Of a stretch of DNA of 64,000 bases, positions 1 through 64,000 are shown piece after piece. This DNA comes from Candidatus Phosphoribacter hodrii (GTDB taxonomy: Bacteria > Actinomycetota > Actinomycetes > Actinomycetales > Dermatophilaceae): positions 718,791 through 782,790 of the forward strand of contig JADJIB010000001.1 of NCBI GenBank assembly GCA_016707175.1. The letters run 5' to 3'. The notes beneath the pieces were generated by a model. That model was not told where the DNA came from. It did no database searches and saw only the letters and a list, made by a program, of their open reading frames with translations. The position numbers and the translations under genes are program-made. The first letter of the stretch is position 1. The number at the start of each line of letters is the position of its first letter.

Positions 1-319
1 CGATGAGGACGTGCTTGCCGGCCCGCGCCATGGCGACCGCGTGTTCGCGGTGGGCCGAGTGCGGCGACGCGACATAGACCGCGTCGACTTCGGGGTCGGC
101 ACCGAGGGCTTCGTGCCCGGCATACGCCCTCGGTATGCCGTGCCGCTCCGCGAACGAGCGCGCCCGACCCTCATCGCGTGAGGACACCGCGACGACCTGC
201 CCGGCAGTGAACTGGCTCACCGCCTCGGCGAACTTGTTGGCGATGCCACCCGGCGCGATGATGCCCCAGCGCAGGCTCGGTGCAGCAGCGGGGTCCAGGA
301 CGCCCAGCACGTCGCTCAT
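1..319 (-). CDS. Gfo/Idh/MocA family oxidoreductase, N-terminal part (gene runs off the window start)
   Basis: Manual minus-strand translation from ATG at 319-317: MSDVLGVLDPAAAPSLRWGIIAPGGIANKFAEAV...SSRDEGRARSFAERHGIP...VYVASPHSAHREHAVAMARAGKHVLI. This is a Rossmann-type N-terminus typical of the family. ATGA overlap with the OsmC stop. Confidence 0.7.
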   Translation of the reverse strand, partial: MSDVLGVLDPAAAPSLRWGIIAPGGIANKFAEAVSQFTAGQVVAVSSRDEGRARSFAERHGIPRAYAGHEALGADPEVDAVYVASPHSAHREHAVAMARAGKHVLI

Positions 320-765
320 TCCTGGCCCTCGTCGGCGATGACGGTGCGCACCGGGGTGGGCAGCATGACCGTCCGGCTGACCGTGCACAGTTTTTCGTGC
401 GAGAGCGAGACCAGCCGAGGGACGAGCGCCGCGGCAGCCGCCCCGGACTCGGTGTCCGGGAAGGAGATTCGGAAGGTCACCTCGACCTCCGACAGGTGGT
501 TGCCGAGGTTGTCGGAGACCTTGACCCCACTGCAGTCCACGACGAAGGACTCCGGCTCGCTGCGCCGGGTGGTCACCTCATCGACGTCAACGCTGGTGCA
601 ACCGGCGATCGCTGCGAGCAACAACTCGACCGGCGTGTAGTCGGAGTCTTGGCCACGGCCGAGCGTGACCGTGCCGCCGCGGGGGTTGGTCACGGCATAC
701 CGGCCGGCGGCGACGCGCTCCAAGCGGACCGAACGCAGGCCAAGGGAAGGGTCAGTCGAGGTCAT
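316..765 (-). CDS. OsmC/Ohr family protein
   Basis: C-terminal 149 aa of ORF 316..1065, starting at MTSTDPSLGL. YTPVELLLAAIAGCTSVD and HEKLCTVSRT are the two conserved Cys motifs of OsmC. Confidence 0.8.
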   Translation of the reverse strand: MTSTDPSLGLRSVRLERVAAGRYAVTNPRGGTVTLGRGQDSDYTPVELLLAAIAGCTSVDVDEVTTRRSEPESFVVDCSGVKVSDNLGNHLSEVEVTFRISFPDTESGAAAAALVPRLVSLSHEKLCTVSRTVMLPTPVRTVIADEGQE

Positions 766-810
766 GGGGACAGCCTGCCACGGGCAACGGGGGCAAGTAG
801 GGTGGTGTTC

Positions 811-1478
811 ATGAGCACTGATCCGACGGCGAGCGAGCCCAGCCCGCTCGACCCCACGGCCCCCCTCTCCTCCGGATACGATCCGGCGGCGACCACGCCG
901 ATGTCCCCGCCCCCGCCGGTGACGCCACCCCCTGCACCCGTCGGTCCCTGGGACAGCACCCCGGCCGCGCCCCCTGCCCCCGTCGCCCCGCCCGTTGCCG
1001 CGGCCCCGCCGGTTCCCGACTACGGGCAACCCGCCGCCTACGGCCAACCCGCTCCTTACGGACAACCCGCCCCTTACCCGCCCCTTACGGCCAGCAGCCT
1101 CCCTACGGGCAACAGCCGCCGTATGGCCAGCAGCCGGGTTACGGCCAGCCCGCCCCCTACGCCTCTCCGTATGCCGCGCCGCCCGCCTATGGCGGTGCTG
1201 CCTACGCCGGCATCGAGCACCCGCAGGGCACCTTGATCCTCATCCTCGGCATCCTCTCGATCGTCTTCTGCGGATTCACCGGGCCGTTCGCCTGGGTCAT
1301 GGGTCGCAAGGCCATGCGGGAGATCGACACCAGCGGCCAGCCCTACAGCAACCGCAGCCAGGTCCAGGCCGGCATGATCACCGGCATCATTGGCTCCGTC
1401 ATCCTCGTCCTCGGAGTCCTCTACTTCGTTTTCGTCTTCTTCATCGTCGGGATGGCGGCCAGCAGCAGCATTCGCTGA
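811..1478 (+). CDS. Pro/Tyr/Gly/Gln-repeat protein with C-terminal DUF4190 membrane domain; apparent frameshift in a C-run at 1081-1084
   Basis: ATG at 811. The PAAYGQPAPYGQPAPY repeats continue as PYGQQPPYGQQPPYGQQPGYGQPAPY...GTLILILGILSIVFCGFTGPFAWVMG only if one C is added at CCGCCCCTTACGG. ORF 1233..1478 carries the DUF4190-like TM part. Confidence 0.6.
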
Positions 1479-1502
1479 CCCACCCTCAACCCCGCGAACG
1501 TG

Positions 1503-1538
1503 AGGGGGCGGCATACCGAGTCGGTATGCCGCCCCCTC
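1503..1538. terminator. Perfect 36-bp palindrome (GAGGGGGCGGCATACCGA/TCGGTATGCCGCCCCCTC) between convergent genes; candidate bidirectional terminator
   Basis: Read directly. It is built from an inverted pair of the abundant octamer. No U-tract. Confidence 0.5.
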
Positions 1539-1557
1539 GCGTTGGTGCGCGAATCGG

Positions 1558-2772
1558 CTACTGCCGGTAGCTGGCCAGGAAGTTGCCGATGCGTCCGATG
1601 GCCTCTTCGAGCTCTTGGACGTGCGGCAGCGTGACGATCCGGAAGTGGTCGGGCCGCGGCCAGTTGAAGCCGGTGCCCTGCACGACGAGGATCTTGGCCT
1701 GGCGAACCAGATCGAGGGCGAAGCGCTCGTCGTCGTGGATCTCGTGGACCTCGGGGTCCAGCCGCGGGAACAGGTAGAGGGCGCCGCCGGGCTTGGTGCA
1801 CGTGACGCCGGGGATCGAGTTGATCAGCTCCCAGGCGAGGTTGCGCTGGGCGAGCAGGCGGCCGCCGGGGAGGATCAGCTCGGTGATCGACTGGTAGCCG
1901 CCGAGCGCCGTGGCGATCGCATGCTGCGCAGGCACATTGGCGCATAGCCGCATGTTCGCCAGGATGTTGAGGCCCTGGATGAAGGACCGGGCGTGGTGCT
2001 TGGGGCCCGAGAGCGCCAGCCAGCCGGACCGGAAACCGGCGACCCGATAGGCCTTGGACAGCCCGTTGAAGTTGAGGCAGAAGACGTCGGGCGCCAGGGA
2101 CGCCAGGGCCGTGTGGGTTGCGTCGTCGTAGAGGATCTTGTCGTAGATCTCGTCGGCCATGAGGACGAGTTCGTGCTCACGGGCCAGCGCGATGATTCCG
2201 CGCAGGACGTGGTCGGGATAGACCGCGCCGGTGGGGTTGTTGGGGTTGATGACGACGATCGCCTTGGTGCGCGGGGTGATCTTGGCCGCCATGTCGGCCA
2301 GGTCGGGGACCCACCCCTCGCTCTCGTCGCACAGGTAGTGCACCGGGGTGCCACCGGCGAGCGCGGTCGCGGCGGTCCACAGCGGGTAGTCCGGCGCGGG
2401 GATGAGGACCTCGTCGCCGTTGTCGAGCATGGCCTGCATGGCCATGACGATGAGCTCGCTGACGCCGTTGCCGAGGTAGACGTCCTCGGTGCTCACACCC
2501 TCGACACCCTTGAGCCGGTAGTACTGCGTGACGGCGCGCCGGGCCCCGATGATGCCCTTGGAATCGCTGTAGCCCTGGGCCAGCGGCAGCTGGGCAATCA
2601 TGTCGACGAGGATCTCGTCGGGGGCTTCGAAGCCGAAGGGTGCCGGGTTGCCGATGTTGAGCTTGAGGATGCGGTGACCCTCGTCCTCAAGCCGCTTGGC
2701 CTCCTCGAGCACCGGCCCCCGGATGTCGTAACAGACGTCGGCCAGCTTCTGGCTCTGGGTCAACTCGCGCAT
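1558..2772 (-). CDS. alaA: Alanine/glutamate-pyruvate aminotransferase, PLP-dependent (AlaA-like)
   Basis: 404-aa ORF. LADVCYDIRGPVLEEAKRLEDEGHRILKLNIGNPAPFGF...NGLSKAYRVAGFR...MRLCANVPAQHAI closely resembles E. coli AlaA along its length. Confidence 0.9.
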   Translation of the reverse strand: MRELTQSQKLADVCYDIRGPVLEEAKRLEDEGHRILKLNIGNPAPFGFEAPDEILVDMIAQLPLAQGYSDSKGIIGARRAVTQYYRLKGVEGVSTEDVYLGNGVSELIVMAMQAMLDNGDEVLIPAPDYPLWTAATALAGGTPVHYLCDESEGWVPDLADMAAKITPRTKAIVVINPNNPTGAVYPDHVLRGIIALAREHELVLMADEIYDKILYDDATHTALASLAPDVFCLNFNGLSKAYRVAGFRSGWLALSGPKHHARSFIQGLNILANMRLCANVPAQHAIATALGGYQSITELILPGGRLLAQRNLAWELINSIPGVTCTKPGGALYLFPRLDPEVHEIHDDERFALDLVRQAKILVVQGTGFNWPRPDHFRIVTLPHVQELEEAIGRIGNFLASYRQ

Positions 2773-2866
2773 GGGTCCAGCCTCCCACGGCCGGTATGCC
2801 GCCCCCGCACGGGTTTCTCACCACGTGAGCAGACCGGGTTCAGCCAGGCGTGCGATGCTGGCAGGT

Positions 2867-3289
2867 ATGCGGGTCACGATGCTGTTGGCCGATCATGCGG
2901 TCGTCGCCGAAGGCAAGCTCTATGTCAATGGGGGCGGTTGGTCGATCCGTCCGGCCGGCCCCACACCGATGTTCCTGGCGCTGAAGTTCGACGTGCCGTG
3001 GGATCTGGCCGGTCGTCCCATCGAGGTGGAACTACGCCTGGTCGACGAGGACGGGCACCTGGTCGCCCAGCGCACCCCGCAGGGTGACCAACCCGTGCTC
3101 GTCAATGCCCGGCTGGAGGTTCAGCGGCCCCCGGGCCTGACGCCCGGTGCGCCGATCGATGCCGCGATGGCGATCGGGGTGCCGCCGTTCGGGCTGCCCG
3201 CCGGTCGGCGGTATTCCTGGCGGCTGTCGGTCGACGGCCACCAGCGCGAGGACTGGGTCATCGAATTCGCCACCCGCCCCGAGGCGTAG
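2867..3289 (+). CDS. Hypothetical protein
   Basis: ORF 2771..3289. Likely ATG at 2867 (MRVTMLLADHAVVAEGKLYVNGGGW...). Coding-like composition; no family recognised. Confidence 0.5.
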   Translation: MRVTMLLADHAVVAEGKLYVNGGGWSIRPAGPTPMFLALKFDVPWDLAGRPIEVELRLVDEDGHLVAQRTPQGDQPVLVNARLEVQRPPGLTPGAPIDAAMAIGVPPFGLPAGRRYSWRLSVDGHQREDWVIEFATRPEA

Positions 3290-3296
3290 GGGACGC

Positions 3297-3887
3297 TCAG
3301 GGAGTCTTGTCGCCCCAGCGCACGAGGGTCCACGACCGCTGCGGTGTCCGGGTCAACTCGAGGACGATGGTGTTGTCCAGGCCGGTCGTGCGCAGGAAGT
3401 CGACCGTGAGGTTGGTCGCGCGGGCCGCGGCCCACGTGCGGATCATGGCGCCGTGGCTGATGACGGCGATAGTCCCCTGTCCAGCGGCGTGGGCCTCGTC
3501 GAGAACTGCGTCGAACCGCTCTAGAACCTCCCGTCCCGACTCCCCGCCTGGCATCCGAGCGTCGAGATCTGCGTTCCAGGACATGATCGTCGTGAGATAG
3601 CGGACCCAGTCGGCGGACATCTCGTCCTCGCCCGCCTGGATCTCCCGGATGCCGCCACGGACGACGACCTCGACACCGTGGCGAGCGGCCAGCGGCGCAG
3701 CCGTCTGCTGGCTGCGGGTCAGGTCGGAGGCATAGACGGCCTCGATCGGCTCGTCGGCGAGCGCCTCGGCCAGGGCCCGGGCCTGCTCGAGGCCGACCTC
3801 GTCGAGTGGGGCACCGGGGGCCGCAGTGTCGAGCAGTCGGGTGACGTTCGACGCGGTCTGGCCGTGTCGGATGAGCAAGAGTCGCAC
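3297..3887 (-). CDS. Histidine phosphatase family protein (phosphoglycerate mutase-like)
   Basis: MRLLLIRHGQTASN (RHG motif) ... ISHGAMIR. Confidence 0.85.
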   Translation of the reverse strand: MRLLLIRHGQTASNVTRLLDTAAPGAPLDEVGLEQARALAEALADEPIEAVYASDLTRSQQTAAPLAARHGVEVVVRGGIREIQAGEDEMSADWVRYLTTIMSWNADLDARMPGGESGREVLERFDAVLDEAHAAGQGTIAVISHGAMIRTWAAARATNLTVDFLRTTGLDNTIVLELTRTPQRSWTLVRWGDKTP

Positions 3888-3951
3888 CCACCGAGGCTAG
3901 CCGCTCCCGGCCCTGCGCTCGGCGCGGTTATCGCCACGCAGCGGTTTGAGC

Positions 3952-4683
3952 TCAGGGCTCCGCGAGGTCCGAGGGGACCGAGACGCCGAGGAAGTGGGCG
4001 GTGTCTGCATCGACGGGGTGCGCCCAGACCTCGGCCGTCTCACCTTGCTGCACCAACCGTCCGGCTCGCATGATCGCCGTCCGATCGGCCACCGTGAAGG
4101 CATCGCCATGGTCGTGGGTCACCATCATGGCCGTCGTCCCAGTCTCGGTGAGCACGTGCCGCAGGTCAGTGGCCAGCCGCTCGCGCAGCGACCGGTCCAG
4201 CGCCGACAGCGGCTCATCGAGCAACAACAACCGCGGGCGGGCAGCCAGAGCCCGAGCCAACGCGACGCGCTGACCCTCGCCGCCGCTGAGCGTGGTGGGG
4301 CGGCGCGCGGCATACCCCGCGAGGCCGACGAGCTCGAGCAGGCGGTCGACCTCCGAGCGCGCCTGCGCGCCACGGATCCCCTTGCGCGCCAAGGCATAAC
4401 CGACGTTCCCGGCCACATCGAGGTGACCGAACAACTGCCCGTCCTGGAACATCATCGCGAAGCCACGCCGATGGGTGGGCACCCCCGCCAGATCCGACCC
4501 GTCGAAGCTCACCGAGCCCGACGCGAGCGGCTCGAGCCCGGCGACGGCCCGCAGCAGGCTGGACTTGCCACACCCTGACGGCCCAAGGATCGCCATCACC
4601 GTGCCCGAGGGGACCTCAAGGCTGACATCGTCGACCGCGCGGGTCGCCCCGAAAGACACCGACACACGGCTGATCGAGAGCAT
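3952..4683 (-). CDS. thiQ: ABC transporter ATP-binding protein (thiamine importer, ThiQ-like)
   Basis: Walker A GPSGCGKSS, signature LSGGEGQRVALARAL, Walker B LLLDEP. Last gene of an operon headed by a TPP riboswitch. Confidence 0.75.
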   Translation of the reverse strand: MLSISRVSVSFGATRAVDDVSLEVPSGTVMAILGPSGCGKSSLLRAVAGLEPLASGSVSFDGSDLAGVPTHRRGFAMMFQDGQLFGHLDVAGNVGYALARKGIRGAQARSEVDRLLELVGLAGYAARRPTTLSGGEGQRVALARALAARPRLLLLDEPLSALDRSLRERLATDLRHVLTETGTTAMMVTHDHGDAFTVADRTAIMRAGRLVQQGETAEVWAHPVDADTAHFLGVSVPSDLAEP

Positions 4684-6347
4684 CAGAAGGCCCCCACTGA
4701 CGACACCCGCAGGCGCTCAACGACACCCATGACGGTGACGGTGACAACGGCGAGGATGACCGACGCCGCGAGTGCCATGCCGAGATTGTCGACCCCCGGG
4801 CGTCCGATGAGGCGATAGATGACCACGGGGAGGGTCGGGCTGTCGGGTCGGGCCAGGAAGCTCGTCGCACCGAATTCCCCCAGCGAGACCGCGAGCGCCA
4901 GCCCGATGGCCGCGAGCAAGGGCCGCCAGATGATCGGCAGGTCCACGGTGGCGAGCACCTGCCAGGGGCGAGCACCCAACGTCGCCGCGACTTGCCGTTG
5001 CCGGTCGTCGATAGCCCGCAGCACCGGCGCAAGGGTCCGCACCACCAGGGGCAGGGCGACGATCGCTTGGGCGATCGGGATGAGCACCGGCGAGGTCCGC
5101 AGGTCCAACGGCGGCCGGTCCAACGTGATGAGGAAGCCGAAACCGACCGTCACCGCAGACACCCCCAATGGCAGCATGACCACCCCGTCGAGCAACCGGC
5201 GCCATCGCAGACCGCCCGGCGAGCGGGCCGGGCGCGAGACGAGCACGGCGACGAGCAGGCCGAGGACGACGGCGAGGATCGTGGCATCGATGGCGATCCG
5301 CCACGACGTGCCCAGCGCCTCCCACACGGTGACCGGCAGCGCGCTACGACCGTCAGCCCCGCCGACCCGTCCCAACGCAAGGTAGTAGTCCAGGGTCCAC
5401 TCCCCCTGGCGCCGCAGCGAGCGCACCACCAACGCCAGCACGGGAACCGCGACGAACGCGACCGCCAGCACCGTGGCAATCACCGAGCCCATCGCGTATG
5501 CCGTGACCCGCCCCGGCGCGATCGCGGACTTCGCGGCCCGCTGGGTCCCGGCGTCGCGGGAGCGGGCCCGATCGGCCAGCAGCAGCATGGCGACGACGGC
5601 GACGAGTTGGACGACCGACAACACCGCCGCCCCGCGCAGGTCGAACAGCGCCGTCGTCAGCAGGTAGATCTCGGTCTCGACGGTGCCGTAGGCCAGCCCG
5701 CCCATCGTCAGCACGACACCAAAAGCCGTGGCGCAGAAGAGGAACACGATGGACGCCGCCGAGATGATCGACGGTGCCAGGGCGGGCAGCGTCACGGTGC
5801 GGAAGACCGTTGCGGGTCCGGCGCCCAAGGTGGCCGCGGCCTCCTCGGGCCGGCGGTCCAAGCCCTCCCAAGCCGCTCCGACCGTGCGCACGACGACCGC
5901 GAGATTGAAGAACACGAAGGCGGCGAGTATGCCGCCCCACTCCCCGTCCAGCCCCAGCCCACCGAGCGCGCCGCCCTCGGCGAGCAACGACCGGAACATC
6001 ACGCCGACCACGACGGTCGGCAGAACGAAGGGCATCGCGACGATGGCCCGAAGCGTCCGACGGCCGGGCAGGGCCAACCGATAGAGGGCGTGGGCCACCG
6101 GCACCCCGACGACGACCGAGATCACGGTCGCGGCCGCCGAGATGGCCAGGGTGAAGCCGATGATCCGTTGGGTCCGGGCCCGGCCAAGGACCTCGGCGAA
6201 GCCACCGAGGTCCAGCACCCCGCCCGGCGCGAAGCCCCGGGCGAGCATGCCTGCGACCGGAAGGGCGAAGAAGATGGCGAGGAAGCCGAGCGGGAGGATC
6301 GCCGCGACCGTGGTCGCGGCGATCCTCCCGGCTCGGTCCCGGGTCAC
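4683..6347 (-). CDS. thiP: ABC transporter permease with two MetI-like halves (ThiP-like)
   Basis: 554-aa polytopic membrane ORF. GTGA overlap with the upstream binding-protein gene and ATGA overlap with the ATPase gene. Confidence 0.75.
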   Translation of the reverse strand: MTRDRAGRIAATTVAAILPLGFLAIFFALPVAGMLARGFAPGGVLDLGGFAEVLGRARTQRIIGFTLAISAAATVISVVVGVPVAHALYRLALPGRRTLRAIVAMPFVLPTVVVGVMFRSLLAEGGALGGLGLDGEWGGILAAFVFFNLAVVVRTVGAAWEGLDRRPEEAAATLGAGPATVFRTVTLPALAPSIISAASIVFLFCATAFGVVLTMGGLAYGTVETEIYLLTTALFDLRGAAVLSVVQLVAVVAMLLLADRARSRDAGTQRAAKSAIAPGRVTAYAMGSVIATVLAVAFVAVPVLALVVRSLRRQGEWTLDYYLALGRVGGADGRSALPVTVWEALGTSWRIAIDATILAVVLGLLVAVLVSRPARSPGGLRWRRLLDGVVMLPLGVSAVTVGFGFLITLDRPPLDLRTSPVLIPIAQAIVALPLVVRTLAPVLRAIDDRQRQVAATLGARPWQVLATVDLPIIWRPLLAAIGLALAVSLGEFGATSFLARPDSPTLPVVIYRLIGRPGVDNLGMALAASVILAVVTVTVMGVVERLRVSSVGAF

Positions 6348-7543
6348 TTGGCCGTGACCTCACTCCATTGACGCAACCAGGTGTCCCGCTGGGCGGCGAT
6401 CTGGTCGGGCGACACGACGAACGGCTTGTCCGCGACCTTGGCCCACTTCGCCCAGTCGGTCGGCAGGGTGGCGGTCGAGTCGACGGGGAACATGTACATC
6501 GAGTCGGGGATTGACGCCTGCACGGCCGGGCTCAGCAGGAACGAGACCAGAGCACGCGCCCCCTCGGGGTTGCGGGCGCCGGCCAGCACACCGGCATACT
6601 CCACCTGCCGGAAGCACGTGTCCAGGAGCGCCTTCGTCGTCGGCTCGGTGGCGGCCTTGGGGATCGTGAACGGCGGCGAGGAGGCGTAGGACAGGACGAT
6701 CGGGCGGGTCCCGTGGCCCTCGCCGGCGCTGAAGTCGACGGAGTAGGCGTCGGTCCAACCGGCGGTGATCTTCGTGCCGTTGGCCATCAACGCCTTCCAA
6801 TAGGCCTGCCAGCCATCGCCTTTCGCGCCGATGGTCGCGAGGAGGAAGGCCAGACCGGGGCTGGAGGTCGTCGCGCCCGGCGTGACGAAGAGGTCCTTGT
6901 ATGCCGGTTGGGTGAGGTCGTCGAGGGTCGCCGGGACCGGTTTGCCCTTGGCCGCGAACCACGTGTGGTCGACGTTGACGCACACGTCGCCGTAGTCGAT
7001 CGGCGTCAGTTTGGTGGCTGCGGCGCCGGGCAGCGCGTGGGCCGACGCGCCGGCGGGCAGGGTCGGGGAGTAGTCCGCGAGGACGCCCTCGGTGACGGCC
7101 CGGCTGGCGAAGGTGTTGTCGATCCCGAAGACGGCGTCGCCGATCGGCGAGGCCTTGGTGAGGGCGAGTTTGTTGGTCAGCTCGCCCGCGTCGCCGCTGG
7201 CCAGCACCTTGATCGTGCAGCCGGTCGCCTTGGTGAAGGCCGCGGTCAACTCGTCGGACAGCCCGAACGAGTCGTGGCTGACCAGCAGGACCTCGGTCAC
7301 AGCGCCGCACCGGGGTGCGGCCGTGCTGGACGGGCTGCTGACCTGGGACGCGGTCGCGGTCCCCGACGTCGTCGCGGGAGCTGTGGCGGTGGTCGTCGAG
7401 CTCAGCGAACAGGCCGAGAGCGACGCAGTGAGGGCGACCGCAAGAACGGCGCCGGGGATCGCGAAACGGTTCTTGCGCAAGGGATCCCTGCGGACGGGAC
7501 TCCTGCGCAACGGAACCCGGACGCGCGGGTGGGCGAACGGCAT
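6344..7543 (-). CDS. thiB: Thiamine ABC transporter substrate-binding lipoprotein (ThiB/TbpA-like)
   Basis: Signal/lipobox LTASLSACS. Family-1 SBP-like sequence. Directly downstream of the TPP riboswitch. Confidence 0.75.
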   Translation of the reverse strand: MPFAHPRVRVPLRRSPVRRDPLRKNRFAIPGAVLAVALTASLSACSLSSTTTATAPATTSGTATASQVSSPSSTAAPRCGAVTEVLLVSHDSFGLSDELTAAFTKATGCTIKVLASGDAGELTNKLALTKASPIGDAVFGIDNTFASRAVTEGVLADYSPTLPAGASAHALPGAAATKLTPIDYGDVCVNVDHTWFAAKGKPVPATLDDLTQPAYKDLFVTPGATTSSPGLAFLLATIGAKGDGWQAYWKALMANGTKITAGWTDAYSVDFSAGEGHGTRPIVLSYASSPPFTIPKAATEPTTKALLDTCFRQVEYAGVLAGARNPEGARALVSFLLSPAVQASIPDSMYMFPVDSTATLPTDWAKWAKVADKPFVVSPDQIAAQRDTWLRQWSEVTAK

Positions 7544-7599
7544 ACTGACATCTCCTCCTGGTTCAGGAGGGGCCGTCGACCCATCGAAGGTCGACGGGT

Positions 7600-7690
7600 G
7601 AGACTCGACTCCCTTCGCCGGTGCTAACCGGAGCAGGTTCGAGGGTCTGCGGCGGACCGCACTCTCAGCGCTGGGGCGCTCCCCTGTCGT
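7600..7690 (-). promoter_or_regulatory. TPP (THI-box) riboswitch aptamer
   Basis: Minus strand reads GGGGAGCGCCCCAGCGCUGAGAGUGCGGUCCGCCGCAGACCCUCGAACCUGCUCCGGUUAGCACCGGCGAAGGGAGUCGAG. It carries the CUGAGA, ACCC..GAACCUG and CCGGCGAAGGGA THI-box hallmarks. A downstream hairpin and a CCCCUCCUG stretch are complementary to the AGGAGGAG SD. Confidence 0.85.
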
Positions 7691-7782
7691 GGCGATGATG
7701 ACTTTACCCCGAGTCCGTGCCAGAGTCGGACGAGGCGAACGACACGGGTTGGCGAGTGGCCCGGTGGAGCAGGAGGTGCGGG

Positions 7783-8076
7783 ATGGGTCCGATGGTGTGG
7801 AAGGTGCTGGGCACCGGCTCGGCAGTGCTGGCGGCGACCGTCGCCCAGAAGCTCGTCACCAAGGGCTGGGAGCTCGCCTCCGGTAAGCCGGCCCCCGACG
7901 ACCCCAACCATCCCGAGGACACAACTTGGAAAGAGGCCGTCCTCTTCGCCGCCCTCACCGGGCTGGCCGTGAGCGCGGCCCGGGTCATGGCGACCCGCAA
8001 GGCGGCCCAGTACTACGCGAAGTCGGCTGGTCACCTGCCCGCCGCGTTGGTCAAGGCCGACGGCGCGACCGGCTGA
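7783..8076 (+). CDS. DUF4235 domain-containing protein
   Basis: ATG at 7783 behind GGAGCAGGAGG. MVWKVLGTGSAVLAATVAQKLVTKGWE...KEAVLFAALTGLAV is typical of the family. Confidence 0.7.
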   Translation: MGPMVWKVLGTGSAVLAATVAQKLVTKGWELASGKPAPDDPNHPEDTTWKEAVLFAALTGLAVSAARVMATRKAAQYYAKSAGHLPAALVKADGATG

Positions 8077-8104
8077 CGCGGCATACCGGATCGCGTATGC
8101 CGCG
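8077..8104. terminator. Hairpin CGCGGCATAC-N8-GTATGCCGCG between convergent genes
   Basis: 10-bp stem made of an inverted octamer pair, seen directly. Confidence 0.4.
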
Positions 8105-8109
8105 CGCGC

Positions 8110-9435
8110 TCAGCTCGCGTCGCGGATCAACGACAGCGCCTCACGCATGAGCGGGGCGACCGGGCCGAACGCATGCTGGCCGTTCTCGACGATGACCCGA
8201 CCGCCGACGACAACGGTGAGGACGTCCGCGGCGCTCGCGGTGTAGATGACCTCGGCGGCCTTGCTGCCTGCGGTGCGGGTGGACTCGAGATCCACGGTGA
8301 TGAAGTCGGCGACGAGACCGGGGGCGATGGACCCGCCGTCATACCAACCCAGGCTCTGATAGCCGTGGACCGACCCGCAGCGCAGGAGTTGGGGGGTCGA
8401 GATCCGGCCACGCTCGCCGCTGCCGAGGCGCTCGTGCATCTCGAGTTCACGCATCTCGACGAACGGGTCGATGAAGGCGTGTTGGTCGGTGCCGATGCCG
8501 ACCGGGACCCCGGCGTCGAGGAGCCTGCGGACCGCCGGGACGCCATCGGCCATGTCCTGCTCGGACGTCGGGCAGACGACCACCTGGCACTCGTGGTCGG
8601 CCAGGAGGCTGATGTCGCGCTCAGTGAGGTGGGTCGCGTGGACGGCCGTGAACTCCGACCCGAGCACGCCGATGTCGGCGAGGAGTTCGGTCGGGGTGGT
8701 GCCGTAATACATCTGGCAGGCGAGGTTCTCGGCGGGCTGCTCGGAGACATACATGTGCAGCGGACGGTCCCCGACGAGTTGCGCGGCGTAGGCGGCGTCC
8801 TCGCGCGACACGGCCCTGATCGAGTGGATCGCCGCGCCCCGACGAAGCAATTCGGTCTGCTCGATGCGGGCGGTGCGGGCGGCCCAGGCCTCGACGCTGC
8901 CGTCGCTGAACCGCTGCTGCACACCGTCGAGCGGCAGGTGCCCCTCGGAGGTGAGCCCACCCTGCAGGTAGAGGGTGTCCAGCAGGGTCAGTCGGATCCC
9001 GACCTCGTGCGCTGCCCTGGCCAGGGCAGCGCCCATGGCGTTGGGGTCGGAGTAGCGCGAGCCGCCCGGACCGTGGTGCAGGTAGTGGTATTCGCCGACC
9101 ACGGTGATGCCGGCCAGCGCCATCTCGGCGAAGGTGGCCCGGGCCAGAGCGAGATAGAGATCGGGGTTGAGGCGTTCAGCGACGTCGTACATCTTTGCGC
9201 GCCAAGTGATTCCGTTGTCCGCGTCAGACTGGGTGCGTCCGCGCAGGACCCGCTGGAAGACATGGCTATGGGCATTGGCCAACCCGGGAAAGACGACACC
9301 GCGGAGTTTGACATCCTCGGGGTGGCGGGTCGCTCGGGGCTCGACGACGACGAACCGACCATCGTCCACGACCAAGCGCACGCCGCGGGCCAAGCCCGAC
9401 GGCAGCCACACGTGCTCGGCCCAGAACGACGACAC
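8110..9435 (-). CDS. hutF: Formimidoylglutamate deiminase-like amidohydrolase
   Basis: GTG at 9435 behind AAGGAG. FPGLANAHSHVFQR metal-binding motif, ITWRAKMY, GEYHYLHH, VHATHL. Resembles HutF / guanine-deaminase-type amidohydrolases. Confidence 0.65.
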   Translation of the reverse strand: MSSFWAEHVWLPSGLARGVRLVVDDGRFVVVEPRATRHPEDVKLRGVVFPGLANAHSHVFQRVLRGRTQSDADNGITWRAKMYDVAERLNPDLYLALARATFAEMALAGITVVGEYHYLHHGPGGSRYSDPNAMGAALARAAHEVGIRLTLLDTLYLQGGLTSEGHLPLDGVQQRFSDGSVEAWAARTARIEQTELLRRGAAIHSIRAVSREDAAYAAQLVGDRPLHMYVSEQPAENLACQMYYGTTPTELLADIGVLGSEFTAVHATHLTERDISLLADHECQVVVCPTSEQDMADGVPAVRRLLDAGVPVGIGTDQHAFIDPFVEMRELEMHERLGSGERGRISTPQLLRCGSVHGYQSLGWYDGGSIAPGLVADFITVDLESTRTAGSKAAEVIYTASAADVLTVVVGGRVIVENGQHAFGPVAPLMREALSLIRDAS

Positions 9436-9638
9436 GACACTCCTTGTCGATCGACTCGATCGTGCTCGACGGTGCCTCGACCACCACGTGGCCCGTCGAG
9501 GACAGCCTCCATCCTGACATTGCCAGGCGTCCAGATGTGACAACCGGGACTACCTGCCCCCTTTAAACCCTTCGTCGGCGTCGACGGCGGCGGCTGCGTC
9601 GTCGACGGCGGCACCGCGACGCGGCATACCCTGGGGCG

Positions 9639-10133
9639 ATGGTGGGCACGAGCGAGGGTGAGGCGCGAGCGTTGGCCGCGTTGTCGGCGGCCGGGGTCGC
9701 GCACGAGGTCACGCGACACGGGCCGGTCGGGAGCCTGGCGGAGGCTGCGGCGGCGCGTGGGGTGCGGCCGGCTGACATCGTCAAGACGCTCGTGGTGCGG
9801 CGCGGGGACGGGGATTTCCTGTTCGTGCTCGTACCCGGGGATCGGAAGTTCTCGTGGCCGAAACTACGGGCGCTGCTGGGCACGTCGCGGTTGTCGATGC
9901 CCGACGCCGACGGGGCGCATGCCGCGACCGGTTACGTTCGCGGGACCATCACGCCCTTCGGGTCGAGCCGCGCCTGGCCGGTGATCGCCGACTCGTCGAT
10001 GGTGGGTCGGACGATTTCGATGGGTGCCGGCGCGCACGGGGTGGCCGTGACGGTGGCGGCTGACGAGGTCGTGCGGGCTCTGGATGCCCAGGTAGCCGAC
10101 GTCGGCGATACCGAAGAGCCCACCCCTGCCTGA
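9639..10133 (+). CDS. YbaK/EbsC-family aminoacyl-tRNA deacylase
   Basis: 164-aa ORF. IVKTLVV..GDFLFVLVPGDRKFSWPKLRALLG...GYVRGTITPFG. Confidence 0.8.
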   Translation: MVGTSEGEARALAALSAAGVAHEVTRHGPVGSLAEAAAARGVRPADIVKTLVVRRGDGDFLFVLVPGDRKFSWPKLRALLGTSRLSMPDADGAHAATGYVRGTITPFGSSRAWPVIADSSMVGRTISMGAGAHGVAVTVAADEVVRALDAQVADVGDTEEPTPA

Positions 10134-10250
10134 TCTGCCTGACCTGCCTGACCTGCCCGTTTCCCAAGATCCTCACACTCGCCGATGATCTGAGGCCTTC
10201 ACGGGCCGATTCGCCCCAACTTCCCCACACCCGCCGGCGATCTTCTGGAG
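10126..10250 (+). repeat. 9-bp tandem repeat (CTGCCTGAY x3.5) followed by two copies of the CACAC(C/T)CGCCG hairpin repeat
   Basis: Cores at 10174-10184 and 10226-10236, read directly. Confidence 0.8.
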
Positions 10251-10309
10251 GGCGGCGCCGTCAGCGGGCCAGGACGACGGCCACTTGACGGCTGATGTCC
10301 TCCACGAGC

Positions 10310-10906
10310 TCAGGAGGTCGCGGGCTGCCACGGGGTGAGCCACGGCGTCGCCGGCCATCCCTCGCGCCCCGCCATGAGCTCGTACATCGTGGCCCCGTCG
10401 ATCGATTCGCGGATCAGGTCGGCATGGCCGGCGTGCCGGGCGAGTTCCTCGATCAGGTGCAGGGCCACCCAGCGAACGGTCCAGGCCGGCACGTCCTTGG
10501 GGAACCAGGGCACGTCCTGCGGAACGGGAACGGAGGTGTTCAGATCCGCCGCGAGGATCGCCGCACTCGTCGCCGCGCTCTCGGCATCGAGACGTGCCAG
10601 CGCCACGGCGAGGCTGTCGCCGGGCAACCAGGTGTGCTCCGAGGCCCACCGCTCCTGTGCCTCCTCCATCGTCCCGGGGTGCACGACGAGGGCAGGCGCC
10701 TGCTCGATCATCCGGCGCCAACCGGTCTGCACGCTCGCGGCGTGCTTGACCAGGCTGCCGACGGAGAGGTCGCTCCGGGCGGCCTTCTGCCCCGCCTGCT
10801 CATCGCTCAGCCCGTAGGCGGCGTTGCGGAAGGCATCCTGTTGCTGCGTGAGGTAGCCAACGAGCAGGGCCTTCTCGTCAACCGAGGCGGGCGCGAGTCC
10901 GGGCAT
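10310..10906 (-). CDS. DinB/DUF664 family protein (mycothiol-transferase-like)
   Basis: ATG at 10906 behind AGGAG. LVGYLTQQQDAFRNAAYGLSDEQ...WVALHLIEELARHAGHADLIRE. Confidence 0.75.
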   Translation of the reverse strand: MPGLAPASVDEKALLVGYLTQQQDAFRNAAYGLSDEQAGQKAARSDLSVGSLVKHAASVQTGWRRMIEQAPALVVHPGTMEEAQERWASEHTWLPGDSLAVALARLDAESAATSAAILAADLNTSVPVPQDVPWFPKDVPAWTVRWVALHLIEELARHAGHADLIRESIDGATMYELMAGREGWPATPWLTPWQPATS

Positions 10907-11020
10907 GGTCACTCCTAGTGGTCGAGGTGCTCCCATCATGTCCCGGAGGTATGACAGACCCCTTGGTGGCGGCGCGGCGCGGAGGCGCGAAGGCACCGAG
11001 GGGCGGGCGAGAAGGACCGG

Positions 11021-12292
11021 TCAGTATGCCGCGACGCCGGGGTCCTCGATCGGCGGATCGGCAAGCGCGGGGATCCGGGTCAACCACCACGCCAGCCCCA
11101 CACCGATCAACACCAGCGCGCCCGTGAAGGCCAACACCGCCGTCCAACCGCCACCCGCCCACACCGGTCCCGCCAGCCCGCCGAAGATCGATGACCCCGC
11201 GTAATAGGCCACGAGATAGAACGCGGACGCTTGCCCGATCCCGCCGCCCCCGGCCTGCGCCCGAGCCACGACCCACCCCGACGCTAGGGAGTGCACGGCG
11301 AAGAAGGCCCCGGAGAACACCACCATCCCCGTCATCAGCAGCCACAACGGGGTCGCCCCCGTCATGAGCAGTCCCACGAGAAACGCCCCGAAGGCGATGG
11401 GAAGCACCGGCCGGCGGCCGACCCGGTCGGCGATGCGACCGGCATACGCAGAGGTGAGCGAGCCGGGCGCATAGGACAGGTAGACGAGCGACGCGGCGGC
11501 AACGCTCAGGTAGTAGGGAGCATCCCGCAGCCGGAAGCCCACCGTGTTGAAGACCGCGATGAACGAGCCCATCGCCACCGCCGCGACCCCGTAGAGCGCG
11601 AGCAACGCCCGGTCGGTCAGCAGCCGACGAACCATCGCCCGCGTCTGGGCCCCCGACAACTCGGCGCGCTCGAACCCCCGCGACGGCGGCAGCGTCAGCA
11701 CCACGACGATGGCGCACACCAGCCCGATCCCGCCCATGGCCGCGAGCGCCCAGCGCCACCCGGCGAGGTCAGCCACACCACCGACGACGAGGCGCCCGAG
11801 CATCCCGCCGATCGCGGTCCCACCGACATAGAGCCCCGTCGCCCTCGCATGCGCCTCAGGGGCCACCTCCTCCCGCAAATAGGCCATCGCCACCGCCGCC
11901 ATCCCCGCGAGCGAGATCCCCTGCAACCCGCGCAGCACCAGCAGCGTCGGCCAGTTGGGCGCCAGCGAGTGGGCGATCCCCACCAGACTGGTGACCACGA
12001 CCGACGCCCGGATGATCGGCGTCCGCCCGACCCGCTCGGTAACCGGCCCGACCACCAGCAGCGCGACCGCCATCGCCAGCGTGGTCACCGAGATCGACAG
12101 GGTGGTCGCTGACGCCGGCATCCCGAAGTCGGCCGCCAGCTCAGGCAGGACCGCCTGGGGCGAGTAGAGCAGCGCGAACGTCGTCACGCCCGCAGCGAAG
12201 AGGGCGACGACCACCCTCCGGTATGCCGCGTCGCCCGGCCGATATCCCACCTCACCAGCCTGCCACGCAGCACGCTCCTGCCCACCCATCGT
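11021..12292 (-). CDS. MFS transporter
   Basis: 12-TM-like ORF with GRTPIIRASVVV-type loop motifs. Start uncertain; 12292 is the first ATG that does not run into the divergent gene. Confidence 0.8.
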   Translation of the reverse strand, partial: TMGGQERAAWQAGEVGYRPGDAAYRRVVVALFAAGVTTFALLYSPQAVLPELAADFGMPASATTLSISVTTLAMAVALLVVGPVTERVGRTPIIRASVVVTSLVGIAHSLAPNWPTLLVLRGLQGISLAGMAAVAMAYLREEVAPEAHARATGLYVGGTAIGGMLGRLVVGGVADLAGWRWALAAMGGIGLVCAIVVVLTLPPSRGFERAELSGAQTRAMVRRLLTDRALLALYGVAAVAMGSFIAVFNTVGFRLRDAPYYLSVAAASLVYLSYAPGSLTSAYAGRIADRVGRRPVLPIAFGAFLVGLLMTGATPLWLLMTGMVVFSGAFFAVHSLASGWVVARAQAGGGGIGQASAFYLVAYYAGSSIFGGLAGPVWAGGGWTAVLAFTGALVLIGVGLAWWLTRIPALADPPIEDPGVAAY

Positions 12293-12320
12293 GACCAACG
12301 CCGCGGCTACGCTCGATCTC

Positions 12321-13298
12321 ATGCTGGCGATCACCGTGCCCACTCCCGGCGGCCCCGAGGCGCTCGCCCTCGCCGAGGTCCCCGACCCCACCCTCGCGCC
12401 CGACGAGGTCCTCCTCGACGTCGTCGCCGCCGGCGTCAACCGCGCGGACCTGCTCCAACGCCAGGGCCACTACCCCCCGCCGCCGGGCGCATCGGCATAC
12501 CTCGGGCTGGAGTGCAGCGGGCGCGTGGCGGCGGTCGGCGCGGACGTCACCGGCTGGGCGGTCGGCGACGAGGCCTGCGCACTGCTCGCCGGCGGCGGGT
12601 ATGCCGCGCGCGTCGCGGTCCCAGCCGGCCAACTGCTGCCCGTGCCAGCGGGGGTGTCGCTCGTCGATGCCGCGGCGCTGCCCGAGGTGGCCTGCACGGT
12701 GTGGTCCAACGTCTTCATGACGGCCGCGCTCGCCCCCGGGGAGTGGCTGCTGGTCCACGGCGGGTCGTCGGGGATCGGCACGATGGCGATCCAACTGGCG
12801 CACGCGTTCGGCGCTCATGTCGCCGTCACGGCGGGGTCGGCCGAGAAGCTCGAGGTATGCCGTTCGCTCGGCGCCGACGTGCTCGTCAACTACCGGGACG
12901 AGGACTTCGTCGAGGCGGTCAAGGCAGCCACCGACGGCGCGGGCGTCGACGTCATCCTCGACAACATGGGCGCGAAATACCTCGCGCGCAACGTCGATGC
13001 GCTCGCGGCATACGGGCGGCTCATGGTGATCGGGTTGCAGGGCGGGACGCGCGCGGAGCTCGACCTCGGGGTGCTGTTGCGCAAGCGTGCGTCGGTCGCT
13101 GCGACCTCGCTGCGGGCCCGCCCTGCCGCCGAGAAGGCCGCCATCGTCGCGGCCGTGCGTGAGCACGTGTGGCCGCTCGTCGCCTCCGGTGCGGTGCGGC
13201 CGATCGTCCATGCGCGTATGCCGCTCGCCCAAGCCGCCGACGCCCACCGCCTGCTCGAGTCGTCCACCCACATCGGCAAGGTCCTGCTGACGGTGTAG
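12321..13298 (+). CDS. NAD(P)H:quinone oxidoreductase (zinc-independent MDR family)
   Basis: PGGPEALALAEVPDP...AAGVNRADLLQRQGHYPPPPGAS..LGLECSG...VHGGSSGIGT. Start may be 12291 or 12321. Confidence 0.85.
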   Translation: MLAITVPTPGGPEALALAEVPDPTLAPDEVLLDVVAAGVNRADLLQRQGHYPPPPGASAYLGLECSGRVAAVGADVTGWAVGDEACALLAGGGYAARVAVPAGQLLPVPAGVSLVDAAALPEVACTVWSNVFMTAALAPGEWLLVHGGSSGIGTMAIQLAHAFGAHVAVTAGSAEKLEVCRSLGADVLVNYRDEDFVEAVKAATDGAGVDVILDNMGAKYLARNVDALAAYGRLMVIGLQGGTRAELDLGVLLRKRASVAATSLRARPAAEKAAIVAAVREHVWPLVASGAVRPIVHARMPLAQAADAHRLLESSTHIGKVLLTV

Positions 13299-13337
13299 GG
13301 CCCGGCCGACGACCTCGGCACGATCGCTTGACCTCGC

Positions 13338-13385
13338 GACATACTCGGTATAGCGTCCCTCACCAGCACCTATACCGAGTATGTC
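13338..13385. promoter_or_regulatory. 16-bp perfect inverted repeat (GACATACTCGGTATAG-N16-CTATACCGAGTATGTC) upstream of padR; candidate operator
   Basis: Seen directly. Each arm is itself a near-palindrome ATAC-N3-GTAT. AT-rich relative to its surroundings. Confidence 0.45.
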
Positions 13386-13415
13386 CCAGCGCGTGAGAGC
13401 CCCCGAGGAGGTCCG

Positions 13416-14084
13416 ATGTCCGTTCGGCAGAGCCTGTTGGCGCTGCTGCGGGAGGGCCCCCGCTACGGCGCGTTGCTGAAGGCGGACTTCGAGGCCCGCA
13501 CCGGCGGCGTCTGGCCGCTCAACGTCGGTCAGGTCTACACGACCCTGGCCCGGCTCGAGCGCGACGGCCTCGTCGTCGGCGACGGCAAGCCCGACGAGGA
13601 GGGCCGGATCGCCTATCGCCTCACCGAGGCCGGTCGCGCCGAGGCCGACTCGTGGTGGCTGGCTCCCGTCGGCGTCGCCGAGCCCGCCCGCGACGAACTC
13701 GTCATCAAACTCGCCCTCGCGATCGCCACCCCCACCGTCGACCCGTATGCCGTGATCCAGACCCAGCGTGGCGCCACGATGCGTCACCTGCAGGAGCTCA
13801 CCCGGCTCAAGGTGGCCCTCACCGCACCGCTCACCGCGCCCCCGGCCACCATCGGCGTCGACCCCGAGCTGCTCGTCCTCGAGCATCGCCTGTTCGCCGT
13901 CGAAGCCCAACTCCGCTGGCTCGACCACGCCGAGGCGAGCCTGGCCGCGAACCCAGCCCCACGGCATACCCACCCCGCAGCACCCACCGCCCAGCCCGCG
14001 CCCATCAACGGAACCACCACTCGCGTCACAGCACCGCCCATCTCCCACCCAGCTCACACCGTCCCAACAGGGGGAACCCCATGA
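13416..14084 (+). CDS. PadR family transcriptional regulator
   Basis: LLALLREGPRYGALLKADFEARTGGVWPLNVGQVYTTLARLERDGLV winged-helix motif. Confidence 0.85.
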   Translation: MSVRQSLLALLREGPRYGALLKADFEARTGGVWPLNVGQVYTTLARLERDGLVVGDGKPDEEGRIAYRLTEAGRAEADSWWLAPVGVAEPARDELVIKLALAIATPTVDPYAVIQTQRGATMRHLQELTRLKVALTAPLTAPPATIGVDPELLVLEHRLFAVEAQLRWLDHAEASLAANPAPRHTHPAAPTAQPAPINGTTTRVTAPPISHPAHTVPTGGTP

Positions 14085-14944
14085 GCGACCTCGTCCTGCG
14101 TATGACCGACGTCTACCGCGTCCACGGCTCCGGCCCGACCGCGGTCCGCGCCCTCGACGGCGTGAGCCTCTCCGTCCAGGCGGGCGAGCTCGTCGCCGTC
14201 ATGGGCCCGAGCGGCAGCGGCAAGTCGACGCTGCTCAACCTCGCTGGCGCCCTCGACCTCCCCACCGCGGGCGTCGTGGAGATCGACGGGCAGTCGACCT
14301 CGTCGCTGCGTCCCGCCGACCTGGCCGCCCTGCGCCGCCGCCGGGTCGGTGTGGTCTTCCAGGACCTCAACCTCATCCCCTCGCTCACCGCCGCCGAGAA
14401 CATCGGCCTGCCGCTTGAACTCGACGGCCGTCGGGTCAGCGAGGCCCATCGCGCCGCCGTCGGGGCCCTGCACGAGTTGGGCCTGGACGAGCTCGCCGAC
14501 CGCTACCCCGACCAGATGTCCGGCGGGCAGCAGCAACGCGTCGCCATCGCCCGCGCGCTCGTCGGCGACCGCCGCCTGGTCCTCGCCGATGAACCCACCG
14601 GCGCGCTCGACTCGCTCACCGGCGAGGGCGTGCTCGCGGTGCTGCGGGCCCGCTGCGACGCGGGCGCGGCCGGGCTGCTGGTCACCCACGAGGCACGGCA
14701 CGCCGCCTGGGCCGACCGGGTCGTCTATCTGCGCGACGGTCGGGTCGTCGACTCCACCGAGGCCTACAGCGCCGCGAGTATGCCGCGCGCGCGGCATACC
14801 CCTGCGCCGTCGGGCACGTCGCCTTCCCCTGGGTCAAGCCCGGTCGCGGGTATGCCGCCCGCCCCCGGCCCCAGCGGGGCCGTCACGCCTCCCGGGGCCA
14901 CCGCGTCGGTCGGCGCCCACAGCGAGTCCGGGCGCGAGGGCTGA
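14081..14944 (+). CDS. ABC transporter ATP-binding protein (MacB/LolD-type) with a Pro/Ser-rich C-terminal tail
   Basis: [43 protein letters not shown] overlap with padR. Confidence 0.9.
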
Positions 14945-14947
14945 GCG

Positions 14948-17900
14948 ATGGCAACCATCACCACCCCTCCCCTGGCCCCTGCCCCCGCAGCCCCGAGCCG
15001 CGACGGCGTCGGCGAGTGGCGGGCCGGCTGGCGGGTCGCCCTGCGACTGGCCCGGCGCGACGTGCGACGCCACGTCGGGCGCAGCCTGCTCATCGTTCTC
15101 ATGGTGGCCGTGCCTGTGCTGCTGCTGGTCGGCGGCAACATCGTCTTCTCCAGCCAGGACCTGTCCAGCGGCCGAGCGGATCCCCTACGCGATGGGCCAG
15201 ACCCAGGCGGTCGCCACCTACTCCGGCGGTATCCAGATCCCGCCCCAGGTCGAACCGTGGTCCGGCTACTACGGCCGGGGACCTCGACCAAGGACGAACA
15301 GGCCACCCCCATCCCGGGATGGGGCACGGACCTGGCCACCCACGCCCAGGCACTCGGCGCTTTGGCAGGCGCCACGGCGATCCCGATCACCGAAGATGGC
15401 GGCTACACGACGATTGGGCGTCGGCAGGTCGATCTGCAGATGCGCGGCGTAGACGCCGGGCGGTTCCCGACCCAAACCCATGGCATGGTCCGGCTGGAGT
15501 CGGGCCGCTGGCCGACCTCCAGCACGGAGGCCGTCGTCACCAAGGTCGGGGTCTACCACGGGCTGCCCTCAAGCGGCACGCTCGCGGTGACCGACCGGTC
15601 CGGCACCCTCACGACCTACACCATCGTCGGTGTCGGCGAGGGATGGATCGCCGCCTACTCCCTGCAGCCGGTCGACCTCATCACCCTCCCGGCCGAAAGG
15701 TGCCCAGGAGTACGGCGTCGCGGCATACCTCATCGACCGTCCCACCCCCGTGACGTGGGACGAGGTGAAGCGGCTGGCGACCTACGGACTGCAGGTGACC
15801 AGCCGCCAGGTCCTCCTCAACCCGCCGTCCCGCGAGGAGTTGGCGCTCCCGGACGGCGTCCAGTCGATGGCCGATAACGCAGCGGCGGGGCAGGCGATCA
15901 CCTCGGCGATCATGGCCATCGGGCTGCTGCTCGAGACGACCCTCCTCGTTGGGCCAGCCTTCGCCGTCAGCGCGGCCCGGCAGCGACGGACCCTCGCCCT
16001 CGCGGCGAGCAACGGGGCGACGACTGCGCAGTTGCGCCGGACCGTGCTGGCTCAGGCGCTGGTGCTCGGCGTCTTGGCCGCCCTCGTCGGTGCCGTTGTC
16101 GGTGTGCTCGGCGCGTGGGCGGTGATCAGGTGGTCTGGGATCTATCGACCGGACACGATGTTCGGCCCGTTCGACGTGCCGGTCCTGCCGGTCGCGATCA
16201 TCGTCGGGTGCGCCGTGGCGTCCGCCGTCATCGCCGCGATGATCCCCTCGCGCGGGCTGGGTCGGCTGGACATCGTCGCGGTCATGCGTGGCCAAAGCGT
16301 GTCGCCACCAGCGCTCGTGCGCACGCCCATCGCGGGCATCGTGCTCGCCGGGCTGGGGGCCGTTGGGGTCTTCTGGGCAGTGGCGTTCACCTCCGGCGCC
16401 GAGCGGACCTGGATCGACGATGTCGTGCCGCTGGTCGCGATGGGTGGAGCGATCATGCTCGTCATTGGCGCCCTCCTGCTGGTGCCGATGGTGCTCGTGC
16501 TCGCCGGCCGCGTCGCCCGGTCCGCGCCCGTGGCCATCCGGATGGCGTTGCGCGACGCCGCGCGGCAGCGGGGAAGGGCTACCTCGACGGTGGCGGCGAT
16601 CCTCGGCGGGACCGCCCTGTTGTCGGCGATCCTCGTCGTGGCTGCCAGCGACACGGCCTATCGAGCGAAGACCTACGTGCCGCAGTTGCCTATGGGTCAG
16701 GCCCTGCTCATCCCCACGACCGCGATGGACGGCAGCCTGGCGGACCCACGGTGGACCCAGAACGTCACTGACATCGCACACGGGATCGACCCAGCCCTGC
16801 AGGTCCACGAAATCGCGCTCGTTGACGTGAGCCGCACCGGCGGCGCCATCCAGAAGCCGATTGGGCCAGAGTCCCCGATGGTCATGCCGTTCTTCGTCGC
16901 GGTGCGGACCGGATGCGCCCTCGCACAGGCGTTGGATATGGGGGCTCCGAAAGACGCCAACAGCCCACCCGACACGAGTTGCCTCTCGCTCAACGGCATG
17001 GGAATGGGCGATGCACGGTCCGCCATCCTCGTGGGGACTGTCGCCCAACTCGTCCAGACCTACACGCTGGACGCCACGGCCGAGGCGACGTTGCGAGCCG
17101 GCGGTCTTGTCGTCGCGGGCGACAAGGCGGTGACCCCGACCTGGACGAAGATGCCTGAGGGCGGGTGGGTTCCCTCCGGTCCGATCCTGGGCCAGGTGGA
17201 CATCGTCGATGGGCGGGTCTCCCTCGCCCGAGGCACGGCGACCTACGGCTCCGAGGCAGGGCCGACGTTGAGCAACGTGACGACCTTGTCGTTGGCGGCC
17301 ACCCCGGTGCCAGCCGCGACCCTCAACGCGACCACCGCCGGAGTGGCCGGCCCGAGCTACGGCGGGATGCAGATGGTCGGTGCGCTCATGACGCTCGAGA
17401 CGGCGAAGTCGCTGGCGTTGCCGTGGCGACCATCGAGACTGACGATCCTCGATCCGCGCGGCCCGCTCAGCGCCGACGCTGGGGCAGCCCTCTCGCAGAG
17501 CTTGAGCGACAGCAACCTCGGCTGGTTCTATGTCGAGCGGGGCTTCCAGCCCTACGACACGGTGTTGGCGGCCATCGTCCTGTCGTTCATCGGCCTGATC
17601 ATCCTCGTGGCCACCCTCGTCTCGACGGCGCTGTCGACGGCCGAGACCCAGTCGATGATGGGCACCTTCGCGGCAGTCGGAGCGACCCGGATCGACCCGA
17701 CGCAATCTCGCTGCAGCGCAGGCAGGTTCGCTAGGTGTCATCGGTGCACTGCTGGGGACGCTCGTGGGCTTCGTACCGGGGATCGCCCTGGCTCGGTCCT
17801 TCACGCGCTATCCGACGGAGTCCGTGGCATACGGCGAATACACACAGGGAGCACCCGCCCTCGTGGATCCGACGGTCGTCATCCCGTGGCTGCAGTTGGC

Positions 17901-17991
17901 CATCCCGGTCATCGCGGTCCCTGCCCTGGCCGCGCTGTTGGCCTGGCTGGCGATCCGCAAGGCCCCGACGGTGACCCGCCGCCTGACCTGA
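14948..17991 (+). pseudogene. FtsX-like ABC permease with at least four frame changes as assembled
   Basis: Plausible protein text jumps frames near 15170, 15278, 15690 and 17688. ORFs 14948..15877, 14349..15452 (part), 15630..18248 and 17764..17991 are involved. The real C-terminus is ...LGVIGALLGTLVGFVPGIALARSF...AIRKAPTVTRRLT. Confidence 0.7.
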
Positions 17992-18065
17992 GCGCTTCTG
18001 CACGCAACCGTTTGGCCGACTGCGACGTCTCAACCGACACAGGGGATCGACCTCCGCGGACGCGT

Positions 18066-18094
18066 GGGCGGCATACACAGGGGGTATGCCGCCC
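18066..18094. terminator. Hairpin GGGCGGCATAC-N7-GTATGCCGCCC downstream of the permease gene
   Basis: 11-bp stem made of an inverted octamer pair, seen directly. Confidence 0.4.
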
Positions 18095-18141
18095 ACCGAG
18101 TCCCGGAGCCCCCTTCGGGCCGAGTGCGGCAAGATGGAGCC

Positions 18142-18759
18142 ATGAGCGACCAGCCCGACACCTCTGGATCCGGCGCCGACGAGAACCGGATCGTCGTCAT
18201 CACGCCCGATGGGATGGGCGTTGCCACCTCGGGACACGGCGACGATGAGGGTCACGACTCACGCGACTCACGCGAGGTGACCAACCCGGCCGACCTGGTC
18301 GAGCAGCCGGCCAAGGTCATGCGGATCGGCTCGATGATCAAGAACCTCCTCGACGAGGTGCGCAACGCCCCGTTGGACGAGGCGGGTCGGCTGCGGCTGG
18401 CCGAGATTCACCGCCGCTCGATCGACGAACTCAAGGACGGTTTGGCGCCGGAGTTGGTCGAGGAACTCGACCGGATCGCGCTGCCGTTCGGTGCGGGAGC
18501 ACCGAGCGACGCCGAGTTGCGGATCGCGCAGGCTCAGCTTGTCGGCTGGCTCGAGGGCCTGTTCCACGGGATCCAGACCGCGTTGGTCGCCCAGCAGATG
18601 GCCGCCCAACAGCAGTTGGCCGGGATGCGTCGCGCGCTGCCGCCGGGACACCCCGACGCTGGCCCAGCAGGCCCCGGTATGCCGCCCGGCTTCCCCGGCG
18701 GCCCTGGCCAGGGTCAAGGCGAACAAGGCCACCCCGGCCCGACCGGCCAATACCTCTAG
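18142..18759 (+). CDS. bpa: Bacterial proteasome activator (Bpa/PafE family)
   Basis: ATG at 18142. Helical core VMRIGSMIKNLLDEVRNAPLDEAGRLRLAEIH. Gly/Pro-rich tail ending in GQYL, the 20S-docking motif of Bpa. Confidence 0.85.
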   Translation: MSDQPDTSGSGADENRIVVITPDGMGVATSGHGDDEGHDSRDSREVTNPADLVEQPAKVMRIGSMIKNLLDEVRNAPLDEAGRLRLAEIHRRSIDELKDGLAPELVEELDRIALPFGAGAPSDAELRIAQAQLVGWLEGLFHGIQTALVAQQMAAQQQLAGMRRALPPGHPDAGPAGPGMPPGFPGGPGQGQGEQGHPGPTGQYL

Positions 18760-18790
18760 CCCTCGCCCCCACCTTCGGTCTTGGCGCTGA

Positions 18791-18821
18791 GGTCTCGGTT
18801 TCGGTCTCGGTCTCGGTCTCG
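18791..18821. repeat. Hexamer microsatellite (GGTCTC/GGTTTC) x5
   Basis: ggtctcggtttcggtctcggtctcggtctcg, read directly. Confidence 0.9.
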
Positions 18822-18865
18822 CCCCAGCCCCGGCGCCCGGCCCGGCTTTGTGGGCGAAGGGTATG

Positions 18866-19062
18866 CCGGTCGCGCCCCAGATCCTCACACCCGCCGATGA
18901 TTTCGCGGAGTGGTGACGTGCGTCATGCCAAACGCGACGTATGCCGCGCGTCTGGCATGACGCAAGCACCGTCGCCCAAGAACCACACACTCGCCGGTGT
19001 TTTCCGGCACCCCGGGCTCAGATTCCCCCGAATCCCTCACACTCGCCGAGGAATTCTCGGCA
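18866..19062 (+). repeat. Three copies of the CACAC(C/T)CGCCG hairpin repeat plus a nested palindrome (18920-18963)
   Basis: Cores at 18886-18896, 18986-18996 and 19038-19048. Confidence 0.8.
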
Positions 19063-19094
19063 GGGCCGGCCAGCTAGAGCCACGCGACTGACAG

Positions 19095-19835
19095 TCAGAC
19101 CTTGCGGGCTAGGACGTAACCGAAAGCAACCGAACGAACGCCTTCGTCAACAATGGTGAACCCGGCATCGACCATCAGCGCGCGAACGGCGCCGAGATCG
19201 TTGTTCGCCATTTCGGGGCCGGTCAGGGCGTCGATGACGTGACGGGCAACCCGGTTGCGCGGGGGCTGTAGGTCGACGACGAGCAACTGCCCACCCGGCA
19301 CCAACACCCGATGGGCCTCGGCCACCGCCGCTGGGCGCTGATCGGGATCGATGTGGTGCATCGCCAGGGCGGTCGCCACGACCTGAACGCTCGAGTCATC
19401 GAATGGAAGAGCCTCGGCGGGGTGCACGGCATACTGCAGCGACGGGGTGGCGCTGCGCGAGGCGAAGGCGACCATCTCCTCGGAAGGGTCGATCCCGGTG
19501 ACCAAGCCGGTCGGCCCGACCCGTGCCGCGAGCGCTCGGGTCAGTGCGCCGGTGCCGCAGCCGAGGTCGACCGCGTGATCGCCGGGAGCAGCACCGCTGA
19601 GGGCGGCCAGGCCGGCGTAGATGCGGTCGCGACGGCCGAGAGTCACCAGTCGGGTGAGCCGGTCATAGCTCCCCGCGTGCGACATGACACCGTGCCCGTG
19701 CGCAGCATGCCCCGACGACTCATGCCCTGACGACTCGTGCCCACCCGCCCCATGCCCGTGCGATCCGTGCCCGTGCGACCCGTGCCCGTGGGCCTGTGGA
19801 CCGCGGTGTGCGAACAGTTTCGCGAACACGCCCAT
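19095..19835 (-). CDS. Class I SAM-dependent methyltransferase with a His-rich N-terminal extension
   Basis: N-terminus HGHGSHGHGSHGHGAGGHESSGHESSGHAAHGHG. SAM motif I VDLGCGTGALT. VLVPGGQLLVVD. Confidence 0.8.
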   Translation of the reverse strand: MGVFAKLFAHRGPQAHGHGSHGHGSHGHGAGGHESSGHESSGHAAHGHGVMSHAGSYDRLTRLVTLGRRDRIYAGLAALSGAAPGDHAVDLGCGTGALTRALAARVGPTGLVTGIDPSEEMVAFASRSATPSLQYAVHPAEALPFDDSSVQVVATALAMHHIDPDQRPAAVAEAHRVLVPGGQLLVVDLQPPRNRVARHVIDALTGPEMANNDLGAVRALMVDAGFTIVDEGVRSVAFGYVLARKV

Positions 19836-19877
19836 GCCGACTCCTTCACTACGCCGAGGTTGCTCTACTATTTGCGT

Positions 19878-20234
19878 ATGAATGCAACCATACCTCGACC
19901 TGAGGATCCAAGCGACGATGTCGTCACGCTCGCGGTCGAGGTGTTGCGCATCCTGGCCGACTCGACTCGGCTACGGATCGCCACGCTCCTCATCGACGCG
20001 GAACTCTCGGTGAGCGACCTCGCCGTCGCGGTCAAGCGGCCGGTCCCCGGCGTCTCGCAGCACCTGGCGAAGATGCGGCTCGCGCACCTGGTGTCCACGC
20101 GCAAGCAGGGGACGACGGTGCTCTATCGGATCGACGACGAGCACATTCGGCAACTCGTGCTCGACACCACTCGCCACGTCGAGCACCTGCTGAGCGACCG
20201 TCCTGCCCACCACGAATCGAGGCCCAAACCATGA
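19878..20234 (+). CDS. ArsR/SmtB family metalloregulator
   Basis: LRILADSTRLRIATLLIDAELSVSDLAVAV...VSQHLAKMRLAHLVSTRKQGTTVLYR winged HTH. Confidence 0.85.
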   Translation: MNATIPRPEDPSDDVVTLAVEVLRILADSTRLRIATLLIDAELSVSDLAVAVKRPVPGVSQHLAKMRLAHLVSTRKQGTTVLYRIDDEHIRQLVLDTTRHVEHLLSDRPAHHESRPKP

Positions 20235-21309
20235 CCAACGCCACGGGCCACGGGCCTGACCACGCGGGTCACGACCACGACCACGCCGGGCACGGCGACG
20301 ACCAAGAGCACGCGGGCACGGGCACGGGCACGGGCACGGGCACGACGATGAGCACGGGCATGTGGGCGGCATCCGTCGGCGATTCGGGCAGGGGCACGGC
20401 CATGGTCACGGGCATCACGACGCCGCAGTGACCGACGACCTGGCCATGACGACCGCTGCGGGTATTCGCGCGTCGATCATCGGCTTGATCGGCCTGCTCG
20501 CCACTGCTCTCGTGCAACTCGCCCTCGTTGGGCTCACCGGATCGGTCGCGCTGCTATCCGACACCGTCCACAACCTCGGCGACTGCCTCACGGCCCTGCC
20601 CATCTGGCTGGCCTTCCGCCTCGCGCGGCGCCCTCCCTCGGCCCGGTTCACCTACGGTCTCGGCCGCGTGGAGGACCTCGCGGGCTTGCTCGTCGTCTTC
20701 GCGATCGGCGCCTCCGGGGTGTATGCCGTGTTCGTCTCGATCGAGCGGCTCCTGCACCCCTCGCCGGTGGAGCAGCCGTGGATCGTCGTGGCCGCGGGGC
20801 TGATCGGGGTCATCGGGAACGAGGCCGTCGCCCGGTTCCGGATCAACGCCGGCAAGCGGATCGGTTCACTGGCCCTCGTCGCTGACGGTGAGCATGCCCG
20901 CTCCGACGGCCTCTCCTCGTTGGCGGTCGTAGGTTCCGGGTTGGCCAGCCTGGCCGGCTGGGCCTGGGCCGACCCGATCGTCGGGCTCGTCATCGCGGCC
21001 CTCATCGGCGCCCTGTTCGTCCGGACCGGACGAGCGATCCTGGCCCGACTCCTCGACGCCGTCGATCCCGAACTCGTGGACCGAGTCCGATCCGCCGCCG
21101 CCGAACCGGGCGGTGTCATCACGGTCGACGACGTCCGCGTCCGTTGGCTCGGCCATCGTGCACGAGCCGAGATCGACGTGACAGTCGACAGCTCGCTGTC
21201 CGTGGTCGAGGCCCGGGCGGTCGCGGATGCGGTGACCAATGAGATCCGCCAGGACTCCCCCGAAGTCAAAGACGTTGCCGTCCAAATCCTCCCCGCGCTG
21301 ACGCACTAG
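20231..21309 (+). CDS. Cation diffusion facilitator transporter with a His-rich N-terminus; apparent frameshift in the (CACGGG)n repeat near 20313-20316
   Basis: ATGA coupling to arsR at 20231 (MTNATGHGPDHAGHDHDHAGHG...). The body is in the frame of ORF 20362..21309 (SVALLSDTVHNLGDC...ADGEHARSDGLSS). Upstream, that frame reads HGHGHGHGHDDEHGH with no start codon. Confidence 0.75.
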
Positions 21310-21392
21310 CCCCGGGCCAGCCTCAGCGCTCCAGGGGCCGGCTGGGTGCGTGACGGCGCAGGGGTCCCACACGGCGCCGCCGACCTCAGCGC

Positions 21393-23057
21393 TCAGCCCA
21401 GCGCCGTCGCCGCCGACCGCCCAGCAACTCGCCCGGAATACAGGCACCCGCCGAGGAAGGTGCCCTCCAACGCCCGGTACCCATGCACCCCACCGCCGCC
21501 GAACCCGGCAACCTCTCCCGCGGCATACAGGGCAGGGACCGCCGTGCCGTCCATCCGCAGCACCCGCCCCGCCAAGTCGGTCTGCACTCCCCCGAGCGTC
21601 TTGCGGGTCAGCACCGACAGCCGCACCGCGATGAGCGGCCCAGCCGCCGGGTCGAGGATCGGATGCGGCGGCACCGTCCGGGTCATCCGGTCGCCCCGGA
21701 AGGCCCGCGCCGCCCGGATCGCCATGATCTGGAAGTCCTTGCCGAACTCGTTGTCCACCTGCAGATCGCGCTCACGCAGGATCCGCTCGACCTTGTCCGG
21801 GTCCAGCGGCGCCTCAGGAACCAAGGCGTTCATCCCGGCAACGAGCTCGCGCACGGTCGGCGCCACGACGAAATCCTCGCCGTGATCGAGGAACGCCTGC
21901 ACCGACGCCGGCACGCCCCCACGCGCCCGCCCGATGACGTCGCGCACCGACCGATTGGTCAGGTCGAGGTTCTGCTCGGAGCCCGACAGGACGAACTCCT
22001 TCTCGATGATCCGCTGGTTGAGCACGAACCAGGAGTGATCGAACCCCGACTGCCGCAGATACTCCAGCGTGCCGAGCGTGTCGAAACCGGGGTAGAGCGG
22101 CGCGGGCAGCCGGTCGCCGGCCCCGTCCAGCCACACGGACGACGGCCCAGGAATGATCCGTATGCCGTGCTGCGCCCAGACCGGGTCCCAGTTGCGGACC
22201 CCCTCGACGTAGTGCCACATCCGGTCGCCGTTGACGATCCGCCCACCGGCGCGAGCGGTGATGCCCACCATCCGCCCGTCGACATGGGCGGGGACCCCGA
22301 CGACCGCCTCGCCGGGTGGCAATCCAAGACGCGGTGGCCAGGCCGCCCGCACGAGGTCGAGGTTGCCGCCGATGCCGCCGCTGGCCACGATGATCGCCCC
22401 GGCCGACAACTCGAACTCGCCCGCCGGCTCTCGCGAGGTCGCGACACCCCGCGCCACGTGGGTCGGCGCGAGCCGGGTCCCGCGGACGCCGCTGACGACT
22501 CCTCGGGTGAAGACGAGGTCGTCGACCCGGTGCCGGAACGCATAGCGCAGCCGCCCGGCCACCTCGGCCTCCTTGGCGAGGCGCACGAACGGCTCGCAGA
22601 TCCCCGGCCCGGTGCCCCACGTCACGTGGAAGCGCGGCACCGAGTTGCCGTGCCCGCCCGCGGTGCCGTCGCCGCGCTCGGCCCACCCGACGAGGGGGAA
22701 GAACTTGACGTCCAGCCCGGACAACCAGGCGCGCATCTCGCCCGAGGCGAACTCGACATAGGCCCGGGCCCACTGCTTGCCCCAGTAGTCCTCGCCGCCG
22801 GACCCCAGCCGGTCCCAGCCGGCCGTGCCCTTCCAGTCCGACCACGCCAGCTCGTGCGAGTCCTTGATCCCCATCCGGCGTTGCTCGGGGGTGTCGACGA
22901 GGAACAGCCCGCCCAAGGACCAGAACGCCTGCCCGCCGAGGTTCTCCCGAGACTCCTGGTCGACGACGACCACCCGCTTGCCGGCAGCGACGGCTTCAGT
23001 GGCGGCGACCAGGCCGGCGAGGCCGGCTCCGATGACGATGACGTCGGTGTCGGGCAT
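21393..23057 (-). CDS. FAD-binding dehydrogenase (fumarate reductase/succinate dehydrogenase flavoprotein-like)
   Basis: DVIVIGAGLAGLVAA dinucleotide fold ... LYAAGEVAGFGGGGVHGYRALEGTFLGGC. Confidence 0.85.
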   Translation of the reverse strand: MPDTDVIVIGAGLAGLVAATEAVAAGKRVVVVDQESRENLGGQAFWSLGGLFLVDTPEQRRMGIKDSHELAWSDWKGTAGWDRLGSGGEDYWGKQWARAYVEFASGEMRAWLSGLDVKFFPLVGWAERGDGTAGGHGNSVPRFHVTWGTGPGICEPFVRLAKEAEVAGRLRYAFRHRVDDLVFTRGVVSGVRGTRLAPTHVARGVATSREPAGEFELSAGAIIVASGGIGGNLDLVRAAWPPRLGLPPGEAVVGVPAHVDGRMVGITARAGGRIVNGDRMWHYVEGVRNWDPVWAQHGIRIIPGPSSVWLDGAGDRLPAPLYPGFDTLGTLEYLRQSGFDHSWFVLNQRIIEKEFVLSGSEQNLDLTNRSVRDVIGRARGGVPASVQAFLDHGEDFVVAPTVRELVAGMNALVPEAPLDPDKVERILRERDLQVDNEFGKDFQIMAIRAARAFRGDRMTRTVPPHPILDPAAGPLIAVRLSVLTRKTLGGVQTDLAGRVLRMDGTAVPALYAAGEVAGFGGGGVHGYRALEGTFLGGCLYSGRVAGRSAATALG

Positions 23058-23100
23058 GGGCCGATCGTACGCACCCGCGCGCGGCGTCTACGGTAGGAAC

Positions 23101-23778
23101 GTGAGCACTTCGCAAAGCCCGCAACCCGGCATACCCCTTGCAGTGCCGACCGAGGAGGCGCTGGCGCCGGTCCCTGCGTGGGGCGTGCTCAGCGCGGCCG
23201 CCGCTCCCGTCGTGCTTGCAGCGGGTTATCTGTATGCCGCGTCGCTCACCCCCGGCTTCCAACCTGTGAGCCAGCCGCTGTCGGACCTCGGTGCCGCCAA
23301 CGCGGGGACCCGCTGGCTCATGGCGGTCACGCTCATGCTCGTCGGCGTCTCCTACATCGTCACCGCGCTCGGACTGCGGCCGGCCGACACCGCCGGGCGC
23401 TGGCTGCTCGGCGGGGCCGGCGTGATGATGTTCTGGGTGGCGTTGATCCCCAACAACGTCGTCGGGAAGTGGACGCTGCGGCACATCCTCGGGTCGGCGT
23501 TCGTCTTCGGGCTGCTCGCCTTGTGGCCGGCGATGAGCGGCCACCTCGGCCCGCGCGTGCCGTGGCCGCTGCGCCGGCGGGTCGGCGTGATGATCTCGAT
23601 CGTCGCGTTCGTTCTCATCGAGCTCACCTTGTGGGGGATCATCCTGCGCGCGGACACCGACGGGGCGCGCGAGGTGCTCCTGTATGCCGTGACCGCCCTC
23701 TGGCCGCTCGTGGTCGTCGTGTGGACGAAGGTCCGCGGCGCGGGCTGGGCCTATCCGGCGGTTCAGCGCCGGGTGTAG
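23101..23778 (+). CDS. Integral membrane protein (DUF998-like)
   Basis: GTG at 23101. About six hydrophobic segments. Family assignment tentative. Confidence 0.5.
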   Translation: MSTSQSPQPGIPLAVPTEEALAPVPAWGVLSAAAAPVVLAAGYLYAASLTPGFQPVSQPLSDLGAANAGTRWLMAVTLMLVGVSYIVTALGLRPADTAGRWLLGGAGVMMFWVALIPNNVVGKWTLRHILGSAFVFGLLALWPAMSGHLGPRVPWPLRRRVGVMISIVAFVLIELTLWGIILRADTDGAREVLLYAVTALWPLVVVVWTKVRGAGWAYPAVQRRV

Positions 23779-25277
23779 ACCTTGCCCGGTTGGGGGTTGC
23801 CCAGCAACTGGGGGACGGTCACCAACGTGAACCCACGCGCCTTGAGCCCGGCGATGATGGCGGGCACGGCCTCGATGGTGCTCGCGTGAATGTCGTGCAT
23901 GAGGATGATCGACCCCGGGCGCACGGTTGCCAGAGCCCGGGAGGTGGTGATCGAGGCGTCCCTGTTCTTCCAGTCCTCGGTGTCGACGTCCCAGAGGATG
24001 ATGGCCTGCCCAAGTGTCGCCGTCTGCGGTGACATCGAGCCGTAGGGCGGGCGCAACAAGGTCGTGGACACACCCGTGACCCGAGCGATCTCGGCCGAGG
24101 TCCGATCGACCTCGGAGCGCGCCTCATCGAGAGAGAGTCGTTTCATGTCGCGGTGGTCCCAGGTGTGGTTGCCCACGACCATGCCGCTGCGAACCATCCG
24201 GGTCACCAGGTCGGGATGGATCCGCACGTTCTGACCCAGGACGAAGAAGGTGGCCACGACTCCGGCAGCCTCGAGCCGATCGAGCAGGGTCCCGGTCAGT
24301 GAGCCCGGGCCGTCGTCGAAGGTCAACGCGACGCATTTGAGCTTGGCGCAGTCGACAGCGGCGGCCGGCGGCGGTGCCACGGCGGGACTGGCCGGCGGCA
24401 CCGGAGCAGGAGCGACCGGGGTAGCCGGCGCGACTGGGGTGGGCGCCGCCGAGGTCGGGACGGACACGGCATACGGCAGGCCGGATCGCACGGCGTCGGC
24501 CACCCGTCGGCCCCGCTCGGACAACAACGGCTCCGCGGTCGCCTGGGGGACGGTCACGGTGAGGTTCCCCGCAGAGAACGGCGCGACCGTGCCCTGATCC
24601 AGCAGGAGCACCAGGTCACCCGCGGCCGAGAAGGTGAGGTCGGTGAGCAACGCGTCGACCCCGGCTGCGCCGACCTCGTCGGGGTCGAGCGTGGCGTGAC
24701 CCGACGCGCGCACCGCCGACCGAACGAGAGCCGCGACCTCAGCGCGCCCCGCCGTGGTCACGAGGTCCATGCCGGTCCACGTCGTCGACCCGTCACCGTA
24801 GAAGACCCGGTGGGTGGTCTGCCCGCTGGCACCACCGAACTCGAACGTCTCCATCCGGATGCCGAGCACCGGACCGGACGCCGTGATGACCTGCCACCCG
24901 ACGTTGAGCTCAGCCGGCGCCTGCTCACTGGGCGCGTTGTCGGCCCGGAAACTCGATTCGGTGGCGTTGGCCCAGGCCGCGATCGCGTCGGTCATCGACC
25001 CCTGCCCTGGGGCGACGGGGCGGCGCACCGCCACCGGCAGCAACGGGTCGTTGCCCATGCTCTGCACCACGGTGATCCCCGCCACGGAGAGCTCGGTGGG
25101 CGGCATACCTGAGACTCCGGGGACGCCTGCGCTGCCGGTCGGGGCTGTTGACGCGGTTGGATCGCCGGGTGGGGTCGGTGACCCCGTGCACGCGGTGGCC
25201 AGCAGCGCGGCGGCCAGGGGGAGCACCCATCGCCTCGACCGTCGACCAACCGTCATCGCGAACCGTCCGCGCATCAT
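23763..25277 (-). CDS. Secreted lipoprotein with a C-terminal polysaccharide deacetylase (NodB) domain
   Basis: Lipobox LLATAC. VALTFDDGP, NHTWDH, LLRPPYG, IILMHD NodB motifs. Confidence 0.85.
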   Translation of the reverse strand: MMRGRFAMTVGRRSRRWVLPLAAALLATACTGSPTPPGDPTASTAPTGSAGVPGVSGMPPTELSVAGITVVQSMGNDPLLPVAVRRPVAPGQGSMTDAIAAWANATESSFRADNAPSEQAPAELNVGWQVITASGPVLGIRMETFEFGGASGQTTHRVFYGDGSTTWTGMDLVTTAGRAEVAALVRSAVRASGHATLDPDEVGAAGVDALLTDLTFSAAGDLVLLLDQGTVAPFSAGNLTVTVPQATAEPLLSERGRRVADAVRSGLPYAVSVPTSAAPTPVAPATPVAPAPVPPASPAVAPPPAAAVDCAKLKCVALTFDDGPGSLTGTLLDRLEAAGVVATFFVLGQNVRIHPDLVTRMVRSGMVVGNHTWDHRDMKRLSLDEARSEVDRTSAEIARVTGVSTTLLRPPYGSMSPQTATLGQAIILWDVDTEDWKNRDASITTSRALATVRPGSIILMHDIHASTIEAVPAIIAGLKARGFTLVTVPQLLGNPQPGKVYTRR

Positions 25278-25366
25278 CTTCTGTCCAGCTCTTCGTCAAG
25301 CGAGATCGACATCAGTCGATCAGGGGGAGATAGGGCAACGCTGCCCACGCTAGGCGGTGGAAGCGC

Positions 25367-26572
25367 TTACGTGAGGTAGGCGGTGAGCCGATCCATCGCG
25401 TCGTCCAGATCCGCGGTCGTCCCCGCGAAACACAGCCGCACGAAGGCCCGGCCATCCAGGGCCGGGTCCCCTCCCGGCGTCGCCGGCGCAAAATCGACGC
25501 CCGGCGTCAAGGCCACTCCCGTTGCGTCGAGCACCTCCTGACACCAGCGCGTCGAGTCGTCGGTGAGGTGGCTGACGTCGAAGTAGAGGTAGAACGCGCC
25601 GTCCGGTGGCGCCAGTTTGGCCACGCCGATCTCGGGGAGGCGCCGCAGCAGCAGGTCACGGTTGACGGCATACCGGCGCACGTGTCCGTCGAGCTCCTCG
25701 CGCGCCGACGCGGAGAAGGCGGCGACGCCGGCGGCCTGCGAGACCGCGGGCGGGCAGATGTTGAGGTTGCCGATAAGCACCTCGACCGGGCGGACCAGGG
25801 CTGGCGGCAGGACCATCCAGCCGACCCGCCAGCCGGTCATCGAGAAGTACTTCGACAGCGACCCGACGAGCACGGCCGAGCGCGAGGACTCCCACGCGCT
25901 GGCGCACCGCCGCCCGAACGAGATGCCGTGATAGATCTCGTCGCTCACGAGCAGCGTCCGGTGCGCCTCGCACCAACGGGCGATCGCGGCGAGCTCGTCG
26001 GGGTCGATGATCGTCCCCGTCGGGTTGCTCGGGCTCGCGACGACGAGACCCGCGGGCGGCTCGGGCAGGGCCTCGAGCATCGCGACGGTCGGCTGGAAGC
26101 GCGTGTCGGGACCGCAGTCGAACTCCACGACGCGAGCACCCAACGCCTGCAACGTGTTTCGGTATGCCGGGTAGCCGGGTCGGCTCATCGCCACCGTGTC
26201 GCCGACATCGAAGGCGGCAAGGAACAACGCGGTGAAGGCGGCCGACGAACCGGTCGTCACGACCACCTGGGCGGGGTCGACGGCCAGCCCGTAGGAGTCG
26301 CCATAGTGCCGCGCAATCGCCTCACGCAGCGGGCGTATGCCGGTCGCCTCGGTATAGCCGAGCACCTCACCTTCCAGCGCGCGCACCGCTGCCACGCGAG
26401 CGGCGACCGGAGCCGGGGTCGAGGGTTGGCCGGCGCACAACGCGATGACATCGCCGTGGCTGGCCTGGCGCAGGCTGGCTGCCTTGATGACCTCCATGAC
26501 ATGGAACGGTTCGACCGCTCCGCGCGCCGACAGTCGGACCGGCGGGGACGCGGGGACGGGGGCGGACGGCAT
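25367..26572 (-). CDS. Class I/II PLP-dependent aminotransferase
   Basis: Start MPSAPVP at 26572. SPSNPTG, SLSKYFSMTGWRVGW (PLP lysine). Only the C-terminal 401 aa of ORF 25367..27520 is credible. Confidence 0.85.
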   Translation of the reverse strand: MPSAPVPASPPVRLSARGAVEPFHVMEVIKAASLRQASHGDVIALCAGQPSTPAPVAARVAAVRALEGEVLGYTEATGIRPLREAIARHYGDSYGLAVDPAQVVVTTGSSAAFTALFLAAFDVGDTVAMSRPGYPAYRNTLQALGARVVEFDCGPDTRFQPTVAMLEALPEPPAGLVVASPSNPTGTIIDPDELAAIARWCEAHRTLLVSDEIYHGISFGRRCASAWESSRSAVLVGSLSKYFSMTGWRVGWMVLPPALVRPVEVLIGNLNICPPAVSQAAGVAAFSASAREELDGHVRRYAVNRDLLLRRLPEIGVAKLAPPDGAFYLYFDVSHLTDDSTRWCQEVLDATGVALTPGVDFAPATPGGDPALDGRAFVRLCFAGTTADLDDAMDRLTAYLT

Positions 26573-26607
26573 ACCGAAAAACCTAGCCGACCGTCGCGGT
26601 GGTGACC

Positions 26608-28023
26608 CTAGACCGGGTCCGGCGCCGAGGTGCTCTCGACGAGACCGACCGACCCGTCGGCCCGGTGGGCGGTGTCCTCGAACTTGACGAGGGTGATCCG
26701 GTGGTTGTCCATCTCCAGGACGGTGAGCCGCCCCGATTCGAGCGTGACGACGTCGCCGACCGAGGGCACCCCGCCGAAGGCCTTGTAGAACAGGCCGGCG
26801 AGGGTGACGTAGTCGTCGTCCTCGGGGAACGGGAAGCTCACCAGATCGACGAGGTCGGAAATCCGCATCGAGGCGTCGATCTCGTAGGCACTGCCGGTGA
26901 GCTTCTTGACCCGCCGCGTCCCCCGGGTGAACTCGTCCTCGTAATCGCCGACGATCTCTTCGAGGATGTCCTCGAGGGTGATGATCCCCTCGGTGCCGCC
27001 GTATTCGTCGATGACGATGGCCATTTGCTGGCGCTTGCGCTTGAAGTCGGCGAGCAGGTCGTTGAGCGGTTTGCTGTCGGGCACGAGGAAGGGCGGCTTC
27101 GCGAAGTCCTTGACCGGCTTCTTGCTCGCCTTGCTGAAGCTGTCGGAACCACTGTGTTCGGCGACGTAGGTGAGCAGTTCTTTGATGGCGACGACGCCGG
27201 TGATCCGGTCGAGGCTGTCGACATAGACCGGGAACCGGGCGTGCGGGATGTCGCGGAAGTAGCGCAGGGCGTCGCCGAGAGTGGCGTCTTGTTCGAGGGC
27301 GCGGATCTGGGTGCGCGGCACCATCGCGTCGCGGACCGTCTGCTCGTCCAACTCGAAGACGCCGCGGATCATCTCGGTCTCCTCGGGATCGAGCATCCCG
27401 TCCTTCTCGCTCGCCTCGAGGATCATCCGGATCTCCTCGACGCTCATCGTGAAGTGGCTCTCGCCGTGGCCCCCGAGGTTGCCCTGACCCGAAAGGCGCA
27501 GCAACAGGTCGGAGGCCCACTTCATCACCGCGATGAGCGGACGGAAGGTGAGGTACATGACGTTGATGAGGCGCCCGACCCGCAGGCTCAGCGGCTCGGC
27601 GCGGTGGAAGGCGAGGACCTTCGGGGCCAACTCACCGCCGACGATGTGGATGAACGACACCACGGTGAACCCGATGACGTAGCTGACCGTGTGGGCAGCG
27701 GCGTGCAGCGCGTCGTGGTCGCCCAAGGCGGTGAAGATCGCCACCACCCAGGGGTCGACGACCGTATGCAGCGTCTCCATGCCGACGGCGCCCAACCCGA
27801 GCGAGACGAGGGTGATGCCGATCTGGGTGACCGAGTAGAACCGTTCGGGCTCCTCGTGGAGCAACTTGACGGTCTTGGCCCGGCTGTTACCCTCCTCCGC
27901 GAGTTGCCGGATGCGACTTCGGCGGGCGGAGGAGATGGCGATCTCTGACCCCACGAAGAAGGCGTTCCCGGCAACGAGCAAGAGGATGATCGCCAGCCGC
28001 AGCCATAACGGCAGGTCCTCCAT
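26608..28023 (-). CDS. CNNM/hemolysin-family transporter (DUF21-CBS pair-CorC_HlyC)
   Basis: 471-aa ORF. N-terminal TM DUF21, CBS region, C-terminal GGVPSVGDVV...L.V.EMD..RI. Confidence 0.85.
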   Translation of the reverse strand: MEDLPLWLRLAIILLLVAGNAFFVGSEIAISSARRSRIRQLAEEGNSRAKTVKLLHEEPERFYSVTQIGITLVSLGLGAVGMETLHTVVDPWVVAIFTALGDHDALHAAAHTVSYVIGFTVVSFIHIVGGELAPKVLAFHRAEPLSLRVGRLINVMYLTFRPLIAVMKWASDLLLRLSGQGNLGGHGESHFTMSVEEIRMILEASEKDGMLDPEETEMIRGVFELDEQTVRDAMVPRTQIRALEQDATLGDALRYFRDIPHARFPVYVDSLDRITGVVAIKELLTYVAEHSGSDSFSKASKKPVKDFAKPPFLVPDSKPLNDLLADFKRKRQQMAIVIDEYGGTEGIITLEDILEEIVGDYEDEFTRGTRRVKKLTGSAYEIDASMRISDLVDLVSFPFPEDDDYVTLAGLFYKAFGGVPSVGDVVTLESGRLTVLEMDNHRITLVKFEDTAHRADGSVGLVESTSAPDPV

Positions 28024-28195
28024 GAAAGACCACTCCTCGGGGTCTTCGCAGGGTCGCGGACCGACACCTGCACCCGTGGGCGAGTGTACGAGAAGCGAAC
28101 GGCGCTACACCGGGGGATGAACGTCCCGAATCCGCGAGCGGACGCGCCGACGCCGCCACCGGTGCGGAACGCCGCCGCCACCGGCGGGTCGGCCG

Positions 28196-28705
28196 TCAGG
28201 AGTGGCCGGAGCGGCGCTTGGCGTCCTCGTCGATGAGCCGGTTGATGAGCTGCTGGATCTCATCGCTGCGGGGGATGTTGCGCAGGAGCTCGTCGGCCGA
28301 GTCGCCGGCCGACTCGATGCTCAAGGTGCCTGACCGGATGATCCGGTCGAAGAAGGTCTGGCGGAAGGACACATCGGTGATCTTCGACAAGGTGATGTCC
28401 TTGCCCGACTTGCTGAGGATGCCCTTGCGCACCATGACCCGGTGGCTGGTGATGACGTAGTGCGTGGTGCGCCAGCGCAGATACGGCACGACGACCAACG
28501 CGAGGGCGAGCACGACCAGGACGGAGATGGCGCCCCACTGCAGACGGTTGCCGGTCGCATCGTCGGGCGTCACCCACGACGTGACGACAGCCAGGGCGAT
28601 GAGGACCACCCCGAGCAGGGTCGGCCCGAACACCGTCAACGGGTGCGGGTGCAGGCTGCGTTCGACCTTCTCGCCTTGGGCGAGCACGTTCTCGGGAAAC
28701 CCCAT
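28196..28705 (-). CDS. Membrane PH-domain protein (bPH_2 / YdbS-like)
   Basis: Start MGFPENVLAQGEKV at 28705. Two TM segments, then YVITSHRVMVRKGILSKSGKDITLSKITDVSFRQ. Confidence 0.7.
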   Translation of the reverse strand: MGFPENVLAQGEKVERSLHPHPLTVFGPTLLGVVLIALAVVTSWVTPDDATGNRLQWGAISVLVVLALALVVVPYLRWRTTHYVITSHRVMVRKGILSKSGKDITLSKITDVSFRQTFFDRIIRSGTLSIESAGDSADELLRNIPRSDEIQQLINRLIDEDAKRRSGHS

Positions 28706-28739
28706 GGCCCCCACGATAACGGGGTGGCAGGCTGGCAGC

Positions 28740-29312
28740 ATGGGCCAACGGATGTTCCTCGCCGTCGTGCCTCCCGAGCCGGTTCGTGAGGATCTCGAGG
28801 CCTTCCTCGACGTCCGGCCCGGGATGAGGTGGACGCACCCCCTGCACTGGCACGTCACCCTCGCCTTCTTCGCGTCGGTGCCTGAGCACCGGATCGACGA
28901 GCTCATCGAGCGGCTGGCGACGAAGGCGAGCAAGCGGCATACCTTCACGACCGGACTCGCGGGAGCGGGCGCCTTCCCCAACCCGGCCCGCGCCAACGTC
29001 CTGTGGCTCGGATTAGACGGTGGCACCGACGAATTGACGCACCTGGCGGCTTCGGGACGCGCCGCGGGCGCCAAGGTCGGAGCTCCGCCGGACGCGCAGA
29101 AGTTCAGGCCGCATCTCACCCTGGCCCGACCGCGCCCGCCCATCGAGGCCACCCGCTGGCTGCGGGTCCTCGACTCCTACCGGAGCCCGGCATGGGAGGT
29201 GGTCGACGTCGTCCTCATCGCGTCCTACCTCGGCGAGGGGTCGGGTGGCGGCTCCCGCTACGAGACCGTCGCGCAGTTCGCGCTCGGTCGGCCGGGCGCG
29301 GGCACCCCATGA
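28740..29312 (+). CDS. thpR: RNA 2',3'-cyclic phosphodiesterase (2H family, ThpR/LigT)
   Basis: Two HxT/S motifs: HWHVTLAF and RPHLTLAR. Confidence 0.8.
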   Translation: MGQRMFLAVVPPEPVREDLEAFLDVRPGMRWTHPLHWHVTLAFFASVPEHRIDELIERLATKASKRHTFTTGLAGAGAFPNPARANVLWLGLDGGTDELTHLAASGRAAGAKVGAPPDAQKFRPHLTLARPRPPIEATRWLRVLDSYRSPAWEVVDVVLIASYLGEGSGGGSRYETVAQFALGRPGAGTP

Positions 29313-30733
29313 CCGAACCGCTCCTTCGCGGGCTTCTCGACCCGACCCGCGCCGACGCTCTCGTGCAGGTGGCGGACACGACCCTCTCGTATGCCGCGCT
29401 GCTCACCTCCGCCACGGCCGTCGCCGAGGCGATGGCTCGGGAGTCGTTGTCCCGCATAGCTATTGACGCCACACCGACGATGGACACGGTCATCAGCGTG
29501 GTCGGTGCCATCTTGGCCGGGGTCGAGGTCGTTCCCATTCCGGCCGATGCCGGGCCCGGCGAGCGAGCCCACATCCTGAACGACTCGGGGGCCGACCTCT
29601 GGCCCGCGACGGCTCCGAATGGGGGCGCGACGGAGGGTGCGGCCGAGCGCGCGGCGGAGAGCGGGAGGGCGGCATACCGGCTGCCGGAAGTCTCCCCCGA
29701 CGCAGGCGCGTTCGTCCTCTACACGTCAGGGACGACGGGGCTGCCCAAGGGCGTGCGACTGTCTCGTCGAGCGGTGGCCGCGGGGCTCGACGCGCTCGCC
29801 GACGCGTGGGCCTGGACCGCCGATGACGTTCTCGCGCACGGGCTTCCGTTGTTCCACGTCCACGGGCTCGTGCTGGGGGTGCTCGGCCCACTGCGGATCG
29901 GGGGCGGGTTGCGGCACGTGGGCCGACCGACCCCCAGCGCGTATGCCGCCGCCGCCCACGCCGGCGCGACGATGTTCTTCGCCGTGCCGACGATCTGGTC
30001 CCGGGTCGTCGCCGAGCCGGAGAGCGCCCGCGCACTGCGCTCGGCTCGGCTGCTCGTGTCGGGCTCGGCGGCGCTGCCGGTCCCGGTGTTCGAGGGCCTG
30101 CGGGAGTTGACCGGGCACGAGGTGTGCGAGCGCTACGGCATGACCGAGACGCTGATCACCGTGGCGACCCGGGCCGACGGGGTGCGGCGAGCCGGGTGTG
30201 TCGGGGTGCCGGTGGCCGGGGTGAAGACCCGCGTGGTCGACGACGACGGGGCGCCGGTGCCGGCCGACGGGACGAGCCTCGGCGAGCTACAGGTCTGTGG
30301 CCCAACGCTGTTCGACGGCTACCTCGGGCTGCCGGAGGCGACGGCCGCGGCGTTCACCGCGGACGGGTGGTTCCGCACCGGCGACGTCGCGACGATCGCT
30401 GCCGACGGCACCCACCGGATCGTCGGGCGGGCGTCGGTCGACCTCATCAAGTCCGGCGGCTATCGCATCGGAGCGGGCGAGATCGAGAGCGTCCTCCTCG
30501 GTCATCCCGCCGTCGCCGAGTGCGCCGTGATCGGGGTGCCGGACGACGACCTGGGGCAGCGGATCGTCGCGGTCGTCGTGCCCGCAGGCCCGGCGCCCGA
30601 TGAGTTGGCGACCGAACTCATCGACCTCGTCGTCGCACAGTTGTCGGTGCACAAGCGCCCGCGTGAGGTCCGTTTCGTCGCCGCCCTCCCCCGCAACGAG
30701 ATGGGCAAGGTCCAGAAGACCCGGCTCACCTGA
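29309..30733 (+). CDS. AMP-dependent synthetase/ligase (acyl-CoA synthetase family)
   Basis: ATGA overlap at 29309. LYTSGTTGLPKGV, YGMTET, GWFRTGD, PRNEMGKVQK. Confidence 0.85.
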   Translation: MTEPLLRGLLDPTRADALVQVADTTLSYAALLTSATAVAEAMARESLSRIAIDATPTMDTVISVVGAILAGVEVVPIPADAGPGERAHILNDSGADLWPATAPNGGATEGAAERAAESGRAAYRLPEVSPDAGAFVLYTSGTTGLPKGVRLSRRAVAAGLDALADAWAWTADDVLAHGLPLFHVHGLVLGVLGPLRIGGGLRHVGRPTPSAYAAAAHAGATMFFAVPTIWSRVVAEPESARALRSARLLVSGSAALPVPVFEGLRELTGHEVCERYGMTETLITVATRADGVRRAGCVGVPVAGVKTRVVDDDGAPVPADGTSLGELQVCGPTLFDGYLGLPEATAAAFTADGWFRTGDVATIAADGTHRIVGRASVDLIKSGGYRIGAGEIESVLLGHPAVAECAVIGVPDDDLGQRIVAVVVPAGPAPDELATELIDLVVAQLSVHKRPREVRFVAALPRNEMGKVQKTRLT

Positions 30734-30737
30734 GGAC

Positions 30738-31581
<844 letters not shown>

Positions 31582-31681
31582 ACAGCCTGATCCGTGCGGT
31601 GTACCTTCGAATGGAAGGGACATGGCTCGCCGCGTCGTCGATGACGTTGGCTGCCCGTGCGTGTTGATTGGAGGATCGATC

Positions 31682-32257
31682 GTGAGTTCCCAGGCACCGT
31701 CTCCCACTCCTTTCGGTGGCCTCATTCGTAAGTCGTGGCAGGTCCTGCTCGTGCTGAGCATCGTCGAGATCGTTCTCGGCATCGTCGTCATGACCTGGCC
31801 CGGGGCGACCCTGCGCATCGTCGGCGTCTTCTTCGGGATCTTCCTCGTCGTCAGCGGGATCTCCGAGTGCGTCGTCGGCCTCTCGACCCCGCTCATGTCG
31901 GGGAGCTTCCGCCTCCTCAACGTCATCGCCGGCGTCCTCTCGTTCATCCTGGGCATCCTCTGCTTCCGGGATGGGCTCGGCAGCCTGGCCGTGCTCGGCG
32001 TCTGGGTCGGTGCCGGCTGGTTGATGACGGGCTTCTCGCGCCTCTTCACGTTCGGCAGCCTCGAGAGCATGCCCGGCCGCAACTGGGCGATCGCCGGCGC
32101 CGTCGTCACGATCCTCGCGGGCATTGCGGCGATCGTCTACCCGATCTCGTCCGTCGTGACCCTCGCGCTGCTCGGTGGTATCGCCCTGCTCGTCGTGGGA
32201 ATCGTCGGGCTCGTCCACGCCATCCAGTGGAAGAGCACGGTTAACGCCATCCGCTGA
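31682..32257 (+). CDS. HdeD/DUF308 family membrane protein
   Basis: GTG at 31682 behind GGAGGA. SWQVLLVLSIVEIVLGIVVMTWPGATL...GFSRLF. Six TM segments. Confidence 0.75.
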   Translation: MSSQAPSPTPFGGLIRKSWQVLLVLSIVEIVLGIVVMTWPGATLRIVGVFFGIFLVVSGISECVVGLSTPLMSGSFRLLNVIAGVLSFILGILCFRDGLGSLAVLGVWVGAGWLMTGFSRLFTFGSLESMPGRNWAIAGAVVTILAGIAAIVYPISSVVTLALLGGIALLVVGIVGLVHAIQWKSTVNAIR

Positions 32258-32278
32258 CCGTCTGATCCCTGCCTCGGC

Positions 32279-34003
32279 TCAGCGGCCGGGCGGCGCTCCT
32301 GGGGGTGCCCCACCGCCGAAGTTGGGGCCCGGCACCAGGACCGCACCGCCCGTGAGGCCACCCGCCCCACCCAACCCTCCGCCGAAGCCGCCGAACCCAC
32401 CGTTGGTCGGCAACGGCGCAGACGCATCGCCGATGACGACGGTGTCGCCAAGGGACAGACCCGAGAGGATCTGGACCCTTCCGCCACCCACCGCACCGAT
32501 CTGCACCCGGGTCGCCGTGACGACGCCGCCCTTGAGCAGCCCGACCGACCCGACCCCGGTCGACACCCCCGTGACTGCCGACGCGGGCACGGTGAGGACG
32601 CCGTCCACTTTGGTCGTGACGACGGCGACGGATGCCTTGCCGCCCGTGCCGACCGCATCGGGGGCGTTGGGGACAAGGACGTCAACGGCATACGTCGAGG
32701 CTGACGAGCCCGTCGTGCTGGTGGGCAGCAACGCGACCTGCGAGACGGTGCCGTCCATCAGCGGAATGCCGGTGACCGTGACGCGCGCGGCCTGCCCGAC
32801 GGCGATCGCCGCGAGGTTGGCGGCAGGCACCTGGATGGTCACCTTCGCGGCACCGGATCCGACGATCTGTATGCCGTTCGCGGCCGTCGCGGTGTCGCCC
32901 ACGGCCCATGCAATCGAACCCACCCGCCCGGCCATCGGGGCCGTGAGTGTGGCGGCCGCGAGGTTGGCCTGGGCTTTCACCAGGGCGGCCTCGGCGTTGG
33001 TGACGTTGGCTCGGTCGGTGATGAGCTTGGCCTCGGACACGGTCCCGCTTGAGCTACGAACGGCGGCGGCGGCCTGTTGGGCCGCAGCGGCAGCCGCCTT
33101 GGCCTGGGCGGCCGCCTGGGCCTGGGCCGCAGCCTGGGCGGCGGCTTGCGCAGCCGCTTGGGCGGCGGCTTGGGCCGCGGCGGCACTGAGAGAACCGGCA
33201 TACGAGGTGAGTGCGACGCCGGCCGCCTGCTGAGCCGCGGTCACCGCGCTGAGCGCACCCAGGCAGTCAGCAATCTCCTGCGCCGTCGGGGGCGAGGTCG
33301 TCGTGGTCGAGGTGACGGTCGAGGTCGCCGTCTGCGTGGACGTGGCGGTCGAGGTCGCGCGGTGCTCGTCGGAGTGGCCGTCGCGACGGGCGACGGGCAA
33401 CACCGGGGCGCAGGCGGTCTTGGCCAACGCCTGGGCAGCGGCCACGGCGGCCAGCGCGCTGGTCGTCTGGTTCTGGCCACCGCCACCGCCACCGCCGCCT
33501 GCGCTGGTCGACGGGCTCGAGGAGGCGCTTGTGCGGCTGCTGCTTGACGTCGGGCTGCTGGAGCTCGTGCCGGACGACGAGGCGGACGAGCTCGACGAGC
33601 TCGACGACGCCGTCGTGGTGTCGTTGGCCAGCGTGGCTTTGGCCTGGTCAAGGGTGGACTTGGCATCGAGGACGGCCTGGTTGAGCGGGCCCGTGTCCAG
33701 CGTCGCGAGCGCCTGGCCGGCCGTGACGACGTCACCGACGGCGACCGACACGCCCGTCACGGTGCCAGCGACCGGGAAATGCGCCGTCATCTGGCTGACC
33801 CGGGTCACCGATCCGGTGAGGGTCAGAGTCTGCTCGATCGATCCAGTGGTGACCTGACCGGTGCGCAACGCGGCCGTCTCCGACCCCGCGCTGACGCCGT
33901 TGGCGACATAGGTGCCGCCGACGGCCACGAGCAAGATCGCCCCACCGACACCGACCATCGGCAGCCAGCGTCTCCGCTTGATCCGAAGGACCCGTTCAGC
34001 CAT
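32279..34003 (-). CDS. HlyD/MacA-type periplasmic adaptor with long low-complexity inserts (poly-Ser, (AAAQ)n)
   Basis: N-terminal TM segment. Lipoyl-like VAGTVTGVSVAVGDVVTAGQALATLD and LTAPMAGRVGSI. Gly-rich tail. Confidence 0.75.
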   Translation of the reverse strand: MAERVLRIKRRRWLPMVGVGGAILLVAVGGTYVANGVSAGSETAALRTGQVTTGSIEQTLTLTGSVTRVSQMTAHFPVAGTVTGVSVAVGDVVTAGQALATLDTGPLNQAVLDAKSTLDQAKATLANDTTTASSSSSSSSASSSGTSSSSPTSSSSRTSASSSPSTSAGGGGGGGGQNQTTSALAAVAAAQALAKTACAPVLPVARRDGHSDEHRATSTATSTQTATSTVTSTTTTSPPTAQEIADCLGALSAVTAAQQAAGVALTSYAGSLSAAAAQAAAQAAAQAAAQAAAQAQAAAQAKAAAAAAQQAAAAVRSSSGTVSEAKLITDRANVTNAEAALVKAQANLAAATLTAPMAGRVGSIAWAVGDTATAANGIQIVGSGAAKVTIQVPAANLAAIAVGQAARVTVTGIPLMDGTVSQVALLPTSTTGSSASTYAVDVLVPNAPDAVGTGGKASVAVVTTKVDGVLTVPASAVTGVSTGVGSVGLLKGGVVTATRVQIGAVGGGRVQILSGLSLGDTVVIGDASAPLPTNGGFGGFGGGLGGAGGLTGGAVLVPGPNFGGGAPPGAPPGR

Positions 34004-34980
34004 TGGTGGCCGCCGAGGTCGGGGGCCACGCCACCGGGACCGCCGCCACCGGGGCCGCCGCCGCCCGGGAACCCCGCGCCGGGGGCACCCGGCCCGCCGA
34101 ACCCACCGGTGCTAGTGCACGCGCCGTTGACGGCATCCCGCAGGACGATCGAGGTGGCCGTCACCTTGCCGATGTCGTCGGTGGGTCCGATCGCGGTCGC
34201 GCACAGCCCCACCGCGATATCGCCGGCTGCGGCGACCTTCGTGGTCGTCACCGTCGTCGATGCGGACGTTGTCACCGTGACGGGCGTGGTCTGGGCCGGC
34301 GCCGCCGACGCCGTCCCCGGGCCGCCGTCACCGACGCGAGTCAGGCTCGCCACGGTGAAGGTCCCCGAGCCGACCTGGGTGACCAGGCCAACGACCCCGA
34401 ACCCACCCGGAACTCGGCCACCGGGGCCCCCCGGTGCCCCGTCGGTCGCTCCGGGCGGCAGCTGGTCGATACCGGGCTGGCCGGTCGGCATACCGGAGGG
34501 AATCCCCCCGCCACCTCGGATGCCGCCGCCAAACACGTCGGCGCAGGCGCCGTTCACGGCCGCGGACACCTGCACAGAAGTGGCGGTGACGCCGCCGCCC
34601 GCGTCGGGCGCGCTGCCGTCGCTTGAGGCGCTGCGAACGACGACGCACGAACCAGCGACGATGTCCGCGAGGGTGCCCGCGGCAGTTCGGGCGACGCTCG
34701 TCGTTGCCGTCCAACCGACGGCGGTTTGCTTGGTGCTCGACTGGACCTGCATGGTCGTCCCATCGACGGCAGCGATGAGTCCGGACACCCCGGGGATCCG
34801 TTGACCCCCGCCGGGGCCGGGCCCTGCCGTGCGGGTCGCGGTCGCCACGGCCGGGGTCGTGGTGGGCGTTGACGCCCCAGCGCCACAGGCCGTCAAAGCG
34901 AAACCCGCCACAGCGACGGACGCGAGCACAGCGGCGCCTCGAGCGAACCGGAGAAGGGGGGTGCGCGGCATACGGGACAT
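33996..34980 (-). CDS. Secreted lipoprotein with two repeated beta-rich modules and a Gly/Pro tail; 3' end uncertain
   Basis: MSRMPRTPLLRFARGAAVLASVAVAGFALTAC lipobox. As assembled, the ORF runs on to 33823, 180 nt into the next gene. One indel in the G/C-rich tail would end it at TGA 33996-33998. Confidence 0.5.
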
Positions 34981-34987
34981 GGGGTTC

Positions 34988-36213
<1,226 letters not shown>

Positions 36214-36217
<4 letters not shown>

Positions 36218-36972
36218 CGACGTGCTCCTGTCGGCTCATCCAGGCTGCCGTCGCGCATGACGACCATCCGATCGGCGGCCTCGGCGACATCGTGTTCGTG
36301 GGTGATGAGGACGATCGTGCGACCCTGCTGGTTGAGCTCGGCGAAAAGTTCGAGCATCTCGGCGGTGGACGTGGAGTCGAGGTTGCCGGTGGGCTCGTCG
36401 GCGAGGATCAAGTCAGGCTCGGTCACCAGGGCGCGAGCCACCGACACCCGCTGCTGCTGCCCGCCGGAGAGTTCACCCGGCCGGTGGTCGACCCGGTCGG
36501 CCAGGCCGACCCGGGTCAACGCATCGATGGCCCGCCGGCGCCGCTCGGCACGCGACACCCCGGCATAGATGAGGGGCAGCTCGACGTTGCGCCAGGCCGA
36601 CATCGTCGGGAGCAGGTTGAACTGCTGGAAGACGAAGCCGATCCGCTGGTTGCGCACGACGGCGAGGTCGCTCTCGCCCATCCCGGCGACGTCGACCCCG
36701 GCCAGCCAGTAACTTCCGGACGTCGGCACGTCGAGGCACCCAATGATGTGCATGAGGGTCGACTTGCCGGACCCGGAGGGGCCCATGATCGCGACGTAGT
36801 CGCCGTGGTTCACGACGAGGTCGACGTTCCGGACCGCGGCCACGTCCAGGGAACCCGAGGTGTAGGTCTTGCTGACGCCGCGCAGCTCCAACAGGGCGCC
36901 GTCGGTCAACGGTCGCTCAACGGCGACGGCGTCTCCGGCGAGATCGGTCGCCCACGGAGTCTCGGCGGTCAC
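36214..36972 (-). CDS. ABC transporter ATP-binding protein (MacB-type)
   Basis: GTGA overlap with the upstream adaptor gene. [39 protein letters not shown]. Confidence 0.9.
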
Positions 36973-38180
36973 GGCACTGCCCCAGGCGGCGGCGCGGGCA
37001 GATCGCCCTGCCCACCGGGAGGGAAGCCGACGCCACCAAGTCCTCCGGTCCCACCCGATCCGCGAGTGCGGGTGCTGGTGCTCTGCCCGCCCGAGCCGGA
37101 CCCCGGCCCCGAGAAGCCGGTGACGACGACCTGGTCGCCCTCGGCGATCCCACTGGTCACCTGGGTGAAGCTGCCCTGAACCAGGCCCACTTGCACGGGC
37201 GTGGTCACGGCGGCCCCGTCGACGAGCTTGCTGACGACAGTCTTGCCGCCCTCGGTGCGGATGGCCGCCGTCGGCACGGTGATCGCGTCCGCGACCTCCT
37301 TGACGATGATGGCCACGCTCGCCGACGACCCGGCATACAAGCCCTTGGGAGAGCCGGTGACCGCGATGGTGACCGGGAAGGTCGCGACCCCGCTGGTGGA
37401 GGTCGCGATGACCCCGATCGTCGAGACCGTGCCGAAGACGAGCGTCCGCGAGCCGGACGGCGTGATCTGGGCCTGCATTCCCTGCTTGAGCAGCGGCAGG
37501 TCGGCGGAGGTCACCGAGGTCGACACGATCCAGGCGTCGGTGGTGATGACGACGATCGCCGCGCTGGCGGCGCCCGATGACCCGGAGCCGGACGAGCCGG
37601 TGCCGCCTGAGGACGTGCCGCCGGCACTCACCTGGTCGCCGACGGCGATGTTGACGGTAGCGACCGTGCCCGCGACCGGGCTGGTGAGCCTGGCGTTGGT
37701 GAGGTTGGTCTGGGCGGTGGTCAATTTCGCTTGGGCGGCGGCGAGCTGGGACTTCGCGGCGTTGAGCTGGCTGGTCGTCGTGGCGCTGCTGGCCTTGACC
37801 GTCGTGAGGTTGGCCTGCGCCGAGGAGACGTTGGCCTCGGCCAGGTCGAGGGCAGTCTGCAGATCGGTGGTGGTGATCGCGGCGACCTGCTGGCCCGCGG
37901 TCACCGCATCGCCGACCTTGACGTCGACCGCCGCCACCGTGCCGGACGAGCCGAACCGCAGGTTGGACTGGACCTTGGGGTTGATCGTCCCGGTCGCGCT
38001 CACCGACTGGCTGAGGGTCTGCACCGATGCTGCCACCGCCGAGGTCGGCACGGCTGAGGCGGCGGACGCGGTCGAGCGCGAACGCACCCACCAGGTCGCG
38101 CCGGCGGCCAGGAGAACTGCGAGGACAACGATGCCGGTCAGGGCCTTGCGGCCTCGCAACCTGGACGTGAGCTGGGCCAT
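36969..38180 (-). CDS. HlyD/MacA-type periplasmic adaptor
   Basis: TM anchor. SGTVAAVDVKVGDAVTAGQQVAAI, coiled coil, LTSPVAGTVATVNIAVGDQV. Confidence 0.8.
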   Translation of the reverse strand: MAQLTSRLRGRKALTGIVVLAVLLAAGATWWVRSRSTASAASAVPTSAVAASVQTLSQSVSATGTINPKVQSNLRFGSSGTVAAVDVKVGDAVTAGQQVAAITTTDLQTALDLAEANVSSAQANLTTVKASSATTTSQLNAAKSQLAAAQAKLTTAQTNLTNARLTSPVAGTVATVNIAVGDQVSAGGTSSGGTGSSGSGSSGAASAAIVVITTDAWIVSTSVTSADLPLLKQGMQAQITPSGSRTLVFGTVSTIGVIATSTSGVATFPVTIAVTGSPKGLYAGSSASVAIIVKEVADAITVPTAAIRTEGGKTVVSKLVDGAAVTTPVQVGLVQGSFTQVTSGIAEGDQVVVTGFSGPGSGSGGQSTSTRTRGSGGTGGLGGVGFPPGGQGDLPAPPPGAVP

Positions 38181-38332
38181 GGCACCTTCCCGGTTGCGCT
38201 ACGGCCAGCATGCTACTGGCGTGGTTCGCGACTCCGGCTCAATCCACCACAGGAACCTTGGACCCAACCGAGCGAAACCTGTGTGTCACCTGTGCGTTTC
38301 GTGCCGCGCGGCTGTGCGCGAGAATCGCCGTC

Positions 38333-38470
38333 ATGGACGCGACGCTGTGGGACGACCGGTATGCCGCTTCCGACCTCGTGTGGTCGGCGGAACCCAACGC
38401 CACGGTCGCCACCCTGACCGCCGACCTCCCCGCCCGCGCCTTGGACGTCGCCGCCCGCCGGTCGGCCTGA
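38333..38470 (+). pseudogene. N-terminal remnant (45 aa) of a SAM-dependent methyltransferase
   Basis: MDATLWDDRYAASDLVWSAEPNATVATLTADLPARALDVAA then stops. This matches the start of TehB/Methyltransf_25-type proteins, but the SAM-binding motif and the rest are absent. Confidence 0.5.
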
Positions 38471-38471
38471 G

Positions 38472-39173
38472 GTGTCGGCCGTGACCGTCCCCCTCGGTTG
38501 GGAACCGATCCGCGGGGTGATCTTCGACTACCACAGCACCCTCGCGCACGGCGGTGACCCGGCCACCTGGCTGGGGAGCGCATGGGCGGCCACCGACCGG
38601 CCCGGAACGCCCGAGGTCGCCTTCGGGCAGACCGGGTATGCCGCCCTCCTGGACTTCCTCGACCACATCTGGGAGCACGCGGGCCGGGTCGACCCCGACA
38701 ACGGCCGAGATCGCGACCCCGTCCGCCACCGGGAGGTCTTCGACGAGGTCGTGGCCCTGCGCCCAGAGGTGGACGCCGACCTGGCCGACGCCCTCTATGC
38801 CTCGATGCTCGACCAATGGCAGGCCTATCCGGACGCGGCGCCGACGCTGGCGCAGCTGCGCGGACGCGGCATACGCACGGCGATCCTGTCCAACATGGGA
38901 GTGGACCTGCACCCGGTGCTGGCCCGCCAGGGTCTGGCCCCCCTGCTCGACGCGGTCGTCCTCTCGTGGGAGTGCGGCGCGGTCAAGCCGGAGGCGGAGG
39001 CGTTCCACGCGGCGCTGCGTGCGCTGGAGCTGGCGCCGGCCCAGGTCCTCATGGTCGGGGACAACTCGCTCGACGACGCCGGGGCGGCCGCCATTGGGAT
39101 CCGCACCCTGCTCCTGCCGCGCACCATGGGCGCTGGCGCACGGGGTCTGGGCATCGTCACCCGCCTGGTCTGA
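38472..39173 (+). CDS. HAD-superfamily hydrolase-like protein (motif I atypical: FDYHSTL)
   Basis: IRGVIFDYHSTL, ILSNMG, GAVKPEAEAF, MVGDNSLDDAGAAAIG. Confidence 0.75.
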   Translation: MSAVTVPLGWEPIRGVIFDYHSTLAHGGDPATWLGSAWAATDRPGTPEVAFGQTGYAALLDFLDHIWEHAGRVDPDNGRDRDPVRHREVFDEVVALRPEVDADLADALYASMLDQWQAYPDAAPTLAQLRGRGIRTAILSNMGVDLHPVLARQGLAPLLDAVVLSWECGAVKPEAEAFHAALRALELAPAQVLMVGDNSLDDAGAAAIGIRTLLLPRTMGAGARGLGIVTRLV

Positions 39174-39249
39174 GAGCCCTCCAAAAAAGTTTTTGGAAAT
39201 CTCTCGAAACGTCTGTCATGACCATGGGGGGTCACCGTCCTACATCCGA

Positions 39250-39412
39250 CTCGAAGAACTGAGGCCCGGGGGGATCTCAGAGGCGGGAGCGGGTCAGCGG
39301 TTCGCCCTTCCGGAGGGTTCGGAGGGGACCAGCCGGAAGGGCGAACCGCAGTACCACACACGTGGTGGGTGGGCCAGAAGGGAGAGCTGGCCCATCCACC
39401 ATGACCAGCGCA
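39250..39412 (-). ncRNA. Candidate 6C-like small RNA (three hairpins with C-rich loops on the minus strand)
   Basis: 17-bp perfect stem 39297-39313/39333-39349, minus-strand loop CUGGUCCCCUCCGAACCCU. 14-bp stem 39364-39377/39387-39400, loop CUCUCCCUU. Hairpin 39259-39280, loop with CCCCCC. No credible ORF. Lies next to a HAD-type phosphatase gene. Confidence 0.4.
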
Positions 39413-39510
39413 CCGGATGCAGCCCACATCTGGAGGGCTAGTCAATGCATGGCGGGTGGGGCGGCGGGGGATTGCCGTCCCACCCGCTCTGCATTTCTGG
39501 CAGCACGCGA

Positions 39511-40345
39511 TCAGCGGCGCCGGGGCGGCCGCGGCAGGAAGCTACTGGTCCGCGCGATGTAGTCGGCGTAACCCGGTCGGGCACCCATCGCCTTCTCGAG
39601 CAGCTTCGCTCCAGACACCCGCACGAGCAACACGGTCATGAGCACGGGTGAGAGCACGGTGAGCACGCCCGGCCAGTGCCCGGCGGCCACGAGCCACAGG
39701 CCCCAGCTGACCATGGCGTCGCCGAAGTAGTTGGGGTGGCGGGTCCACGCCCACAGCCCCCGGTCCATGACTCGGCCACGATTGGCCGGATCGGCCTTGA
39801 ACCTGCGCAACTGCGCATCGCCGACCGCCTCGAACGCGAACCCGACGATCCACACGGCCACCCCCAGCCAGCCGAGCACCCCAGCCCGCCGAGCCACCCG
39901 GTCCCGCCCCGCCGGTGCCGTCGCCGCCGGTGACGCTCGCGCTCACCTGGACGGGCAACCCCACGAACCACGCAATGGCGCCCTGCGGGACGAAGACGCG
40001 CAGCACGGCATACCGATGAAGGTCCCCGCCCGGAGCGTCGGCGAGGAGCGCGACGTAGCGGGGGTCCTCGGGGGCGCCGTGTCCGCGCCGGCCGATGTGC
40101 CAGGCCAGCCGCGCCCCCCAGATGGTGACGAGGACGGCGAGGAGCACGCGGCGGGCGAGGTCTCCGGTCCCGAGCGCGAGCGCCACCCACGAGATGGTGA
40201 CGAAGGCCAGGCCCCACGTGACGTCGACGATGCTCACTTTGCCCACGCGACGGGCGAGGTATGCCGTGCCGACCATGAGCGCCGCGACTGCCAGGGCCGA
40301 GGCAAGGGCGACGAGGACGAAGTTCACGGCCGCGAATCCGGTCAT
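39511..40345 (-). CDS. DUF1295 / steroid 5-alpha-reductase-like membrane protein; apparent frameshift near 39895-39905
   Basis: N-terminal half from ORF 39542..40972 (MTGFAAVNFVLVALA...). C-terminal half is ORF 39511..39897 (FEAVGDAQLRRFKADPANRGRVMDRGLWAWTRHPNYFGD). Confidence 0.7.
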
Positions 40346-41166
40346 CCGCCGGGCTTCCCGCGGCGCTCGACTGCGGCCATCCGCGCGCCCGGAACGGTCA
40401 TGGCCCGGCGATAAAGGGGTGTCGCCAGGCGCTTGGTCCAGTAGCCGACCCGCCCGTCGGCATCGGTGAGGATGAGGTAACGGCCGGCGTCGACTCCGCG
40501 CAGGATGCGTGCGGCGACGACCTCGGGGGTGCGCTTGGCGCGGCTGAGGTAGCGCTCCTTGCCCTCCTCGGCCAGCGTGTCGGCACCCTGGAGCGAGACC
40601 GCGAGGTTGGTCCGCAGGAACGACGGACAGACCACGGACACCTGTATGCCGTGCGGCCCCAACTCGTGCAGCAGCGTCTCGGACAGGGCGACAACCCCGG
40701 CCTTGGTCGCGTTGTAGGCACTCATCGCGGGGGCTTGGGTGAGCCCGGCGAGCGAGGCGATGTTGACGATCGTGCCGGACTGCTGCCGCTTGAGCATCGG
40801 GGTAAAGGTCCGGCAGCCCCGCACGACGCCGAGCAGGTTGACCGCGACGGTGGCCTCCCACTCGGACATCTCGGCGACCTCGATCCGCCCGCCGGCCGCG
40901 ATGCCGGCGTTGTTGACCAAGAGGTCCAGACCGCCCCAATCGCGCTCGATCGCCTCGCATGCGGCCGCCCAATCGGCGTCGGAGCGGACGTCGAGTTGCC
41001 GATAGGTGACGCCGGCCGGGAGCACGCCCTCGGGTGCTGCGTCGGCGAGATCGGCGGCCATGACCTGGTCGCCCCGGGCGGCGAGGGCTCGGACGAGGGC
41101 CAGCCCGAGGCCTGAGACTCCGCCCGTGACGAGCGCGCGACGCGGCGGGCGGGGGGTGGGCGGCAT
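40342..41166 (-). CDS. SDR family oxidoreductase
   Basis: Start MPPTPRPP at 41166 behind AGGAGG. TGGVSGLGLA, NNAG, YNATKAG. Confidence 0.85.
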   Translation of the reverse strand: MPPTPRPPRRALVTGGVSGLGLALVRALAARGDQVMAADLADAAPEGVLPAGVTYRQLDVRSDADWAAACEAIERDWGGLDLLVNNAGIAAGGRIEVAEMSEWEATVAVNLLGVVRGCRTFTPMLKRQQSGTIVNIASLAGLTQAPAMSAYNATKAGVVALSETLLHELGPHGIQVSVVCPSFLRTNLAVSLQGADTLAEEGKERYLSRAKRTPEVVAARILRGVDAGRYLILTDADGRVGYWTKRLATPLYRRAMTVPGARMAAVERRGKPGG

Positions 41167-41291
41167 ACCGGGACCTCCTGGGGTGCTGCGGACGTGCGGG
41201 GTCGGCGCGAGCGGAAGTGGTGTGAGGCGTGTGCGTGGGGGTGCGCGTGGGCGTGGTGTGAGGTCGAACCTACCGGCGCTACGGTGGCTCG

Positions 41292-42631
41292 GTGAGCGAC
41301 ACCACCCCACGGGACCTGGACATCGTCATCTTCGGCGCGACCGGCTTCGTCGGCCGGCTGACCGCGGCATACCTCGCGGAGCAGGCCCCCGCGGGCGTGC
41401 GGATCGCGCTTGCCGGTCGCAACCACGAGCGCCTCGAGGAGGTGCGCGCCGGGTTGCCGGACGCGGCGGCCGAGTGGGAGATCATCGTCGCCGACGCCTC
41501 CGAGCCCGTGACGCTGGCGGCGCTCGCGGCGCGGACGCGGGTCGTGGCGACGACGGTGGGGCCCTACGTCCGACTGGGTATGCCGCTCGTCGAGGCCTGC
41601 GCGATCGCGGGCACGCACTACTGCGACCTCACCGGCGAGGTGTTGTTCGTCCGGCAGAGTGCCGACACCTGGCACGAGACCGCTCGGGAGACGGGGGCGC
41701 GGATCGTGCATTCGTGCGGGTTCGACTCGATCCCGTCCGACTTGGGGGTGTTGGTCACGGCCGACACCGTGGCTGCCGATGGGGCGGGCGAGCTCACCGA
41801 GACCGTGCTGTCGGTGGTGTCGATGCGCGGCGGGGTGAGCGGCGGCACGATCGACTCGATGCGCCAGCAGGCGATCCTCATGCGGGCCGACGCTGCGGTC
41901 CGGGCGATCGTTGCCGATCCGTACGGCTTGAGCCCCGACCGGGCCGCCGAACCGCGCTCCCGTGGTGCTGAGGCCGGAGCCGAGGCTGACGCCGGGGCCG
42001 GGGCCGGGGCGGGGGCGGGGCCGGGGCGCTAGCTAAGACGGTCTGGACGTCGGCGGTTCGACTGGTTCGGCGGTCGCCGATCCGCCGCGACCCGGTGACC
42101 GGGCACTGGACCGGGCCGTTCGTCATGGCCGGGTTCAACACGCGGATCGTCCGGCGCAGCAACGCGTTGCTGGGCTGGCGGTATGGCCGGGCGTTCCGCT
42201 ATCGCGAGGTTGTCGACTTCGGCAACAGCGCCAAGGCTCCGGTGCTGGCGACCGGGATGTCGGCAGGTTTGCTCGGCTTGGCCGGGGCGATGGCCTTCGA
42301 GCCGACTCGGGCGGTGGTCGACCGGTTCCTTCCCAAGCCTGGCGAGGGACCGAGCGAGGAGAACCAGGCGAACGGCCGGTTTCGGATGGTGATCCGCACG
42401 ACGACGACCACGGGCGCGGCATACCGGACGAAGGTGGGGGCCGATCGGGACCCTGGTTACAGCGGGACTGCAGTCATGCTCGGCGAGTCGGCGCTGGCCT
42501 TGGCGTTGGACGGTGACCTGCTGCCGGGGGGCGGAGGCGTGCTGACGCCAGCGACCGGCTTGGGTTCAGTGCTTGTCGACCGGCTGGTAGCCCAAGACTT
42601 CACCTTCGACTGCGAGCGCGTCGACTCCTGA
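41292..42631 (+). CDS. Saccharopine dehydrogenase-family / trans-acting enoyl reductase-like protein; frame break inside a (GGGGCN)n repeat at 41991-42029
   Basis: IVIFGATGFVGRL...HYCDLTGE...SCGFDSIPSDLG (ORF 41292..42032). It continues in another frame as ...DPVTGHWTGPFVMAGFNTRIVRRSNALLGWRYG (ORF 42095..42631). Confidence 0.7.
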
Positions 42632-42694
42632 CCCCAGCCTGATCTCGCCCAAGCCTGCCCTACCTGACCTGCCCGACCCCTGCCGACCCTGCCC

Positions 42695-42945
42695 GCCCCA
42701 AGAACCACACACCCGCCGACGCTTTCTTCACGCCCAGGCCCCGCCCGCCCCAAGAACCACACACCCGCCGACGCTTTCTTCACGCCCAGGCCCCGCCCGC
42801 CCCAAGAACCACACACCCGCCGACGCTTTCTTAACGCCCAGGCCTCGATCGCCCCAAGATCCTCACAGCTGCCAGGGTTCTGGGCGTTGGGTATGCCGTT
42901 CGCCCCCGAATTCACCACACTCGCCGGCGATTTCCCGGCCCCACG
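42695..42945 (+). repeat. 52-bp tandem repeat (3 near-identical units plus 1 degenerate) of the CACAC(C/T)CGCCG element, plus one further dispersed copy
   Basis: Units start at 42695, 42747, 42799 and 42851. Cores at 42708, 42760, 42812, (42864) and 42916. A 9-bp inverted repeat AACGCCCAG/CTGGGCGTT (42833-42841 / 42879-42887) closes the array. Confidence 0.9.
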
Positions 42946-43015
42946 AACCCCAGCCCGCCCGACGAACCCCCCGCAACCCGACGAACCCCAGCCAACCAGC
43001 CTCAGCCAGCCAGCC

Positions 43016-43570
43016 TCAGAGGAAGTCGGCCGGGTTGAACTCCTCGATGGGAATGATCCGCACCCGGGGAAGGCGCGAGTTGAAGGCCTGCACGTCGTAT
43101 TCGAGGTCGAACAACTCAACCCCTCGCTGACTCAGCGCGGTGAGCCCCTGGTTGCGGAACTCGGTGAATCCGATGATCCCGACCCGCCGCGTCGAGCACA
43201 GGTCGCTCACCTGCGGGATGAAATCCCCGTCGTTGCTGACCAGGATGACGTCGCCCGATCGGCGGCCGATCTCCTCGAGGGTCCGCTGGATGGCCAGATC
43301 GACGACCTTCTCGCCGGGGGCGCCGCGCAGCGGAATGACCCGATAGCCGATGGCCAGCAGCGCCTGCACGAACGCCATCGGCAGGTCGGCATTGGCGGCG
43401 AGGAAGAACAACCCGCGGGCCGGCTGAGACCACGTGGTCTCGGCGAAGCTCAGCAGCCGCTCCCAGCGAGGACGTTCCTCACTTGCCGGACGCCGCATGA
43501 GGATCGACGTCCCCAACGTGGCGTCGACGTTCTCGCCATCAACAAGGACGTACGTGATCGGCGCGGCCAT
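43016..43570 (-). CDS. NYN (LabA/DUF88-like) domain protein
   Basis: YVLVDGENVD...VILVSNDGDFIPQV...GIIGF PIN-like acidic motifs. Confidence 0.8.
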   Translation of the reverse strand: MAAPITYVLVDGENVDATLGTSILMRRPASEERPRWERLLSFAETTWSQPARGLFFLAANADLPMAFVQALLAIGYRVIPLRGAPGEKVVDLAIQRTLEEIGRRSGDVILVSNDGDFIPQVSDLCSTRRVGIIGFTEFRNQGLTALSQRGVELFDLEYDVQAFNSRLPRVRIIPIEEFNPADFL

Positions 43571-43579
43571 GCACCGAAC

Positions 43580-45252
43580 CTAGCCGACCTGTCGCCGCCG
43601 CACCCACGCTTGCCAAGGGGCAAGGACACCGAGGTGAGCGGGCGGCATACCGGAGTCGTCAGAGTCTCCCGACGAGATGACGACCTCCGCGTCCTCCCAG
43701 CCATCCGGCAGCGCGACCTCGACCGACTCCCCGCTGAGGTTCGCGACGACCAACAACTCGTCGCCCTCCAGCGCCCGCGTGAAGGCATAGACGCTCGGGT
43801 GGTCGGCGAGCAGCAGCTCGAACCGCCCCTCAACGACCACCGGCAGCTCGCGCCGCAGCCGGATCAGCCCCTGGTAGTGGGCGAAGACCGACTCCGGGTC
43901 ACCCACCTGCGCGGCCGCGTTGATCTCCCGGTATGCCGGGTTGACCGGCAGCCACGGCGTCCCCGTCGTGAACCCCGCGTGCTCGGACGCGTCCCACTGC
44001 ATCGGTGTGCGCGCGTGGTCGCGGCTCTGGACGTTGACCGCGGCGAGCGCCACCGCCGGGTCCATGCCCTTGCCCACCGCCTCCGCCGACCAGTTGCGCG
44101 ACTCGACGTCATCGAGCTGATCGAGCGAGGTGAAGGGGTAGTTGACCATCCCCAACTCCTCCCCCTGGTAGACGTAGGGGGTGCCGCGGTGCAGGTGCAG
44201 CACCGTCGCGAGCGCCTTCGCCGAGACCTCGCGGTATGCCGTGCTGCCGGCTCCGTAGCGCGACACCGGTCGCGGTTGGTCGTGGTTGCACCAGTAGAGG
44301 CTGTTCCAGCCGACATCGGCCAGGCCGTCCTGCCAGCGGGCCATGATCGACTTCAGCCGGACCCAGTCGACGGGGCGGATGTCGTAGCGGCCGCCCATCC
44401 CGTGGTCGACGCCCATGTGCTCGAACTGGAAGACCATGTCGAACTCGCCGCGCGCCGGGTCGGTGAACCGCACCGCGTCGTCGACGGTGGCGCCCGGGGC
44501 CTCCCCAACGGTGATGAGTTGCTTTCCGCCCCAGGCGTTTTCATGCATCTCAGCGACGAACTCGTGGATCCGCGGCCCGTTGAAGAACCACCCGGTGCCG
44601 TCGGCGTTGAACTGCTTGGAGACGAGGTTGATGACGTCAAAGCGGAAGCCGTCGACGCCGCGGTCGAGCCACCAGCGCAGCATCTCGGCGACGGCCGCCC
44701 GCACGTCGGGGTTCTCCCAGTTGAGGTCGGGCTGCTTGCGATCGAACAGGTGCAGGTAGTACTCCCCGTCGCGAGATCCGGCTCCCACGTCGACCCGCTG
44801 AAGAACGCCTGCCAGTCGGTCGGCTCGGCCCCCGGCGCCCCGATCGTCATGCCGTCGCGCGGCTCGCGCCACCAATACCAGTCTCGCCGTGGGCTTTCCC
44901 GCGAGCTGCGGGCCTCGACGAACCACGGGTGCTCGTCGCTCGTGTGGTTGACGACGATGTCGATGACGAGCTTCATCCCGCGCGCATGCAGCTGCGCAAT
45001 GAGCCGGTCGACGTCCTCGATCGTCCCGAAGAGCGGGTCGACGCCCTGGTAGTCGCTGATGTCATAGCCGTTGTCCGCCTGCGGCGAGGGATAGAACGGC
45101 GACACCCAGACGACGTCGGCCCCGAGCGTCTGGATGTGGTCGAGCCGGTCGATGAGCCCCGGCAGATCGCCGAAACCGTCACCGTTGCTGTCCGCGAAAC
45201 TCCGCGGATACACCTGGTAGACCACGCTATTGCGCCACCACGGCTGCGACAT
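43580..45252 (-). CDS. GH13 alpha-glucosidase / oligo-1,6-glucosidase family; apparent 1-nt deletion in a homopolymer at 44764-44767
   Basis: WWRNSVVYQVYPRSFADSNGDGFGDL, VIDIVVNHTSDEH, then FSGSTWEPDLATG|EYYLHLF needs one extra G. GVDGFRFDVI, VGEAP, WCNHDQPR follow. Confidence 0.8.
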
Positions 45253-45283
45253 CGACACTCCCTCTGCGGCTAGGCTGAATCGC

Positions 45284-46153
45284 GTGACCACTGGGGGACG
45301 GGCACCTCGCCACCGGGGTCCACGGCATACCCTCCTGTATGCCGCGTGCGCGGCGCTAACGCTACTCGCCACGGCCTGTTCCGGCGCGAGTCCAACCACC
45401 GCGACGCCCACCACGACCTTGGTCAGCGAGACACCGACGACCTGGGCCACGCAGACACCAGCGACCACCGTCCCGACGACCGCTGCGGCGCCCACGGCGA
45501 GTGAGCCCGCGCCCACCGCGTCATCGACCGCCACCACGTCCTCACCTCGGCCCAGCAGCAGCTCGCCGACGGCGGCCCCCGTCGCGGGAGTCCTTCGCAT
45601 CGTTGACGCGTGGATTCCCTACTCGCAGCAGCGCAAGGACGAGATGGCGGCATACGCCAAGCGTCACTATGGGGTTGATTCCTGGACGCTGGACCCCCAG
45701 GTGATCGTCCTGCACTTCACCGAGACGGACACCTGGGAGCCGGTGCGATCGAGTTTCGCCATCGACTCGCCCAACCGGGGTGAGCTGCCCGGGACGTGCG
45801 CCCACTTCGTCGTCGACCAGTCCGGCATCGTCCACGCGCTCGTCCCGACCAACGTCATGTGTCGGCACGCCATCGGGCTCAACCACGTGGCGATCGGCAT
45901 CGAGATCGTGCAGGCGACCCACGGTCACACGTCGCTGTGGGCCGATCAGCAGATCCTCGCGCGGCCCGCTCAGATCCAGGCAGTGCTGGCGCTGGTCCGG
46001 AAGTTGCAGGCTCAGTTCGGCATCGCGAACTCAGATGTGATCGGTCACGCGACCGCCAACGGGCACCGGCTCTTCCTGGACAAGGAAGGCTGGCGCAACG
46101 ACCACACCGACTGGCAGGCCCCCAGCGTCGCCGAGTTCCGCTCCCGCCTGTAA
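45284..46153 (+). CDS. Lipoprotein N-acetylmuramoyl-L-alanine amidase (Amidase_2/PGRP fold)
   Basis: Lipobox LLATAC, Thr/Pro linker, then VIVLHFTETD...CAHFVVDQSGIVHALVP...GLNHVAIGIEIV...VIGHATANG. Confidence 0.8.
   Translation: MTTGGRAPRHRGPRHTLLYAACAALTLLATACSGASPTTATPTTTLVSETPTTWATQTPATTVPTTAAAPTASEPAPTASSTATTSSPRPSSSSPTAAPVAGVLRIVDAWIPYSQQRKDEMAAYAKRHYGVDSWTLDPQVIVLHFTETDTWEPVRSSFAIDSPNRGELPGTCAHFVVDQSGIVHALVPTNVMCRHAIGLNHVAIGIEIVQATHGHTSLWADQQILARPAQIQAVLALVRKLQAQFGIANSDVIGHATANGHRLFLDKEGWRNDHTDWQAPSVAEFRSRL
46116..46153 (+). repeat. Left copy of a ~38-bp direct repeat (3' end of the amidase gene)
   Basis: ggcaggcccccagcgtcgccgagttccgctcccgcctgtaa versus the second copy at 46494-46531. 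Confidence 0.85.
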
Positions 46154-46186
46154 GCGCCAGCGAATCATCCGCGCCGTGAGCTGTTC

Positions 46187-46387
46187 TTACCGTGGGCGTC
46201 GGGCTGGCATCGGCCAAATGATCATGGCCAGTCCCACCAGCGAAAGGACGTAAACCCACCATCCACGGCCCCAGAGGAACGCCGAGGCGGCAACCAGAAC
46301 CCCGCCCGGGATAGCCCAACGCAAATATCGCCTAGAACTCACCGCAGAAACGATACGTGTCGACGGCGTCCGGCGCCGGGGTGCCAT
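46187..46387 (-). CDS. Small hypothetical membrane protein (66 aa, two hydrophobic segments)
   Basis: ORF track only. Lies in a lower-GC patch between the direct repeats. Confidence 0.3.
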   Translation of the reverse strand: MAPRRRTPSTRIVSAVSSRRYLRWAIPGGVLVAASAFLWGRGWWVYVLSLVGLAMIIWPMPARRPR

Positions 46388-46493
46388 TTGCCGATTGGCG
46401 GGCTGTCACCTCGTCATCTCGGACCGCGGTCCGATGACTCGAACACCACGCGCGGCCGCGGCGGTCGCGAGGAGGCTGGGCTGCGAGCCCGGG

Positions 46494-46531
46494 CAGGCCC
46501 CAGCGTCGCCGAGTTCCGCTCCCGGCTCTAG
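46494..46531 (+). repeat. Right copy of the ~38-bp direct repeat
   Basis: ggcaggccccagcgtcgccgagttccgctcccggctctag. With one extra C it would encode the same APSVAEFRSRL-stop. Confidence 0.85.
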
Positions 46532-46894
46532 CCGTTCAGTCCGACGGCTCAGCCCGGCCAGTCTTCACGCATGAGAATGAGGTAATCCGGCGAGAATGCG
46601 TCCGCGAGCGAGCCAGCGGTGGCTGCGATAGCGGCGCGTCGCTCTTCAACGTTGGGCGGAACCGATCGGCCGCATCGACCGCCCCGAGCCCGAAGTCCCT
46701 CTCGGGGACTGAGTGCCGCAGCTGCTGGATGGGCATCACTCAGTGAAACACGCTCTACCGAAATGTCGCACCTGACTTCGCCTCAAACGCTCCCGCTCAT
46801 TCGGGGGGCACGGGAACGTGACCTGTGCCACAGTGAGTGGGTCGGTGACGGGGCACCCGACGGTCATCCTCATCAGCGTCGATCGGGAGCTCAC

Positions 46895-48163
46895 ATGACT
46901 CTTCCCATCCCCTCGGTCCGCCCACTCGCCACGTCGAGCCGACCCCGCGGCATACGCCGCCTGCGGTATGCCGCCATCCTCCTCACCAGCCTCGGCCTCG
47001 CCGCCGCGGGCCTCACCTCCGCAACCCAAGCCTCCGCTGACGGGCCCGGAGTAGGCACCCCGTGGGTGGCGAGCCTGGGCGACAGCTACATCTCCGGCGA
47101 GGCCGGCCGCTGGGCCGGCAACTCCAACTCCAGTTCGTCGTCGGTCGATGCCCTCGGCTCGACCGCCTACTACGACAACGCCACTCGCACCGCCGAGCAG
47201 ATCAACCGCTGCCACCGCAGTTGGGCCGCCTCGATCTACATCAGCGCCGGCACCCAGGGCGTCGACCTGGCCTGCTCGGGCGCCCAGACCAGCACCTACA
47301 CGTCGTCCGACGGCTACTTCAAGCCCGGCCTGGACTTCTATGACAACGGCGCGGGCAAGCAGGGCCAGGCCAAGATGCTGCAGAACTTCGCGGCCGGCCA
47401 CAACGTCAAGATGGTCGTCGTCAGCATCGGCGGCAACGACTTCAACTTCGCCGGGATCATCCAGTCCTGCGTGACGAACTTCCTCACCTCGCCGTCGTGG
47501 TGGCCCAACTATTGCTACGACGACTCGTCGGTCAAGGCCAACTTCACCTCGACGAATGTCGCGACCGTCAAGGCCCGCATCACGACCGCCCTGCTCAACG
47601 TCCGCCAGGCGATGCGCAACGCCGGTTACGCCGACAGCGCGTGGACCCTCGTCGTGCAGGACTATCCGTCGCCGATCCCCAACGGCTCCGGCTTCCGCTA
47701 CAGCCAGTCCGGCTACACCCGCCAGAGCACCGGCGGCTGCGGCTTCTGGAACAGGGACGCCGACTGGGCCAACTCCTCCGCCCTCCCCACGATCAACAAC
47801 ACCGTCAAGGGCGCGCTCACCGCCTCGGGCATCGCCGGAGCCAAAGTCCTCGAGTTGCAGTCGGCCTTCAACGGCCGCCGCCTCTGCGAGAACACCGTCG
47901 GCCTGCTGCAGGAGAAGGGCTTCTCGTCCTGGACCCAGGCGGGTGCCGTCGACAAGACCGAATGGATCTCGCAGATCCGCACGATCTCGACGGCCACCGG
48001 CCCCTACTACGTCCAGGAGTCCCTGCACCCCAACTACTGGGGCGAGCTCGCTGAGCGCTCCTGCGTCCGCCAGGTGTGGAACGGCGGCGCCGTCCGCGGC
48101 GGCACGTGCACCATCGCGGGCACCGGCCTGCTCAACGGCGAGCCCCGGATGTCGTTGCTCTGA
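46895..48163 (+). CDS. Secreted SGNH/GDSL hydrolase (lipase/esterase)
   Basis: ATG at 46895 behind GGGAG. Signal peptide ...ATQASA. GDSYISGE block I, GGNDF block III, multiple Cys pairs. Confidence 0.8.
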   Translation: MTLPIPSVRPLATSSRPRGIRRLRYAAILLTSLGLAAAGLTSATQASADGPGVGTPWVASLGDSYISGEAGRWAGNSNSSSSSVDALGSTAYYDNATRTAEQINRCHRSWAASIYISAGTQGVDLACSGAQTSTYTSSDGYFKPGLDFYDNGAGKQGQAKMLQNFAAGHNVKMVVVSIGGNDFNFAGIIQSCVTNFLTSPSWWPNYCYDDSSVKANFTSTNVATVKARITTALLNVRQAMRNAGYADSAWTLVVQDYPSPIPNGSGFRYSQSGYTRQSTGGCGFWNRDADWANSSALPTINNTVKGALTASGIAGAKVLELQSAFNGRRLCENTVGLLQEKGFSSWTQAGAVDKTEWISQIRTISTATGPYYVQESLHPNYWGELAERSCVRQVWNGGAVRGGTCTIAGTGLLNGEPRMSLL

Positions 48164-48187
48164 AAGGCGATTCGCACCTCACGTGAG

Positions 48188-48220
48188 CGGGGCGGCATAC
48201 CCATCAGGTATGCCGCCCCG
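48188..48220. terminator. Hairpin CGGGGCGGCATACC-catca-GGTATGCCGCCCCG between convergent genes
   Basis: 14-bp perfect stem, 5-nt loop, made of an inverted octamer pair. Confidence 0.55.
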
Positions 48221-48265
48221 CCCCACGCCCCAGCCGCAACTGAATGGGGTCACCGAGCCGCGGGC

Positions 48266-49087
48266 TCAGTCGTGGTGCGCGTGTTCGTGGCCCTGGTGAG
48301 TCGGCTCCTCGAGCTGGAAGGTGCAGTGTTCGACGTCGAAATGGCCTGCGAGACAGACGCCGAGGGAGTCGAGCACCCGACCGCCGCCTCCGTCGGCGAG
48401 CACGTCCTGCGCCACGACCACATGGACCGAGAGGACCGGCAGGCCGCTGGTGATGGTCCAGGCGTGCAGGTCGTGCGCGTCGATGACGCCGGGAGTGTCC
48501 AGCAGATGCTGACGCACCTGGGTGAGGTCAACACCCCGGGGGGTGGCCTCAAGAAGGACGTCCACCGCCTCCCGAAGCAGCCCCCACGTGCGCGGCAGGA
48601 TCATCAACCCGATGAGGGCAGAGGCGATGGGGTCGGCCTGGGTGTAGCCGGTCAGCGCGATCACGATGGCCGCGACGATCACGGCAGCGGAGCCCAACAG
48701 GTCGCCAAGCACCTCCAGATATGCCCCGCGCACGTTGAGCGACTCCTGCTGCCCACCGCGCAGCACCAGCAACGAGATCGTGTTGGCGACGAGACCAACG
48801 ACGGCAACCCCGAGCATGAGTCCGGTGGCGACTTCCGGCGGCGAGGTGAACCGTCGCACCGCCTCGACCAACACGAAGCCGGCCACGCCGAAGAGCAGCA
48901 GCGCGTTGACGACCGCTGCCAGGACCTCAGACCGTTGATACCCGAATGTGCGCTCAGGGGTCGCTGGCCGGCTGGCGAACCAAGCCGCAAGGAGCGCGAG
49001 GCCGACGCCGGCGGCGTCGGTCAGCATGTGCGCGGCATCGGCCAACAGGGCCAACGACCCGGAGATCAGCCCGCCGATGACCTCCCA
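48266..49087 (-). pseudogene. czcD: CzcD/ZitB-type cation diffusion facilitator lacking its N-terminus (about 30 codons missing)
   Basis: The frame opens at ...WEVIGGLISGSLALLADAAHMLTDAAG (normally mid-TM1/TM2), immediately after an in-frame TGA and the G13 run. The remainder is intact to HQGHEHAHHD. Confidence 0.7.
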
Positions 49088-49091
49088 TCAC

Positions 49092-49824
49092 TTAGGGGGG
49101 GGGGGGGTGGCAGTCGGCCCCACAGTCCGAAGTCGCCGGTCCGGCCACGGTGGCAGCGTCATCGGCGCAGCAACCGTCATCGCAACCCGCGCCCTGTGAC
49201 GCTCTCGGCTCAGAGCTGCCAGCGGCACAGCAGAGGTCGCCGCGCCAGGCGTTGCGCCCTTCGTTGATCGCGACCCCGGCGATGACGAGCGCCGCGATGG
49301 GGTCAGCCCAGCTCCACCCCAGCGCGGCGTTCAGCACGAGGCCGAGAAGGAGAACAGCGAGAGGTAGGTGCCAGCAACGTCCGCGACGAGTCAGCGGCCG
49401 GCGCGGCGGGCGACGTTGCGCCCAGGACAGAATGGCATGATGATCAGGGGAGGAGCAGCCCGATGCCGACCGGCGAGGTGTCCGGCTCGACGCCGAACAT
49501 CAGTCCGCGGACTGATCCGAAGGTCACGTAACCGGCCAGCGCGAAGAACGAGAGCGCCATCAGTCGCTGGGCGACGCGTTCACGCGACTCAGGCAGATGG
49601 TGGCTGAACTGCCACAGGATGATAAGTCCGCTGGAGACTTCGACGAGGGAGTCCAGGCCGAAGCCGATCAGCGCCACGGACGATGCCGCCGCACCGGCCC
49701 ACACCGCGATGATGCACTCGACGATGTTGTAGGCCACCGAGGCGCCCGCCAACTGCCGCGCCCGGCGGCCGAGGCGTTGCCGCTCCTGCGCCGTCAGCCC
49801 GCTGGCCCTCGTGTTGGTGCTCAT
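49092..49824 (-). pseudogene. Small cation-efflux family transporter with a Cys-rich tail; several frame changes and an in-frame TGA between 49340 and 49450
   Basis: ORF 49444..49851 (SVAYNIVECIIAVWAGAAASSVALIGFGLDSLVEVSS) and ORF 49092..49337 (LNAALGWSWADPIAALVIAGVAINEGRNAWRGDLCC...). The linking text (MP..LSWAQRR..ARRAGR*LVADVAGTYLSL) is spread over three frames. Confidence 0.6.
49095..49107. repeat. G13 homopolymer at the junction of two disrupted transporter genes
   Basis: cttaGGGGGGGGGGGGGtgg, read directly. Confidence 0.95.
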
Positions 49825-50201
49825 CGCGCCTCCGTGCCATAGCGCGGGCACAGTTCCACGGCATCACCCGTGAGGGCGAGCAGGTTCTCAGCAGCTCGCA
49901 GCACCTGCAGCGTCGCCTCCTGATAGGCCAAGGCGTAGACCGAGGCGCGACCCTCAGGTCGCACAGTGACCAGACCGCAATCAAGCAGGCAGAGCAGGTG
50001 CTTGCTCACCGTCGATTGAGCCAGGCCCAGGTGTTTGGTGAGGTCGACGACCCGATGCTCACCCAACGCAAGGTGCTGAACGATGGCCAGCCGCGAGCGA
50101 TCGCTGAACCCGTGGAACAGGCAGGCCGCAGCCGTGAGCGCTGAGGTTTCGCTGATCCCAGCAACCGGGGCAGGAGCGCTCATTTGCGTTTTCATCGTCA
50201 T
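49821..50201 (-). CDS. cmtR: ArsR/SmtB family metalloregulator, CmtR-like (Cd/Pb type)
   Basis: RLAIVQHLALGEHRVVDLTKHLGLAQSTVSKHLLCLLDCGLV has the LCxxxC pair characteristic of CmtR, plus a C-terminal Cys (ELCPRYG). ATGA coupling to the transporter gene. Confidence 0.7.
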   Translation of the reverse strand: MTMKTQMSAPAPVAGISETSALTAAACLFHGFSDRSRLAIVQHLALGEHRVVDLTKHLGLAQSTVSKHLLCLLDCGLVTVRPEGRASVYALAYQEATLQVLRAAENLLALTGDAVELCPRYGTEAR

Positions 50202-50269
50202 ATGGCGATGTTAGCGCCAATTGGCTCGCGCTGGAACCACCCGCCCAGCACCCGCCCCGGTACTCGCCG

Positions 50270-51703
<1,434 letters not shown>

Positions 51704-53084
51704 TCAGGCTGGATCGAGCCGCCCCGCGTCCAACAACCCCGACCAGGTGTCGAGCTTGGTGCGATCGCGACCCAGGGCGGCACCCCGAGCGATCTCGGCA
51801 GCGTCGATGGCCCGCCAGCCATCGAGGCTGATCACCTCGTGGCCCTGCTCGGCCAACGCGGTGAGCAGGTCCGGTCGGTCCGCCCCGGTCACCCACCCCA
51901 CCGGCCGCCCCGCCATCGCCGGCCCGCGCGGCCACCAAGTCGGCCACGAGGTGGCGCACGGTCTGCGACGCATCCGACTTGTTGGTGCCGATGACCCCGG
52001 TCGGGCCGCGCTTGATCCACCCGACGACATACTCCCGAGGCAGCACCTCCCCGTCCGCCCCAACGATCCGCCCCTCGACGTTGGGGATCACCGCGGCACG
52101 CTCGTCGAACGGCACCCCGGCCAGCGCGGTCGACCGATACCCGATCGAGCGCAGCACCAACTCGGTCTCCAGCCGCTGGGTCTCGCCAGTCCCCACGACC
52201 TTGCCCGCCTCGTCCAGCCGGGTCCGCTCGAGCACGAGCGCTTCGACGCGGCCGTCGCCCTCGATGGCAATCGGCTTGCGCCAGAACCAGAAATGCAGCC
52301 GCCGACGCGGGTTCTCGACGACCTTCGCGGCCGCCTCCCGCAGGATCTCGACGTTCGCCTTCGGTCGGCGCTCCAGGTCATCGGGTATGCCGTCGAACGC
52401 GTCCTCGTTGACGCTCACCGCCAGCCCCGGCGTGTGGACGAGCTCGCGCAGCTCGACCGTCGTGAAGGCCGCGTGCTGCGGACCGCGCCGCGCGATGACG
52501 TGGATGTCGTCGGCCTGGTGCCGGTGCAGTTCAGCCAACACCGCCGGGGGCATGTCGGTCACTTCGAGCGAGTCGGCCGTCTTGGCCAGGACCCGGGCGA
52601 CGTCGACCGCGACGTTTCCGACGCCGATCACCGCCGCAGTCCGCACGCCGCCGAGGTCCTGCGCGGGGGCGTCCGGATGCCCGGAATACCAAGCGACGAA
52701 CTCGCGCGCCGACCGGCTGCCCGCCAGGTCCTCCCCCGGGACGCCGAGCTGGGCATCCTCAGCCGCGCCCGCGGCATACACAACGGCGTCGTAGGCCGCG
52801 AGAAGCTGCTCGCGCGAGATGTCTCGACCGAGCTCGACGTTGCCGATGAAGCGGACGCCGCTGCTGTCGAAGGTGCGGGCCAGCGCGTTGGCGACCGACT
52901 TGATGCTCGTGTGGTCAGGCGCAACGCCGTAGCGCAGCAGGCCGTAGGGCGTCGGCAGCCGGTCGATGAGGTCCACCTGCACCGGCAATTCGCTCTGCCC
53001 AACCAGTGATTGGGCAGCGAACAACCCGGACGGGCCGGCTCCCACAATCGCCACCCGGGTGACGTCCCGATCTGCACTGCCCAT
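51704..53084 (-). CDS. fprA: FprA-type NADPH:ferredoxin (adrenodoxin) reductase; apparent frameshift near 51900-51945
   Basis: ATG at 53084 behind GGAGG. VAIVGAGPSGLFAA, TPYGLLRYGVAPDH, GVGNVAVDVARVL. The C-terminus continues in ORF 51704..52063 (...ADRPDLLTALAEQGHEVISLDGWRAID). Confidence 0.75.
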
Positions 53085-53184
53085 CGCGCACCTCCGGTGC
53101 CACGAGCGTCGACGTTGACGGCCCGAGCCTAACGGGCACCGCCGCGAACGTCGCGTGACCGAGGTCCCACCCACGCGCCGGACC

Positions 53185-53208
53185 GAGGTATGCCGCGCGG
53201 CATACCTC
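53185..53208. promoter_or_regulatory. 24-bp perfect palindrome GAGGTATGCCGC/GCGGCATACCTC in the divergent fprA / K+-channel intergenic region
   Basis: Seen directly. Function unknown. Confidence 0.3.
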
Positions 53209-53250
53209 CGCTGCTATCCGGAACGCCCGGGACGCGGTTCAATAGCCAAC

Positions 53251-54315
53251 GTGAGCATCGTCCGCCGCATGTCCCTCGCGATCGGGTCGCTGCTTGTCAT
53301 CACGGTCTATGGCGTCGTGGGTTACATGATCCTCGGCTACAACCTGCTCGACGCGATCTACCAAGCGGTCATGACCCTGACGACTGTGGGCTATGGCGAG
53401 GTCTTGGAAGCGACGCCGGTGCGCAAGGCGTTCTCGACCAGCCTGATGATCCTCGGGGTCGGTATCGCTCTTTACAACCTCACGGTGATGGTCGGGACGG
53501 TCACCGAGGGGGATGTCCGGAAGTACTTCGAAAGGCGTCGGATGGACAAGCGAATCTCGGGCATGAGTGGCCACGTCATCATCTGTGGCCACGGCCGGGT
53601 GGGTCGCTCGGCGCGCGAGCACCTGAAGAACATTGGTTCGCAGGTGGTCGTCGTCGACAACGTCCCCGATCGGGTCATGCACCTTGAGGACCCGCACCTC
53701 ATCGGCGACTGCACGCGCGACGAGGTGCTCCGCGCGGCCGGCATCGACCGTGCCCGCGCCCTCATCGCCACCCTGGAGACCGACGCCGACACCGTCTATC
53801 TCACCCTCTCGGCGCGGGCCCTGCGTCCCGATCTGGTCATCATCGCCCGCGCCCGCACCGTCGACTCCAAGGAGAAGCTCGTCCTCGCCGGGGCGACCCG
53901 AGCCGTCAACCCGCAACTCATCGGCGGTCGCCGCATGGCGGCCTTCGCGCTCAACGCCCATGTCGCGGAGTTCCTCGACGTCGTCATGCACGACGAGGAG
54001 CTCGATTTCCGGATCGAACAAATCCGGATCCCAGTCGACTCGCCGTTGGCTGGCCGCAGCCTCGGCGAGTTGGACCTGGAGCAATCGTCCGGCGCGCGCC
54101 TGCTCGCCCATCGACCAGGCCCGCGTATGCCGTTCGCCCCCCACCCGTCGTCGGACACCGTGCTGGAGCCCGGGTCGGTGTTGATCGCGTTCGGCACGAT
54201 GGCCCAGATCGAGCACCTCATGGATCAGGCCTCTCCCGACCCCGGGACGCTCGGGGCAGGGCCCGCCGCCCCCGGTGGCCCCGTCTCCCCCATCATCGCC
54301 CGCACGTCGGCTTAG
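53251..54315 (+). CDS. Two-TM potassium channel with RCK (TrkA-N/TrkA-C) domains
   Basis: Selectivity filter TLTTVGYGE. RCK fold VIICGHGRVGRS. Start is GTG 53251 or ATG 53269. Confidence 0.85.
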   Translation: MSIVRRMSLAIGSLLVITVYGVVGYMILGYNLLDAIYQAVMTLTTVGYGEVLEATPVRKAFSTSLMILGVGIALYNLTVMVGTVTEGDVRKYFERRRMDKRISGMSGHVIICGHGRVGRSAREHLKNIGSQVVVVDNVPDRVMHLEDPHLIGDCTRDEVLRAAGIDRARALIATLETDADTVYLTLSARALRPDLVIIARARTVDSKEKLVLAGATRAVNPQLIGGRRMAAFALNAHVAEFLDVVMHDEELDFRIEQIRIPVDSPLAGRSLGELDLEQSSGARLLAHRPGPRMPFAPHPSSDTVLEPGSVLIAFGTMAQIEHLMDQASPDPGTLGAGPAAPGGPVSPIIARTSA

Positions 54316-54329
54316 GCAGTCGCGACGAC

Positions 54330-55556
54330 TCAGGCCTCGTCGAGGGGGCGCAGCACCAGGCCGGTGCGCAGTTTGGGTGTGAAGAACGTCGACTTGGGTG
54401 GCATGAGCAGGCCCTCGCGCGCCGTCCGCTCGATCTGCTCGAGGCTGGTCGGGCGGATAAGGATCGCCAGGGCCTGCGGGTCGGCGTGCAGCACATCGAG
54501 CACCTCGGCCACCCCGTGCTGGTAGTCCAGCACCGCCCCTGTCCCGGCCAGCGTGTGCTCCAGCCAGGCGCCGTCGAGCGCCCGCACGTCGTCGAAAGCC
54601 CCCGGCCGCGGCACCAACCAGGTCGCCACCTCCGGTGACTCGATGAGCAACAACCGCCCTGAGCGGTTGAGCTCGGCGAGCAGCGCCGGGCCGGGCTGGG
54701 CGGCGGGGGCGGGCACCAACTCGAAGTCCCTCGCCAACGCCTCCCGCAAGGCTGCCGGGGTCAGGCCCCGGACAATGCGGTGGATGGCGTCGATAGCCAA
54801 CTGATCGGCGACGAGCTCGCCCACGAAGGCCAACGTGGCCCCCGCCCCGGATGCGCTCTCGGGCTCTTTGGCCTCCGCCATCTCATCGCGGTAGCGCCGG
54901 GCCACGCCATAACGGTGGTGACCGTCGGCGATCAACACGTCGTCGGCGCCGATGATCGCCGAGATCGCGGCGATCCGGTCGGGGTCGATAACCCGCTCGA
55001 CGACATGTTCGACGCCGTCGACGACCAGACTCCCCATCGGCTCGGCGGGCTCGGCGAGCGCAGCGGTCAAACCCTGCGCCAGCGACAGCCCCCAGACCGG
55101 CGAGAGGTTGGTGCCAGTGGCCCGGGTGAGATCGAGACGGTCGGTCGACGCCTTGGGCGTGGTCCGCTCATGCGGAAGCACCTGACCGGCCCCCTCAGCG
55201 ACCACCTCCAACCCGCCGAGAACCCCGACCAACTCGCGTCGCTGGCCGGCTTCGTCGACGAAACGCATCCGATAGATCGACAGCGTCGGCACCTCGTCAC
55301 GGACCAGGACGCCGGTCTCCTGCCAGTCGCGCAGCAGGTGCGCGGAGGCGGCATACCGGGTCGAGTCGGTGCCTGCGGGGATGTCCGCGTGGACGATGTT
55401 GTGCGGGTCGCGAGCCCGAAGTGCGGCGACGTCGGCGTCGGACAACACGTCGTAGGGCGGTGCGATGACGGCGTCGAGGTCGATTCCGGGCGCGTAGCGC
55501 AGAGCCCGGAACGGCTCGAACCGAGGCCCGCGAGAAGGGGCAGGTGCGGGCGGCAT
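54330..55556 (-). CDS. DUF1015 domain-containing protein
   Basis: FEPFRALRYAP...VIAPPYDV...LPHERT...ADGHHRY...LMPPKSTFFTPKLRTGLV. Confidence 0.85.
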   Translation of the reverse strand: MPPAPAPSRGPRFEPFRALRYAPGIDLDAVIAPPYDVLSDADVAALRARDPHNIVHADIPAGTDSTRYAASAHLLRDWQETGVLVRDEVPTLSIYRMRFVDEAGQRRELVGVLGGLEVVAEGAGQVLPHERTTPKASTDRLDLTRATGTNLSPVWGLSLAQGLTAALAEPAEPMGSLVVDGVEHVVERVIDPDRIAAISAIIGADDVLIADGHHRYGVARRYRDEMAEAKEPESASGAGATLAFVGELVADQLAIDAIHRIVRGLTPAALREALARDFELVPAPAAQPGPALLAELNRSGRLLLIESPEVATWLVPRPGAFDDVRALDGAWLEHTLAGTGAVLDYQHGVAEVLDVLHADPQALAILIRPTSLEQIERTAREGLLMPPKSTFFTPKLRTGLVLRPLDEA

Positions 55557-55803
55557 ACCTGGAAGTCTAGGCAACGAGTGAGCCTGCCTCCGTGAGCAGT
55601 TCGAGATGCGGAACCGCAGACTGTGGGCAACAATGCTCATGTATGCCGCGTGTCGGCGAACGGTGGCGCTCCCCCTCGTGTCCATCGCTCGGGCCATGCC
55701 CCTGGCCTCACCGCACGCGGCATACCCATGCCCTCGGGTCGTGGGAGACTCGGGACGGGCTCCGACCCGGGGCCGCCGGACCAGGGAGGCGCGCGGTAGC
55801 CGC

Positions 55804-57843
55804 ATGAACTTCTTCTCCATCTATGACCACGGCTTCGCGCGGGTCGCTGCCTGCACGGTCCCGGTGCGTCTCGTCGACCCGGCCGCCAATGTCGCCGCCA
55901 CGTTGGCCGTGGCGCGCGAGTGCCACGACGAGGGCGTTGCCGTCGCGGTGTTCCCGGAGTTGGGACTGACCGGCTACTCGCTGGACGACCTCGTGCTGGC
56001 CGACCCACTGCTCGACGCAGTCGAGGTCGCGCTCGAGGAGTTGGTGCGAGCATCGGCCCAGTTGTTGCCGGTGTTGGTCGTCGGGGCGCCCTTGCGCGCA
56101 CGAGGGCGGGTCTATAACTGCGCGGTCGTCGTGCACCGGGGGCGGGTGCTCGGGGTGGCGCCGAAGTCTTACCTGCCGACCTATCGCGAGTTCTATGAGT
56201 CGCGGACCATCGCGGCCGGCGACGACGTGCGCGGGACCATTCGGGTCGGCGAGGACAACGTGCCGTTTGGGCCGGATCTGCTCTTCCGGGCCGTCGATGT
56301 GCCTGACCTCGTCGTCCACGTCGAGGTCTGCGAGGACATGTGGGTCCCGATCCCACCGTCGGCCGAGGCCGCGCTGGCCGGAGCCACGGTGCTCGTCAAC
56401 GTGTCGGGGTCGCCGATCACGGTCGCCAAGGCGCGCGACCGCGCGATGCTCGCCGAGTCGGCCTCCTCACGCTGCCTCGCGGCATACCTGTATGCCGCTG
56501 CCGGAGAAGGCGAGTCGAGCACCGACCTCTCGTGGGACGGCCAGACCATGGTCTGGGAGAACGGGTCGCTGCTGGCCGAGGGCGAGCGCTTCCCGTCGGG
56601 GCCACGACGGTCGGTCGCCGACGTGCACCTGGCGAGGCTGCGGCAGGAGCGGATGCGTCAGGGGACGTTCGACGACAACCGGCGCACTCACGCGGCGCGG
56701 GTCGGGGCGTTCCGCGAGGTGACCTTCCGGTTGGATCCGCCGCGGGGCGATCTCGGGCTGCGTCGGGCAGTCGACCGCTATCCGTTCGTGCCGGACGACG
56801 CGGCCCGGTTGGCGCAGGACTGTTTCGAGGCGTATTCGATCCAGGTGTCGGGGCTAGAGCAGCGGCTGCGCTCGATCGGCCGACCGACGGTGGTCATCGG
56901 GGTGTCGGGTGGGCTCGACTCGACCCACGCGCTGATCGTCGCGTGCCGGGCGATGGACCGGTTGGGGCGGCCCCGCTCGGACGTGCTGGCCTTCACCATG
57001 CCGGGGTTCGCGACCTCGGATCACACGAAGGGCAACGCGATCCGGCTGATGGAGTCGCTCGGGGTCACCTGGGAGGAGCTCGACATCCGGCCGGCGGCCA
57101 CCCAGTTGCTCCGCGACCTCGGGCACCCGGTGGGGCGCGGCGAGGAGGTCTATGACGTCACCTTCGAGAACGTCCAGGCCGGCCTGCGCACCGACTATTT
57201 GTTCCGAATCGCCAACCAGCGCAAGGGGATCGTGCTCGGCACGGGCGACCTGTCCGAGCTCGCCCTGGGCTGGTGCACCTATGGCGTCGGCGATCAGATG
57301 TCGCACTACGGGGTCAACACGGGGGTGCCCAAGACGCTCATCCAGCACCTCATCCGGTGGGTCATCGCCTCGGGCCAGTTCAGCGACGAGGTGGGGGCGA
57401 CCCTGCGTTCGATCCTCGACACGACGATCAGCCCCGAGTTGGTGCCGACCCGTGAGGGTGAGGCGGCCCAGTCGACCGAGGCCATGATCGGGCCGTATGC
57501 CCTGCAGGATTTCACGCTGTATTACGTCCTGCGCCACGGCTTGCGACCGTCGACGATCGCCTTCCTGGCCTGGCATGCCTGGCACGACACGGCGAGCGGG
57601 CAGTGGCCGGAAGGTTTCCCCGAAGGTGCGCGCACGGCATACACCCTGGGGGAGATCCGGCACTGGCTGGAGGTCTTCCTCACCCGGTTCTTCGCCAACC
57701 AGTTCAAGCGCTCGGCGCTGCCCAACGGCCCGAAGGTGGTCCGCGGCGGTTCGCTGTCGCCCCGAGGCGATTGGCGTATGCCGTCCGACGCGTCCGCGAA
57801 GGTCTGGCTCGACGAGTTGCACAGCACCGTCCCCGAAGCCTGA
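55804..57843 (+). CDS. nadE: Glutamine-dependent NAD+ synthetase
   Basis: 679 aa. CN-hydrolase domain (VFPELGLTGY, CEDMW) and synthetase domain (GVSGGLDSTHAL). CLAAYLYAAAGEGESSTDLSWDGQTMVWENG is close to mycobacterial NadE. Confidence 0.95.
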   Translation: MNFFSIYDHGFARVAACTVPVRLVDPAANVAATLAVARECHDEGVAVAVFPELGLTGYSLDDLVLADPLLDAVEVALEELVRASAQLLPVLVVGAPLRARGRVYNCAVVVHRGRVLGVAPKSYLPTYREFYESRTIAAGDDVRGTIRVGEDNVPFGPDLLFRAVDVPDLVVHVEVCEDMWVPIPPSAEAALAGATVLVNVSGSPITVAKARDRAMLAESASSRCLAAYLYAAAGEGESSTDLSWDGQTMVWENGSLLAEGERFPSGPRRSVADVHLARLRQERMRQGTFDDNRRTHAARVGAFREVTFRLDPPRGDLGLRRAVDRYPFVPDDAARLAQDCFEAYSIQVSGLEQRLRSIGRPTVVIGVSGGLDSTHALIVACRAMDRLGRPRSDVLAFTMPGFATSDHTKGNAIRLMESLGVTWEELDIRPAATQLLRDLGHPVGRGEEVYDVTFENVQAGLRTDYLFRIANQRKGIVLGTGDLSELALGWCTYGVGDQMSHYGVNTGVPKTLIQHLIRWVIASGQFSDEVGATLRSILDTTISPELVPTREGEAAQSTEAMIGPYALQDFTLYYVLRHGLRPSTIAFLAWHAWHDTASGQWPEGFPEGARTAYTLGEIRHWLEVFLTRFFANQFKRSALPNGPKVVRGGSLSPRGDWRMPSDASAKVWLDELHSTVPEA

Positions 57844-57855
57844 CCCGTCCGCCAA

Positions 57856-57978
57856 TCCCGCTCCCCCTCCCCGCTCCCCCTCCCCGCTCCCCAAATTCCA
57901 CACACTCGCCGGCAAGTTCGGCCCACCCCGGCTCCAGCGACCCCGAATTCCCCACACCCGCCGATGATCTCGGGGACC
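57856..57978 (+). repeat. 13-bp tandem repeat (CCCCGCTCCCCCT x2.7) followed by two copies of the CACAC(C/T)CGCCG hairpin repeat
   Basis: Cores at 57901-57911 and 57953-57963. Confidence 0.8.
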
Positions 57979-57986
57979 GGCGTGCG

Positions 57987-58622
57987 TCAGGCCGGGCGGA
58001 CGGGTTGGCGCAGGACGGTCTTGAGCTTCTCCGGTGCCGTACGACGCGGGTCACCGACGTAGATCTCGTGGTGTGGCCCGTTGAACGCCAGCCCGTGTTC
58101 AGGCATGAAGCGGTCGTGCAGATCGGCCAGCGTGGGGCCCTCGTCGTCATAGGAACCGATGTGCAACACCTGAGCGCAGCGGCCCCCGTTGAGGGTGACC
58201 AGCGTCAGCTTCGACAGCGCTGTGCTGCCCAAGCCGGCCCCTTTGACGGCCTGCTTGGCGGCAACCTTGGCCACCGCTGCCTCCAGGGTCACCTCGTCGA
58301 CCCACGGCGGCTGGACGATGAGCATCCGCCAACTCCAGGCGCCCTCGTCGGGTTCGATGAAACTGCGGGGATCCTCTGCCCACCACAGACCCTCGAGTGG
58401 CCCGACGACCATCTCGCGTCCCTGTGCCTTGGCCGCGAACTTGATCGTGTAGGCGACCGAGAAGAGGGCACTGACCGCTTCGACATAGTCGGGTGACATG
58501 TTCGGGTCACCGGCTCCGTCCACCGCGATCGCCAGCATGGGGGGAACATCGAGCACTTCCCAGGTGCGCGATCTGGGGGCATAGAGCGACGGATAGTCCT
58601 TCTTGAGCTCGAACCTGTCCAT
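57987..58622 (-). CDS. GyrI-like (SOUL/AraC effector-binding fold) domain protein
   Basis: Start MDRFELKKDYPSLYAP at 58622. VLHIGSYDDEGPTLADLH...HHEIYVGDPRRT. Confidence 0.8.
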   Translation of the reverse strand: MDRFELKKDYPSLYAPRSRTWEVLDVPPMLAIAVDGAGDPNMSPDYVEAVSALFSVAYTIKFAAKAQGREMVVGPLEGLWWAEDPRSFIEPDEGAWSWRMLIVQPPWVDEVTLEAAVAKVAAKQAVKGAGLGSTALSKLTLVTLNGGRCAQVLHIGSYDDEGPTLADLHDRFMPEHGLAFNGPHHEIYVGDPRRTAPEKLKTVLRQPVRPA

Positions 58623-58809
58623 GGCCCCCGTCCCTCGATCCCGCGTCGGTGCTCGCAGGCGCACCCCGGTCGGTTCCCGCGGTCGCTAGCGGAAGGGTAG
58701 AGCGTGACACCGTGTCAGAGTTTGTTGACTGATCGTTCTTGACTGATCGGCCTGGTCCGGGCGGCAGGCCTTCAGGCGAGTCTACCGGTGTGCGGGATGG
58801 GGTCTCGGC

Positions 58810-59283
58810 TTGGGGGCTGTTCGAGGTCCGGCGCCTTTCCTCCCTCGGGGCCCAGGCCTGCGAGGCCTCGGCGTCCCAGGAGTCAAGTGGGCAGGCACCT
58901 TCACGCTCGATGGCGAGCGTCACTTCTGGAACGTCACCGGGTCGGCCGCCACCATCGTCGTGCAGTTGGCCGACGAGCACTACGACCGCCTCTACCTCAC
59001 CGTCGCCGACCCCAGCGCCACCGTGGACGCCATCAACGCCGCCATCGCCACCCCCGACGGATCAACGGCGACCCGCCACCCCACACACCAGGGGGCCAGG
59101 CAGCAGCGACCTCAACCCCGGCCGAGGCCAGGCACCTACGCGAGCGGGTTCCACCGAACCGACAGCACGAGCGCGCCCGCCACGACGAGCGCCGCCAGGA
59201 TCGCCAGGTATGCCGTGACCTCCAGGTCCTCACGCTGCAGCACGACCTCGCGCGGGATCCCTCGCAGGACCTCGCCGAGCTGA
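58810..59283 (+). CDS. Orphan ORF; only the segment WAGTFTLDGERHFWNVTGSAATIVVQLADEHYDRLYLTVADPSATVDAINAA looks protein-like; start and stop unresolved
   Basis: ORF track. TTG start. The 3' 150 nt overlap the convergent VWA gene, so the true end is probably earlier or lost through an indel. Confidence 0.2.
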   Translation: MGAVRGPAPFLPRGPGLRGLGVPGVKWAGTFTLDGERHFWNVTGSAATIVVQLADEHYDRLYLTVADPSATVDAINAAIATPDGSTATRHPTHQGARQQRPQPRPRPGTYASGFHRTDSTSAPATTSAARIARYAVTSRSSRCSTTSRGIPRRTSPS

Positions 59284-60281
59284 GCGGCATCGCTCGCCTG
59301 GTGGTAGGCCCCGCCGGTGGTGGCCGCGACGGCCTTCAGGGTGGGCTCATCGACGACCAGGAAGTTGCGCCCTCCGCCAAACCCACCGCCCGGGGCCTGT
59401 CCACCCGGGGCCTGTCCGACCTGCCCGCCGGATCGCGGCCCAAACTCACCGAAAGCGTCCCCGCCCAACTGCTCGGCGGTGCACACCATCTGGGTCGGAT
59501 TCGTCGTGCCGAAACCGATGGGATAGACCCGGATCCGGCGCTCGGCCGCGAGTTTGGCCGCCGCCACCGGCAGCACCCCACGCGTGTTGGCACCGTCGGT
59601 GAGCAGCACGACGATGTCCGACACGAAGCCGCCAGTCGCTCCAGGCGGCGGGTCGATCGAACTCGGCACCGGCGCCGGGACGCCCGGCTGCTGCATGGTG
59701 TCGGGCCCGAGCGGCACCTCGCCGATCGGTTGCACCTGGGAGTTGATCGCGGCGATCGCATCGACCGACGTGAGGATGGCCGACCCGATCGCCGTCCCGC
59801 GCCCGGTGCTCAGCCCGTCGAGCGACGTCAGCACCGCCGCCGAGTCGGTCGTCGGCGGCACGACGAGTGCAGCCGATCCCGAGAACGCGACCAGCCCGAA
59901 CCGAGTGTCCCTCGGCTGGGTCTCGACGAACTCCTGGACGGCCGTCCGCGCGGCCGAAAGCCGGTTGGGCGCGACGTCGGTGGCACACATCGAGCGCGAC
60001 ACGTCCAGCGCGAGGATGATCGTCGAGCGCTGGATCGGGACCTCGACCGAGGCCTGCGGCCGGGCGACTGCCAGCCCCAACAGCCCGACGCCCAGCACGA
60101 GCAGCGCAACCGGCAGATGCGGACGCCAGCGGGAACGCGCGGGCAGCGCGGCACGCACGAGCGCGAGATCCGGATGCCGGACGGCATACCTGCGCCTCCG
60201 TCGCAACGACCAGAGGTATGCCGCGAGCAGCGCCGGAGCGAGCAGCACCGCGAGCAGGGCGTAGGGCCACGCGAACGACAC
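59136..60281 (-). CDS. VWA domain-containing membrane protein (BatB-like)
   Basis: N-terminal TM pair. MIDAS LDVSRSM. C-terminal TM. Confidence 0.85.
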   Translation of the reverse strand: MSFAWPYALLAVLLAPALLAAYLWSLRRRRRYAVRHPDLALVRAALPARSRWRPHLPVALLVLGVGLLGLAVARPQASVEVPIQRSTIILALDVSRSMCATDVAPNRLSAARTAVQEFVETQPRDTRFGLVAFSGSAALVVPPTTDSAAVLTSLDGLSTGRGTAIGSAILTSVDAIAAINSQVQPIGEVPLGPDTMQQPGVPAPVPSSIDPPPGATGGFVSDIVVLLTDGANTRGVLPVAAAKLAAERRIRVYPIGFGTTNPTQMVCTAEQLGGDAFGEFGPRSGGQVGQAPGGQAPGGGFGGGRNFLVVDEPTLKAVAATTGGAYHQASDAAQLGEVLRGIPREVVLQREDLEVTAYLAILAALVVAGALVLSVRWNPLA

Positions 60282-61274
60282 TCAGATCACCCGCCCGGTC
60301 CGCAGGATCGACGTGCTGGCGGCGGCGACCAGGATGAGCAGGGCGGCCGCCGCGAACAGCGCCGAGATCTCGATGTGCACGGGGGTGCTGGTCATCGCGA
60401 GGTCGATCGAGCCGTAGACATCGGCGAGGGACGCCTCGTCGGGTGCCGCCCGATAGCGCCCACCCGTCGCGTCGGCGATCGCCGTCAGCGTCGCCTCGTC
60501 CAACTGCGTCGCCGCCGTGAAGCCGTTGACGGTCACCGTCGTCCCGGCCGGGTCGCCCAGCCCGACGGTGTTGATCTTGACACCCGCGACACCGGCGAGC
60601 TCGGCCAACGCCAGGGGGTCCAGGCGCGAGGTGTCCTCACCGTCGGACAGCAGGACGATGGCCGATGACCCGAAGTACCCGATGTCGAGGCTCTCGATGT
60701 CCCCCGCCAACTGCTCTTCGGTGATCGCGAGCTTCCCTCCAGCAATTGCCTTGAGCGACGCGAAGATTCCCTGCCCCAACGACGTGCCCCCTTGGGGCGT
60801 CAACCGATCGATGGCCGCCACGGCCTCGGCCTGCACGAGCGTCGGAGCCTGCAGGACCACCGCGCTGTCCCCGAAGGACACGACCCCGATCCGGATCGTG
60901 CTCGGCTGCCGCGCAACGAAGGCCTTCGCCGCCGCCTTGGCCGCTGCCATCCGGGTCGGCGCCACGTCGGTGGCCGTCATGCTCGTCGAGGCGTCGATCG
61001 CGAGGATCACCGTCCCCTCGCGGCGCAGGTCGGGCACGGTGGCCTGCGGACGCGCGGCGGCGAGCACCAACAGCCCCAGCGTCAGACCCAGCGCGGTCGG
61101 GACGACCCAACCTCGTCGACGACGACCCCCGGCCAACACCGGAGCGAACCCGAGTGCCGCGAGCTCGGCGCGCCGGGCCGCTCGGCGGGCTCGCACGATT
61201 CGGTATGCCGCGGCGAGACCGGGCACGAGAAGGAGCCCGAGCAGCGCCCAGGGGGAAGCGAACGTCACTGGCAT
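60282..61274 (-). CDS. VWA domain-containing membrane protein (BatA-like)
   Basis: Start MPVTFASPWALLGLLL at 61274. MIDAS IDASTSM. Confidence 0.85.
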   Translation of the reverse strand: MPVTFASPWALLGLLLVPGLAAAYRIVRARRAARRAELAALGFAPVLAGGRRRRGWVVPTALGLTLGLLVLAAARPQATVPDLRREGTVILAIDASTSMTATDVAPTRMAAAKAAAKAFVARQPSTIRIGVVSFGDSAVVLQAPTLVQAEAVAAIDRLTPQGGTSLGQGIFASLKAIAGGKLAITEEQLAGDIESLDIGYFGSSAIVLLSDGEDTSRLDPLALAELAGVAGVKINTVGLGDPAGTTVTVNGFTAATQLDEATLTAIADATGGRYRAAPDEASLADVYGSIDLAMTSTPVHIEISALFAAAALLILVAAASTSILRTGRVI

Positions 61275-62170
61275 CAGCGCCGCCACTTGCTGCGCAGACG
61301 GGCCATCCGCAGCAACGCCCCGACGAGATCCTCGTCGGTCGACACGGGGTGCAGCGCGATCCCGGCATGAGCGGCGACCGCCTCCAGTTGGCGCTGCCGC
61401 GCCTGCGCCAACTCCCATAGCCGAGAACGGAACTCAACGTCACCGGTGTCGACGAGGACATGCTCCCCGGTCTCGGGGTCGGTGAGCGCGATGAGCCCGG
61501 CCTCCGGCAGGTCATGCTCCCGCGGGTCGACCAACTGGATGGCCACGACGTCATGCCGGCGGGCGAGCAGTCCCAACGGCCGCTCCCACCCCGGCGTCGT
61601 CACGAAGTCCGACACGATGACGATCAGGGAGCGCTGCCGGGCCATGCCCAACGCCGCCCGCAGCAACCCGCCCAGGTCGGTCGGGTGCCCCGCAGTCGGG
61701 GCGTCGGCGAGCAACTCGCGGGCGATCCGCAGCACCTGATCCCGCCCCTGCCGCGGCGGCACCGTGCGATCGACCCCGTCGCCATAGAGGACGGCACCCA
61801 CCCGGTTGCCTCCGCGCGCGAGAACCAGTGCGAGAGTGGTCGCCAGCTCAAGCAGCACCACATGCTTGGGCCGATCGGTCGGCCCGAAGGCCATGGACGC
61901 CGACCGGTCGAGCAACAGCCAGGCGGTCAGCTCACGATCCTCGGTGTATTCGCGGACGAACGGCACGTCGGTGCGCGCGGTGACGTTCCAGTCGATGTGG
62001 CGCAGGTCGTCGCCCGGCTCGTATTCGCGCAGATCGCGGAAGTCGACCCCGGTGCCACGGAAGATGGTCCGGTAGTCGCCCTGCAACCGCCCGTCGAGCC
62101 GCCGCACCACCGTCCACTCCAGCCGGCGCAGCAGCCGCTCGGGGGCGGCTACTCCGGTCGTCGGTACCAT
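61274..62170 (-). CDS. DUF58 domain-containing protein
   Basis: G..FRDLREYEPGDDLRHIDWNVTAR, the hallmark of DUF58. It sits between the MoxR and VWA genes. Confidence 0.85.
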   Translation of the reverse strand: MVPTTGVAAPERLLRRLEWTVVRRLDGRLQGDYRTIFRGTGVDFRDLREYEPGDDLRHIDWNVTARTDVPFVREYTEDRELTAWLLLDRSASMAFGPTDRPKHVVLLELATTLALVLARGGNRVGAVLYGDGVDRTVPPRQGRDQVLRIARELLADAPTAGHPTDLGGLLRAALGMARQRSLIVIVSDFVTTPGWERPLGLLARRHDVVAIQLVDPREHDLPEAGLIALTDPETGEHVLVDTGDVEFRSRLWELAQARQRQLEAVAAHAGIALHPVSTDEDLVGALLRMARLRSKWRR

Positions 62171-63231
62171 GCGGGGTCCACGTTGGCGGGGATCGGCTCG
62201 GCCACCCCTGAGGTATGCCGCCCTCCCGCAGTCTCGGGCAGCGGCACCGCCGCGAGGATCGGGCCGAGCAGGTCGTCGGCGCTGACGTCATCGGCCAGGG
62301 CCTCGTAGCTGAGCACCATCCGATGACGCAGGACATCGGGCGCAAGCTCCCGGGCATCCATCGGGATGACGTAATCACGGCCACGCAGATAGGCCAACGC
62401 CCGGGCCGCCAGCACGATGTTGATCGACGCGCGAGGGCTGGCACCGAAGGACAGATAGCGGGCCAGTTCGGGAAGCCCCACGACGCCTGGGTCACGGGTC
62501 GCACCCGCAAGCGCGACGGCATACTGGATCACTCCGGGGTCGACGTAGACCGTGTCGACGGCGGCCTGCAGCCCCCGAAGTCCGTCCGCGTCGAGGACCG
62601 CGTCGATCCGCTCGGCCGCGCGGATCATCCGCTCGACGACGACGTATTCCTCTGTGGCAGAGGGATATCCGACGAGCACCTTGAGCATGAACCGGTCGAC
62701 CTGCGCCTCGGGGAGCGGATAGGTGCCCTCGGACTCGATGGGGTTCTGGGTGGCCATGACGAGGAACGGGTCCGGCGCGGAGAAGGTCTCGCGGCCGATC
62801 GTCACCTGGCGTTCCTGCATGACCTCCAGCAGGGCGCTCTGCACCTTGGCCGGCGCCCGGTTGATCTCGTCGGCGAGGACGAGGTTGGCGAAGACGGGGC
62901 CGAGCGACACCTGGAAGTCGCCAGTCTGCTGGTTGTAGATCCGGGTGCCGATGAGGTCGGCGGGGACCAGGTCGGGCGTGAACTGGATGCGCTTGAAGTC
63001 CACCCCGATCGCCTCGGCGAGCGTCTTGATCGCCATCGTCTTGGCCAGGCCGGGGACGCCCTCCACAAGCAGGTGCCCGCGGGCCAGGAGCGCGACGAGC
63101 ATCCGCTCGAGGAGTTGGTCCTGGCCGACGATGGTCCGCTTCACCTGGTAGAGCATCTGCTCGAGCGGGTGGGCGCCTGGCCCCGGCGAGGGGGCGGCGG
63201 CAGAGGTGCCGGCGGCAAAGGGAGTCGACAT
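62149..63231 (-). CDS. MoxR-family AAA+ ATPase
   Basis: HLLVEGVPGLAKT Walker A, LADEINRAPAKVQSALLEVMQE, VMATQNPIE. Confidence 0.9.
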   Translation of the reverse strand: MSTPFAAGTSAAAPSPGPGAHPLEQMLYQVKRTIVGQDQLLERMLVALLARGHLLVEGVPGLAKTMAIKTLAEAIGVDFKRIQFTPDLVPADLIGTRIYNQQTGDFQVSLGPVFANLVLADEINRAPAKVQSALLEVMQERQVTIGRETFSAPDPFLVMATQNPIESEGTYPLPEAQVDRFMLKVLVGYPSATEEYVVVERMIRAAERIDAVLDADGLRGLQAAVDTVYVDPGVIQYAVALAGATRDPGVVGLPELARYLSFGASPRASINIVLAARALAYLRGRDYVIPMDARELAPDVLRHRMVLSYEALADDVSADDLLGPILAAVPLPETAGGRHTSGVAEPIPANVDPAWYRRPE

Positions 63232-63239
63232 CTGGCTCC

Positions 63240-64000
63240 TTAGATCGAGGGTCCGCCGGCGGCGCCGCCGGCTGTCGCGATCGGCACGGCGAAACCGATG
63301 CCGACGAAGAAGGGTTGCTTGGACGGGTTGGCGAGCGCAGTGACGATGCCGACGACCTGACCAGCCGAATTGAGCAGTGGCCCACCGGAATTGCCCGGGT
63401 TGACGGCCGCGTCGAACTGGATGAGGTCGGCGAGCTTGAGCCCTTCCGCCTCGATCGTTCGCCCGGTCGCTGACACGACACCGGACGACAGCGACGCGGT
63501 GAGACCGAGGGGATGGCCGACGGCATACACCGGGTCGCCGACGCGCACGCCCCCACCGAGGACCGCTGGCACGACGACCTGCGGGAGTTGGTCGGCCACG
63601 AGCACCGCGATGTCGTTCTCCGGCTGCGCGCTCTGGACCCGAGCGGGGGCACGGGTGCCGTCGGCGAAGGTCACCGTGATCGCGCCGCCGCCGCTGACGA
63701 CGTGGTTGGCGGTGAGGATCGCGCCCTCCTGGCTGACGATGACGCCCGTCCCCAGGCCCTGCGCAGCCGGATCGCCTCCCCCGCCAACGGTTTCGATGAT
63801 GACGAGGCTCGCAGCAACCTGGGCGTATGCCGTGCTGGCGGCTGACGGGGCCCGCGCGGCTTCGGCCAGCGCCTTGTCGACGACTTTCGCGGCGGCCTTG
63901 TCGATCTCGGCCTGGGTGAGCGGCGCGGGGGCGCGTAGGTCCCGCACGAGCAGGGTGCCCGAGAGGCCGGCGAGTGCCACGAGGACCACCGTGAGGATCC
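63240..64000 (-). CDS. S1C (HtrA/trypsin-like) serine protease, C-terminal part (gene runs off the window end)
   Basis: ILTANHVV (His), DIAVL (Asp), NPGNSGGPL (Ser) catalytic triad motifs. Confidence 0.8.
   Translation of the reverse strand, partial: ILTVVLVALAGLSGTLLVRDLRAPAPLTQAEIDKAAAKVVDKALAEAARAPSAASTAYAQVAASLVIIETVGGGGDPAAQGLGTGVIVSQEGAILTANHVVSGGGAITVTFADGTRAPARVQSAQPENDIAVLVADQLPQVVVPAVLGGGVRVGDPVYAVGHPLGLTASLSSGVVSATGRTIEAEGLKLADLIQFDAAVNPGNSGGPLLNSAGQVVGIVTALANPSKQPFFVGIGFAVPIATAGGAAGGPSI

Follow-up and report, generated by a model that had tools for sequence, protein, structure and literature searches.

Candidatus Phosphoribacter hodrii (Dermatophilaceae) is a phosphorus-removing bacterium of wastewater. 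Here we describe an eight-base word, GTATGCCG, which exceeds expectation about 60-fold in this organism and is enriched family-wide as well. The stretch of DNA analysed (the window; positions 1..64000, 64 kb, G + C content 70.3%) contains 105 exact matches to GTATGCCG/CGGCATAC, 54 on the plus strand and 51 on the minus strand (Table 1), which corresponds to 1.64 copies per kb and is identical to the manual tally of about 54 and 51 in the original prediction. The word is present in every 4-kb bin (4-12 copies per bin) at a spacing whose evenness does not differ significantly from random (p = 0.11; simulations under the same merge rule), and its two orientations are balanced in each 8-kb bin, in agreement with the view that it is non-polar and not a signal of the Chi or KOPS type. 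Within called genes lie 75 copies (71%), and the remaining 30 are located between them. The flanks are biased as predicted towards (G)GTATGCCG(C), with G at position -1 in 55% and C at position +9 in 56% of the copies, and the 13-mer GTATGCCGTTCGC was found at all five of its predicted positions, with unrelated flanks and in differing frames.

Table 1. Exact matches to the word and, in the two rows so labelled, terminator-like hairpins in the window. Peptides are readings in the coding sequence (CDS) given.
Position	Strand	Context
118..125	-	AYAG, CDS 2-319(-); inverted pair with 133
133..140	+	HGIP, CDS 2-319(-); inverted pair with 118
693..700	-	RYAV, CDS 316-765(-)
1169..1176	+	Between called genes
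1493..1547	.	Terminator-like hairpin, -52.6 kcal/mol, z -10; word in both arms; convergent 1233-1478(+) / 1558-2772(-)
1509..1516	-	Left arm, hairpin 1493..1547, convergent genes
1524..1531	+	Right arm, hairpin 1493..1547
2794..2801	+	Between called genes
4308..4315	-	GYAA, CDS 3952-4683(-)
5496..5503	+	TAY, CDS 4683-6347(-)
5927..5934	+	GGIL (ATA codon), CDS 4683-6347(-)
6592..6599	-	EYAG, CDS 6344-7480(-)
6899..6906	+	PAY, CDS 6344-7480(-)
7538..7545	-	Holds ATG start (7543), thiamine-binding protein ORF 6344-7543(-); 13-mer GTATGCCGTTCGC
8079..8086	-	Left arm, inverted pair between convergent 7783-8076(+) / 8110-9435(-)
8095..8102	+	Right arm, inverted pair with 8079
9622..9629	-	Between called genes
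11024..11031	+	AAY, CDS 11021-12343(-)
11440..11447	-	AYAG, CDS 11021-12343(-)
12221..12228	+	AAY, CDS 11021-12343(-)
12493..12500	-	SAY, CDS 12291-13298(+)
12599..12606	+	GYAA, CDS 12291-13298(+)
12855..12862	+	VCR, CDS 12291-13298(+); 13-mer GTATGCCGTTCGC
13006..13013	-	AAY, CDS 12291-13298(+)
13216..13223	+	RMP, CDS 12291-13298(+)
13745..13752	+	PYAV, CDS 13416-14084(+)
13962..13969	-	RHT, CDS 13416-14084(+)
14778..14785	+	SMP, CDS 14081-14944(+); inverted pair with 14792
14792..14799	-	RHT, CDS 14081-14944(+); inverted pair with 14778
14850..14857	+	GMP, CDS 14081-14944(+)
15721..15728	-	Between called genes
18069..18076	-	Left arm, hairpin 18052-18108 (-42.5 kcal/mol, z -5.7), within called ORF
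18084..18091	+	Right arm, hairpin 18052-18108
18677..18684	+	RHT, CDS 18268-18750(-)
18861..18868	+	Between called genes
18939..18946	+	Between called genes
19427..19434	-	QYAV, CDS 19095-19685(-)
20721..20728	+	VYAV, CDS 20362-21309(+)
21521..21528	-	LYAA, CDS 21393-23057(-)
22160..22167	+	HGIR, CDS 21393-23057(-)
23127..23134	-	Between called genes
23232..23239	+	LYAA, CDS 23143-23778(+)
23682..23689	+	LYAV, CDS 23143-23778(+)
24467..24474	-	PYAV, CDS 23763-25106(-)
25101..25108	-	Holds ATG start (25106), polysaccharide deacetylase gene; public L001 gene call concurs
25666..25673	-	RYAV, CDS 25367-26572(-)
26162..26169	+	PAY, CDS 25367-26572(-)
26335..26342	+	TGIR, CDS 25367-26572(-)
26567..26574	-	Holds ATG start (26572), aminotransferase gene; public L001 gene call concurs
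28935..28942	-	RHT, CDS 28740-29312(+)
29389..29396	+	SYAA, CDS 29309-30733(+)
29670..29677	-	AAY, CDS 29309-30733(+)
29941..29948	+	AYAA, CDS 29309-30733(+)
32686..32693	-	TYAV, CDS 32279-34003(-)
32869..32876	+	NGIQ, CDS 32279-34003(-); 13-mer GTATGCCGTTCGC
33196..33203	-	SYAG, CDS 32279-34003(-)
34486..34493	-	Between called genes
34966..34973	-	Between called genes
35486..35493	+	AAY, CDS 34988-36217(-)
36185..36192	+	TAY, CDS 34988-36217(-)
37331..37338	-	LYAG, CDS 36969-38180(-)
38359..38366	+	Between called genes
38636..38643	+	GYAA, CDS 38472-39173(+)
38867..38874	-	RGIR, CDS 38472-39173(+)
40006..40013	-	Between called genes; possibly within frameshifted DUF1295 gene
40259..40266	+	Between called genes; possibly within frameshifted DUF1295 gene
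40644..40651	+	HGIQ, CDS 40342-41166(-)
41161..41168	-	Holds called ATG start (41166), SDR gene
41365..41372	-	AAY, CDS 41292-42032(+)
41578..41585	+	GMP, CDS 41292-42032(+)
42417..42424	-	AAY, CDS 42095-42631(+)
42891..42898	+	Between called genes; 13-mer GTATGCCGTTCGC
43643..43650	-	GMP, CDS 43580-44875(-)
43931..43938	+	PAY, CDS 43580-44875(-)
44234..44241	+	TAY, CDS 43580-44875(-)
45323..45330	-	Between called genes; inverted pair with 45337, weak hairpin
45337..45344	+	Inverted pair with 45323, weak hairpin
45648..45655	-	AAY, CDS 45644-46153(+)
46948..46955	-	RGIR, CDS 46895-48163(+); inverted pair with 46966
46966..46973	+	RYAA, CDS 46895-48163(+); inverted pair with 46948
48182..48227	.	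Terminator-like hairpin, -39.0 kcal/mol, z -7.6; word in both arms; convergent 46895-48163(+) / 48266-49054(-)
48193..48200	-	Left arm, hairpin 48182..48227, convergent genes
48208..48215	+	Right arm, hairpin 48182..48227
50703..50710	+	RHT, gdhA CDS 50270-51625(-); inverted pair with 50731
50731..50738	-	EYAA, gdhA CDS; inverted pair with 50703
51248..51255	-	GMP, gdhA CDS
52385..52392	+	GYAV, CDS 52293-53009(+)
52772..52779	-	RGIH, CDS 52293-53009(+)
53188..53195	+	One half of perfect 20-bp palindrome GGTATGCCGCGCGGCATACC (53187-53206)
53198..53205	-	Second half of 20-bp palindrome GGTATGCCGCGCGGCATACC
54125..54132	+	RMP, CDS 53251-54315(+); 13-mer GTATGCCGTTCGC
55349..55356	-	RYAA, CDS 54330-55556(-)
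55551..55558	-	Holds called ATG start (55556), DUF1015 gene
55641..55648	+	Between called genes
55718..55725	-	Between called genes
56480..56487	-	AAY, nadE (GCG GCA TAC); common to 3 relatives
56490..56497	+	LYAA, nadE (CTG TAT GCC GCT); common to 3 relatives
57635..57642	-	TAY, nadE (ACG GCA TAC); 9/10 family members, first residue T/P/A
57776..57783	+	RMP, nadE (CGT ATG CCG); patchy, 5/10 in family; outgroups CGG/CGC
59208..59215	+	TAY, CDS 59136-60281(-)
60182..60189	-	RYAV, CDS 59136-60281(-)
60216..60223	+	AAY, CDS 59136-60281(-)
61203..61210	+	AAY, CDS 60282-61286(-)
62213..62220	+	RHT, CDS 62149-63231(-)
62517..62524	-	QYAV, CDS 62149-63231(-)
63521..63528	-	VYAV, CDS 63240-63998(-)
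63825..63832	+	TAY, CDS 63240-63998(-)

With an artefactual poly-G block set aside, the word is the most frequent 8-mer of the window; the two ranked next, with 59 and 58 copies, are one-base extensions of the word itself, and no unrelated 8-mer exceeds 56 copies. Dinucleotide-preserving shuffles (n = 100) yielded 1.09 ± 1.22 copies with a maximum of 6, and pooled actinobacterial loci from outside the Dermatophilaceae (1.2 Mb, equal G + C content) gave a baseline of 1.7 copies per 64 kb. Codon-aware null models likewise failed for the 75 copies in genes, of which 6.96 ± 2.59 (maximum 15 of 500) were obtained when synonymous codons were shuffled per gene and 4.55 ± 2.0 when codons were redrawn from pooled usage, an excess of about 26 standard deviations. 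The genic copies are distributed over all six frames (x-Y-A-x 28, x-A-Y 21, G-I 9, M-P 8, R-H-T 7, V-C-R 2), which speaks against a codon or peptide bias as the explanation. The word fills 75 of the 107 synonymously permissive coding sites (70%), and the permissive peptides themselves reach about double the number obtained from residue shuffles (107 vs 51 ± 7). It also introduces rare codons, as had been proposed: of the 14 ATA codons in the window, 9 are part of a word. The tetranucleotide GTAC is depleted about 6-fold independently of the word, and GTACGCCG is absent because of this depletion; conversion of GTACGCCG into the word was rejected as the cause.

Among six conspecific strains, none of 256 word bases was variable (14.9 expected), and the 4 bp on either side were partly protected from variation. 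In each of the 13 Dermatophilaceae loci sampled, which represent at least five genera and contain 0.27-1.6 copies per kb, the word ranked first or within the first few of the enriched 8-mers; about 70 other actinobacterial loci were at baseline (about 0.03 per kb). The word is thus a trait of the whole family. Flank preferences vary by genus: in Terrabacter, 19 of 29 copies have the form CGTATGCCGT, and the form seen most often in the window is GGTATGCCGC. The nadE codons GCG GCA TAC CTG TAT GCC GCT, cited in the original prediction as an example, were found as described. At the nadE site at 57635, xCG-GCA-TAC is kept in nine of ten family members, and the preceding residue is T, P or A but always has an NCG codon; at orthologous nadE sites it is the DNA rather than the protein that is conserved. 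Together with the codon-aware nulls, the use of six frames and the invariance among strains, this strongly supports the prediction that the target of selection or drive is the DNA word and not a codon or peptide.

Inverted word pairs within 30 bp are overrepresented (11 vs 2.5 expected). The 11 pairs form hairpins, of which three are strong and lie between convergent genes. Such pairs may serve secondarily as terminator-like hairpin stems, and the internal ATG of the word may be used as a start codon in some genes. A strain-specific 4.5-kb integrase island of equal G + C content (a single case) contains no words, with about seven expected. In the one phage considered, Tetrasphaera phage TJE1, the word is at chance level (2 vs 1.9 expected), and no IMG/VR contig searched had a host-like word density. 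The G + C content of phage TJE1 is 58%, i.e. wholly unameliorated to the host.

We tentatively propose, with a probability of about 0.37, that the word is a family-specific 'self' word of the Dermatophilaceae, which tags kin DNA for uptake or transfer plus recombination. We infer both a receptor that reads the word and uptake or transfer plus recombination as the driver. A DNA-uptake or cell-to-cell DNA-transfer machine, which we rate as the most likely driver, would possess a double-strand DNA receptor that recognizes the 8-bp core, with a weaker preference for about 4 bp per side. Kin DNA bearing the word would be preferentially imported and then recombined, and sequence-specific biased conversion would write and maintain the word at the DNA level. 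Word-bearing alleles would displace word-less alleles (molecular drive) until nearly all sites permitted by coding were filled. Molecular drive has been proposed also for the uptake signals DUS and USS. The main rival driver, sequence-directed repair or gene conversion, is rated as somewhat less probable. Whether a permissive site is occupied does not depend on how close the next word lies (p = 0.92), which was counted against uptake; a per-site force fits this result more simply than an uptake advantage per fragment does. The data do not decide between the four roles originally considered (uptake or recombination signal, methyltransferase target, biased repair, or site of an abundant binding protein).

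In line with the original prediction, literature searches found no account of such a hyper-abundant word for Actinobacteria. To our knowledge, sequence-specific uptake is not known in Gram-positive bacteria. Competence or pilus genes were not found in the 64-kb window and go unmentioned in the genus description paper; Micrococcus luteus, a member of the same order, is naturally transformable with Flp/Tad pili and ComEA/ComEC (PMC4322843). Hyper-abundance of this kind is known from the DNA-uptake signals (DUS/USS) found in Neisseria and in Haemophilus and from the cyanobacterial word HIP1, and the comparison with DUS/USS and HIP1 in the original prediction is apt. Near-cognates are depleted here (0.59-fold for one mismatch, 0.83-fold for two), which was counted against uptake; unlike the word, classical uptake sequences have enriched near-cognates (about 3-fold in H. 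influenzae and 5.8-fold in N. gonorrhoeae; PMC1939737 Table 1). The density of 1-1.6 words per kb is close to that of USS/DUS, of which genomes contain 1,471-1,892 copies per roughly 2 Mb, and the 2-fold excess of permissive peptides matches the roughly 2-fold inflation in true uptake sequences (PMC2817400). The word-free integrase island parallels the absence of uptake sequences from genes without homologues (PMC2817400), and the location of inverted-pair hairpins between convergent genes has likewise been described for DUS/USS.

An exact count over both strands found 105 copies of the non-palindromic octamer GTATGCCG (hereafter the word) in the window, 54 on the plus strand and 51 on the minus strand, which reproduces the tally of the original prediction copy for copy. 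Shuffles and an actinobacterial baseline lead one to expect only 1.1–1.7 copies (1.09 ± 1.22 in 100 dinucleotide-preserving shuffles). The G + C content of the window is 70.3%, and the word is its most frequent 8-mer once an artefactual poly-G block is set aside; the 8-mers ranked next (59 and 58 copies) are one-base extensions of the word, and the top unrelated 8-mer reaches 56 copies. Subwords are not enriched outside the full octamer. The copies are spread fairly uniformly and are balanced between the strands within each 8-kb bin, in agreement with the claim that the word occurs in both orientations and is not a polar signal of the Chi or KOPS type.

Fifty-eight genes were called in the window by codon-usage score, consistent with protein-family matches and public gene calls wherever these were checked. 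Within these genes lie 75 copies of the word (71%), and 30 copies are intergenic. The genic copies use all six frames (x-Y-A-x 28, x-A-Y 21, G-I 9, M-P 8, R-H-T 7, V-C-R 2), and no single frame dominates, the first two together holding 49 of the 75. Shuffling synonymous codons within genes left 6.96 ± 2.59 copies (maximum 15 in 500 shuffles) against the 75 observed, and this null is conservative because the rare codons of the word itself are recycled in it. A low machine count, an excess absorbed by a codon-aware null and dominance of one frame had each been named beforehand as counting against the word, and none of them was found. Rare codons had also been attributed to it, and 9 of the 14 ATA codons in the window indeed fall within a copy.

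Loci around nadE were obtained from about 80 actinobacterial species among the matches listed, and nearer relatives were added by exact-protein look-up. In each of the 13 Dermatophilaceae loci sampled, the word ranks first or within the first few 8-mers by enrichment. Its density per kb is 1.64 in the window, 1.09–1.59 in three related MAGs and 0.27 in one further MAG, 0.75 in Knoellia, 0.59–0.73 in Arsenicicoccus, 0.65 in an Intrasporangiaceae MAG, 0.63 in Intrasporangium, 0.41–0.46 in Terrabacter and 0.77 in 'Rothia' sp. ARF10. The organism name of the last is probably wrong (locus L079; 72% GC, NadE 69% identical to that of the window). Mycobacterium, Streptomyces, Nocardioides, Pseudonocardia, Micropruina and others have a mean of 0.027 per kb, and about 70 other actinobacterial loci showed no enrichment of the word.

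The 8-bp core is constant across the family, and the flanks differ. The window and its close relatives favour G at position −1 (48–55%) and C at +9 (46–56%), and Arsenicicoccus and others favour C at −1. Two longer forms are GGTATGCCGC and CGTATGCCGT, the latter accounting for 19 of 29 copies in Terrabacter. The 13-mer GTATGCCGTTCGC occurs five times in the window, with differing reading frames and unrelated flanks, where a rough base-composition estimate given 105 words predicts about 0.1 copies; it may be a second flank class, because T occupies +9 in 30% of the copies. The Terrabacter form CGTATGCCGTC (12 copies in the 66 kb of three Terrabacter loci, L007–L009) has the same sequence as 11 bases in the P7 adapter of Illumina (...TCGTATGCCGTCTTCTGCTTG). 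The match is a coincidence, but could cause spurious adapter trimming in Terrabacter genomes.

A codon alignment of nadE separates the conservation of the DNA from that of the protein. The site xCG-GCA-TAC is retained in 9 of 10 Dermatophilaceae; its first residue varies among T, P and A, with NCG codons every time, and six outgroups use different codons there. At the peptide W-R-M-P-S-D, five family members use the rare codon CGT, which yields CGT-ATG-CCG, and outgroups with the same peptide use CGG. The alignment has no indels at word sites. What is conserved in the word is DNA and not protein. Six conspecific metagenomic strains (1–4.8% divergent) show no substitution in any word: at a variable-site rate of 5.8%, 14.9 of the 256 word bases covered should vary, and 0 do. 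About 4 bp on either side are partly protected (3/128 and 2/128 variable), and variability further out is at background level.

One integrase island and one phage show no excess of the word. One of these strains carries a strain-specific island of 4.5 kb (L004, 16691–21189) with two genes of the phage-integrase family and a DUF6262 gene, at a place where the other strains have genes for a CDF transporter, an ArsR-type regulator and a methyltransferase. The island has the same GC content as its surroundings (70.6%), yet contains 0 words against about 7 expected, and its GTAC density of 2.67 per kb is normal for Actinobacteria, against 0.36 per kb elsewhere in the locus. In Tetrasphaera phage TJE1, which measures 49.2 kb and has T. 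jenkinsii as its host, 2 words were counted where 1.9 are expected. When 2.9 million viral contigs were scanned for the inverted pair of words, 91 loci came back, all at chance level and of mixed GC, a weakly negative result. In PLSDB, the best 25 matches listed for a copper ATPase included no plasmid of Dermatophilaceae.

These data establish that a DNA-level, orientation-free and family-specific process makes and keeps the word wherever coding permits, and that it acts on long-resident DNA only. As its source they leave no room for bias in codons or dipeptides, for a mobile element, for adapter contamination or for a polar Chi- or KOPS-type signal. Two serious candidates remain, a tag for kin DNA in uptake or transfer and a sequence-directed repair or gene-conversion process. 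We favour the former, with a probability of roughly 0.37: a putative uptake or transfer machine would read the word as a mark of kin DNA, and the word would accumulate through biased import and recombination. This reading is preferred because all descriptive hallmarks of the uptake sequences DUS and USS are present, and because natural transformation exists in the same order, in Micrococcus luteus (PMC4322843). Genes for competence machinery or a DNA receptor were absent from the window and the fetched loci.

The repair candidate draws on how individual sites behave. There are 107 coding sites in the window whose peptide can hold the word through synonymous codons alone (permissive sites), and 75 of them (70%) do hold it. 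Occupancy is 28/31 for x-Y-A-[VADEG], 7/7 for R-H-T and 2/2 for V-C-R, and 21/31 for x-A-Y, 8/13 for x-M-P and 9/23 for x-G-I-x. Most vacant sites would need ATA or two to three changes, which suggests that codon cost limits occupancy. Occupancy is independent of the distance to the nearest word (medians 272 and 252 bp, p = 0.92). Even spacing of the words (CV 0.79) was considered and rejected, since p = 0.11 once the simulations merge close pairs likewise. The permissive peptides themselves are inflated (107 against 51.3 ± 7.0 in residue shuffles), so the word has shaped the proteome too; true uptake sequences show a peptide inflation of about 2-fold (Findlay and Redfield; PMC2817400).

Near-cognates were compared with a baseline of actinobacterial loci from outside the Dermatophilaceae and Nocardioidaceae. 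Relative to it, the perfect word is enriched 60-fold in the window, whereas single-mismatch forms stand at 0.59× (25 vs 42.5, GTAC-containing variants left out) and double-mismatch forms at 0.83× (511 vs 616). Other family members have 1.0–1.18× and 0.83–0.94×, respectively. The fall is steep: the perfect word has 105 copies, each single-mismatch variant about 1. One- and two-mismatch forms together fall short by about 122 sites, roughly as many as the 103 perfect words in excess. In both Haemophilus influenzae and Neisseria gonorrhoeae, single-mismatch forms of the uptake sequences are enriched about 3-fold and 5.8-fold, respectively, and double-mismatch forms likewise exceed 1 (PMC1939737, Table 1); such a graded excess of mismatched forms, expected of uptake sequences, was not found in the window. 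Given the near-cognate deficit, the neighbour-independent occupancy and a spacing that is not significantly even, the force on the word behaves as strong, sharply specific and per-site.

A per-site force is what sequence-directed repair or gene conversion, akin to very-short-patch repair or to a process discussed for HIP1, would exert. A putative family-specific nuclease or repair factor, possibly linked to a modification, would recognise a mismatched word and resolve the mismatch toward the word, so that mutations away are reverted and errors toward it are fixed, site by site and independently. The occupancy of 70%, limited mainly by codon cost with ATA as the hardest case, its independence of neighbouring words, the near match of deficit and excess, the sharp drop to single mismatches and the complete invariance of word bases among strains all agree with such a factor, as does the methyltransferase-linked HIP1, likewise an 8-mer and similarly dense. 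Nevertheless, the word is non-palindromic, its subwords are unenriched, no methyltransferase, Vsr-like or nuclease gene was seen in the 64 kb and the nadE loci, and a lytic phage that replicates in a family member shows no excess. Very-short-patch repair changes word frequencies only a few-fold rather than 60-fold, and we know of no mismatch-repair enzyme of this kind with an 8-bp specificity. We consider the repair explanation somewhat unlikely; unlikely, too, is its strongest form, in which a hitherto unknown repair or gene-conversion activity with an asymmetric 8-bp target writes the word across a whole actinobacterial family. A per-site 'genome-writing' drive would fill every permissive site and deplete near-cognates, and the per-site behaviour of the word hints at one.

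The protected stretch measures about 16 bp, as is usual for a DNA-binding domain, and an abundant chromosomal protein, for instance a nucleoid organiser or a condensin loader, could bind the word, each copy being kept by direct weak selection for a function in cis. Apparently double-stranded, orientation-free recognition, the fairly uniform distribution over the window and the family-wide occurrence, with flanks that could follow a co-evolving protein, are compatible with this. However, a genome has tens to about 100 known architectural sites such as parS, matS, NBS or SBS rather than thousands; selection at each site would need the strength to impose ATA codons and to make permissive peptides twice as frequent; the depletion of near-cognates is unexpected from selection on binding; and the spacing is not significantly regular. 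This explanation is improbable. Still less credit is due to a Chi-like hotspot or nuclease-attenuation signal (AdnAB/RecBCD) or a guide for an FtsK/TraB translocase (KOPS- or TRS-like). The word is an over-represented 8-mer of the same length as KOPS, SRS, TRS and the Chi of Escherichia coli, and it marks resident DNA and is missing from the island and the phage, but polarity, the defining property of Chi and KOPS, is absent, the enrichment of these two is few-fold, and E. coli Chi occurs about once per 4.5 kb, far below the 1.6 per kb of the word; we regard this as very improbable.

Avoidance of GTAC accompanies the word in the window. GTAC is the most depleted tetramer (24 vs about 146 expected, 0.16×), whichever base follows (GTACC 0.14×, GTACA 0.18×). 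Word-rich relatives (L087–L089 and L181–L184) have GTAC densities anywhere between 0.38 and 2.45 per kb (outgroups 2.36 per kb), so that GTAC avoidance is uncoupled from the word. The deficit resembles the avoidance of an RsaI-type restriction site in a particular lineage. The octamer GTACGCCG is absent (0 vs about 15 expected) because GTAC is avoided generally, and a directed C-to-T conversion of it was rejected since GTAC is depleted whatever the next base; the expectation itself is inflated by GTACGCCG-rich Nocardioidaceae loci in the baseline. The idea that the word is a by-product of composition, arising from codon or dipeptide bias, GTAC avoidance (G-TAC-GCC-G to G-TAT-GCC-G), a mobile element or adapter contamination, could appeal to the 6-fold GTAC depletion with GTACGCCG absent, to the YA and AY frames of 49 of the 75 genic copies and to the place of the word in the P7 adapter, but is refuted for practical purposes: the codon-aware null yields 7 copies against 75, 26 genic copies lie in frames not synonymously derivable from GTAC words and 30 are intergenic, CGT-ATG-CCG comes from CGG or CGC precursors, GTAC avoidance varies independently of word density, at most about 8–15 GTACGCCG copies were available for conversion, the flanks are unrelated, and the word occurs in independently sequenced isolate genomes and at conserved orthologous codons.

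Two further biases were seen beside these. AGCTG/CAGCT is depleted in the window only (0.37×; family loci 1.08×, close relatives 0.81×), which may reflect strain- or species-specific avoidance of the PvuII-type site CAGCTG. In Nocardioidaceae loci (Nocardioides, Marmoricola; L033, L040, L056, L058, L062, L063, L066 and L086), the top enriched 8-mer is GTACGCCG, one base off the word, with 127 copies vs 16.2 expected (7.9×) or 0.4–1.2 per kb. That signal is fuzzier than the one in Dermatophilaceae: it is centred on the palindrome CGTACG, and the GTACGNCG variants whose position 6 is A, G or T also reach an enrichment of 2.5–4×.

Inverted pairs of words no more than 30 bp apart are in excess in the window (11 vs 2.5 expected), and direct pairs at that distance are missing (0 vs 2.5 expected). 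Three inverted pairs lie between convergent genes, and from their position we infer that the word hairpins are putative terminators; hairpins explain a minority of the copies. Five genes seem to start at the ATG of the word (GT-ATG-CCG, Met-Pro). The genes of the window are those of ordinary transport and metabolism, with no methyltransferase, nuclease or competence gene and no tRNA among them. A block of about 835 bp is near-pure G/C, with G runs of up to 64 nt; three of the conspecific strains (L001, L003, L005) have an Abhydrolase_3 gene at this position and the other three (L002, L004, L006) have nothing there, and the block most probably has no biological meaning and arose in assembly or polishing, at a locus that varies among strains. 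The genes for DUF1295 (C-terminal half only), saccharopine dehydrogenase, alpha-glucosidase/trehalase and Amidase_2 look truncated compared with family profiles or relatives. The truncations point to frameshift errors in the MAG, and some of the 'intergenic' words are perhaps genic.

Positions of individual features in the window (hairpin energies in kcal/mol)
Feature	Position	Strand	Details
Inverted word pair	1509/1524		between convergent genes; −52.6, z −10; strong stem reaching past the word
Inverted word pair	8079/8095		between convergent genes; weak fold, z −1.6
Inverted word pair	18069/18084		−42.5, z −5.7; strong, within a called ORF
Inverted word pair	48193/48208		between convergent genes; −39.0, z −7.6; strong stem reaching past the word
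GTATGCCGTTCGC	7533–7545	−	
GTATGCCGTTCGC	12855–12867		
GTATGCCGTTCGC	32869–32881		
GTATGCCGTTCGC	42891–42903		
GTATGCCGTTCGC	54125–54137		
Candidate start in word	7543	−	preceded by GGAGGAG ribosome-binding site
Candidate start in word	25106	−	matches independent public gene call
Candidate start in word	26572	−	matches independent public gene call
Candidate start in word	41166	−	
Candidate start in word	55556	−	
Thiamine ABC transporter operon	3952–7543		substrate-binding protein, permease, ATPase
TPP riboswitch (RF00059)	7593–7695	−	59.4 bits; upstream of the thiamine ABC transporter operon
G/C block	30740–31575		
Truncated-looking gene	39511–40340		
Truncated-looking gene	41292–42032		
Truncated-looking gene	43580–44875		
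Truncated-looking gene	45644–46153		
G13 run	49095–49107		

The original prediction knew of no equivalent in Actinobacteria, and full-text literature searches, of which the one for the word itself was swamped by papers printing the Illumina adapter, returned no description of the word or of any uptake-type or HIP-type word in this phylum. The literature on the genus yielded nothing on competence machinery or a DNA receptor, and the genus description leaves repeats, pili and competence unmentioned (PMC9123174). Proteins of Ca. P. hodrii MAGs, among them MBK7272290.1 on a contig of 877 kb, match NadE, GdhA, the CNNM-family transporter and alanine aminotransferase of the window with full identity. 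The lineage of Ca. P. hodrii, formerly placed in Tetrasphaera, consists of abundant polyphosphate-accumulating Dermatophilaceae of activated sludge, and to the family belongs the polyphosphate accumulator that dominates in wastewater plants around the world (PMC9123174). If the uptake or transfer reading is true, the word would be the first sequence-specific DNA-uptake or transfer signal of a Gram-positive lineage, and its inclusion in constructs may unlock genetic tools for Dermatophilaceae; if the repair reading is true, a new sequence-directed repair process would be at work. Since cultured Terrabacter, Intrasporangium, Knoellia and Arsenicicoccus have the word, the question is directly testable. 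Together with the GTAC deficit, the word is a sharp compositional marker that could aid the binning of Dermatophilaceae contigs and flag recent islands even at identical GC.

Among known systems, the word most invites comparison with the DUS of Neisseriaceae (GCCGTCTGAA, with dialects) and the USS of Pasteurellaceae (AAGTGCGGT). Like these, it is short, non-palindromic and present at about 1 per kb, occurs in both orientations and in genic and intergenic DNA, and is a family-level trait with variation among genera, which in the word concerns the flanks. Shared, too, are the roughly 2-fold inflation of the encoded peptides (107 vs 51), the absence from recently acquired DNA (0 vs about 7 in the island), a conservation exceeding that of the surroundings, inverted pairs that make terminator-like hairpins, and accumulation by point mutation in resident DNA, the word sites in the nadE alignment being free of indels. 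The word differs in its host, a Gram-positive actinobacterium with no known competence, and in that its role in uptake is putative. Its near-cognates are depleted and theirs are enriched 3–6×; its core is only 8 bp long, with a very sharp drop to single-mismatch variants, and is itself invariant, whereas the DUS dialects differ; and it occupies 70% of permissive sites independently of neighbours.

The cyanobacterial HIP1 (GCGATCGC) is likewise an octamer, present at roughly 1 per kb in all frames, conserved and clade-wide; links to horizontal transfer and to methyltransferases have been proposed for it, and its function is not settled. HIP1 belongs to another phylum and is a palindrome with known methylation targets, whereas GTATGCCG is asymmetric, not its own reverse complement and not known to be linked to a methyltransferase, and the variants described for HIP1 are whole alternative palindromes, whereas the word varies in its flanks only. 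The Nanomotif supplements contain nothing on this lineage or the word.

Chi and KOPS/AIMS are over-represented words of 5–8 bp that are read by motors on double-stranded DNA and mark the own chromosome, but they are strongly strand-skewed relative to replication and enriched only a few-fold, against 54:51 and 60-fold for the word. The 8-bp TRS/clt repeats, which TraB, an FtsK-like protein of conjugative plasmids in Streptomyces, reads, offer an actinobacterial precedent for recognition of an 8-bp word on double-stranded DNA by a DNA-transfer motor, and, by analogy, a TRS-type motor is a possible alternative reader of the word if transfer is conjugation-like; they occur as a few clustered plasmid copies, however, and the word in thousands across the chromosome. 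REP/BIME elements and MITEs also have many copies, some of them hairpins between convergent genes. Copies of the word share only 8 bp (at most about 12) amid unrelated flanks, and 71% are genic, frame-compatible and without indels; the word is not a mobile insertion. Restriction-modification targets are avoided or unenriched in their host, unlike the 60-fold enriched word; the pattern of avoidance expected for them fits GTAC, at 0.16×. As far as we found, only the Neisseriaceae, the Pasteurellaceae and the cyanobacteria have hyper-abundant words that are characterised, and for two of these three clades they revealed kin-biased DNA exchange; the word is a fourth case, in a new phylum and with a distinctive quantitative behaviour.

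What the first reader, a model, noticed from the sequence alone, without database searches (positions are those of the whole stretch)
1503..55725. Inverted pairs of the octamer form perfect palindromes at gene boundaries
Two oppositely oriented octamers build strong hairpins at these sites. (a) 1503-1538: a 36-bp perfect palindrome between convergent DUF4190 and alaA. (b) 8077-8104: 10-bp stem between convergent DUF4235 and hutF. (c) 18066-18094: 11-bp stem after the FtsX permease. (d) 48188-48220: 14-bp stem with a 5-nt loop between the convergent SGNH hydrolase and czcD. (e) 53185-53208: a 24-bp perfect palindrome in a divergent promoter region. (f) 55641-55652 / 55714-55725: 12-bp arms enclosing 61 nt in the nadE leader. 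Uptake sequences in Neisseria and Haemophilus are likewise often found as inverted pairs that double as terminators. None of these hairpins has a U-tract. If they terminate transcription, they do so like the tail-less hairpin terminators reported in Actinobacteria.
Basis: partly seen in the sequence, partly recalled or inferred. Interest (0 to 1): 0.6.

Follow-up and report, generated by a model that had tools for sequence, protein, structure and literature searches.

The report
Octamer-pair hairpins at gene ends
In this wastewater actinobacterium (a Candidatus Phosphoribacter relative), a hugely over-used 8-base DNA word often sits as an inverted pair forming strong tail-less hairpins just after stop codons, as the DNA-uptake tags of Neisseria and Haemophilus do in terminators; whether they end transcripts is untested.

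Summary
Observation confirmed. All six sites exist; only lengths and coordinates need small corrections. The word is CGGCATAC: 5,101 copies in the 3.9-Mb genome, about 30-fold over chance in the window, equal on both strands.

A genome-wide census with my own crude gene calls found 305 inverted pairs within 45 bp. The 75 pairs with stems of 13 bp or more lie almost only downstream of genes: 48 tandem, 18 convergent, 3 divergent, 6 "coding". The median distance from the stop codon is 23-31 nt. In long spacers, 20 of 20 lie next to the stop. About a third of the genome's strongest perfect hairpins carry the pair.

The hairpins have no U-tract, but neither do the non-octamer hairpins. Short-stem pairs (8-9 bp) are mostly inside genes. 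Sites (e) and (f) lie in divergent spacers and are not terminators.

Stems persist in Ca. P. baldrii with compensatory changes. One is replaced by a non-octamer hairpin.

New point: same-strand copies avoid each other up to about 800 bp and opposite-strand copies do not. An inverted pair therefore supplies one copy per strand.

Termination itself is untested, because the tool that finds sequencing runs was closed. Uptake function is inferred, not shown.

The parts
1502..1538 (.). Site a. Hairpin GAGGGGGCGGCATACCGA-G-TCGGTATGCCGCCCCCTC in the convergent spacer between DUF4190 (stop at 1478) and an alaA-like aminotransferase (stop at 1558).
   Evidence: -48.6 kcal/mol, z -9.6. An octamer-pair hairpin occupies the orthologous position in L001 and in L002, where one stem position shows a compensatory change. 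In L006 and in Intrasporangium oryzae L014 the arm order is the opposite. L003-L005 have no hairpin there.
8078..8104 (.). Site b. 10-bp stem and 7-nt loop in the 33-nt convergent spacer between DUF4235 and an amidohydrolase (hutF-like).
   Evidence: z -1.9, the weakest of the six.
18064..18096 (.). Site c. 13-bp stem and 7-nt loop, 73 nt after the end of the frameshifted FtsX-type permease (coding signal ends at 17991). The spacer is convergent with the minus-strand ORF 18268-18990.
   Evidence: Conserved and lengthened to 17 bp in Ca. P. baldrii (G006) while the flanks diverge.
48187..48221 (.). Site d.
   Evidence: -39 kcal/mol, z -8.6. No synteny in G006, so it could not be compared.
53185..53208 (.). 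Site e. Perfect 24-nt palindrome GAGGTATGCCGCGCGGCATACCTC in a divergent spacer, between an FprA-like oxidoreductase (minus strand, start about 53084) and a TrkA-type K+ channel gene (plus strand, start 53251). Not at a 3' end.
55641..55725 (.). Site f. 12-bp octamer arms closing a conserved 61-nt interior, in the divergent spacer between DUF1015 (minus) and nadE (plus, start 55804). A separate conserved structured element, not a terminator.
   Evidence: -49.6 kcal/mol, z -5.6. Near-identical in six genomes of the genus, with indels that are not multiples of three. Little covariation. No Rfam family.
45323..45344 (.). Further close inverted pair, CGGCATAC-CCTCCT-GTATGCCG, in the 856-nt gap between my gene calls 43580-44788 (minus) and 45644-46153 (plus).
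   Evidence: Conserved in G006 as a perfect 10-bp stem.

Best explanation
The inverted pairs that matter are those whose pairing runs beyond the octamer, to 13-21 bp. They are 3'-end hairpins. They sit 10-40 nt after stop codons, are GC-rich and lack a U-tail. They belong to the same class as the genome's other, non-octamer 3' hairpins.

Most likely they act in the RNA. They either stop RNA polymerase weakly, with help from factors, or block 3'-exonucleases after Rho-dependent termination. This step is inferred.

The octamer itself is not what makes them hairpins. It is a genome-wide, clade-specific DNA word that is kept at about one copy per 1.5 kb on each strand separately. A 3' stem is free to take any self-complementary GC-rich sequence, so it is the cheapest place to write the word. 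Because a stem is symmetric, one hairpin delivers one copy to each strand.

This explains several observations together. About a third of the strongest hairpins carry the pair. Inverted pairs are enriched while direct pairs are avoided. Either arm order is used.

What reads the word is unknown. My best guess is a strand-specific step of DNA uptake or recombination, as for DUS/USS. That too is inferred.
For: Position:
- Stems >=13 bp: 48 tandem, 18 convergent, 3 divergent, 6 'coding'. With high-confidence flanking genes: 43/15/2/6.
- Against single copies: OR about 50, p 1e-47.
- Median 23-31 nt from the stop.
- In tandem spacers >=200 nt, 20 of 20 lie in the stop-proximal half, median 28.5 nt from the stop and 258 nt from the next start.

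Same class as other hairpins:
- Of perfect hairpins with stem >=13 bp and loop <=12 nt, 56 carry the octamer pair (51 in tandem or convergent spacers) and 117 do not (85).
- Stem length, stem GC and downstream T content match the non-octamer hairpins.

Stem under selection:
- Compensatory changes occur at site a in L002 and at C5:9182 and C3:169924 against G006.
- Site c is kept in G006.
- One octamer hairpin is replaced by a non-octamer hairpin at the orthologous gene end (C1:273428).

One copy per strand:
- Same-strand neighbours are depleted to 0.46-0.73x out to 800 bp, while opposite-strand neighbours stand at 1.0-1.3x.
- Per-strand spacing has CV 0.79-0.81, against 1.0 for both strands pooled.
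- Around inverted pairs, further copies (both orientations counted together) drop to 0.34-0.7x. Around single intergenic copies only the same strand is depleted.

The word is a maintained signal:
- 395 of 429 positions (92%) are exact in G006, against 29% of background 8-mers.
- It is abundant in all 19 congeners and in two further genera of the family among the relatives searched, and at intermediate density in loci of several cultured Terrabacter, Humibacillus and Intrasporangium strains.
- It shows no replication skew.
- It forces rare codons such as TAT and GCA (that these codons are rare is general knowledge of high-GC genomes, not measured here).

Precedent: tail-less hairpin 3' ends outnumber U-rich ones in Streptomyces Term-seq (PMC8269248).
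Against: - There are no RNA data.
- Sense and antisense folding energies do not differ, and downstream T content shows no significant asymmetry. Nothing in the sequence therefore shows the RNA of one particular strand to be the selected form.
- The census rests on my own crude gene caller. It mis-called at least the gene beside site e and the gene at site c.
- Only 10 hairpins could be compared with G006, and 3-4 of them were simply lost.
- Two other genera that carry the word showed no long hairpins in 200 kb each, though at their density only about one was expected.
- From memory, not checked here: in vitro work on mycobacterial RNA polymerase found that tail-less hairpins do not terminate unaided.
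Confidence: 0.6

Rival explanations
1. Passive by-product. The word is driven to high copy number everywhere. Long palindromes made of it survive only where they do no harm, that is in 3' spacers and away from promoters and coding sequence. They have no role in transcription or RNA stability.
For: Single copies are also enriched between genes: 22% of copies in 14% of the DNA. Hairpins turn over between species. There is no strand asymmetry in folding or tails.
Against: Tolerance alone does not predict the tight placement 23-31 nt after stops, including 20 of 20 cases in spacers >=200 nt with plenty of room. It also does not predict compensatory stem changes, or a non-octamer hairpin taking the place of an octamer hairpin at the same gene end.
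Confidence: 0.15
2. DNA-level element. The inverted pair is a binding site for a dimeric protein, or a cruciform or ssDNA hairpin used in recombination, replication or DNA uptake, rather than an RNA structure.
For: The structures are perfectly symmetric and show no sense/antisense bias. Compact palindromes such as site e (24 nt) occur in promoter regions. The word behaves as a DNA signal read strand by strand.
Against: The distance between the two octamers varies from 0 to more than 25 nt, and both arm orders occur. That does not fit a fixed dimer geometry. Pairing extends through arbitrary flanking sequence. The location tracks stop codons.
Confidence: 0.12
3. REP/MITE-like mobile palindromic element that spreads as a unit into intergenic DNA.
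For: A sub-family shares a 17-nt arm, TGAGCGGGCGGCATACC: 57 arm copies and 20 hairpins by a strict pattern.
Against: The genome has no Y1/RAYT transposase. Flanks are heterogeneous, and I saw no obvious target duplication when reading them, though I made no systematic search. Roughly 97% of octamer copies lie outside the long-stem hairpins, and most are inside genes and positionally conserved.
Confidence: 0.05
4. Canonical intrinsic (hairpin plus U-tract) terminators.
For: GC-rich stems with 1-8 nt loops lie just after stops.
Against: The mean is 2.1 T in the 8 nt after the stem. Only 7 of 73 hairpin views have >=4 T. The consensus terminator scan of window 1-20000, which holds sites a-c, flags none of them.
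Confidence: 0.03

Closest known systems
Inverted-repeat DUS (Neisseriaceae) and USS (Pasteurellaceae) in transcription terminators
   Same: A short asymmetric word that is hyper-abundant, equal on both strands, clade-specific and written into genes and spacers. A minority of copies (here 12% within 45 bp, against about 10% for H. influenzae, PMC1939737) form inverted pairs, and those concentrate in 3'-end hairpins (70-90% of inverted-repeat DUS/USS lie in predicted terminators, 10.1101/2025.10.24.684340). Even spacing was also noted for USS (Karlin et al., as cited in PMC1939737).
   Different: The phylum is different (Actinomycetota, family Dermatophilaceae/Intrasporangiaceae) and so is the word (CGGCATAC). 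No competence or sequence-biased uptake has been shown, and no receptor is known. The hairpins lack U-tracts. One-mismatch variants are depleted, not enriched. Spacing regularity applies per strand, which I have not seen described for DUS/USS.
Tail-less ('I-shaped') hairpin 3' ends of high-GC Actinobacteria
   Same: Strong GC-rich stem-loops without A/U tracts just after genes. In Streptomyces clavuligerus Term-seq, U-lacking structured 3' ends (353) outnumber U-rich ones (182) and reduce read-through less (PMC8269248).
   Different: Here a third of the strongest ones are built from a single genome-wide word. Whether such hairpins terminate, or only protect ends made by Rho, is unresolved in the literature and untested here.
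REP/BIME elements of Enterobacteria and Pseudomonas
   Same: Repeated palindromes in 3' and convergent spacers that can stabilise upstream mRNA. This genome has a small sub-family with a shared 17-nt arm.
   Different: There is no RAYT. The conserved unit is only 8 nt. Most copies are single and inside genes.
HIP1 (GCGATCGC) of cyanobacteria
   Same: An octamer at about 1 per kb, positionally conserved between species, with an unknown reader.
   Different: HIP1 is itself a palindrome. This word is asymmetric and its two orientations behave independently.

Membership tests
DUS/USS-type DNA uptake sequences (inverted pairs in terminators) | Short word, strongly over-represented, equal on both strands, no replication skew | tested here: met
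   5,101 copies (2551+/2550-) against 116 for the control word. The two strands are balanced in every 50-kb bin.
DUS/USS-type DNA uptake sequences (inverted pairs in terminators) | Shared by a clade and absent from its neighbours | tested here: met
   Abundant in 19 of 19 congeners and in 2 of 5 other genera of the family among the relatives searched. At background level in 16 other families. Also present in loci of cultured Terrabacter, Humibacillus and Intrasporangium strains.
DUS/USS-type DNA uptake sequences (inverted pairs in terminators) | Inverted pairs concentrated in 3'-end stem-loops | tested here: met
   66 of 75 long-stem pairs lie in tandem or convergent spacers, at a median of 23-31 nt after the stop.
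DUS/USS-type DNA uptake sequences (inverted pairs in terminators) | The organism is naturally competent and takes up DNA bearing the word preferentially | not testable with these tools
   The organism is uncultured. ComEC is present, but it is present in all 41 relatives whatever their octamer density.
DUS/USS-type DNA uptake sequences (inverted pairs in terminators) | A dedicated receptor (ComP-type minor pilin or equivalent) | not tested
   No candidate was identified.
Canonical intrinsic terminator | U-tract immediately 3' of the stem | tested here: not met
   2.1 T in 8 nt. 7 of 73 hairpin views have >=4 T. No sense bias. Sites a-c are not flagged by the consensus scan of window 1-20000.
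Canonical intrinsic terminator | Transcripts end at the site | not testable with these tools
Tail-less (I-shaped) actinobacterial 3' hairpin | Stable GC-rich stem-loop without a U-tail, just downstream of a stop codon | tested here: met
   Stems of 13-21 bp, GC 0.75, loops mostly 1-8 nt. z from -5 to -9.6 for sites a, c and d.
REP/RAYT system | A Y1 (RAYT) transposase in the genome | tested here: not met
   PF01797 gives no match in G000. The control genomes do give matches.
REP/RAYT system | A repeated unit of 20-40 nt, conserved as a whole and confined to intergenic DNA | tested here: not met
   Only the 8-mer is shared by all copies. 78% of copies are in genes. The sub-family with a 17-nt arm has only about 20 hairpins.

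The most novel reading that the evidence does not exclude
The octamer is read on single-stranded DNA, or directionally on one strand, by an unidentified uptake or recombination machine. Each strand is therefore tagged independently, about every 1.5 kb. The hairpins after genes would be 'two-strand tags' parked in the only sequence that is free to vary. That would make this the first DUS/USS-like self-DNA recognition system in Actinobacteria, and one with explicit strand specificity.
Probability: 0.3. Interest if true: 0.85.

Novelty: new variant of a known kind. Interest (0 to 1): 0.6.

Why it matters
Uptake-type genome words that double as terminator stems are known only from two proteobacterial families. 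Here the same architecture appears in high-GC Actinobacteria, including the dominant phosphate-removing bacteria of wastewater plants.

- It gives a concrete, countable class of tail-less 3' hairpins on which to test whether such structures terminate transcription in Actinobacteria. That question is still open.
- The contrast between enriched inverted pairs and avoided direct pairs points to a reader that works one strand at a time. This narrows the search for the machinery behind the word.
- Cultured relatives (Terrabacter, Humibacillus xanthopallidus, Intrasporangium oryzae) carry the word, so the questions can be tested at the bench.

Tried and rejected
- Whole-segment RNA folding of 3' regions did not discriminate. 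Almost every 90-nt GC-rich stretch folds below -20 kcal/mol.
- Sense against antisense folding energy, as a G-U wobble test for RNA-level selection: no signal in either hairpin class.
- Downstream T asymmetry: not significant.
- Replication-strand skew, as for Chi or KOPS: none.
- REP/RAYT: no Y1 transposase.
- ComEC as a marker of competence: present in every relative, so uninformative.
- Rfam: no family at any hairpin or at site f.
- Literature searches for the word in this family, or for competence in Phosphoribacter, found nothing relevant.
- Other genera with the word (G022, G023; 200 kb each) showed neither alternating orientation nor long hairpins. At half the density only about one hairpin was expected, so this is uninformative.
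- Reading site f as coding sequence, an N-terminal extension of DUF1015, was rejected because relatives differ by indels that are not multiples of three.
Full report
**What is there**

The six sites are real. The shared word is CGGCATAC, with complement GTATGCCG, most often in the context [G/A]CGGCATAC[C].

The heptamer core occurs 107 times in the 64-kb window, against 3.2 +/- 1.8 in shuffles. The octamer occurs 5,101 times in the 3.9-Mb assembly, 2551 on one strand and 2550 on the other. The reversed control word occurs 116 times.

The genome is a nanopore-type MAG close to Candidatus Phosphoribacter baldrii, of the Dermatophilaceae/Intrasporangiaceae.

- Site a has 18-nt arms around one central base, at 1502-1538.
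- Site c has a 13-bp stem, at 18064-18096.
- Site d has a 15-bp stem, at 48187-48221.

Folding z-scores are -9.6 (a), -1.9 (b), -5.3 (c), -8.6 (d), -3.5 (e) and -5.6 (f).

Gene context:
- Pfam confirms DUF4190 and the aminotransferase at site a, DUF4235 and the amidohydrolase at site b, the cation-efflux gene at site d, and DUF1015 and nadE at site f.
- At site c, the GC3 signal of the frameshifted FtsX gene ends at 17991, so the hairpin lies in a convergent spacer.

So sites a-d lie at 3' ends, and sites e and f do not.

**Census**

No gene finder was on hand. I called genes from codon-usage log-odds on long ORFs: 3,344 genes covering 86% of the DNA. This caller is crude. It mis-called the genes at sites c and e. 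Such errors blur the pattern below; they would not create it.

Neighbouring copies within 45 bp in inverted orientation number 305. Their location depends on how far the pairing extends:

| Stem length | Pairs | Coding | Tandem | Convergent | Divergent |
|---|---|---|---|---|---|
| 8-9 bp | 136 | 89 | 25 | 4 | 18 |
| 10-12 bp | 94 | 45 | 33 | 7 | 8 |
| >=13 bp | 75 | 6 | 48 | 18 | 3 |

(One further 10-12 bp pair lies at a contig edge.) When both flanking genes are required to be high-confidence, the >=13 bp class reads 43 tandem, 15 convergent, 2 divergent and 6 coding.

Single copies fall 3661 in coding sequence, 458 in tandem, 116 in convergent and 229 in divergent spacers. Long-stem pairs are therefore strongly enriched at 3'-facing spacers: OR about 50, p 1e-47. 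For convergent against divergent the figures are OR 11.8, p 3e-6.

The pairs sit a median of 23-31 nt from the stop codon. In tandem spacers of 200 nt or more, all 20 lie in the stop-proximal half, at a median of 28.5 nt from the stop and 258 nt from the next start. Avoiding promoters does not by itself explain this placement.

**Share of all hairpins**

Among all perfect hairpins in the genome with a stem of at least 13 bp and a loop of at most 12 nt:
- 56 carry the octamer in both arms, and 51 of these lie in tandem or convergent spacers.
- 117 do not, and 85 of these lie in such spacers.

At the intergenic density of the word, about two such hairpins would carry it by chance.

The two classes look alike in stem length (16 bp), stem GC (0.75 and 0.74) and downstream T content (2.1 and 1.9 T in 8 nt, against a background of about 1.2). 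Neither class has a real U-tract. Among hairpins in tandem spacers, neither shows a significant excess of T on the transcript-sense side. A consensus terminator scan of window 1-20000, which holds sites a-c, flags none of them. Both arm orders are used equally with respect to transcription.

**Comparison with relatives**

I aligned 480 kb of Ca. P. baldrii (G006), which is about 80% identical in nucleotides. In it, 395 of 429 octamer positions (92%) are exactly conserved, against 29% of background 8-mers (the window alone gave 69 of 74).

Hairpins:
- Site c is kept and lengthened.
- Site a is kept in L001 and in L002, the latter with a compensatory G-C to C-G change. In L006 and in Intrasporangium oryzae an octamer-pair palindrome with the arms in the opposite order takes its place. 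It is absent from three other relatives.
- Of 10 further long-stem hairpins that could be anchored in G006, five keep the pair. Two of these, C5:9182 and C3:169924, show compensatory changes.
- One is replaced by a non-octamer hairpin at the same gene end (C1:273428).
- The rest are lost.

The stem therefore appears to be the selected unit, with the octamer as an optional building block. The sample is small.

**Why pairs**

Neighbouring copies are in opposite orientation 65% of the time. Measured against a Poisson expectation, same-strand copies are depleted: 0.18x within 20 bp, about 0.5x at 80-300 bp and 0.73x at 500-800 bp. Opposite-strand copies stand at 1.0-1.3x beyond 50 bp.

Per-strand spacing has a CV of 0.79-0.81, while both strands pooled give 1.0. 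Three congeners also show alternating orientation, with 0.68-0.71 of neighbours opposite.

Around inverted pairs, further copies (both orientations counted together) drop to 0.34-0.7x out to about 1 kb. Around single intergenic copies only the same strand is depleted, and the opposite strand stands at 1.1-1.7x.

So each strand seems to need its own copy, and a hairpin supplies both at once. This accounts for inverted pairs being enriched while direct pairs are avoided. I tested it here independently.

**What the word is not**

- It shows no replication skew, so it does not behave like Chi or KOPS.
- The genome has no RAYT transposase, and hairpin flanks are heterogeneous, so it is not REP-like. 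A sub-family with the arm TGAGCGGGCGGCATACC does exist.
- One-mismatch variants are rarer than their control words.
- ComEC is present, but it is present in every relative. Rho is present.

**Sites e and f**

Site e is a 24-nt palindrome 43 nt upstream of the TrkA-like start, in a divergent spacer. It could be an operator, or simply a compact tag for both strands. I cannot tell which.

Site f is an 85-nt element whose interior is almost invariant in six genomes of the genus, while its flanks diverge and differ by indels that break the reading frame. It folds at -49.6 kcal/mol, shows little covariation and has no Rfam match. It is a separate candidate regulatory element.

**Mechanism, and what is shown**

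Shown:
- the anatomy of the hairpins;
- their placement at 3' ends;
- the absence of U-tracts;
- their likeness to non-octamer hairpins;
- conservation with compensatory changes;
- per-strand spacing of the word.

Inferred:
- that the hairpins act in RNA, as factor-assisted tail-less terminators or as 3'-end protectors after Rho-dependent termination;
- that the word is an uptake or recombination tag read on one strand.

Streptomyces Term-seq shows that U-lacking structured 3' ends are common and reduce read-through moderately (PMC8269248). DUS/USS inverted repeats lie in predicted terminators in 70-90% of cases (10.1101/2025.10.24.684340).

**Verdict**

This is a new variant of a known kind: uptake-sequence-type inverted pairs in terminator-like hairpins, here in Actinobacteria and without U-tails. 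I found no report of this word in the searchable literature.

Noticed in passing
window 30820-31363 (and about 90 other places in the assembly, e.g. C1:558358-560130): Long runs of G (or C, T), up to 1.8 kb. These are almost certainly assembly or polishing artefacts of this nanopore-type MAG. They inflate the CCCCCCCC and AAAAAAAAA k-mer counts.
   Followed up: partly
window 7593-7695 (-): TPP riboswitch (RF00059, 59.4 bits, above the gathering score). It was the only Rfam match in the window.
   Followed up: no
window 55737-55785: A second conserved leader motif upstream of nadE (GTGGGAGACTCGGGACGGGCTCCGACCCGGGGCCGCC). It also appears in G014, a more distant congener that lacks element f. It has no Rfam family and may be a nadE cis-regulatory RNA.
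   Followed up: partly
whole genome (G000): Same-strand copies of the octamer avoid each other up to about 800 bp, while opposite-strand copies do not. Per-strand spacing has CV about 0.8. One-mismatch variants of the word are rarer than their reversed control words.
   Followed up: yes
G000 C1:519590, C2:496524, C5:11941, C15:6427; also C3:3365/22275/67204/224479; C3:139452/198128; C1:269181, C2:928759, C17:13592: Several other repeated palindrome families without the octamer. Examples are GGTCGAGGTATTCCGCCATC...GATGGCGGAATACCTCGACC, CGTACCTCAGGTACGCA..., and 46-50-nt perfect palindromes centred on TGATCA. Most lie in convergent spacers. They may be REP/MITE-like elements or operator sites.
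   Followed up: no
window 14948-17991: The FtsX-type permease is frameshifted. The GC3 phase changes near 17650-17800, consistent with sequencing errors in the assembly. This made my gene caller read through site c.
   Followed up: partly
window 51704-53084 (-): An FprA-like pyridine-nucleotide oxidoreductase that my gene caller replaced with a shadow ORF on the plus strand (52293-53009). It serves as a warning about the census error rate.
   Followed up: yes
G000, about 20 hairpins, e.g. C1:9283, C2:920617, C10:98274: A sub-family of octamer hairpins with a shared 17-nt arm, TGAGCGGGCGGCATACC, used in either arm order. It is often followed on one side by a G/T-rich flank such as CTGCGTGGGG.
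   Followed up: partly

Follow-up and report, generated by a model that had tools for sequence, protein, structure and literature searches.

A family of 52-bp-phased palindromic repeats in Candidatus Phosphoribacter-type Dermatophilaceae, with a DUF559 protein as candidate partner

Results

Four repeat arrays between convergent genes

The hairpin-like copies found in the 64-kb stretch of DNA analysed here (the window) are units of an interspersed DNA repeat specific to one lineage, the Ca. Phosphoribacter-type Dermatophilaceae. In their behaviour the repeats resemble REP-type "junk or architectural" DNA and not an RNA motif. The overall explanation that we favour, with about even confidence, is a DNA-level REP/BIME-like element with a DUF559 protein as candidate partner.

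The window contains 11 exact CACACYCGCCG cores, all on the + strand, plus one degenerate unit (11 to 12 units per 64 kb), compared with a mean of 0.37 and a maximum of 2 exact cores in dinucleotide-preserving shuffles. This confirms the 11 clear copies and one degenerate unit at four loci of the original prediction, the coordinates of which were all correct. The twelve 52-nt frames of these units can be aligned without gaps, and the start-to-start spacing is 52 nt at all four loci with the exception of a single 100-nt step (18886 to 18986) in array 2. The arrays and their units are listed below.

10163..10247, + strand: array 1, two units 52 nt apart, between the YbaK-like gene (stop 10133, +) and the mycothiol-S-transferase gene (stop 10310, -)
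10163..10195, + strand: array 1 unit, core 10174-10184 = CACACTCGCCG (nhmmer, 32.6 bits)
10215..10247, + strand: array 1 unit, core 10226-10236 (nhmmer)
18875..19059, + strand: array 2, three units, 3' of bpa (stop 18759, +) and opposite the methyltransferase gene (stop 19095, -)
18875..18907, + strand: array 2 unit, core 18886-18896 (nhmmer)
18915..18965, no strand assigned: inserted unrelated hairpin of array 2, GTGACGTGCGTCATGCCA...TGGCATGACGCAAGCAC, which interrupts the 52-nt register and has one GTATGCCG octamer inside
18975..19007, + strand: array 2 unit, core 18986-18996 (nhmmer)
19027..19059, + strand: array 2 unit, core 19038-19048 (nhmmer)
42697..42937, + strand: array 3, five units (three near-identical, one degenerate and one diverged), between a 178-aa ORF (stop 42631, +) and the NYN-domain gene (stop 43016, -)
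42697..42729, + strand: array 3 unit, core 42708-42718 (nhmmer)
42749..42781, + strand: array 3 unit, core 42760-42770 (nhmmer)
42801..42833, + strand: array 3 unit, core 42812-42822 (nhmmer)
42853..42885, + strand: degenerate array 3 unit CACAGCTGCCA, in register, near 42864 (52-nt frame alignment)
42905..42937, + strand: array 3 unit, core 42916-42926 (nhmmer)
57890..57974, + strand: array 4, two units, between nadE (stop 57843, +) and the GyrI-like gene (stop 57987, -)
57890..57922, + strand: array 4 unit, core 57901-57911 (nhmmer)
57942..57974, + strand: array 4 unit, core 57953-57963 (nhmmer)

As originally described, each locus lies 3' of a + strand stop codon and faces a minus-strand gene, and all four arrays are located between convergent genes. 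Pfam annotation of the neighbours identified a tRNA_edit/YbaK-like protein (+) and a mycothiol-S-transferase (-) for array 1, BPA (+) and a methyltransferase (-) for array 2, and NadE (+) and a GyrI-like protein (-) for array 4. The earlier naming of the YbaK-like, bpa and nadE genes is therefore upheld, but the "saccharopine-DH-like" gene is not, as the 178-aa ORF beside array 3 (42095-42631, +) has no Pfam match. The GTATGCCG octamer occurs 105 times in the window.

Unit anatomy, phasing and host range

A search with an nhmmer model in related genomes revealed many further copies and brought the family to 257 units in 71 loci (99 units in the first round), all of them in Phosphoribacter-type DNA. 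Each 33-nt unit forms an imperfect palindrome, in which the arms CCCGAAWWC and GWWTTCGGG surround a near-invariant asymmetric core, (C)TCACACYCGCCG. Alignment positions A11, C15, C18-A21 and C26 are invariant, and C22, C24, G25, C27 and G28 are conserved in at least 90% of units. Units are arranged head-to-tail every 52 +/- 1 bp (~5.0 helical turns), with 1 to 10 units per array. In a scan that permitted spacings of 36-66 nt, 130 of 171 spacings were exactly 52 nt and 160 of 171 were 50-54 nt. Neighbouring units had 167 same-strand spacings versus only four inverted junctions, all of them tail-to-tail.

The regular alternation of a conserved palindromic part of ~33 nt and a variable part of ~19 nt is what might be expected of degenerate or miniature CRISPR arrays. 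However, CRISPR arrays have near-identical repeats and unique spacers of 26-72 nt, whereas here the repeats within one array diverge from each other and the ~19-nt spacers, although variable in sequence, are often duplicated as two-unit blocks. Small arrays also number in the dozens in each genome, with both orientations represented, and no Cas family is present among the 25 Pfam families listed for 70 array-neighbouring proteins. We consider a CRISPR origin extremely improbable.

No match was found in a BLAST search of a seven-unit array against plasmids and phages, no target-site duplications were seen at array borders, and full-text literature searches with the core, the octamer and DUF559/MTES_1575 returned no paper that describes these repeats or a link between DUF559 and repeats. 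We rejected the idea that the core is a universal motif common to many repeat families. Most other matches to the tandem pattern lie in coding sequence for Pro/Thr/Ala repeats, whose periods are divisible by three, and the remaining core matches belong to an unrelated CACACCCGCCGGCGGAGG family that merely contains the 11-mer (its genome matches are two Polyangiaceae MAGs). The only apparently related repeat outside the Phosphoribacter-type core matches is in Ornithinibacter (L080), with TTCCTCACACCCGCCGG and other arms.

Arrays are extragenic, enriched at convergent junctions and found in either orientation

In the window, 4 of 13 convergent junctions contain an array compared with 0 of 46 other junctions (hypergeometric p = 0.0016). 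Across the family, gene calls at the loci were made with an in-house codon log-odds caller that made at least one error (at bpa); with these calls, none of 44 non-redundant arrays lies inside a gene and 22 of 37 (59%) are at convergent junctions, a three-fold enrichment over the 20% background (p = 2e-7). About 40% of arrays are located outside convergent junctions, including four at divergent (promoter) regions. The original prediction confined the copies to convergent regions, which is true of the window but for the family is an enrichment and not a rule. Copies equally common inside coding regions, which would have spoken against the original prediction, were not observed. The extragenic location, the large number of copies and the enrichment at convergent gene ends support its suggestion of a REP/BIME-type dispersed repeat family.

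All copies were originally described as having the same polarity. This holds for the four window arrays (a chance of 1/8) but not for the family, whose arrays occur in both orientations in related genomes, unrelated to the flanking genes. In co-directional contexts four arrays are sense, six are antisense and one is mixed, while in convergent contexts 12 are on the + strand, eight are on the - strand and one is mixed. Orientations are also mixed along a 1.39-Mb P. baldrii contig, and the GC skew of the window gives no guide to replication polarity.

Weak evidence of compensatory change in the arms

A strand-specific 3'-UTR or terminator-associated RNA motif, in which a compensated stem would present a conserved loop of ~12-15 nt to an RNA-binding factor, is compatible with the sense orientation of 4/4 window arrays after + strand stop codons. 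The arms are complementary at the consensus level, with 73.9% of cells paired versus 31-52% for slid partners. Both pairing and covariation are slightly above those of shuffles (71.1% paired; 0 and 1 of 500 shuffles reach the observed pairing and covariation, respectively), and T:A<->A:T swaps are seen in a few orthologous units. Unit-specific compensation is nonetheless marginal. In a fixed register, pairing within units exceeds random arm pairing by just 0.26 bp, RNAalifold predicted no consensus pair, and chimeric units assembled from the 5' half of one locus and the 3' half of another are no less stable when folded than native units. Of the earlier proposal that compensatory changes maintain a stem flanking a ~12-nt loop, the consensus complementarity stands but the compensation is weak.

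The RNA-motif reading is contradicted by the orientation of the arrays, which is random relative to flanking genes over 44 arrays, and folding is more stable for the antisense than for the sense strand. No Rfam family matched the repeats: the sole match to Rfam 15 in the whole window at gathering score is a TPP riboswitch elsewhere in the window, and a scan of array 3 at E<=10 gave only a chance snoRNA match. The unit has a loop of ~9-15 nt without a T-run, in contrast to the GC-rich short-loop hairpin and T-run of an intrinsic terminator, and no site resembling a terminator was detected in arrays 3 or 4 when positions 42000-58500 were scanned. An RNA motif is very unlikely on this evidence.

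Array size varies while the core is conserved

The bpa array has three units in the window and eight in a strain-level contig (L169, 92-99% identical) that also contains the hairpin at 18915-18965. The orthologous array has six units in P. baldrii L023 and three in L132, and the P0095 loci have two, three and five units in three samples. Different species retain arrays at orthologous positions, with one site that has an array in P. baldrii but is empty in the window. When orthologous arrays of two species are compared, identity is 97% in the core, 68% in the arms and 57% in the spacers, and the 52 +/- 1 spacing is kept while the spacers diverge. The core is under selective conservation. Units at different loci have no common spacers (~33% identity; best whole-unit identity 0.83) and thus show no trace of having transposed recently as 52-nt units.

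Some of these observations are also consistent with passive minisatellite or REP-like DNA that has no dedicated protein, having spread long ago and been kept similar by gene conversion and slippage, with convergent ends as harmless sites. Unit numbers that differ between strains and samples, the lack of recent copying between loci, the lack of target-site duplications and the unrelated housekeeping genes that neighbour the arrays would all fit. The contrast in conservation between the core and the arms and spacers, and the maintenance of spacing despite spacer divergence, argue against it, as does the DUF559 gene described below. We regard passive DNA as rather unlikely.

The arrays could alternatively be host architectural or topological elements that are independent of DUF559, in which phased putative sites on one helix face would recruit a nucleoid protein or gyrase, or would form a bidirectional barrier between converging units, as proposed for E. 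coli BIMEs. A period close to five helical turns, the enrichment at convergent junctions and the retention of arrays at orthologous sites are in keeping with this proposal, as is the finding that every convergent junction of >30 nt in the window is occupied by an array or by a GTATGCCG hairpin pair. On the other hand, a large minority of arrays lie off convergent junctions, unit number is highly variable even between strains, and one orthologous site is empty. Such a role seems improbable on balance.

A DUF559 gene is flanked by repeat arrays

The original prediction had suggested looking for a RAYT or another cognate gene. No RAYT (Y1_Tnp) is present among the families listed for the 70 array-neighbouring proteins, but a different nuclease gene is associated with the arrays. 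DUF559/MTES_1575 is the sole family of interest among the recurring Pfam families of array neighbours. The DUF559 gene was the only one of its kind across all repeat-bearing loci. It lies outside the window, is single-copy and is embedded between the largest arrays, which have 4/4 (L101), 7/5 (L224), 6/10 (L182) and 2/5 (L229-231) units on its two sides. Many DUF559-bearing contigs are <2 kb, and arrays are a likely cause of assembly breaks.

The protein matches PF04480 (3.2e-6) above the cut-off and PF18741 (3.2e-9) with 37.2 bits, just below the curated cut-off of 38.2. In its AF2 model (pLDDT 92), the N-terminal half resembles the winged helix of AbiEi (6y8q) and the C-terminal half resembles the catalytic domain of I-Bth0305I (3r3p, TM 0.66-0.71) as well as 3hrl. 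The nuclease motifs ...SPMETR... and EYDGRxH are invariant in the homologues, and E195, E239, D241 and H245 are invariant in 34 homologues. Based on sequence and the predicted structure, the protein, with an AbiEi-like wHTH and a Vsr/I-Bth0305I-like DUF559/MTES_1575 PD-(D/E)xK nuclease domain, is the best candidate partner of the repeat.

Homologues had flanking repeats in 12/12 lineages examined. Eight of these, from six different gene neighbourhoods, have arrays with a period of 51-53 nt, cores of the ACTCGCC type and CCGAAA/TTTCGG arms; the other four have palindromes instead of 52-nt arrays. If the gene merely resided in repeat-prone DNA, as the passive reading holds, the flanking of this family by ~52-nt arrays of differing sequence in at least eight lineages and six neighbourhoods would be very unlikely to arise by chance, assuming arrays in ~7% of intergenic regions. 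Dispersal of repeats away from the DUF559 locus was seen in Phosphoribacter-type genomes only. Since only the gene's own flanks were seen to carry repeats in other lineages, the flanking arrays could also be operators or insulators of the DUF559 gene.

Discussion

The repeats share several features with the REP/REPIN-RAYT systems of Enterobacteria and Pseudomonas, being short imperfect palindromes, of about 20-40 nt for REPs and 33 nt here, that are extragenic, present in many copies and enriched at gene 3' ends. In both cases a single-copy nuclease-type gene is flanked by repeats, and the repeat sequence changes between lineages together with the gene. However, the 5' GT(A/G)G tetranucleotide of REPs is absent here (by column composition, the 5' foot is CCCGA, with neither GTAG nor GTGG), REPINs are inverted doublets whereas our units are direct tandem repeats at a fixed 52-bp period, and it is the centre ("loop") that is conserved, not the stem. 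The enzymes also differ: RAYT (TnpA-REP) is an HUH Y1 transposase, whereas the gene flanked here encodes a predicted wHTH and Vsr-like PD-(D/E)xK nuclease. The arrangement of gene and repeats parallels that of REP-RAYT pairs with a different enzyme class, and the nuclease gene appears not to have been linked to such repeats before.

E. coli BIMEs are likewise clusters of palindromic units between genes, often convergent ones. They are believed to act as binding sites for architectural or topological proteins and to influence mRNA 3' ends, and binding of IHF, gyrase or Pol I is a characteristic of the class. Their units alternate in orientation with named linker motifs, unlike the direct repeats and variable spacers of constant length described here. 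MIRU-VNTRs of the Mycobacterium tuberculosis complex are also actinobacterial direct tandem units of ~50 bp in dispersed intergenic loci, with unit numbers that are polymorphic between strains. MIRUs are described as located inside operons, oriented with transcription and not palindromic. By this description they differ from our repeats, which have random orientation, mostly convergent sites and a palindromic unit with an invariant core.

In the predicted structure, the C-terminal domain of the DUF559 protein superposes on the catalytic domain of I-Bth0305I, a Vsr-like homing endonuclease, and the N-terminal half superposes on AbiEi, an antitoxin and autorepressor with a winged helix, whose own promoter contains the paired inverted repeats to which it binds. 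In contrast to these systems, the DUF559 gene has no intron, intein or phage context and no adjoining AbiEii toxin gene, and it is flanked by tandem arrays that, in Phosphoribacter-type genomes, are also present elsewhere in the genome.

Our favoured explanation is that the element acts as DNA and not as a strand-specific RNA, with the core as a putative protein recognition site. Arrays would gain and lose whole units by slippage or unequal recombination. They would survive almost exclusively in extragenic DNA, chiefly at convergent gene 3' ends, sites at which their presence may be tolerated. Hairpin-forming sequence at convergent 3' ends could also hinder read-through or RNA decay. The DUF559 protein would be the partner of the repeats, and its homologues in other actinobacterial lineages are each embedded in their own lineage-specific repeats, mostly with a ~52-nt period. 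The gene is associated with the repeats; its protein may bind or cut the unit, may drive or maintain the arrays, and may benefit the host. We tentatively suggest, while considering it somewhat doubtful, that the repeats and the DUF559 gene constitute a hitherto unrecognised repeat-enzyme pair of Actinobacteria that is functionally analogous to REP-RAYT but built on a winged-helix and Vsr-like (PD-(D/E)xK) nuclease. The protein would recognise the core, would measure out or maintain arrays at the 52-bp spacing of five helical turns, and would co-diverge with its repeats across Phosphoribacter, Pedococcus, Humibacillus and others.

Ca. Phosphoribacter is a key phosphorus-removing organism in wastewater plants, and the arrays are copy-number-variable markers for strain typing. 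Strict 52-bp phasing despite spacer decay is unusual for such repeats and provides a handle on how arrays are built. Interspersed palindromic repeats are widespread, but to our knowledge their partner enzymes are known for very few families, essentially RAYTs. If the proposed pairing is true, a second, unrelated enzyme class would be embedded in its own repeats, which would mean that the repeat-enzyme lifestyle evolved more than once, and the large DUF559 family of Actinobacteria would gain a function.

Repeat arrays in the window

All four predicted repeat loci were confirmed, each built from units with a 33-nt palindrome in a 52-nt frame:

10163-10247, forward strand: first array
18875-19059, forward strand: second array, bpa locus
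42697-42937, forward strand: third array
57890-57974, forward strand: fourth array

The window contains 11 exact matches to CACACYCGCCG, every one on the forward strand, compared with 0.37 +/- 0.65 in shuffled sequences. Tolerating one mismatch added a few dispersed matches, chiefly within coding sequence. The twelve units align without gaps as 52-nt frames and an independent repeat finder recovered the same family (family D3) with spacings of 52. Pfam matches confirmed three of the four forward-strand genes originally named (YbaK-like tRNA_edit, BPA, and NadE), while the ORF before the third array, which had been called saccharopine dehydrogenase-like, has no Pfam family. Each is faced by a minus-strand gene, as described (mycothiol-S-transferase, methyltransferase, NYN, and GyrI-like by Pfam). 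According to our own gene calls, 13 of 59 junctions in the window are convergent, and arrays occupy four of these 13 and none of the other 46 (hypergeometric p = 0.0016).

The unit consensus is CCCGAATTC-CTCACACCCGCCGATG-ATTTCGGG: the arms are reverse-complementary at this level, the core is asymmetric, and a variable remainder of approximately 19 nt fills each 52-nt unit. Across 96 distinct units, positions A11, C15, C18-A21, and C26 are invariant and C22, C24, G25, C27, and G28 are at least 90% conserved. Same-strand neighbours among the matches listed are spaced by 52 nt in 130 of 171 cases and by 50-54 nt in 160; most other spacings are approximately 100-104 nt, at places with a degenerated unit. 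Arrays among these matches have 1-10 units, and many consist of duplicated two-unit blocks (e.g., in the collected loci L106, L053, and L047). That the arrays are CRISPRs can be practically dismissed.

Distribution in related genomes

One genome per species was scanned for two cores 50-54 nt apart. Matches were mostly due to chance, with at least 14 loci from Ca. Phosphoribacter baldrii (JADIZV01) and at least nine from a Dermatophilaceae MAG (JBGAQN01). With an HMM trained on the copies in the window, at least 99 units were retrieved, confined among the matches listed to the window, JADIZV01, and JBGAQN01. A metagenome scan allowing spacings of 36-66 nt raised the total to at least 257 units at 71 or more loci. 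The window is 78-85% identical to P. baldrii locus L023 and 92-99% identical to metagenome contig L169, which marks it as Phosphoribacter-type DNA. Tandem units with TTCCTCACACCCGCCGG and different arms in an Ornithinibacter MAG (L080) may be a related variant.

The remaining pattern matches were tandem repeats in coding sequence or an unrelated CACACCCGCCGGCGGAGG repeat that contains the 11-mer by chance. This repeat is non-coding and tandem (periods of 26-36 nt, up to approximately 26 units). Its shared segment CACACCCGCCGGCGGAGG includes CCGCCGGCGG, a palindrome of 10 nt, and precedes a variable stretch of 8-18 nt. The repeat was retrieved solely via the 11-mer, at L012 and L066 (Polyangiaceae MAGs), L115, L150, L163, L170, L181, L208, L221, and L228.

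Genomic context and orientation

None of the 44 non-redundant arrays among the matches listed lies within a gene. Both neighbours were called for 37 arrays, of which 22 are convergent, 11 co-directional, and four divergent, against a background of 20%, 62%, and 18% (p = 2e-7), using home-made gene calls for the collected loci with the bpa locus corrected by hand. The predicted confinement to convergent regions therefore gives way to an enrichment. The single polarity of all copies holds for the four window arrays only: arrays in convergent contexts are forward in 12 cases, reverse in eight, and mixed in one; those in co-directional contexts are sense in four, antisense in six, and mixed in one; and orientations are mixed along one P. 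baldrii contig. Because the family has both orientations, we attribute the uniformity in the window to the small number of arrays there, four, for which its probability is 1/8. Opposite arrays that abut are invariably joined tail to tail, with a constant distance between them (at least four cases, two mutually orthologous).

Short micro-repeats, rich in C and 7-12 nt long (e.g., CTGCCTGAC, GGTCTC, and CCCCTCCCCGCT), edge arrays, chiefly at the 5' side:

Window: 10126-10155, 18803-18822, 42640-42692, 42940-43010, 57858-57889
Other loci: L229 2236-2291; L093; L023 6840-6925

Two 1.29-kb insertion sequence copies, 99.7% identical, lie approximately 0-20 nt from repeat units at two loci:

L049, 5551-6839: rve and HTH_38 transposase
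L091, 4000-5287: rve and HTH_38 transposase

We read these domains as IS30-like. Their position suggests that the element targets the arrays or their palindromes, by analogy with IS1397 and REPs.

Stem pairing and the role of the core

The original prediction proposed compensatory changes preserving a stem, possibly in a 3'-UTR RNA motif. Evidence for such changes is weak. Pairing slightly exceeds that of shuffles (73.9% of cells in register 7-18 with 28-39, versus 71.1% for column shuffles and 31-52% for slid partners), as does the covariation score (0.151 versus 0.118, reached by 1 of 500 shuffles); as the tool cautions, kinship among sequences alone can give such values without structure. 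Counts at column pair 13:33 equal expectation under independence, and T:A and A:T are in modest excess at 14:32. Mean arm pairing is 5.78 of 9 within units versus 5.52 for arms from different loci. RNAalifold found zero consensus pairs in the units, and chimeras that join a 5' half from one locus to a 3' half from another are as stable as native units on both strands. Some orthologous units show paired T:A<->A:T changes, a pattern that template switching in palindromic DNA would also produce. Folding is more stable for the antisense strand (-14.2 kcal/mol) than for the sense strand (-10.5 kcal/mol).

An asymmetric core that stays conserved whichever way it faces transcription cannot be accounted for by a strand-specific RNA role, and we consider such a motif very improbable. 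Mainly because of this conservation irrespective of transcription direction, we take the core to be a site recognised at the DNA level, and we are fairly confident that the family is an interspersed repeat acting as DNA and not as an RNA motif.

Evolution of the arrays

Arrays occupy orthologous sites across species, including the bpa locus (window, L169, L023, and L132) and the pairs L047/L036 and L008/L063; such conservation is overestimated here, as the loci were chosen for having arrays. In two species pairs, identity is 97% in the core, 68% in the arms, and 57% in the spacers, and their orthologous arrays have no indels between units. The selective conservation of the core argues against passive, minisatellite-like DNA, as does the association with a gene described below, and we judge this explanation unlikely.

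The bpa array has eight units in L169 and three in the window, the difference being a single clean five-unit block, and one convergent site has six units in P. baldrii and is empty in the window and L169. Unit number changes rapidly. A host architectural element, independent of any DUF559 protein, would agree with the five-turn phasing of the units and the convergent bias, but the variability in unit number and the arrays at divergent sites speak against it; we give it a similarly low likelihood.

No spacers are common to different loci of one genome (identity 33%, best whole-unit identity 0.83), and this comparison shows no trace of recent inter-locus copying of 52-nt units. Either the 33-nt palindrome alone moves and is set down at a measured distance, or these are old arrays under a constraint on length.

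A DUF559 gene embedded in repeats

Pfam annotation of 70 array-neighbouring proteins revealed unrelated housekeeping families and, three times, DUF559/MTES_1575. These three are one orthologous gene (approximately 317 aa), outside the window, with a glgX-like gene to one side and glgP to the other. Arrays on both sides point towards it (order -> gene <-), with 4/4 (L101), 7/5 (L224), and 6/10 (L182) units, the largest among those found. An 81% identical orthologue (L229-L231) has arrays of 2/5 units. The repeat-bearing loci listed contain no further copy of the gene. Further homologues (42-56% identity) have the following flanks:

P0010: synteny as in Phosphoribacter; a different 53-nt unit (CACCCTGAAAACCCGCCGGGCAACCGCTTACTC), three left and two inverted right
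P0039 (Pedococcus ginsenosidimutans) and P0073: another neighbourhood; 52-nt units (...CTTTCGGCCACTCGCCCGAAA...) on both sides
P0035: between DNA ligase and lipase genes; GTACGTCTTCCGACACTCGCCGGCAAACG units, 5-6 and 7, at 51-52 nt
P0043 (Humibacillus MAG): 51-nt units, two per side
P0022 (sponge metagenome): 52-nt units GAAAGTCGACACTCGAGCGACTTTC
P0095: two units left; 2, 3, or 5 inverted units of approximately 52 nt right in three samples
P0068, P0091, P0110, and P0071: long palindromes or other short repeats on both flanks, without 52-nt arrays

Repeats flank the gene on both sides in all 12 lineages, with arrays of approximately 52-nt period in eight, the repeats of other lineages being known here from the flanks of this gene. 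The eight have in common a core of the ACTCG(C/G)C type and arms of the CCGAAA/TTTCGG type; the remainder of the unit differs. Approximately 7% of intergenic regions in the window have an array, so chance falls far short of explaining a gene with arrays on either flank in several independent neighbourhoods. Many of the contigs with these genes have a length of just 1-2 kb, as expected if flanking repeats break assemblies.

In most lineages, the region upstream of the DUF559 gene has a DnaA-box-like motif (TGTGGAYAA) at a constant distance:

L101, 3185
L229, 2424
L232, L235, L239, L241, L243, and L246: -48 from the DUF559 start
Phosphoribacter group: -77 to -79
P0095: as the complement, TTATCCACA
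L247: TTATCCACA twice, at approximately -65

The motifs SPMETR and EYDGRxH are invariant across 34 homologues of the protein. In an AlphaFold2 model (mean pLDDT 92), the N-terminal ~190 residues are similar to the antitoxin AbiEi (6y8q), a winged-helix autorepressor whose binding sites are paired inverted repeats. The C-terminal ~100 residues can be superposed on I-Bth0305I, a Vsr-like homing endonuclease, in its catalytic domain (3r3p, TM 0.66-0.71), and on 3hrl, a DUF559 structure that a sequence-only search matched weakly. From these fold matches, the protein is predicted to join a sequence-specific DNA-binding domain to a nicking or cutting domain, a combination that would suit a recogniser of the repeat unit.

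Other features of the window

The octamer GTATGCCG is the most frequent non-homopolymer 8-mer in the window (105 in 64 kb versus 1.1 expected, strands about equal; e.g., 1509/1524, 8079/8095, 18069/18084, 45323/45337, and 48193/48208). It occurs in all Phosphoribacter-type loci and L080, at approximately 1.5/kb in every related locus versus 20 in 626 kb of other high-GC genomes. Within genes it keeps fixed frames (Tyr-Ala/Ala-Tyr); its intergenic density is twofold, with frequent inverted pairs forming GC-rich hairpins at convergent gene ends. It resembles DNA uptake sequences (USS/DUS) or HIP1-type hyper-iterated motifs, and a literature search gave no match. Further features are:

7593-7695, minus strand: TPP riboswitch (Rfam RF00059, 59.4 bits)
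30740-31580: ~850 nt of nearly all G with some C, between two forward-strand genes
39174-39510: long convergent intergenic region, both repeat families absent, with a strong hairpin (GGTTCGCCCTTCCGG...CCGGAAGGGCGAACC) and an A/T-rich stretch

The poly-G stretch looks like a sequencing or assembly artefact; L019 and L026 also have G-runs, which are shorter.

Relationship to REP elements

Neither these repeats nor their association with DUF559 is described in the texts searched, whose coverage is incomplete. Unlike REPs, Phosphoribacter-type units are without GTAG and are tandem, whereas REP units are inverted; no RAYT was seen among the 25 families listed for the 70 array-neighbouring proteins. 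They are REP-like in working and should not be classed as REPs. With moderate confidence, we favour a DNA-level REP/BIME-like repeat in which the invariant core would be recognised by a protein and array length would be altered by whole units. The DUF559 protein would be the probable partner of the repeat, on the model of RAYT genes, which are flanked by REPs of their own.
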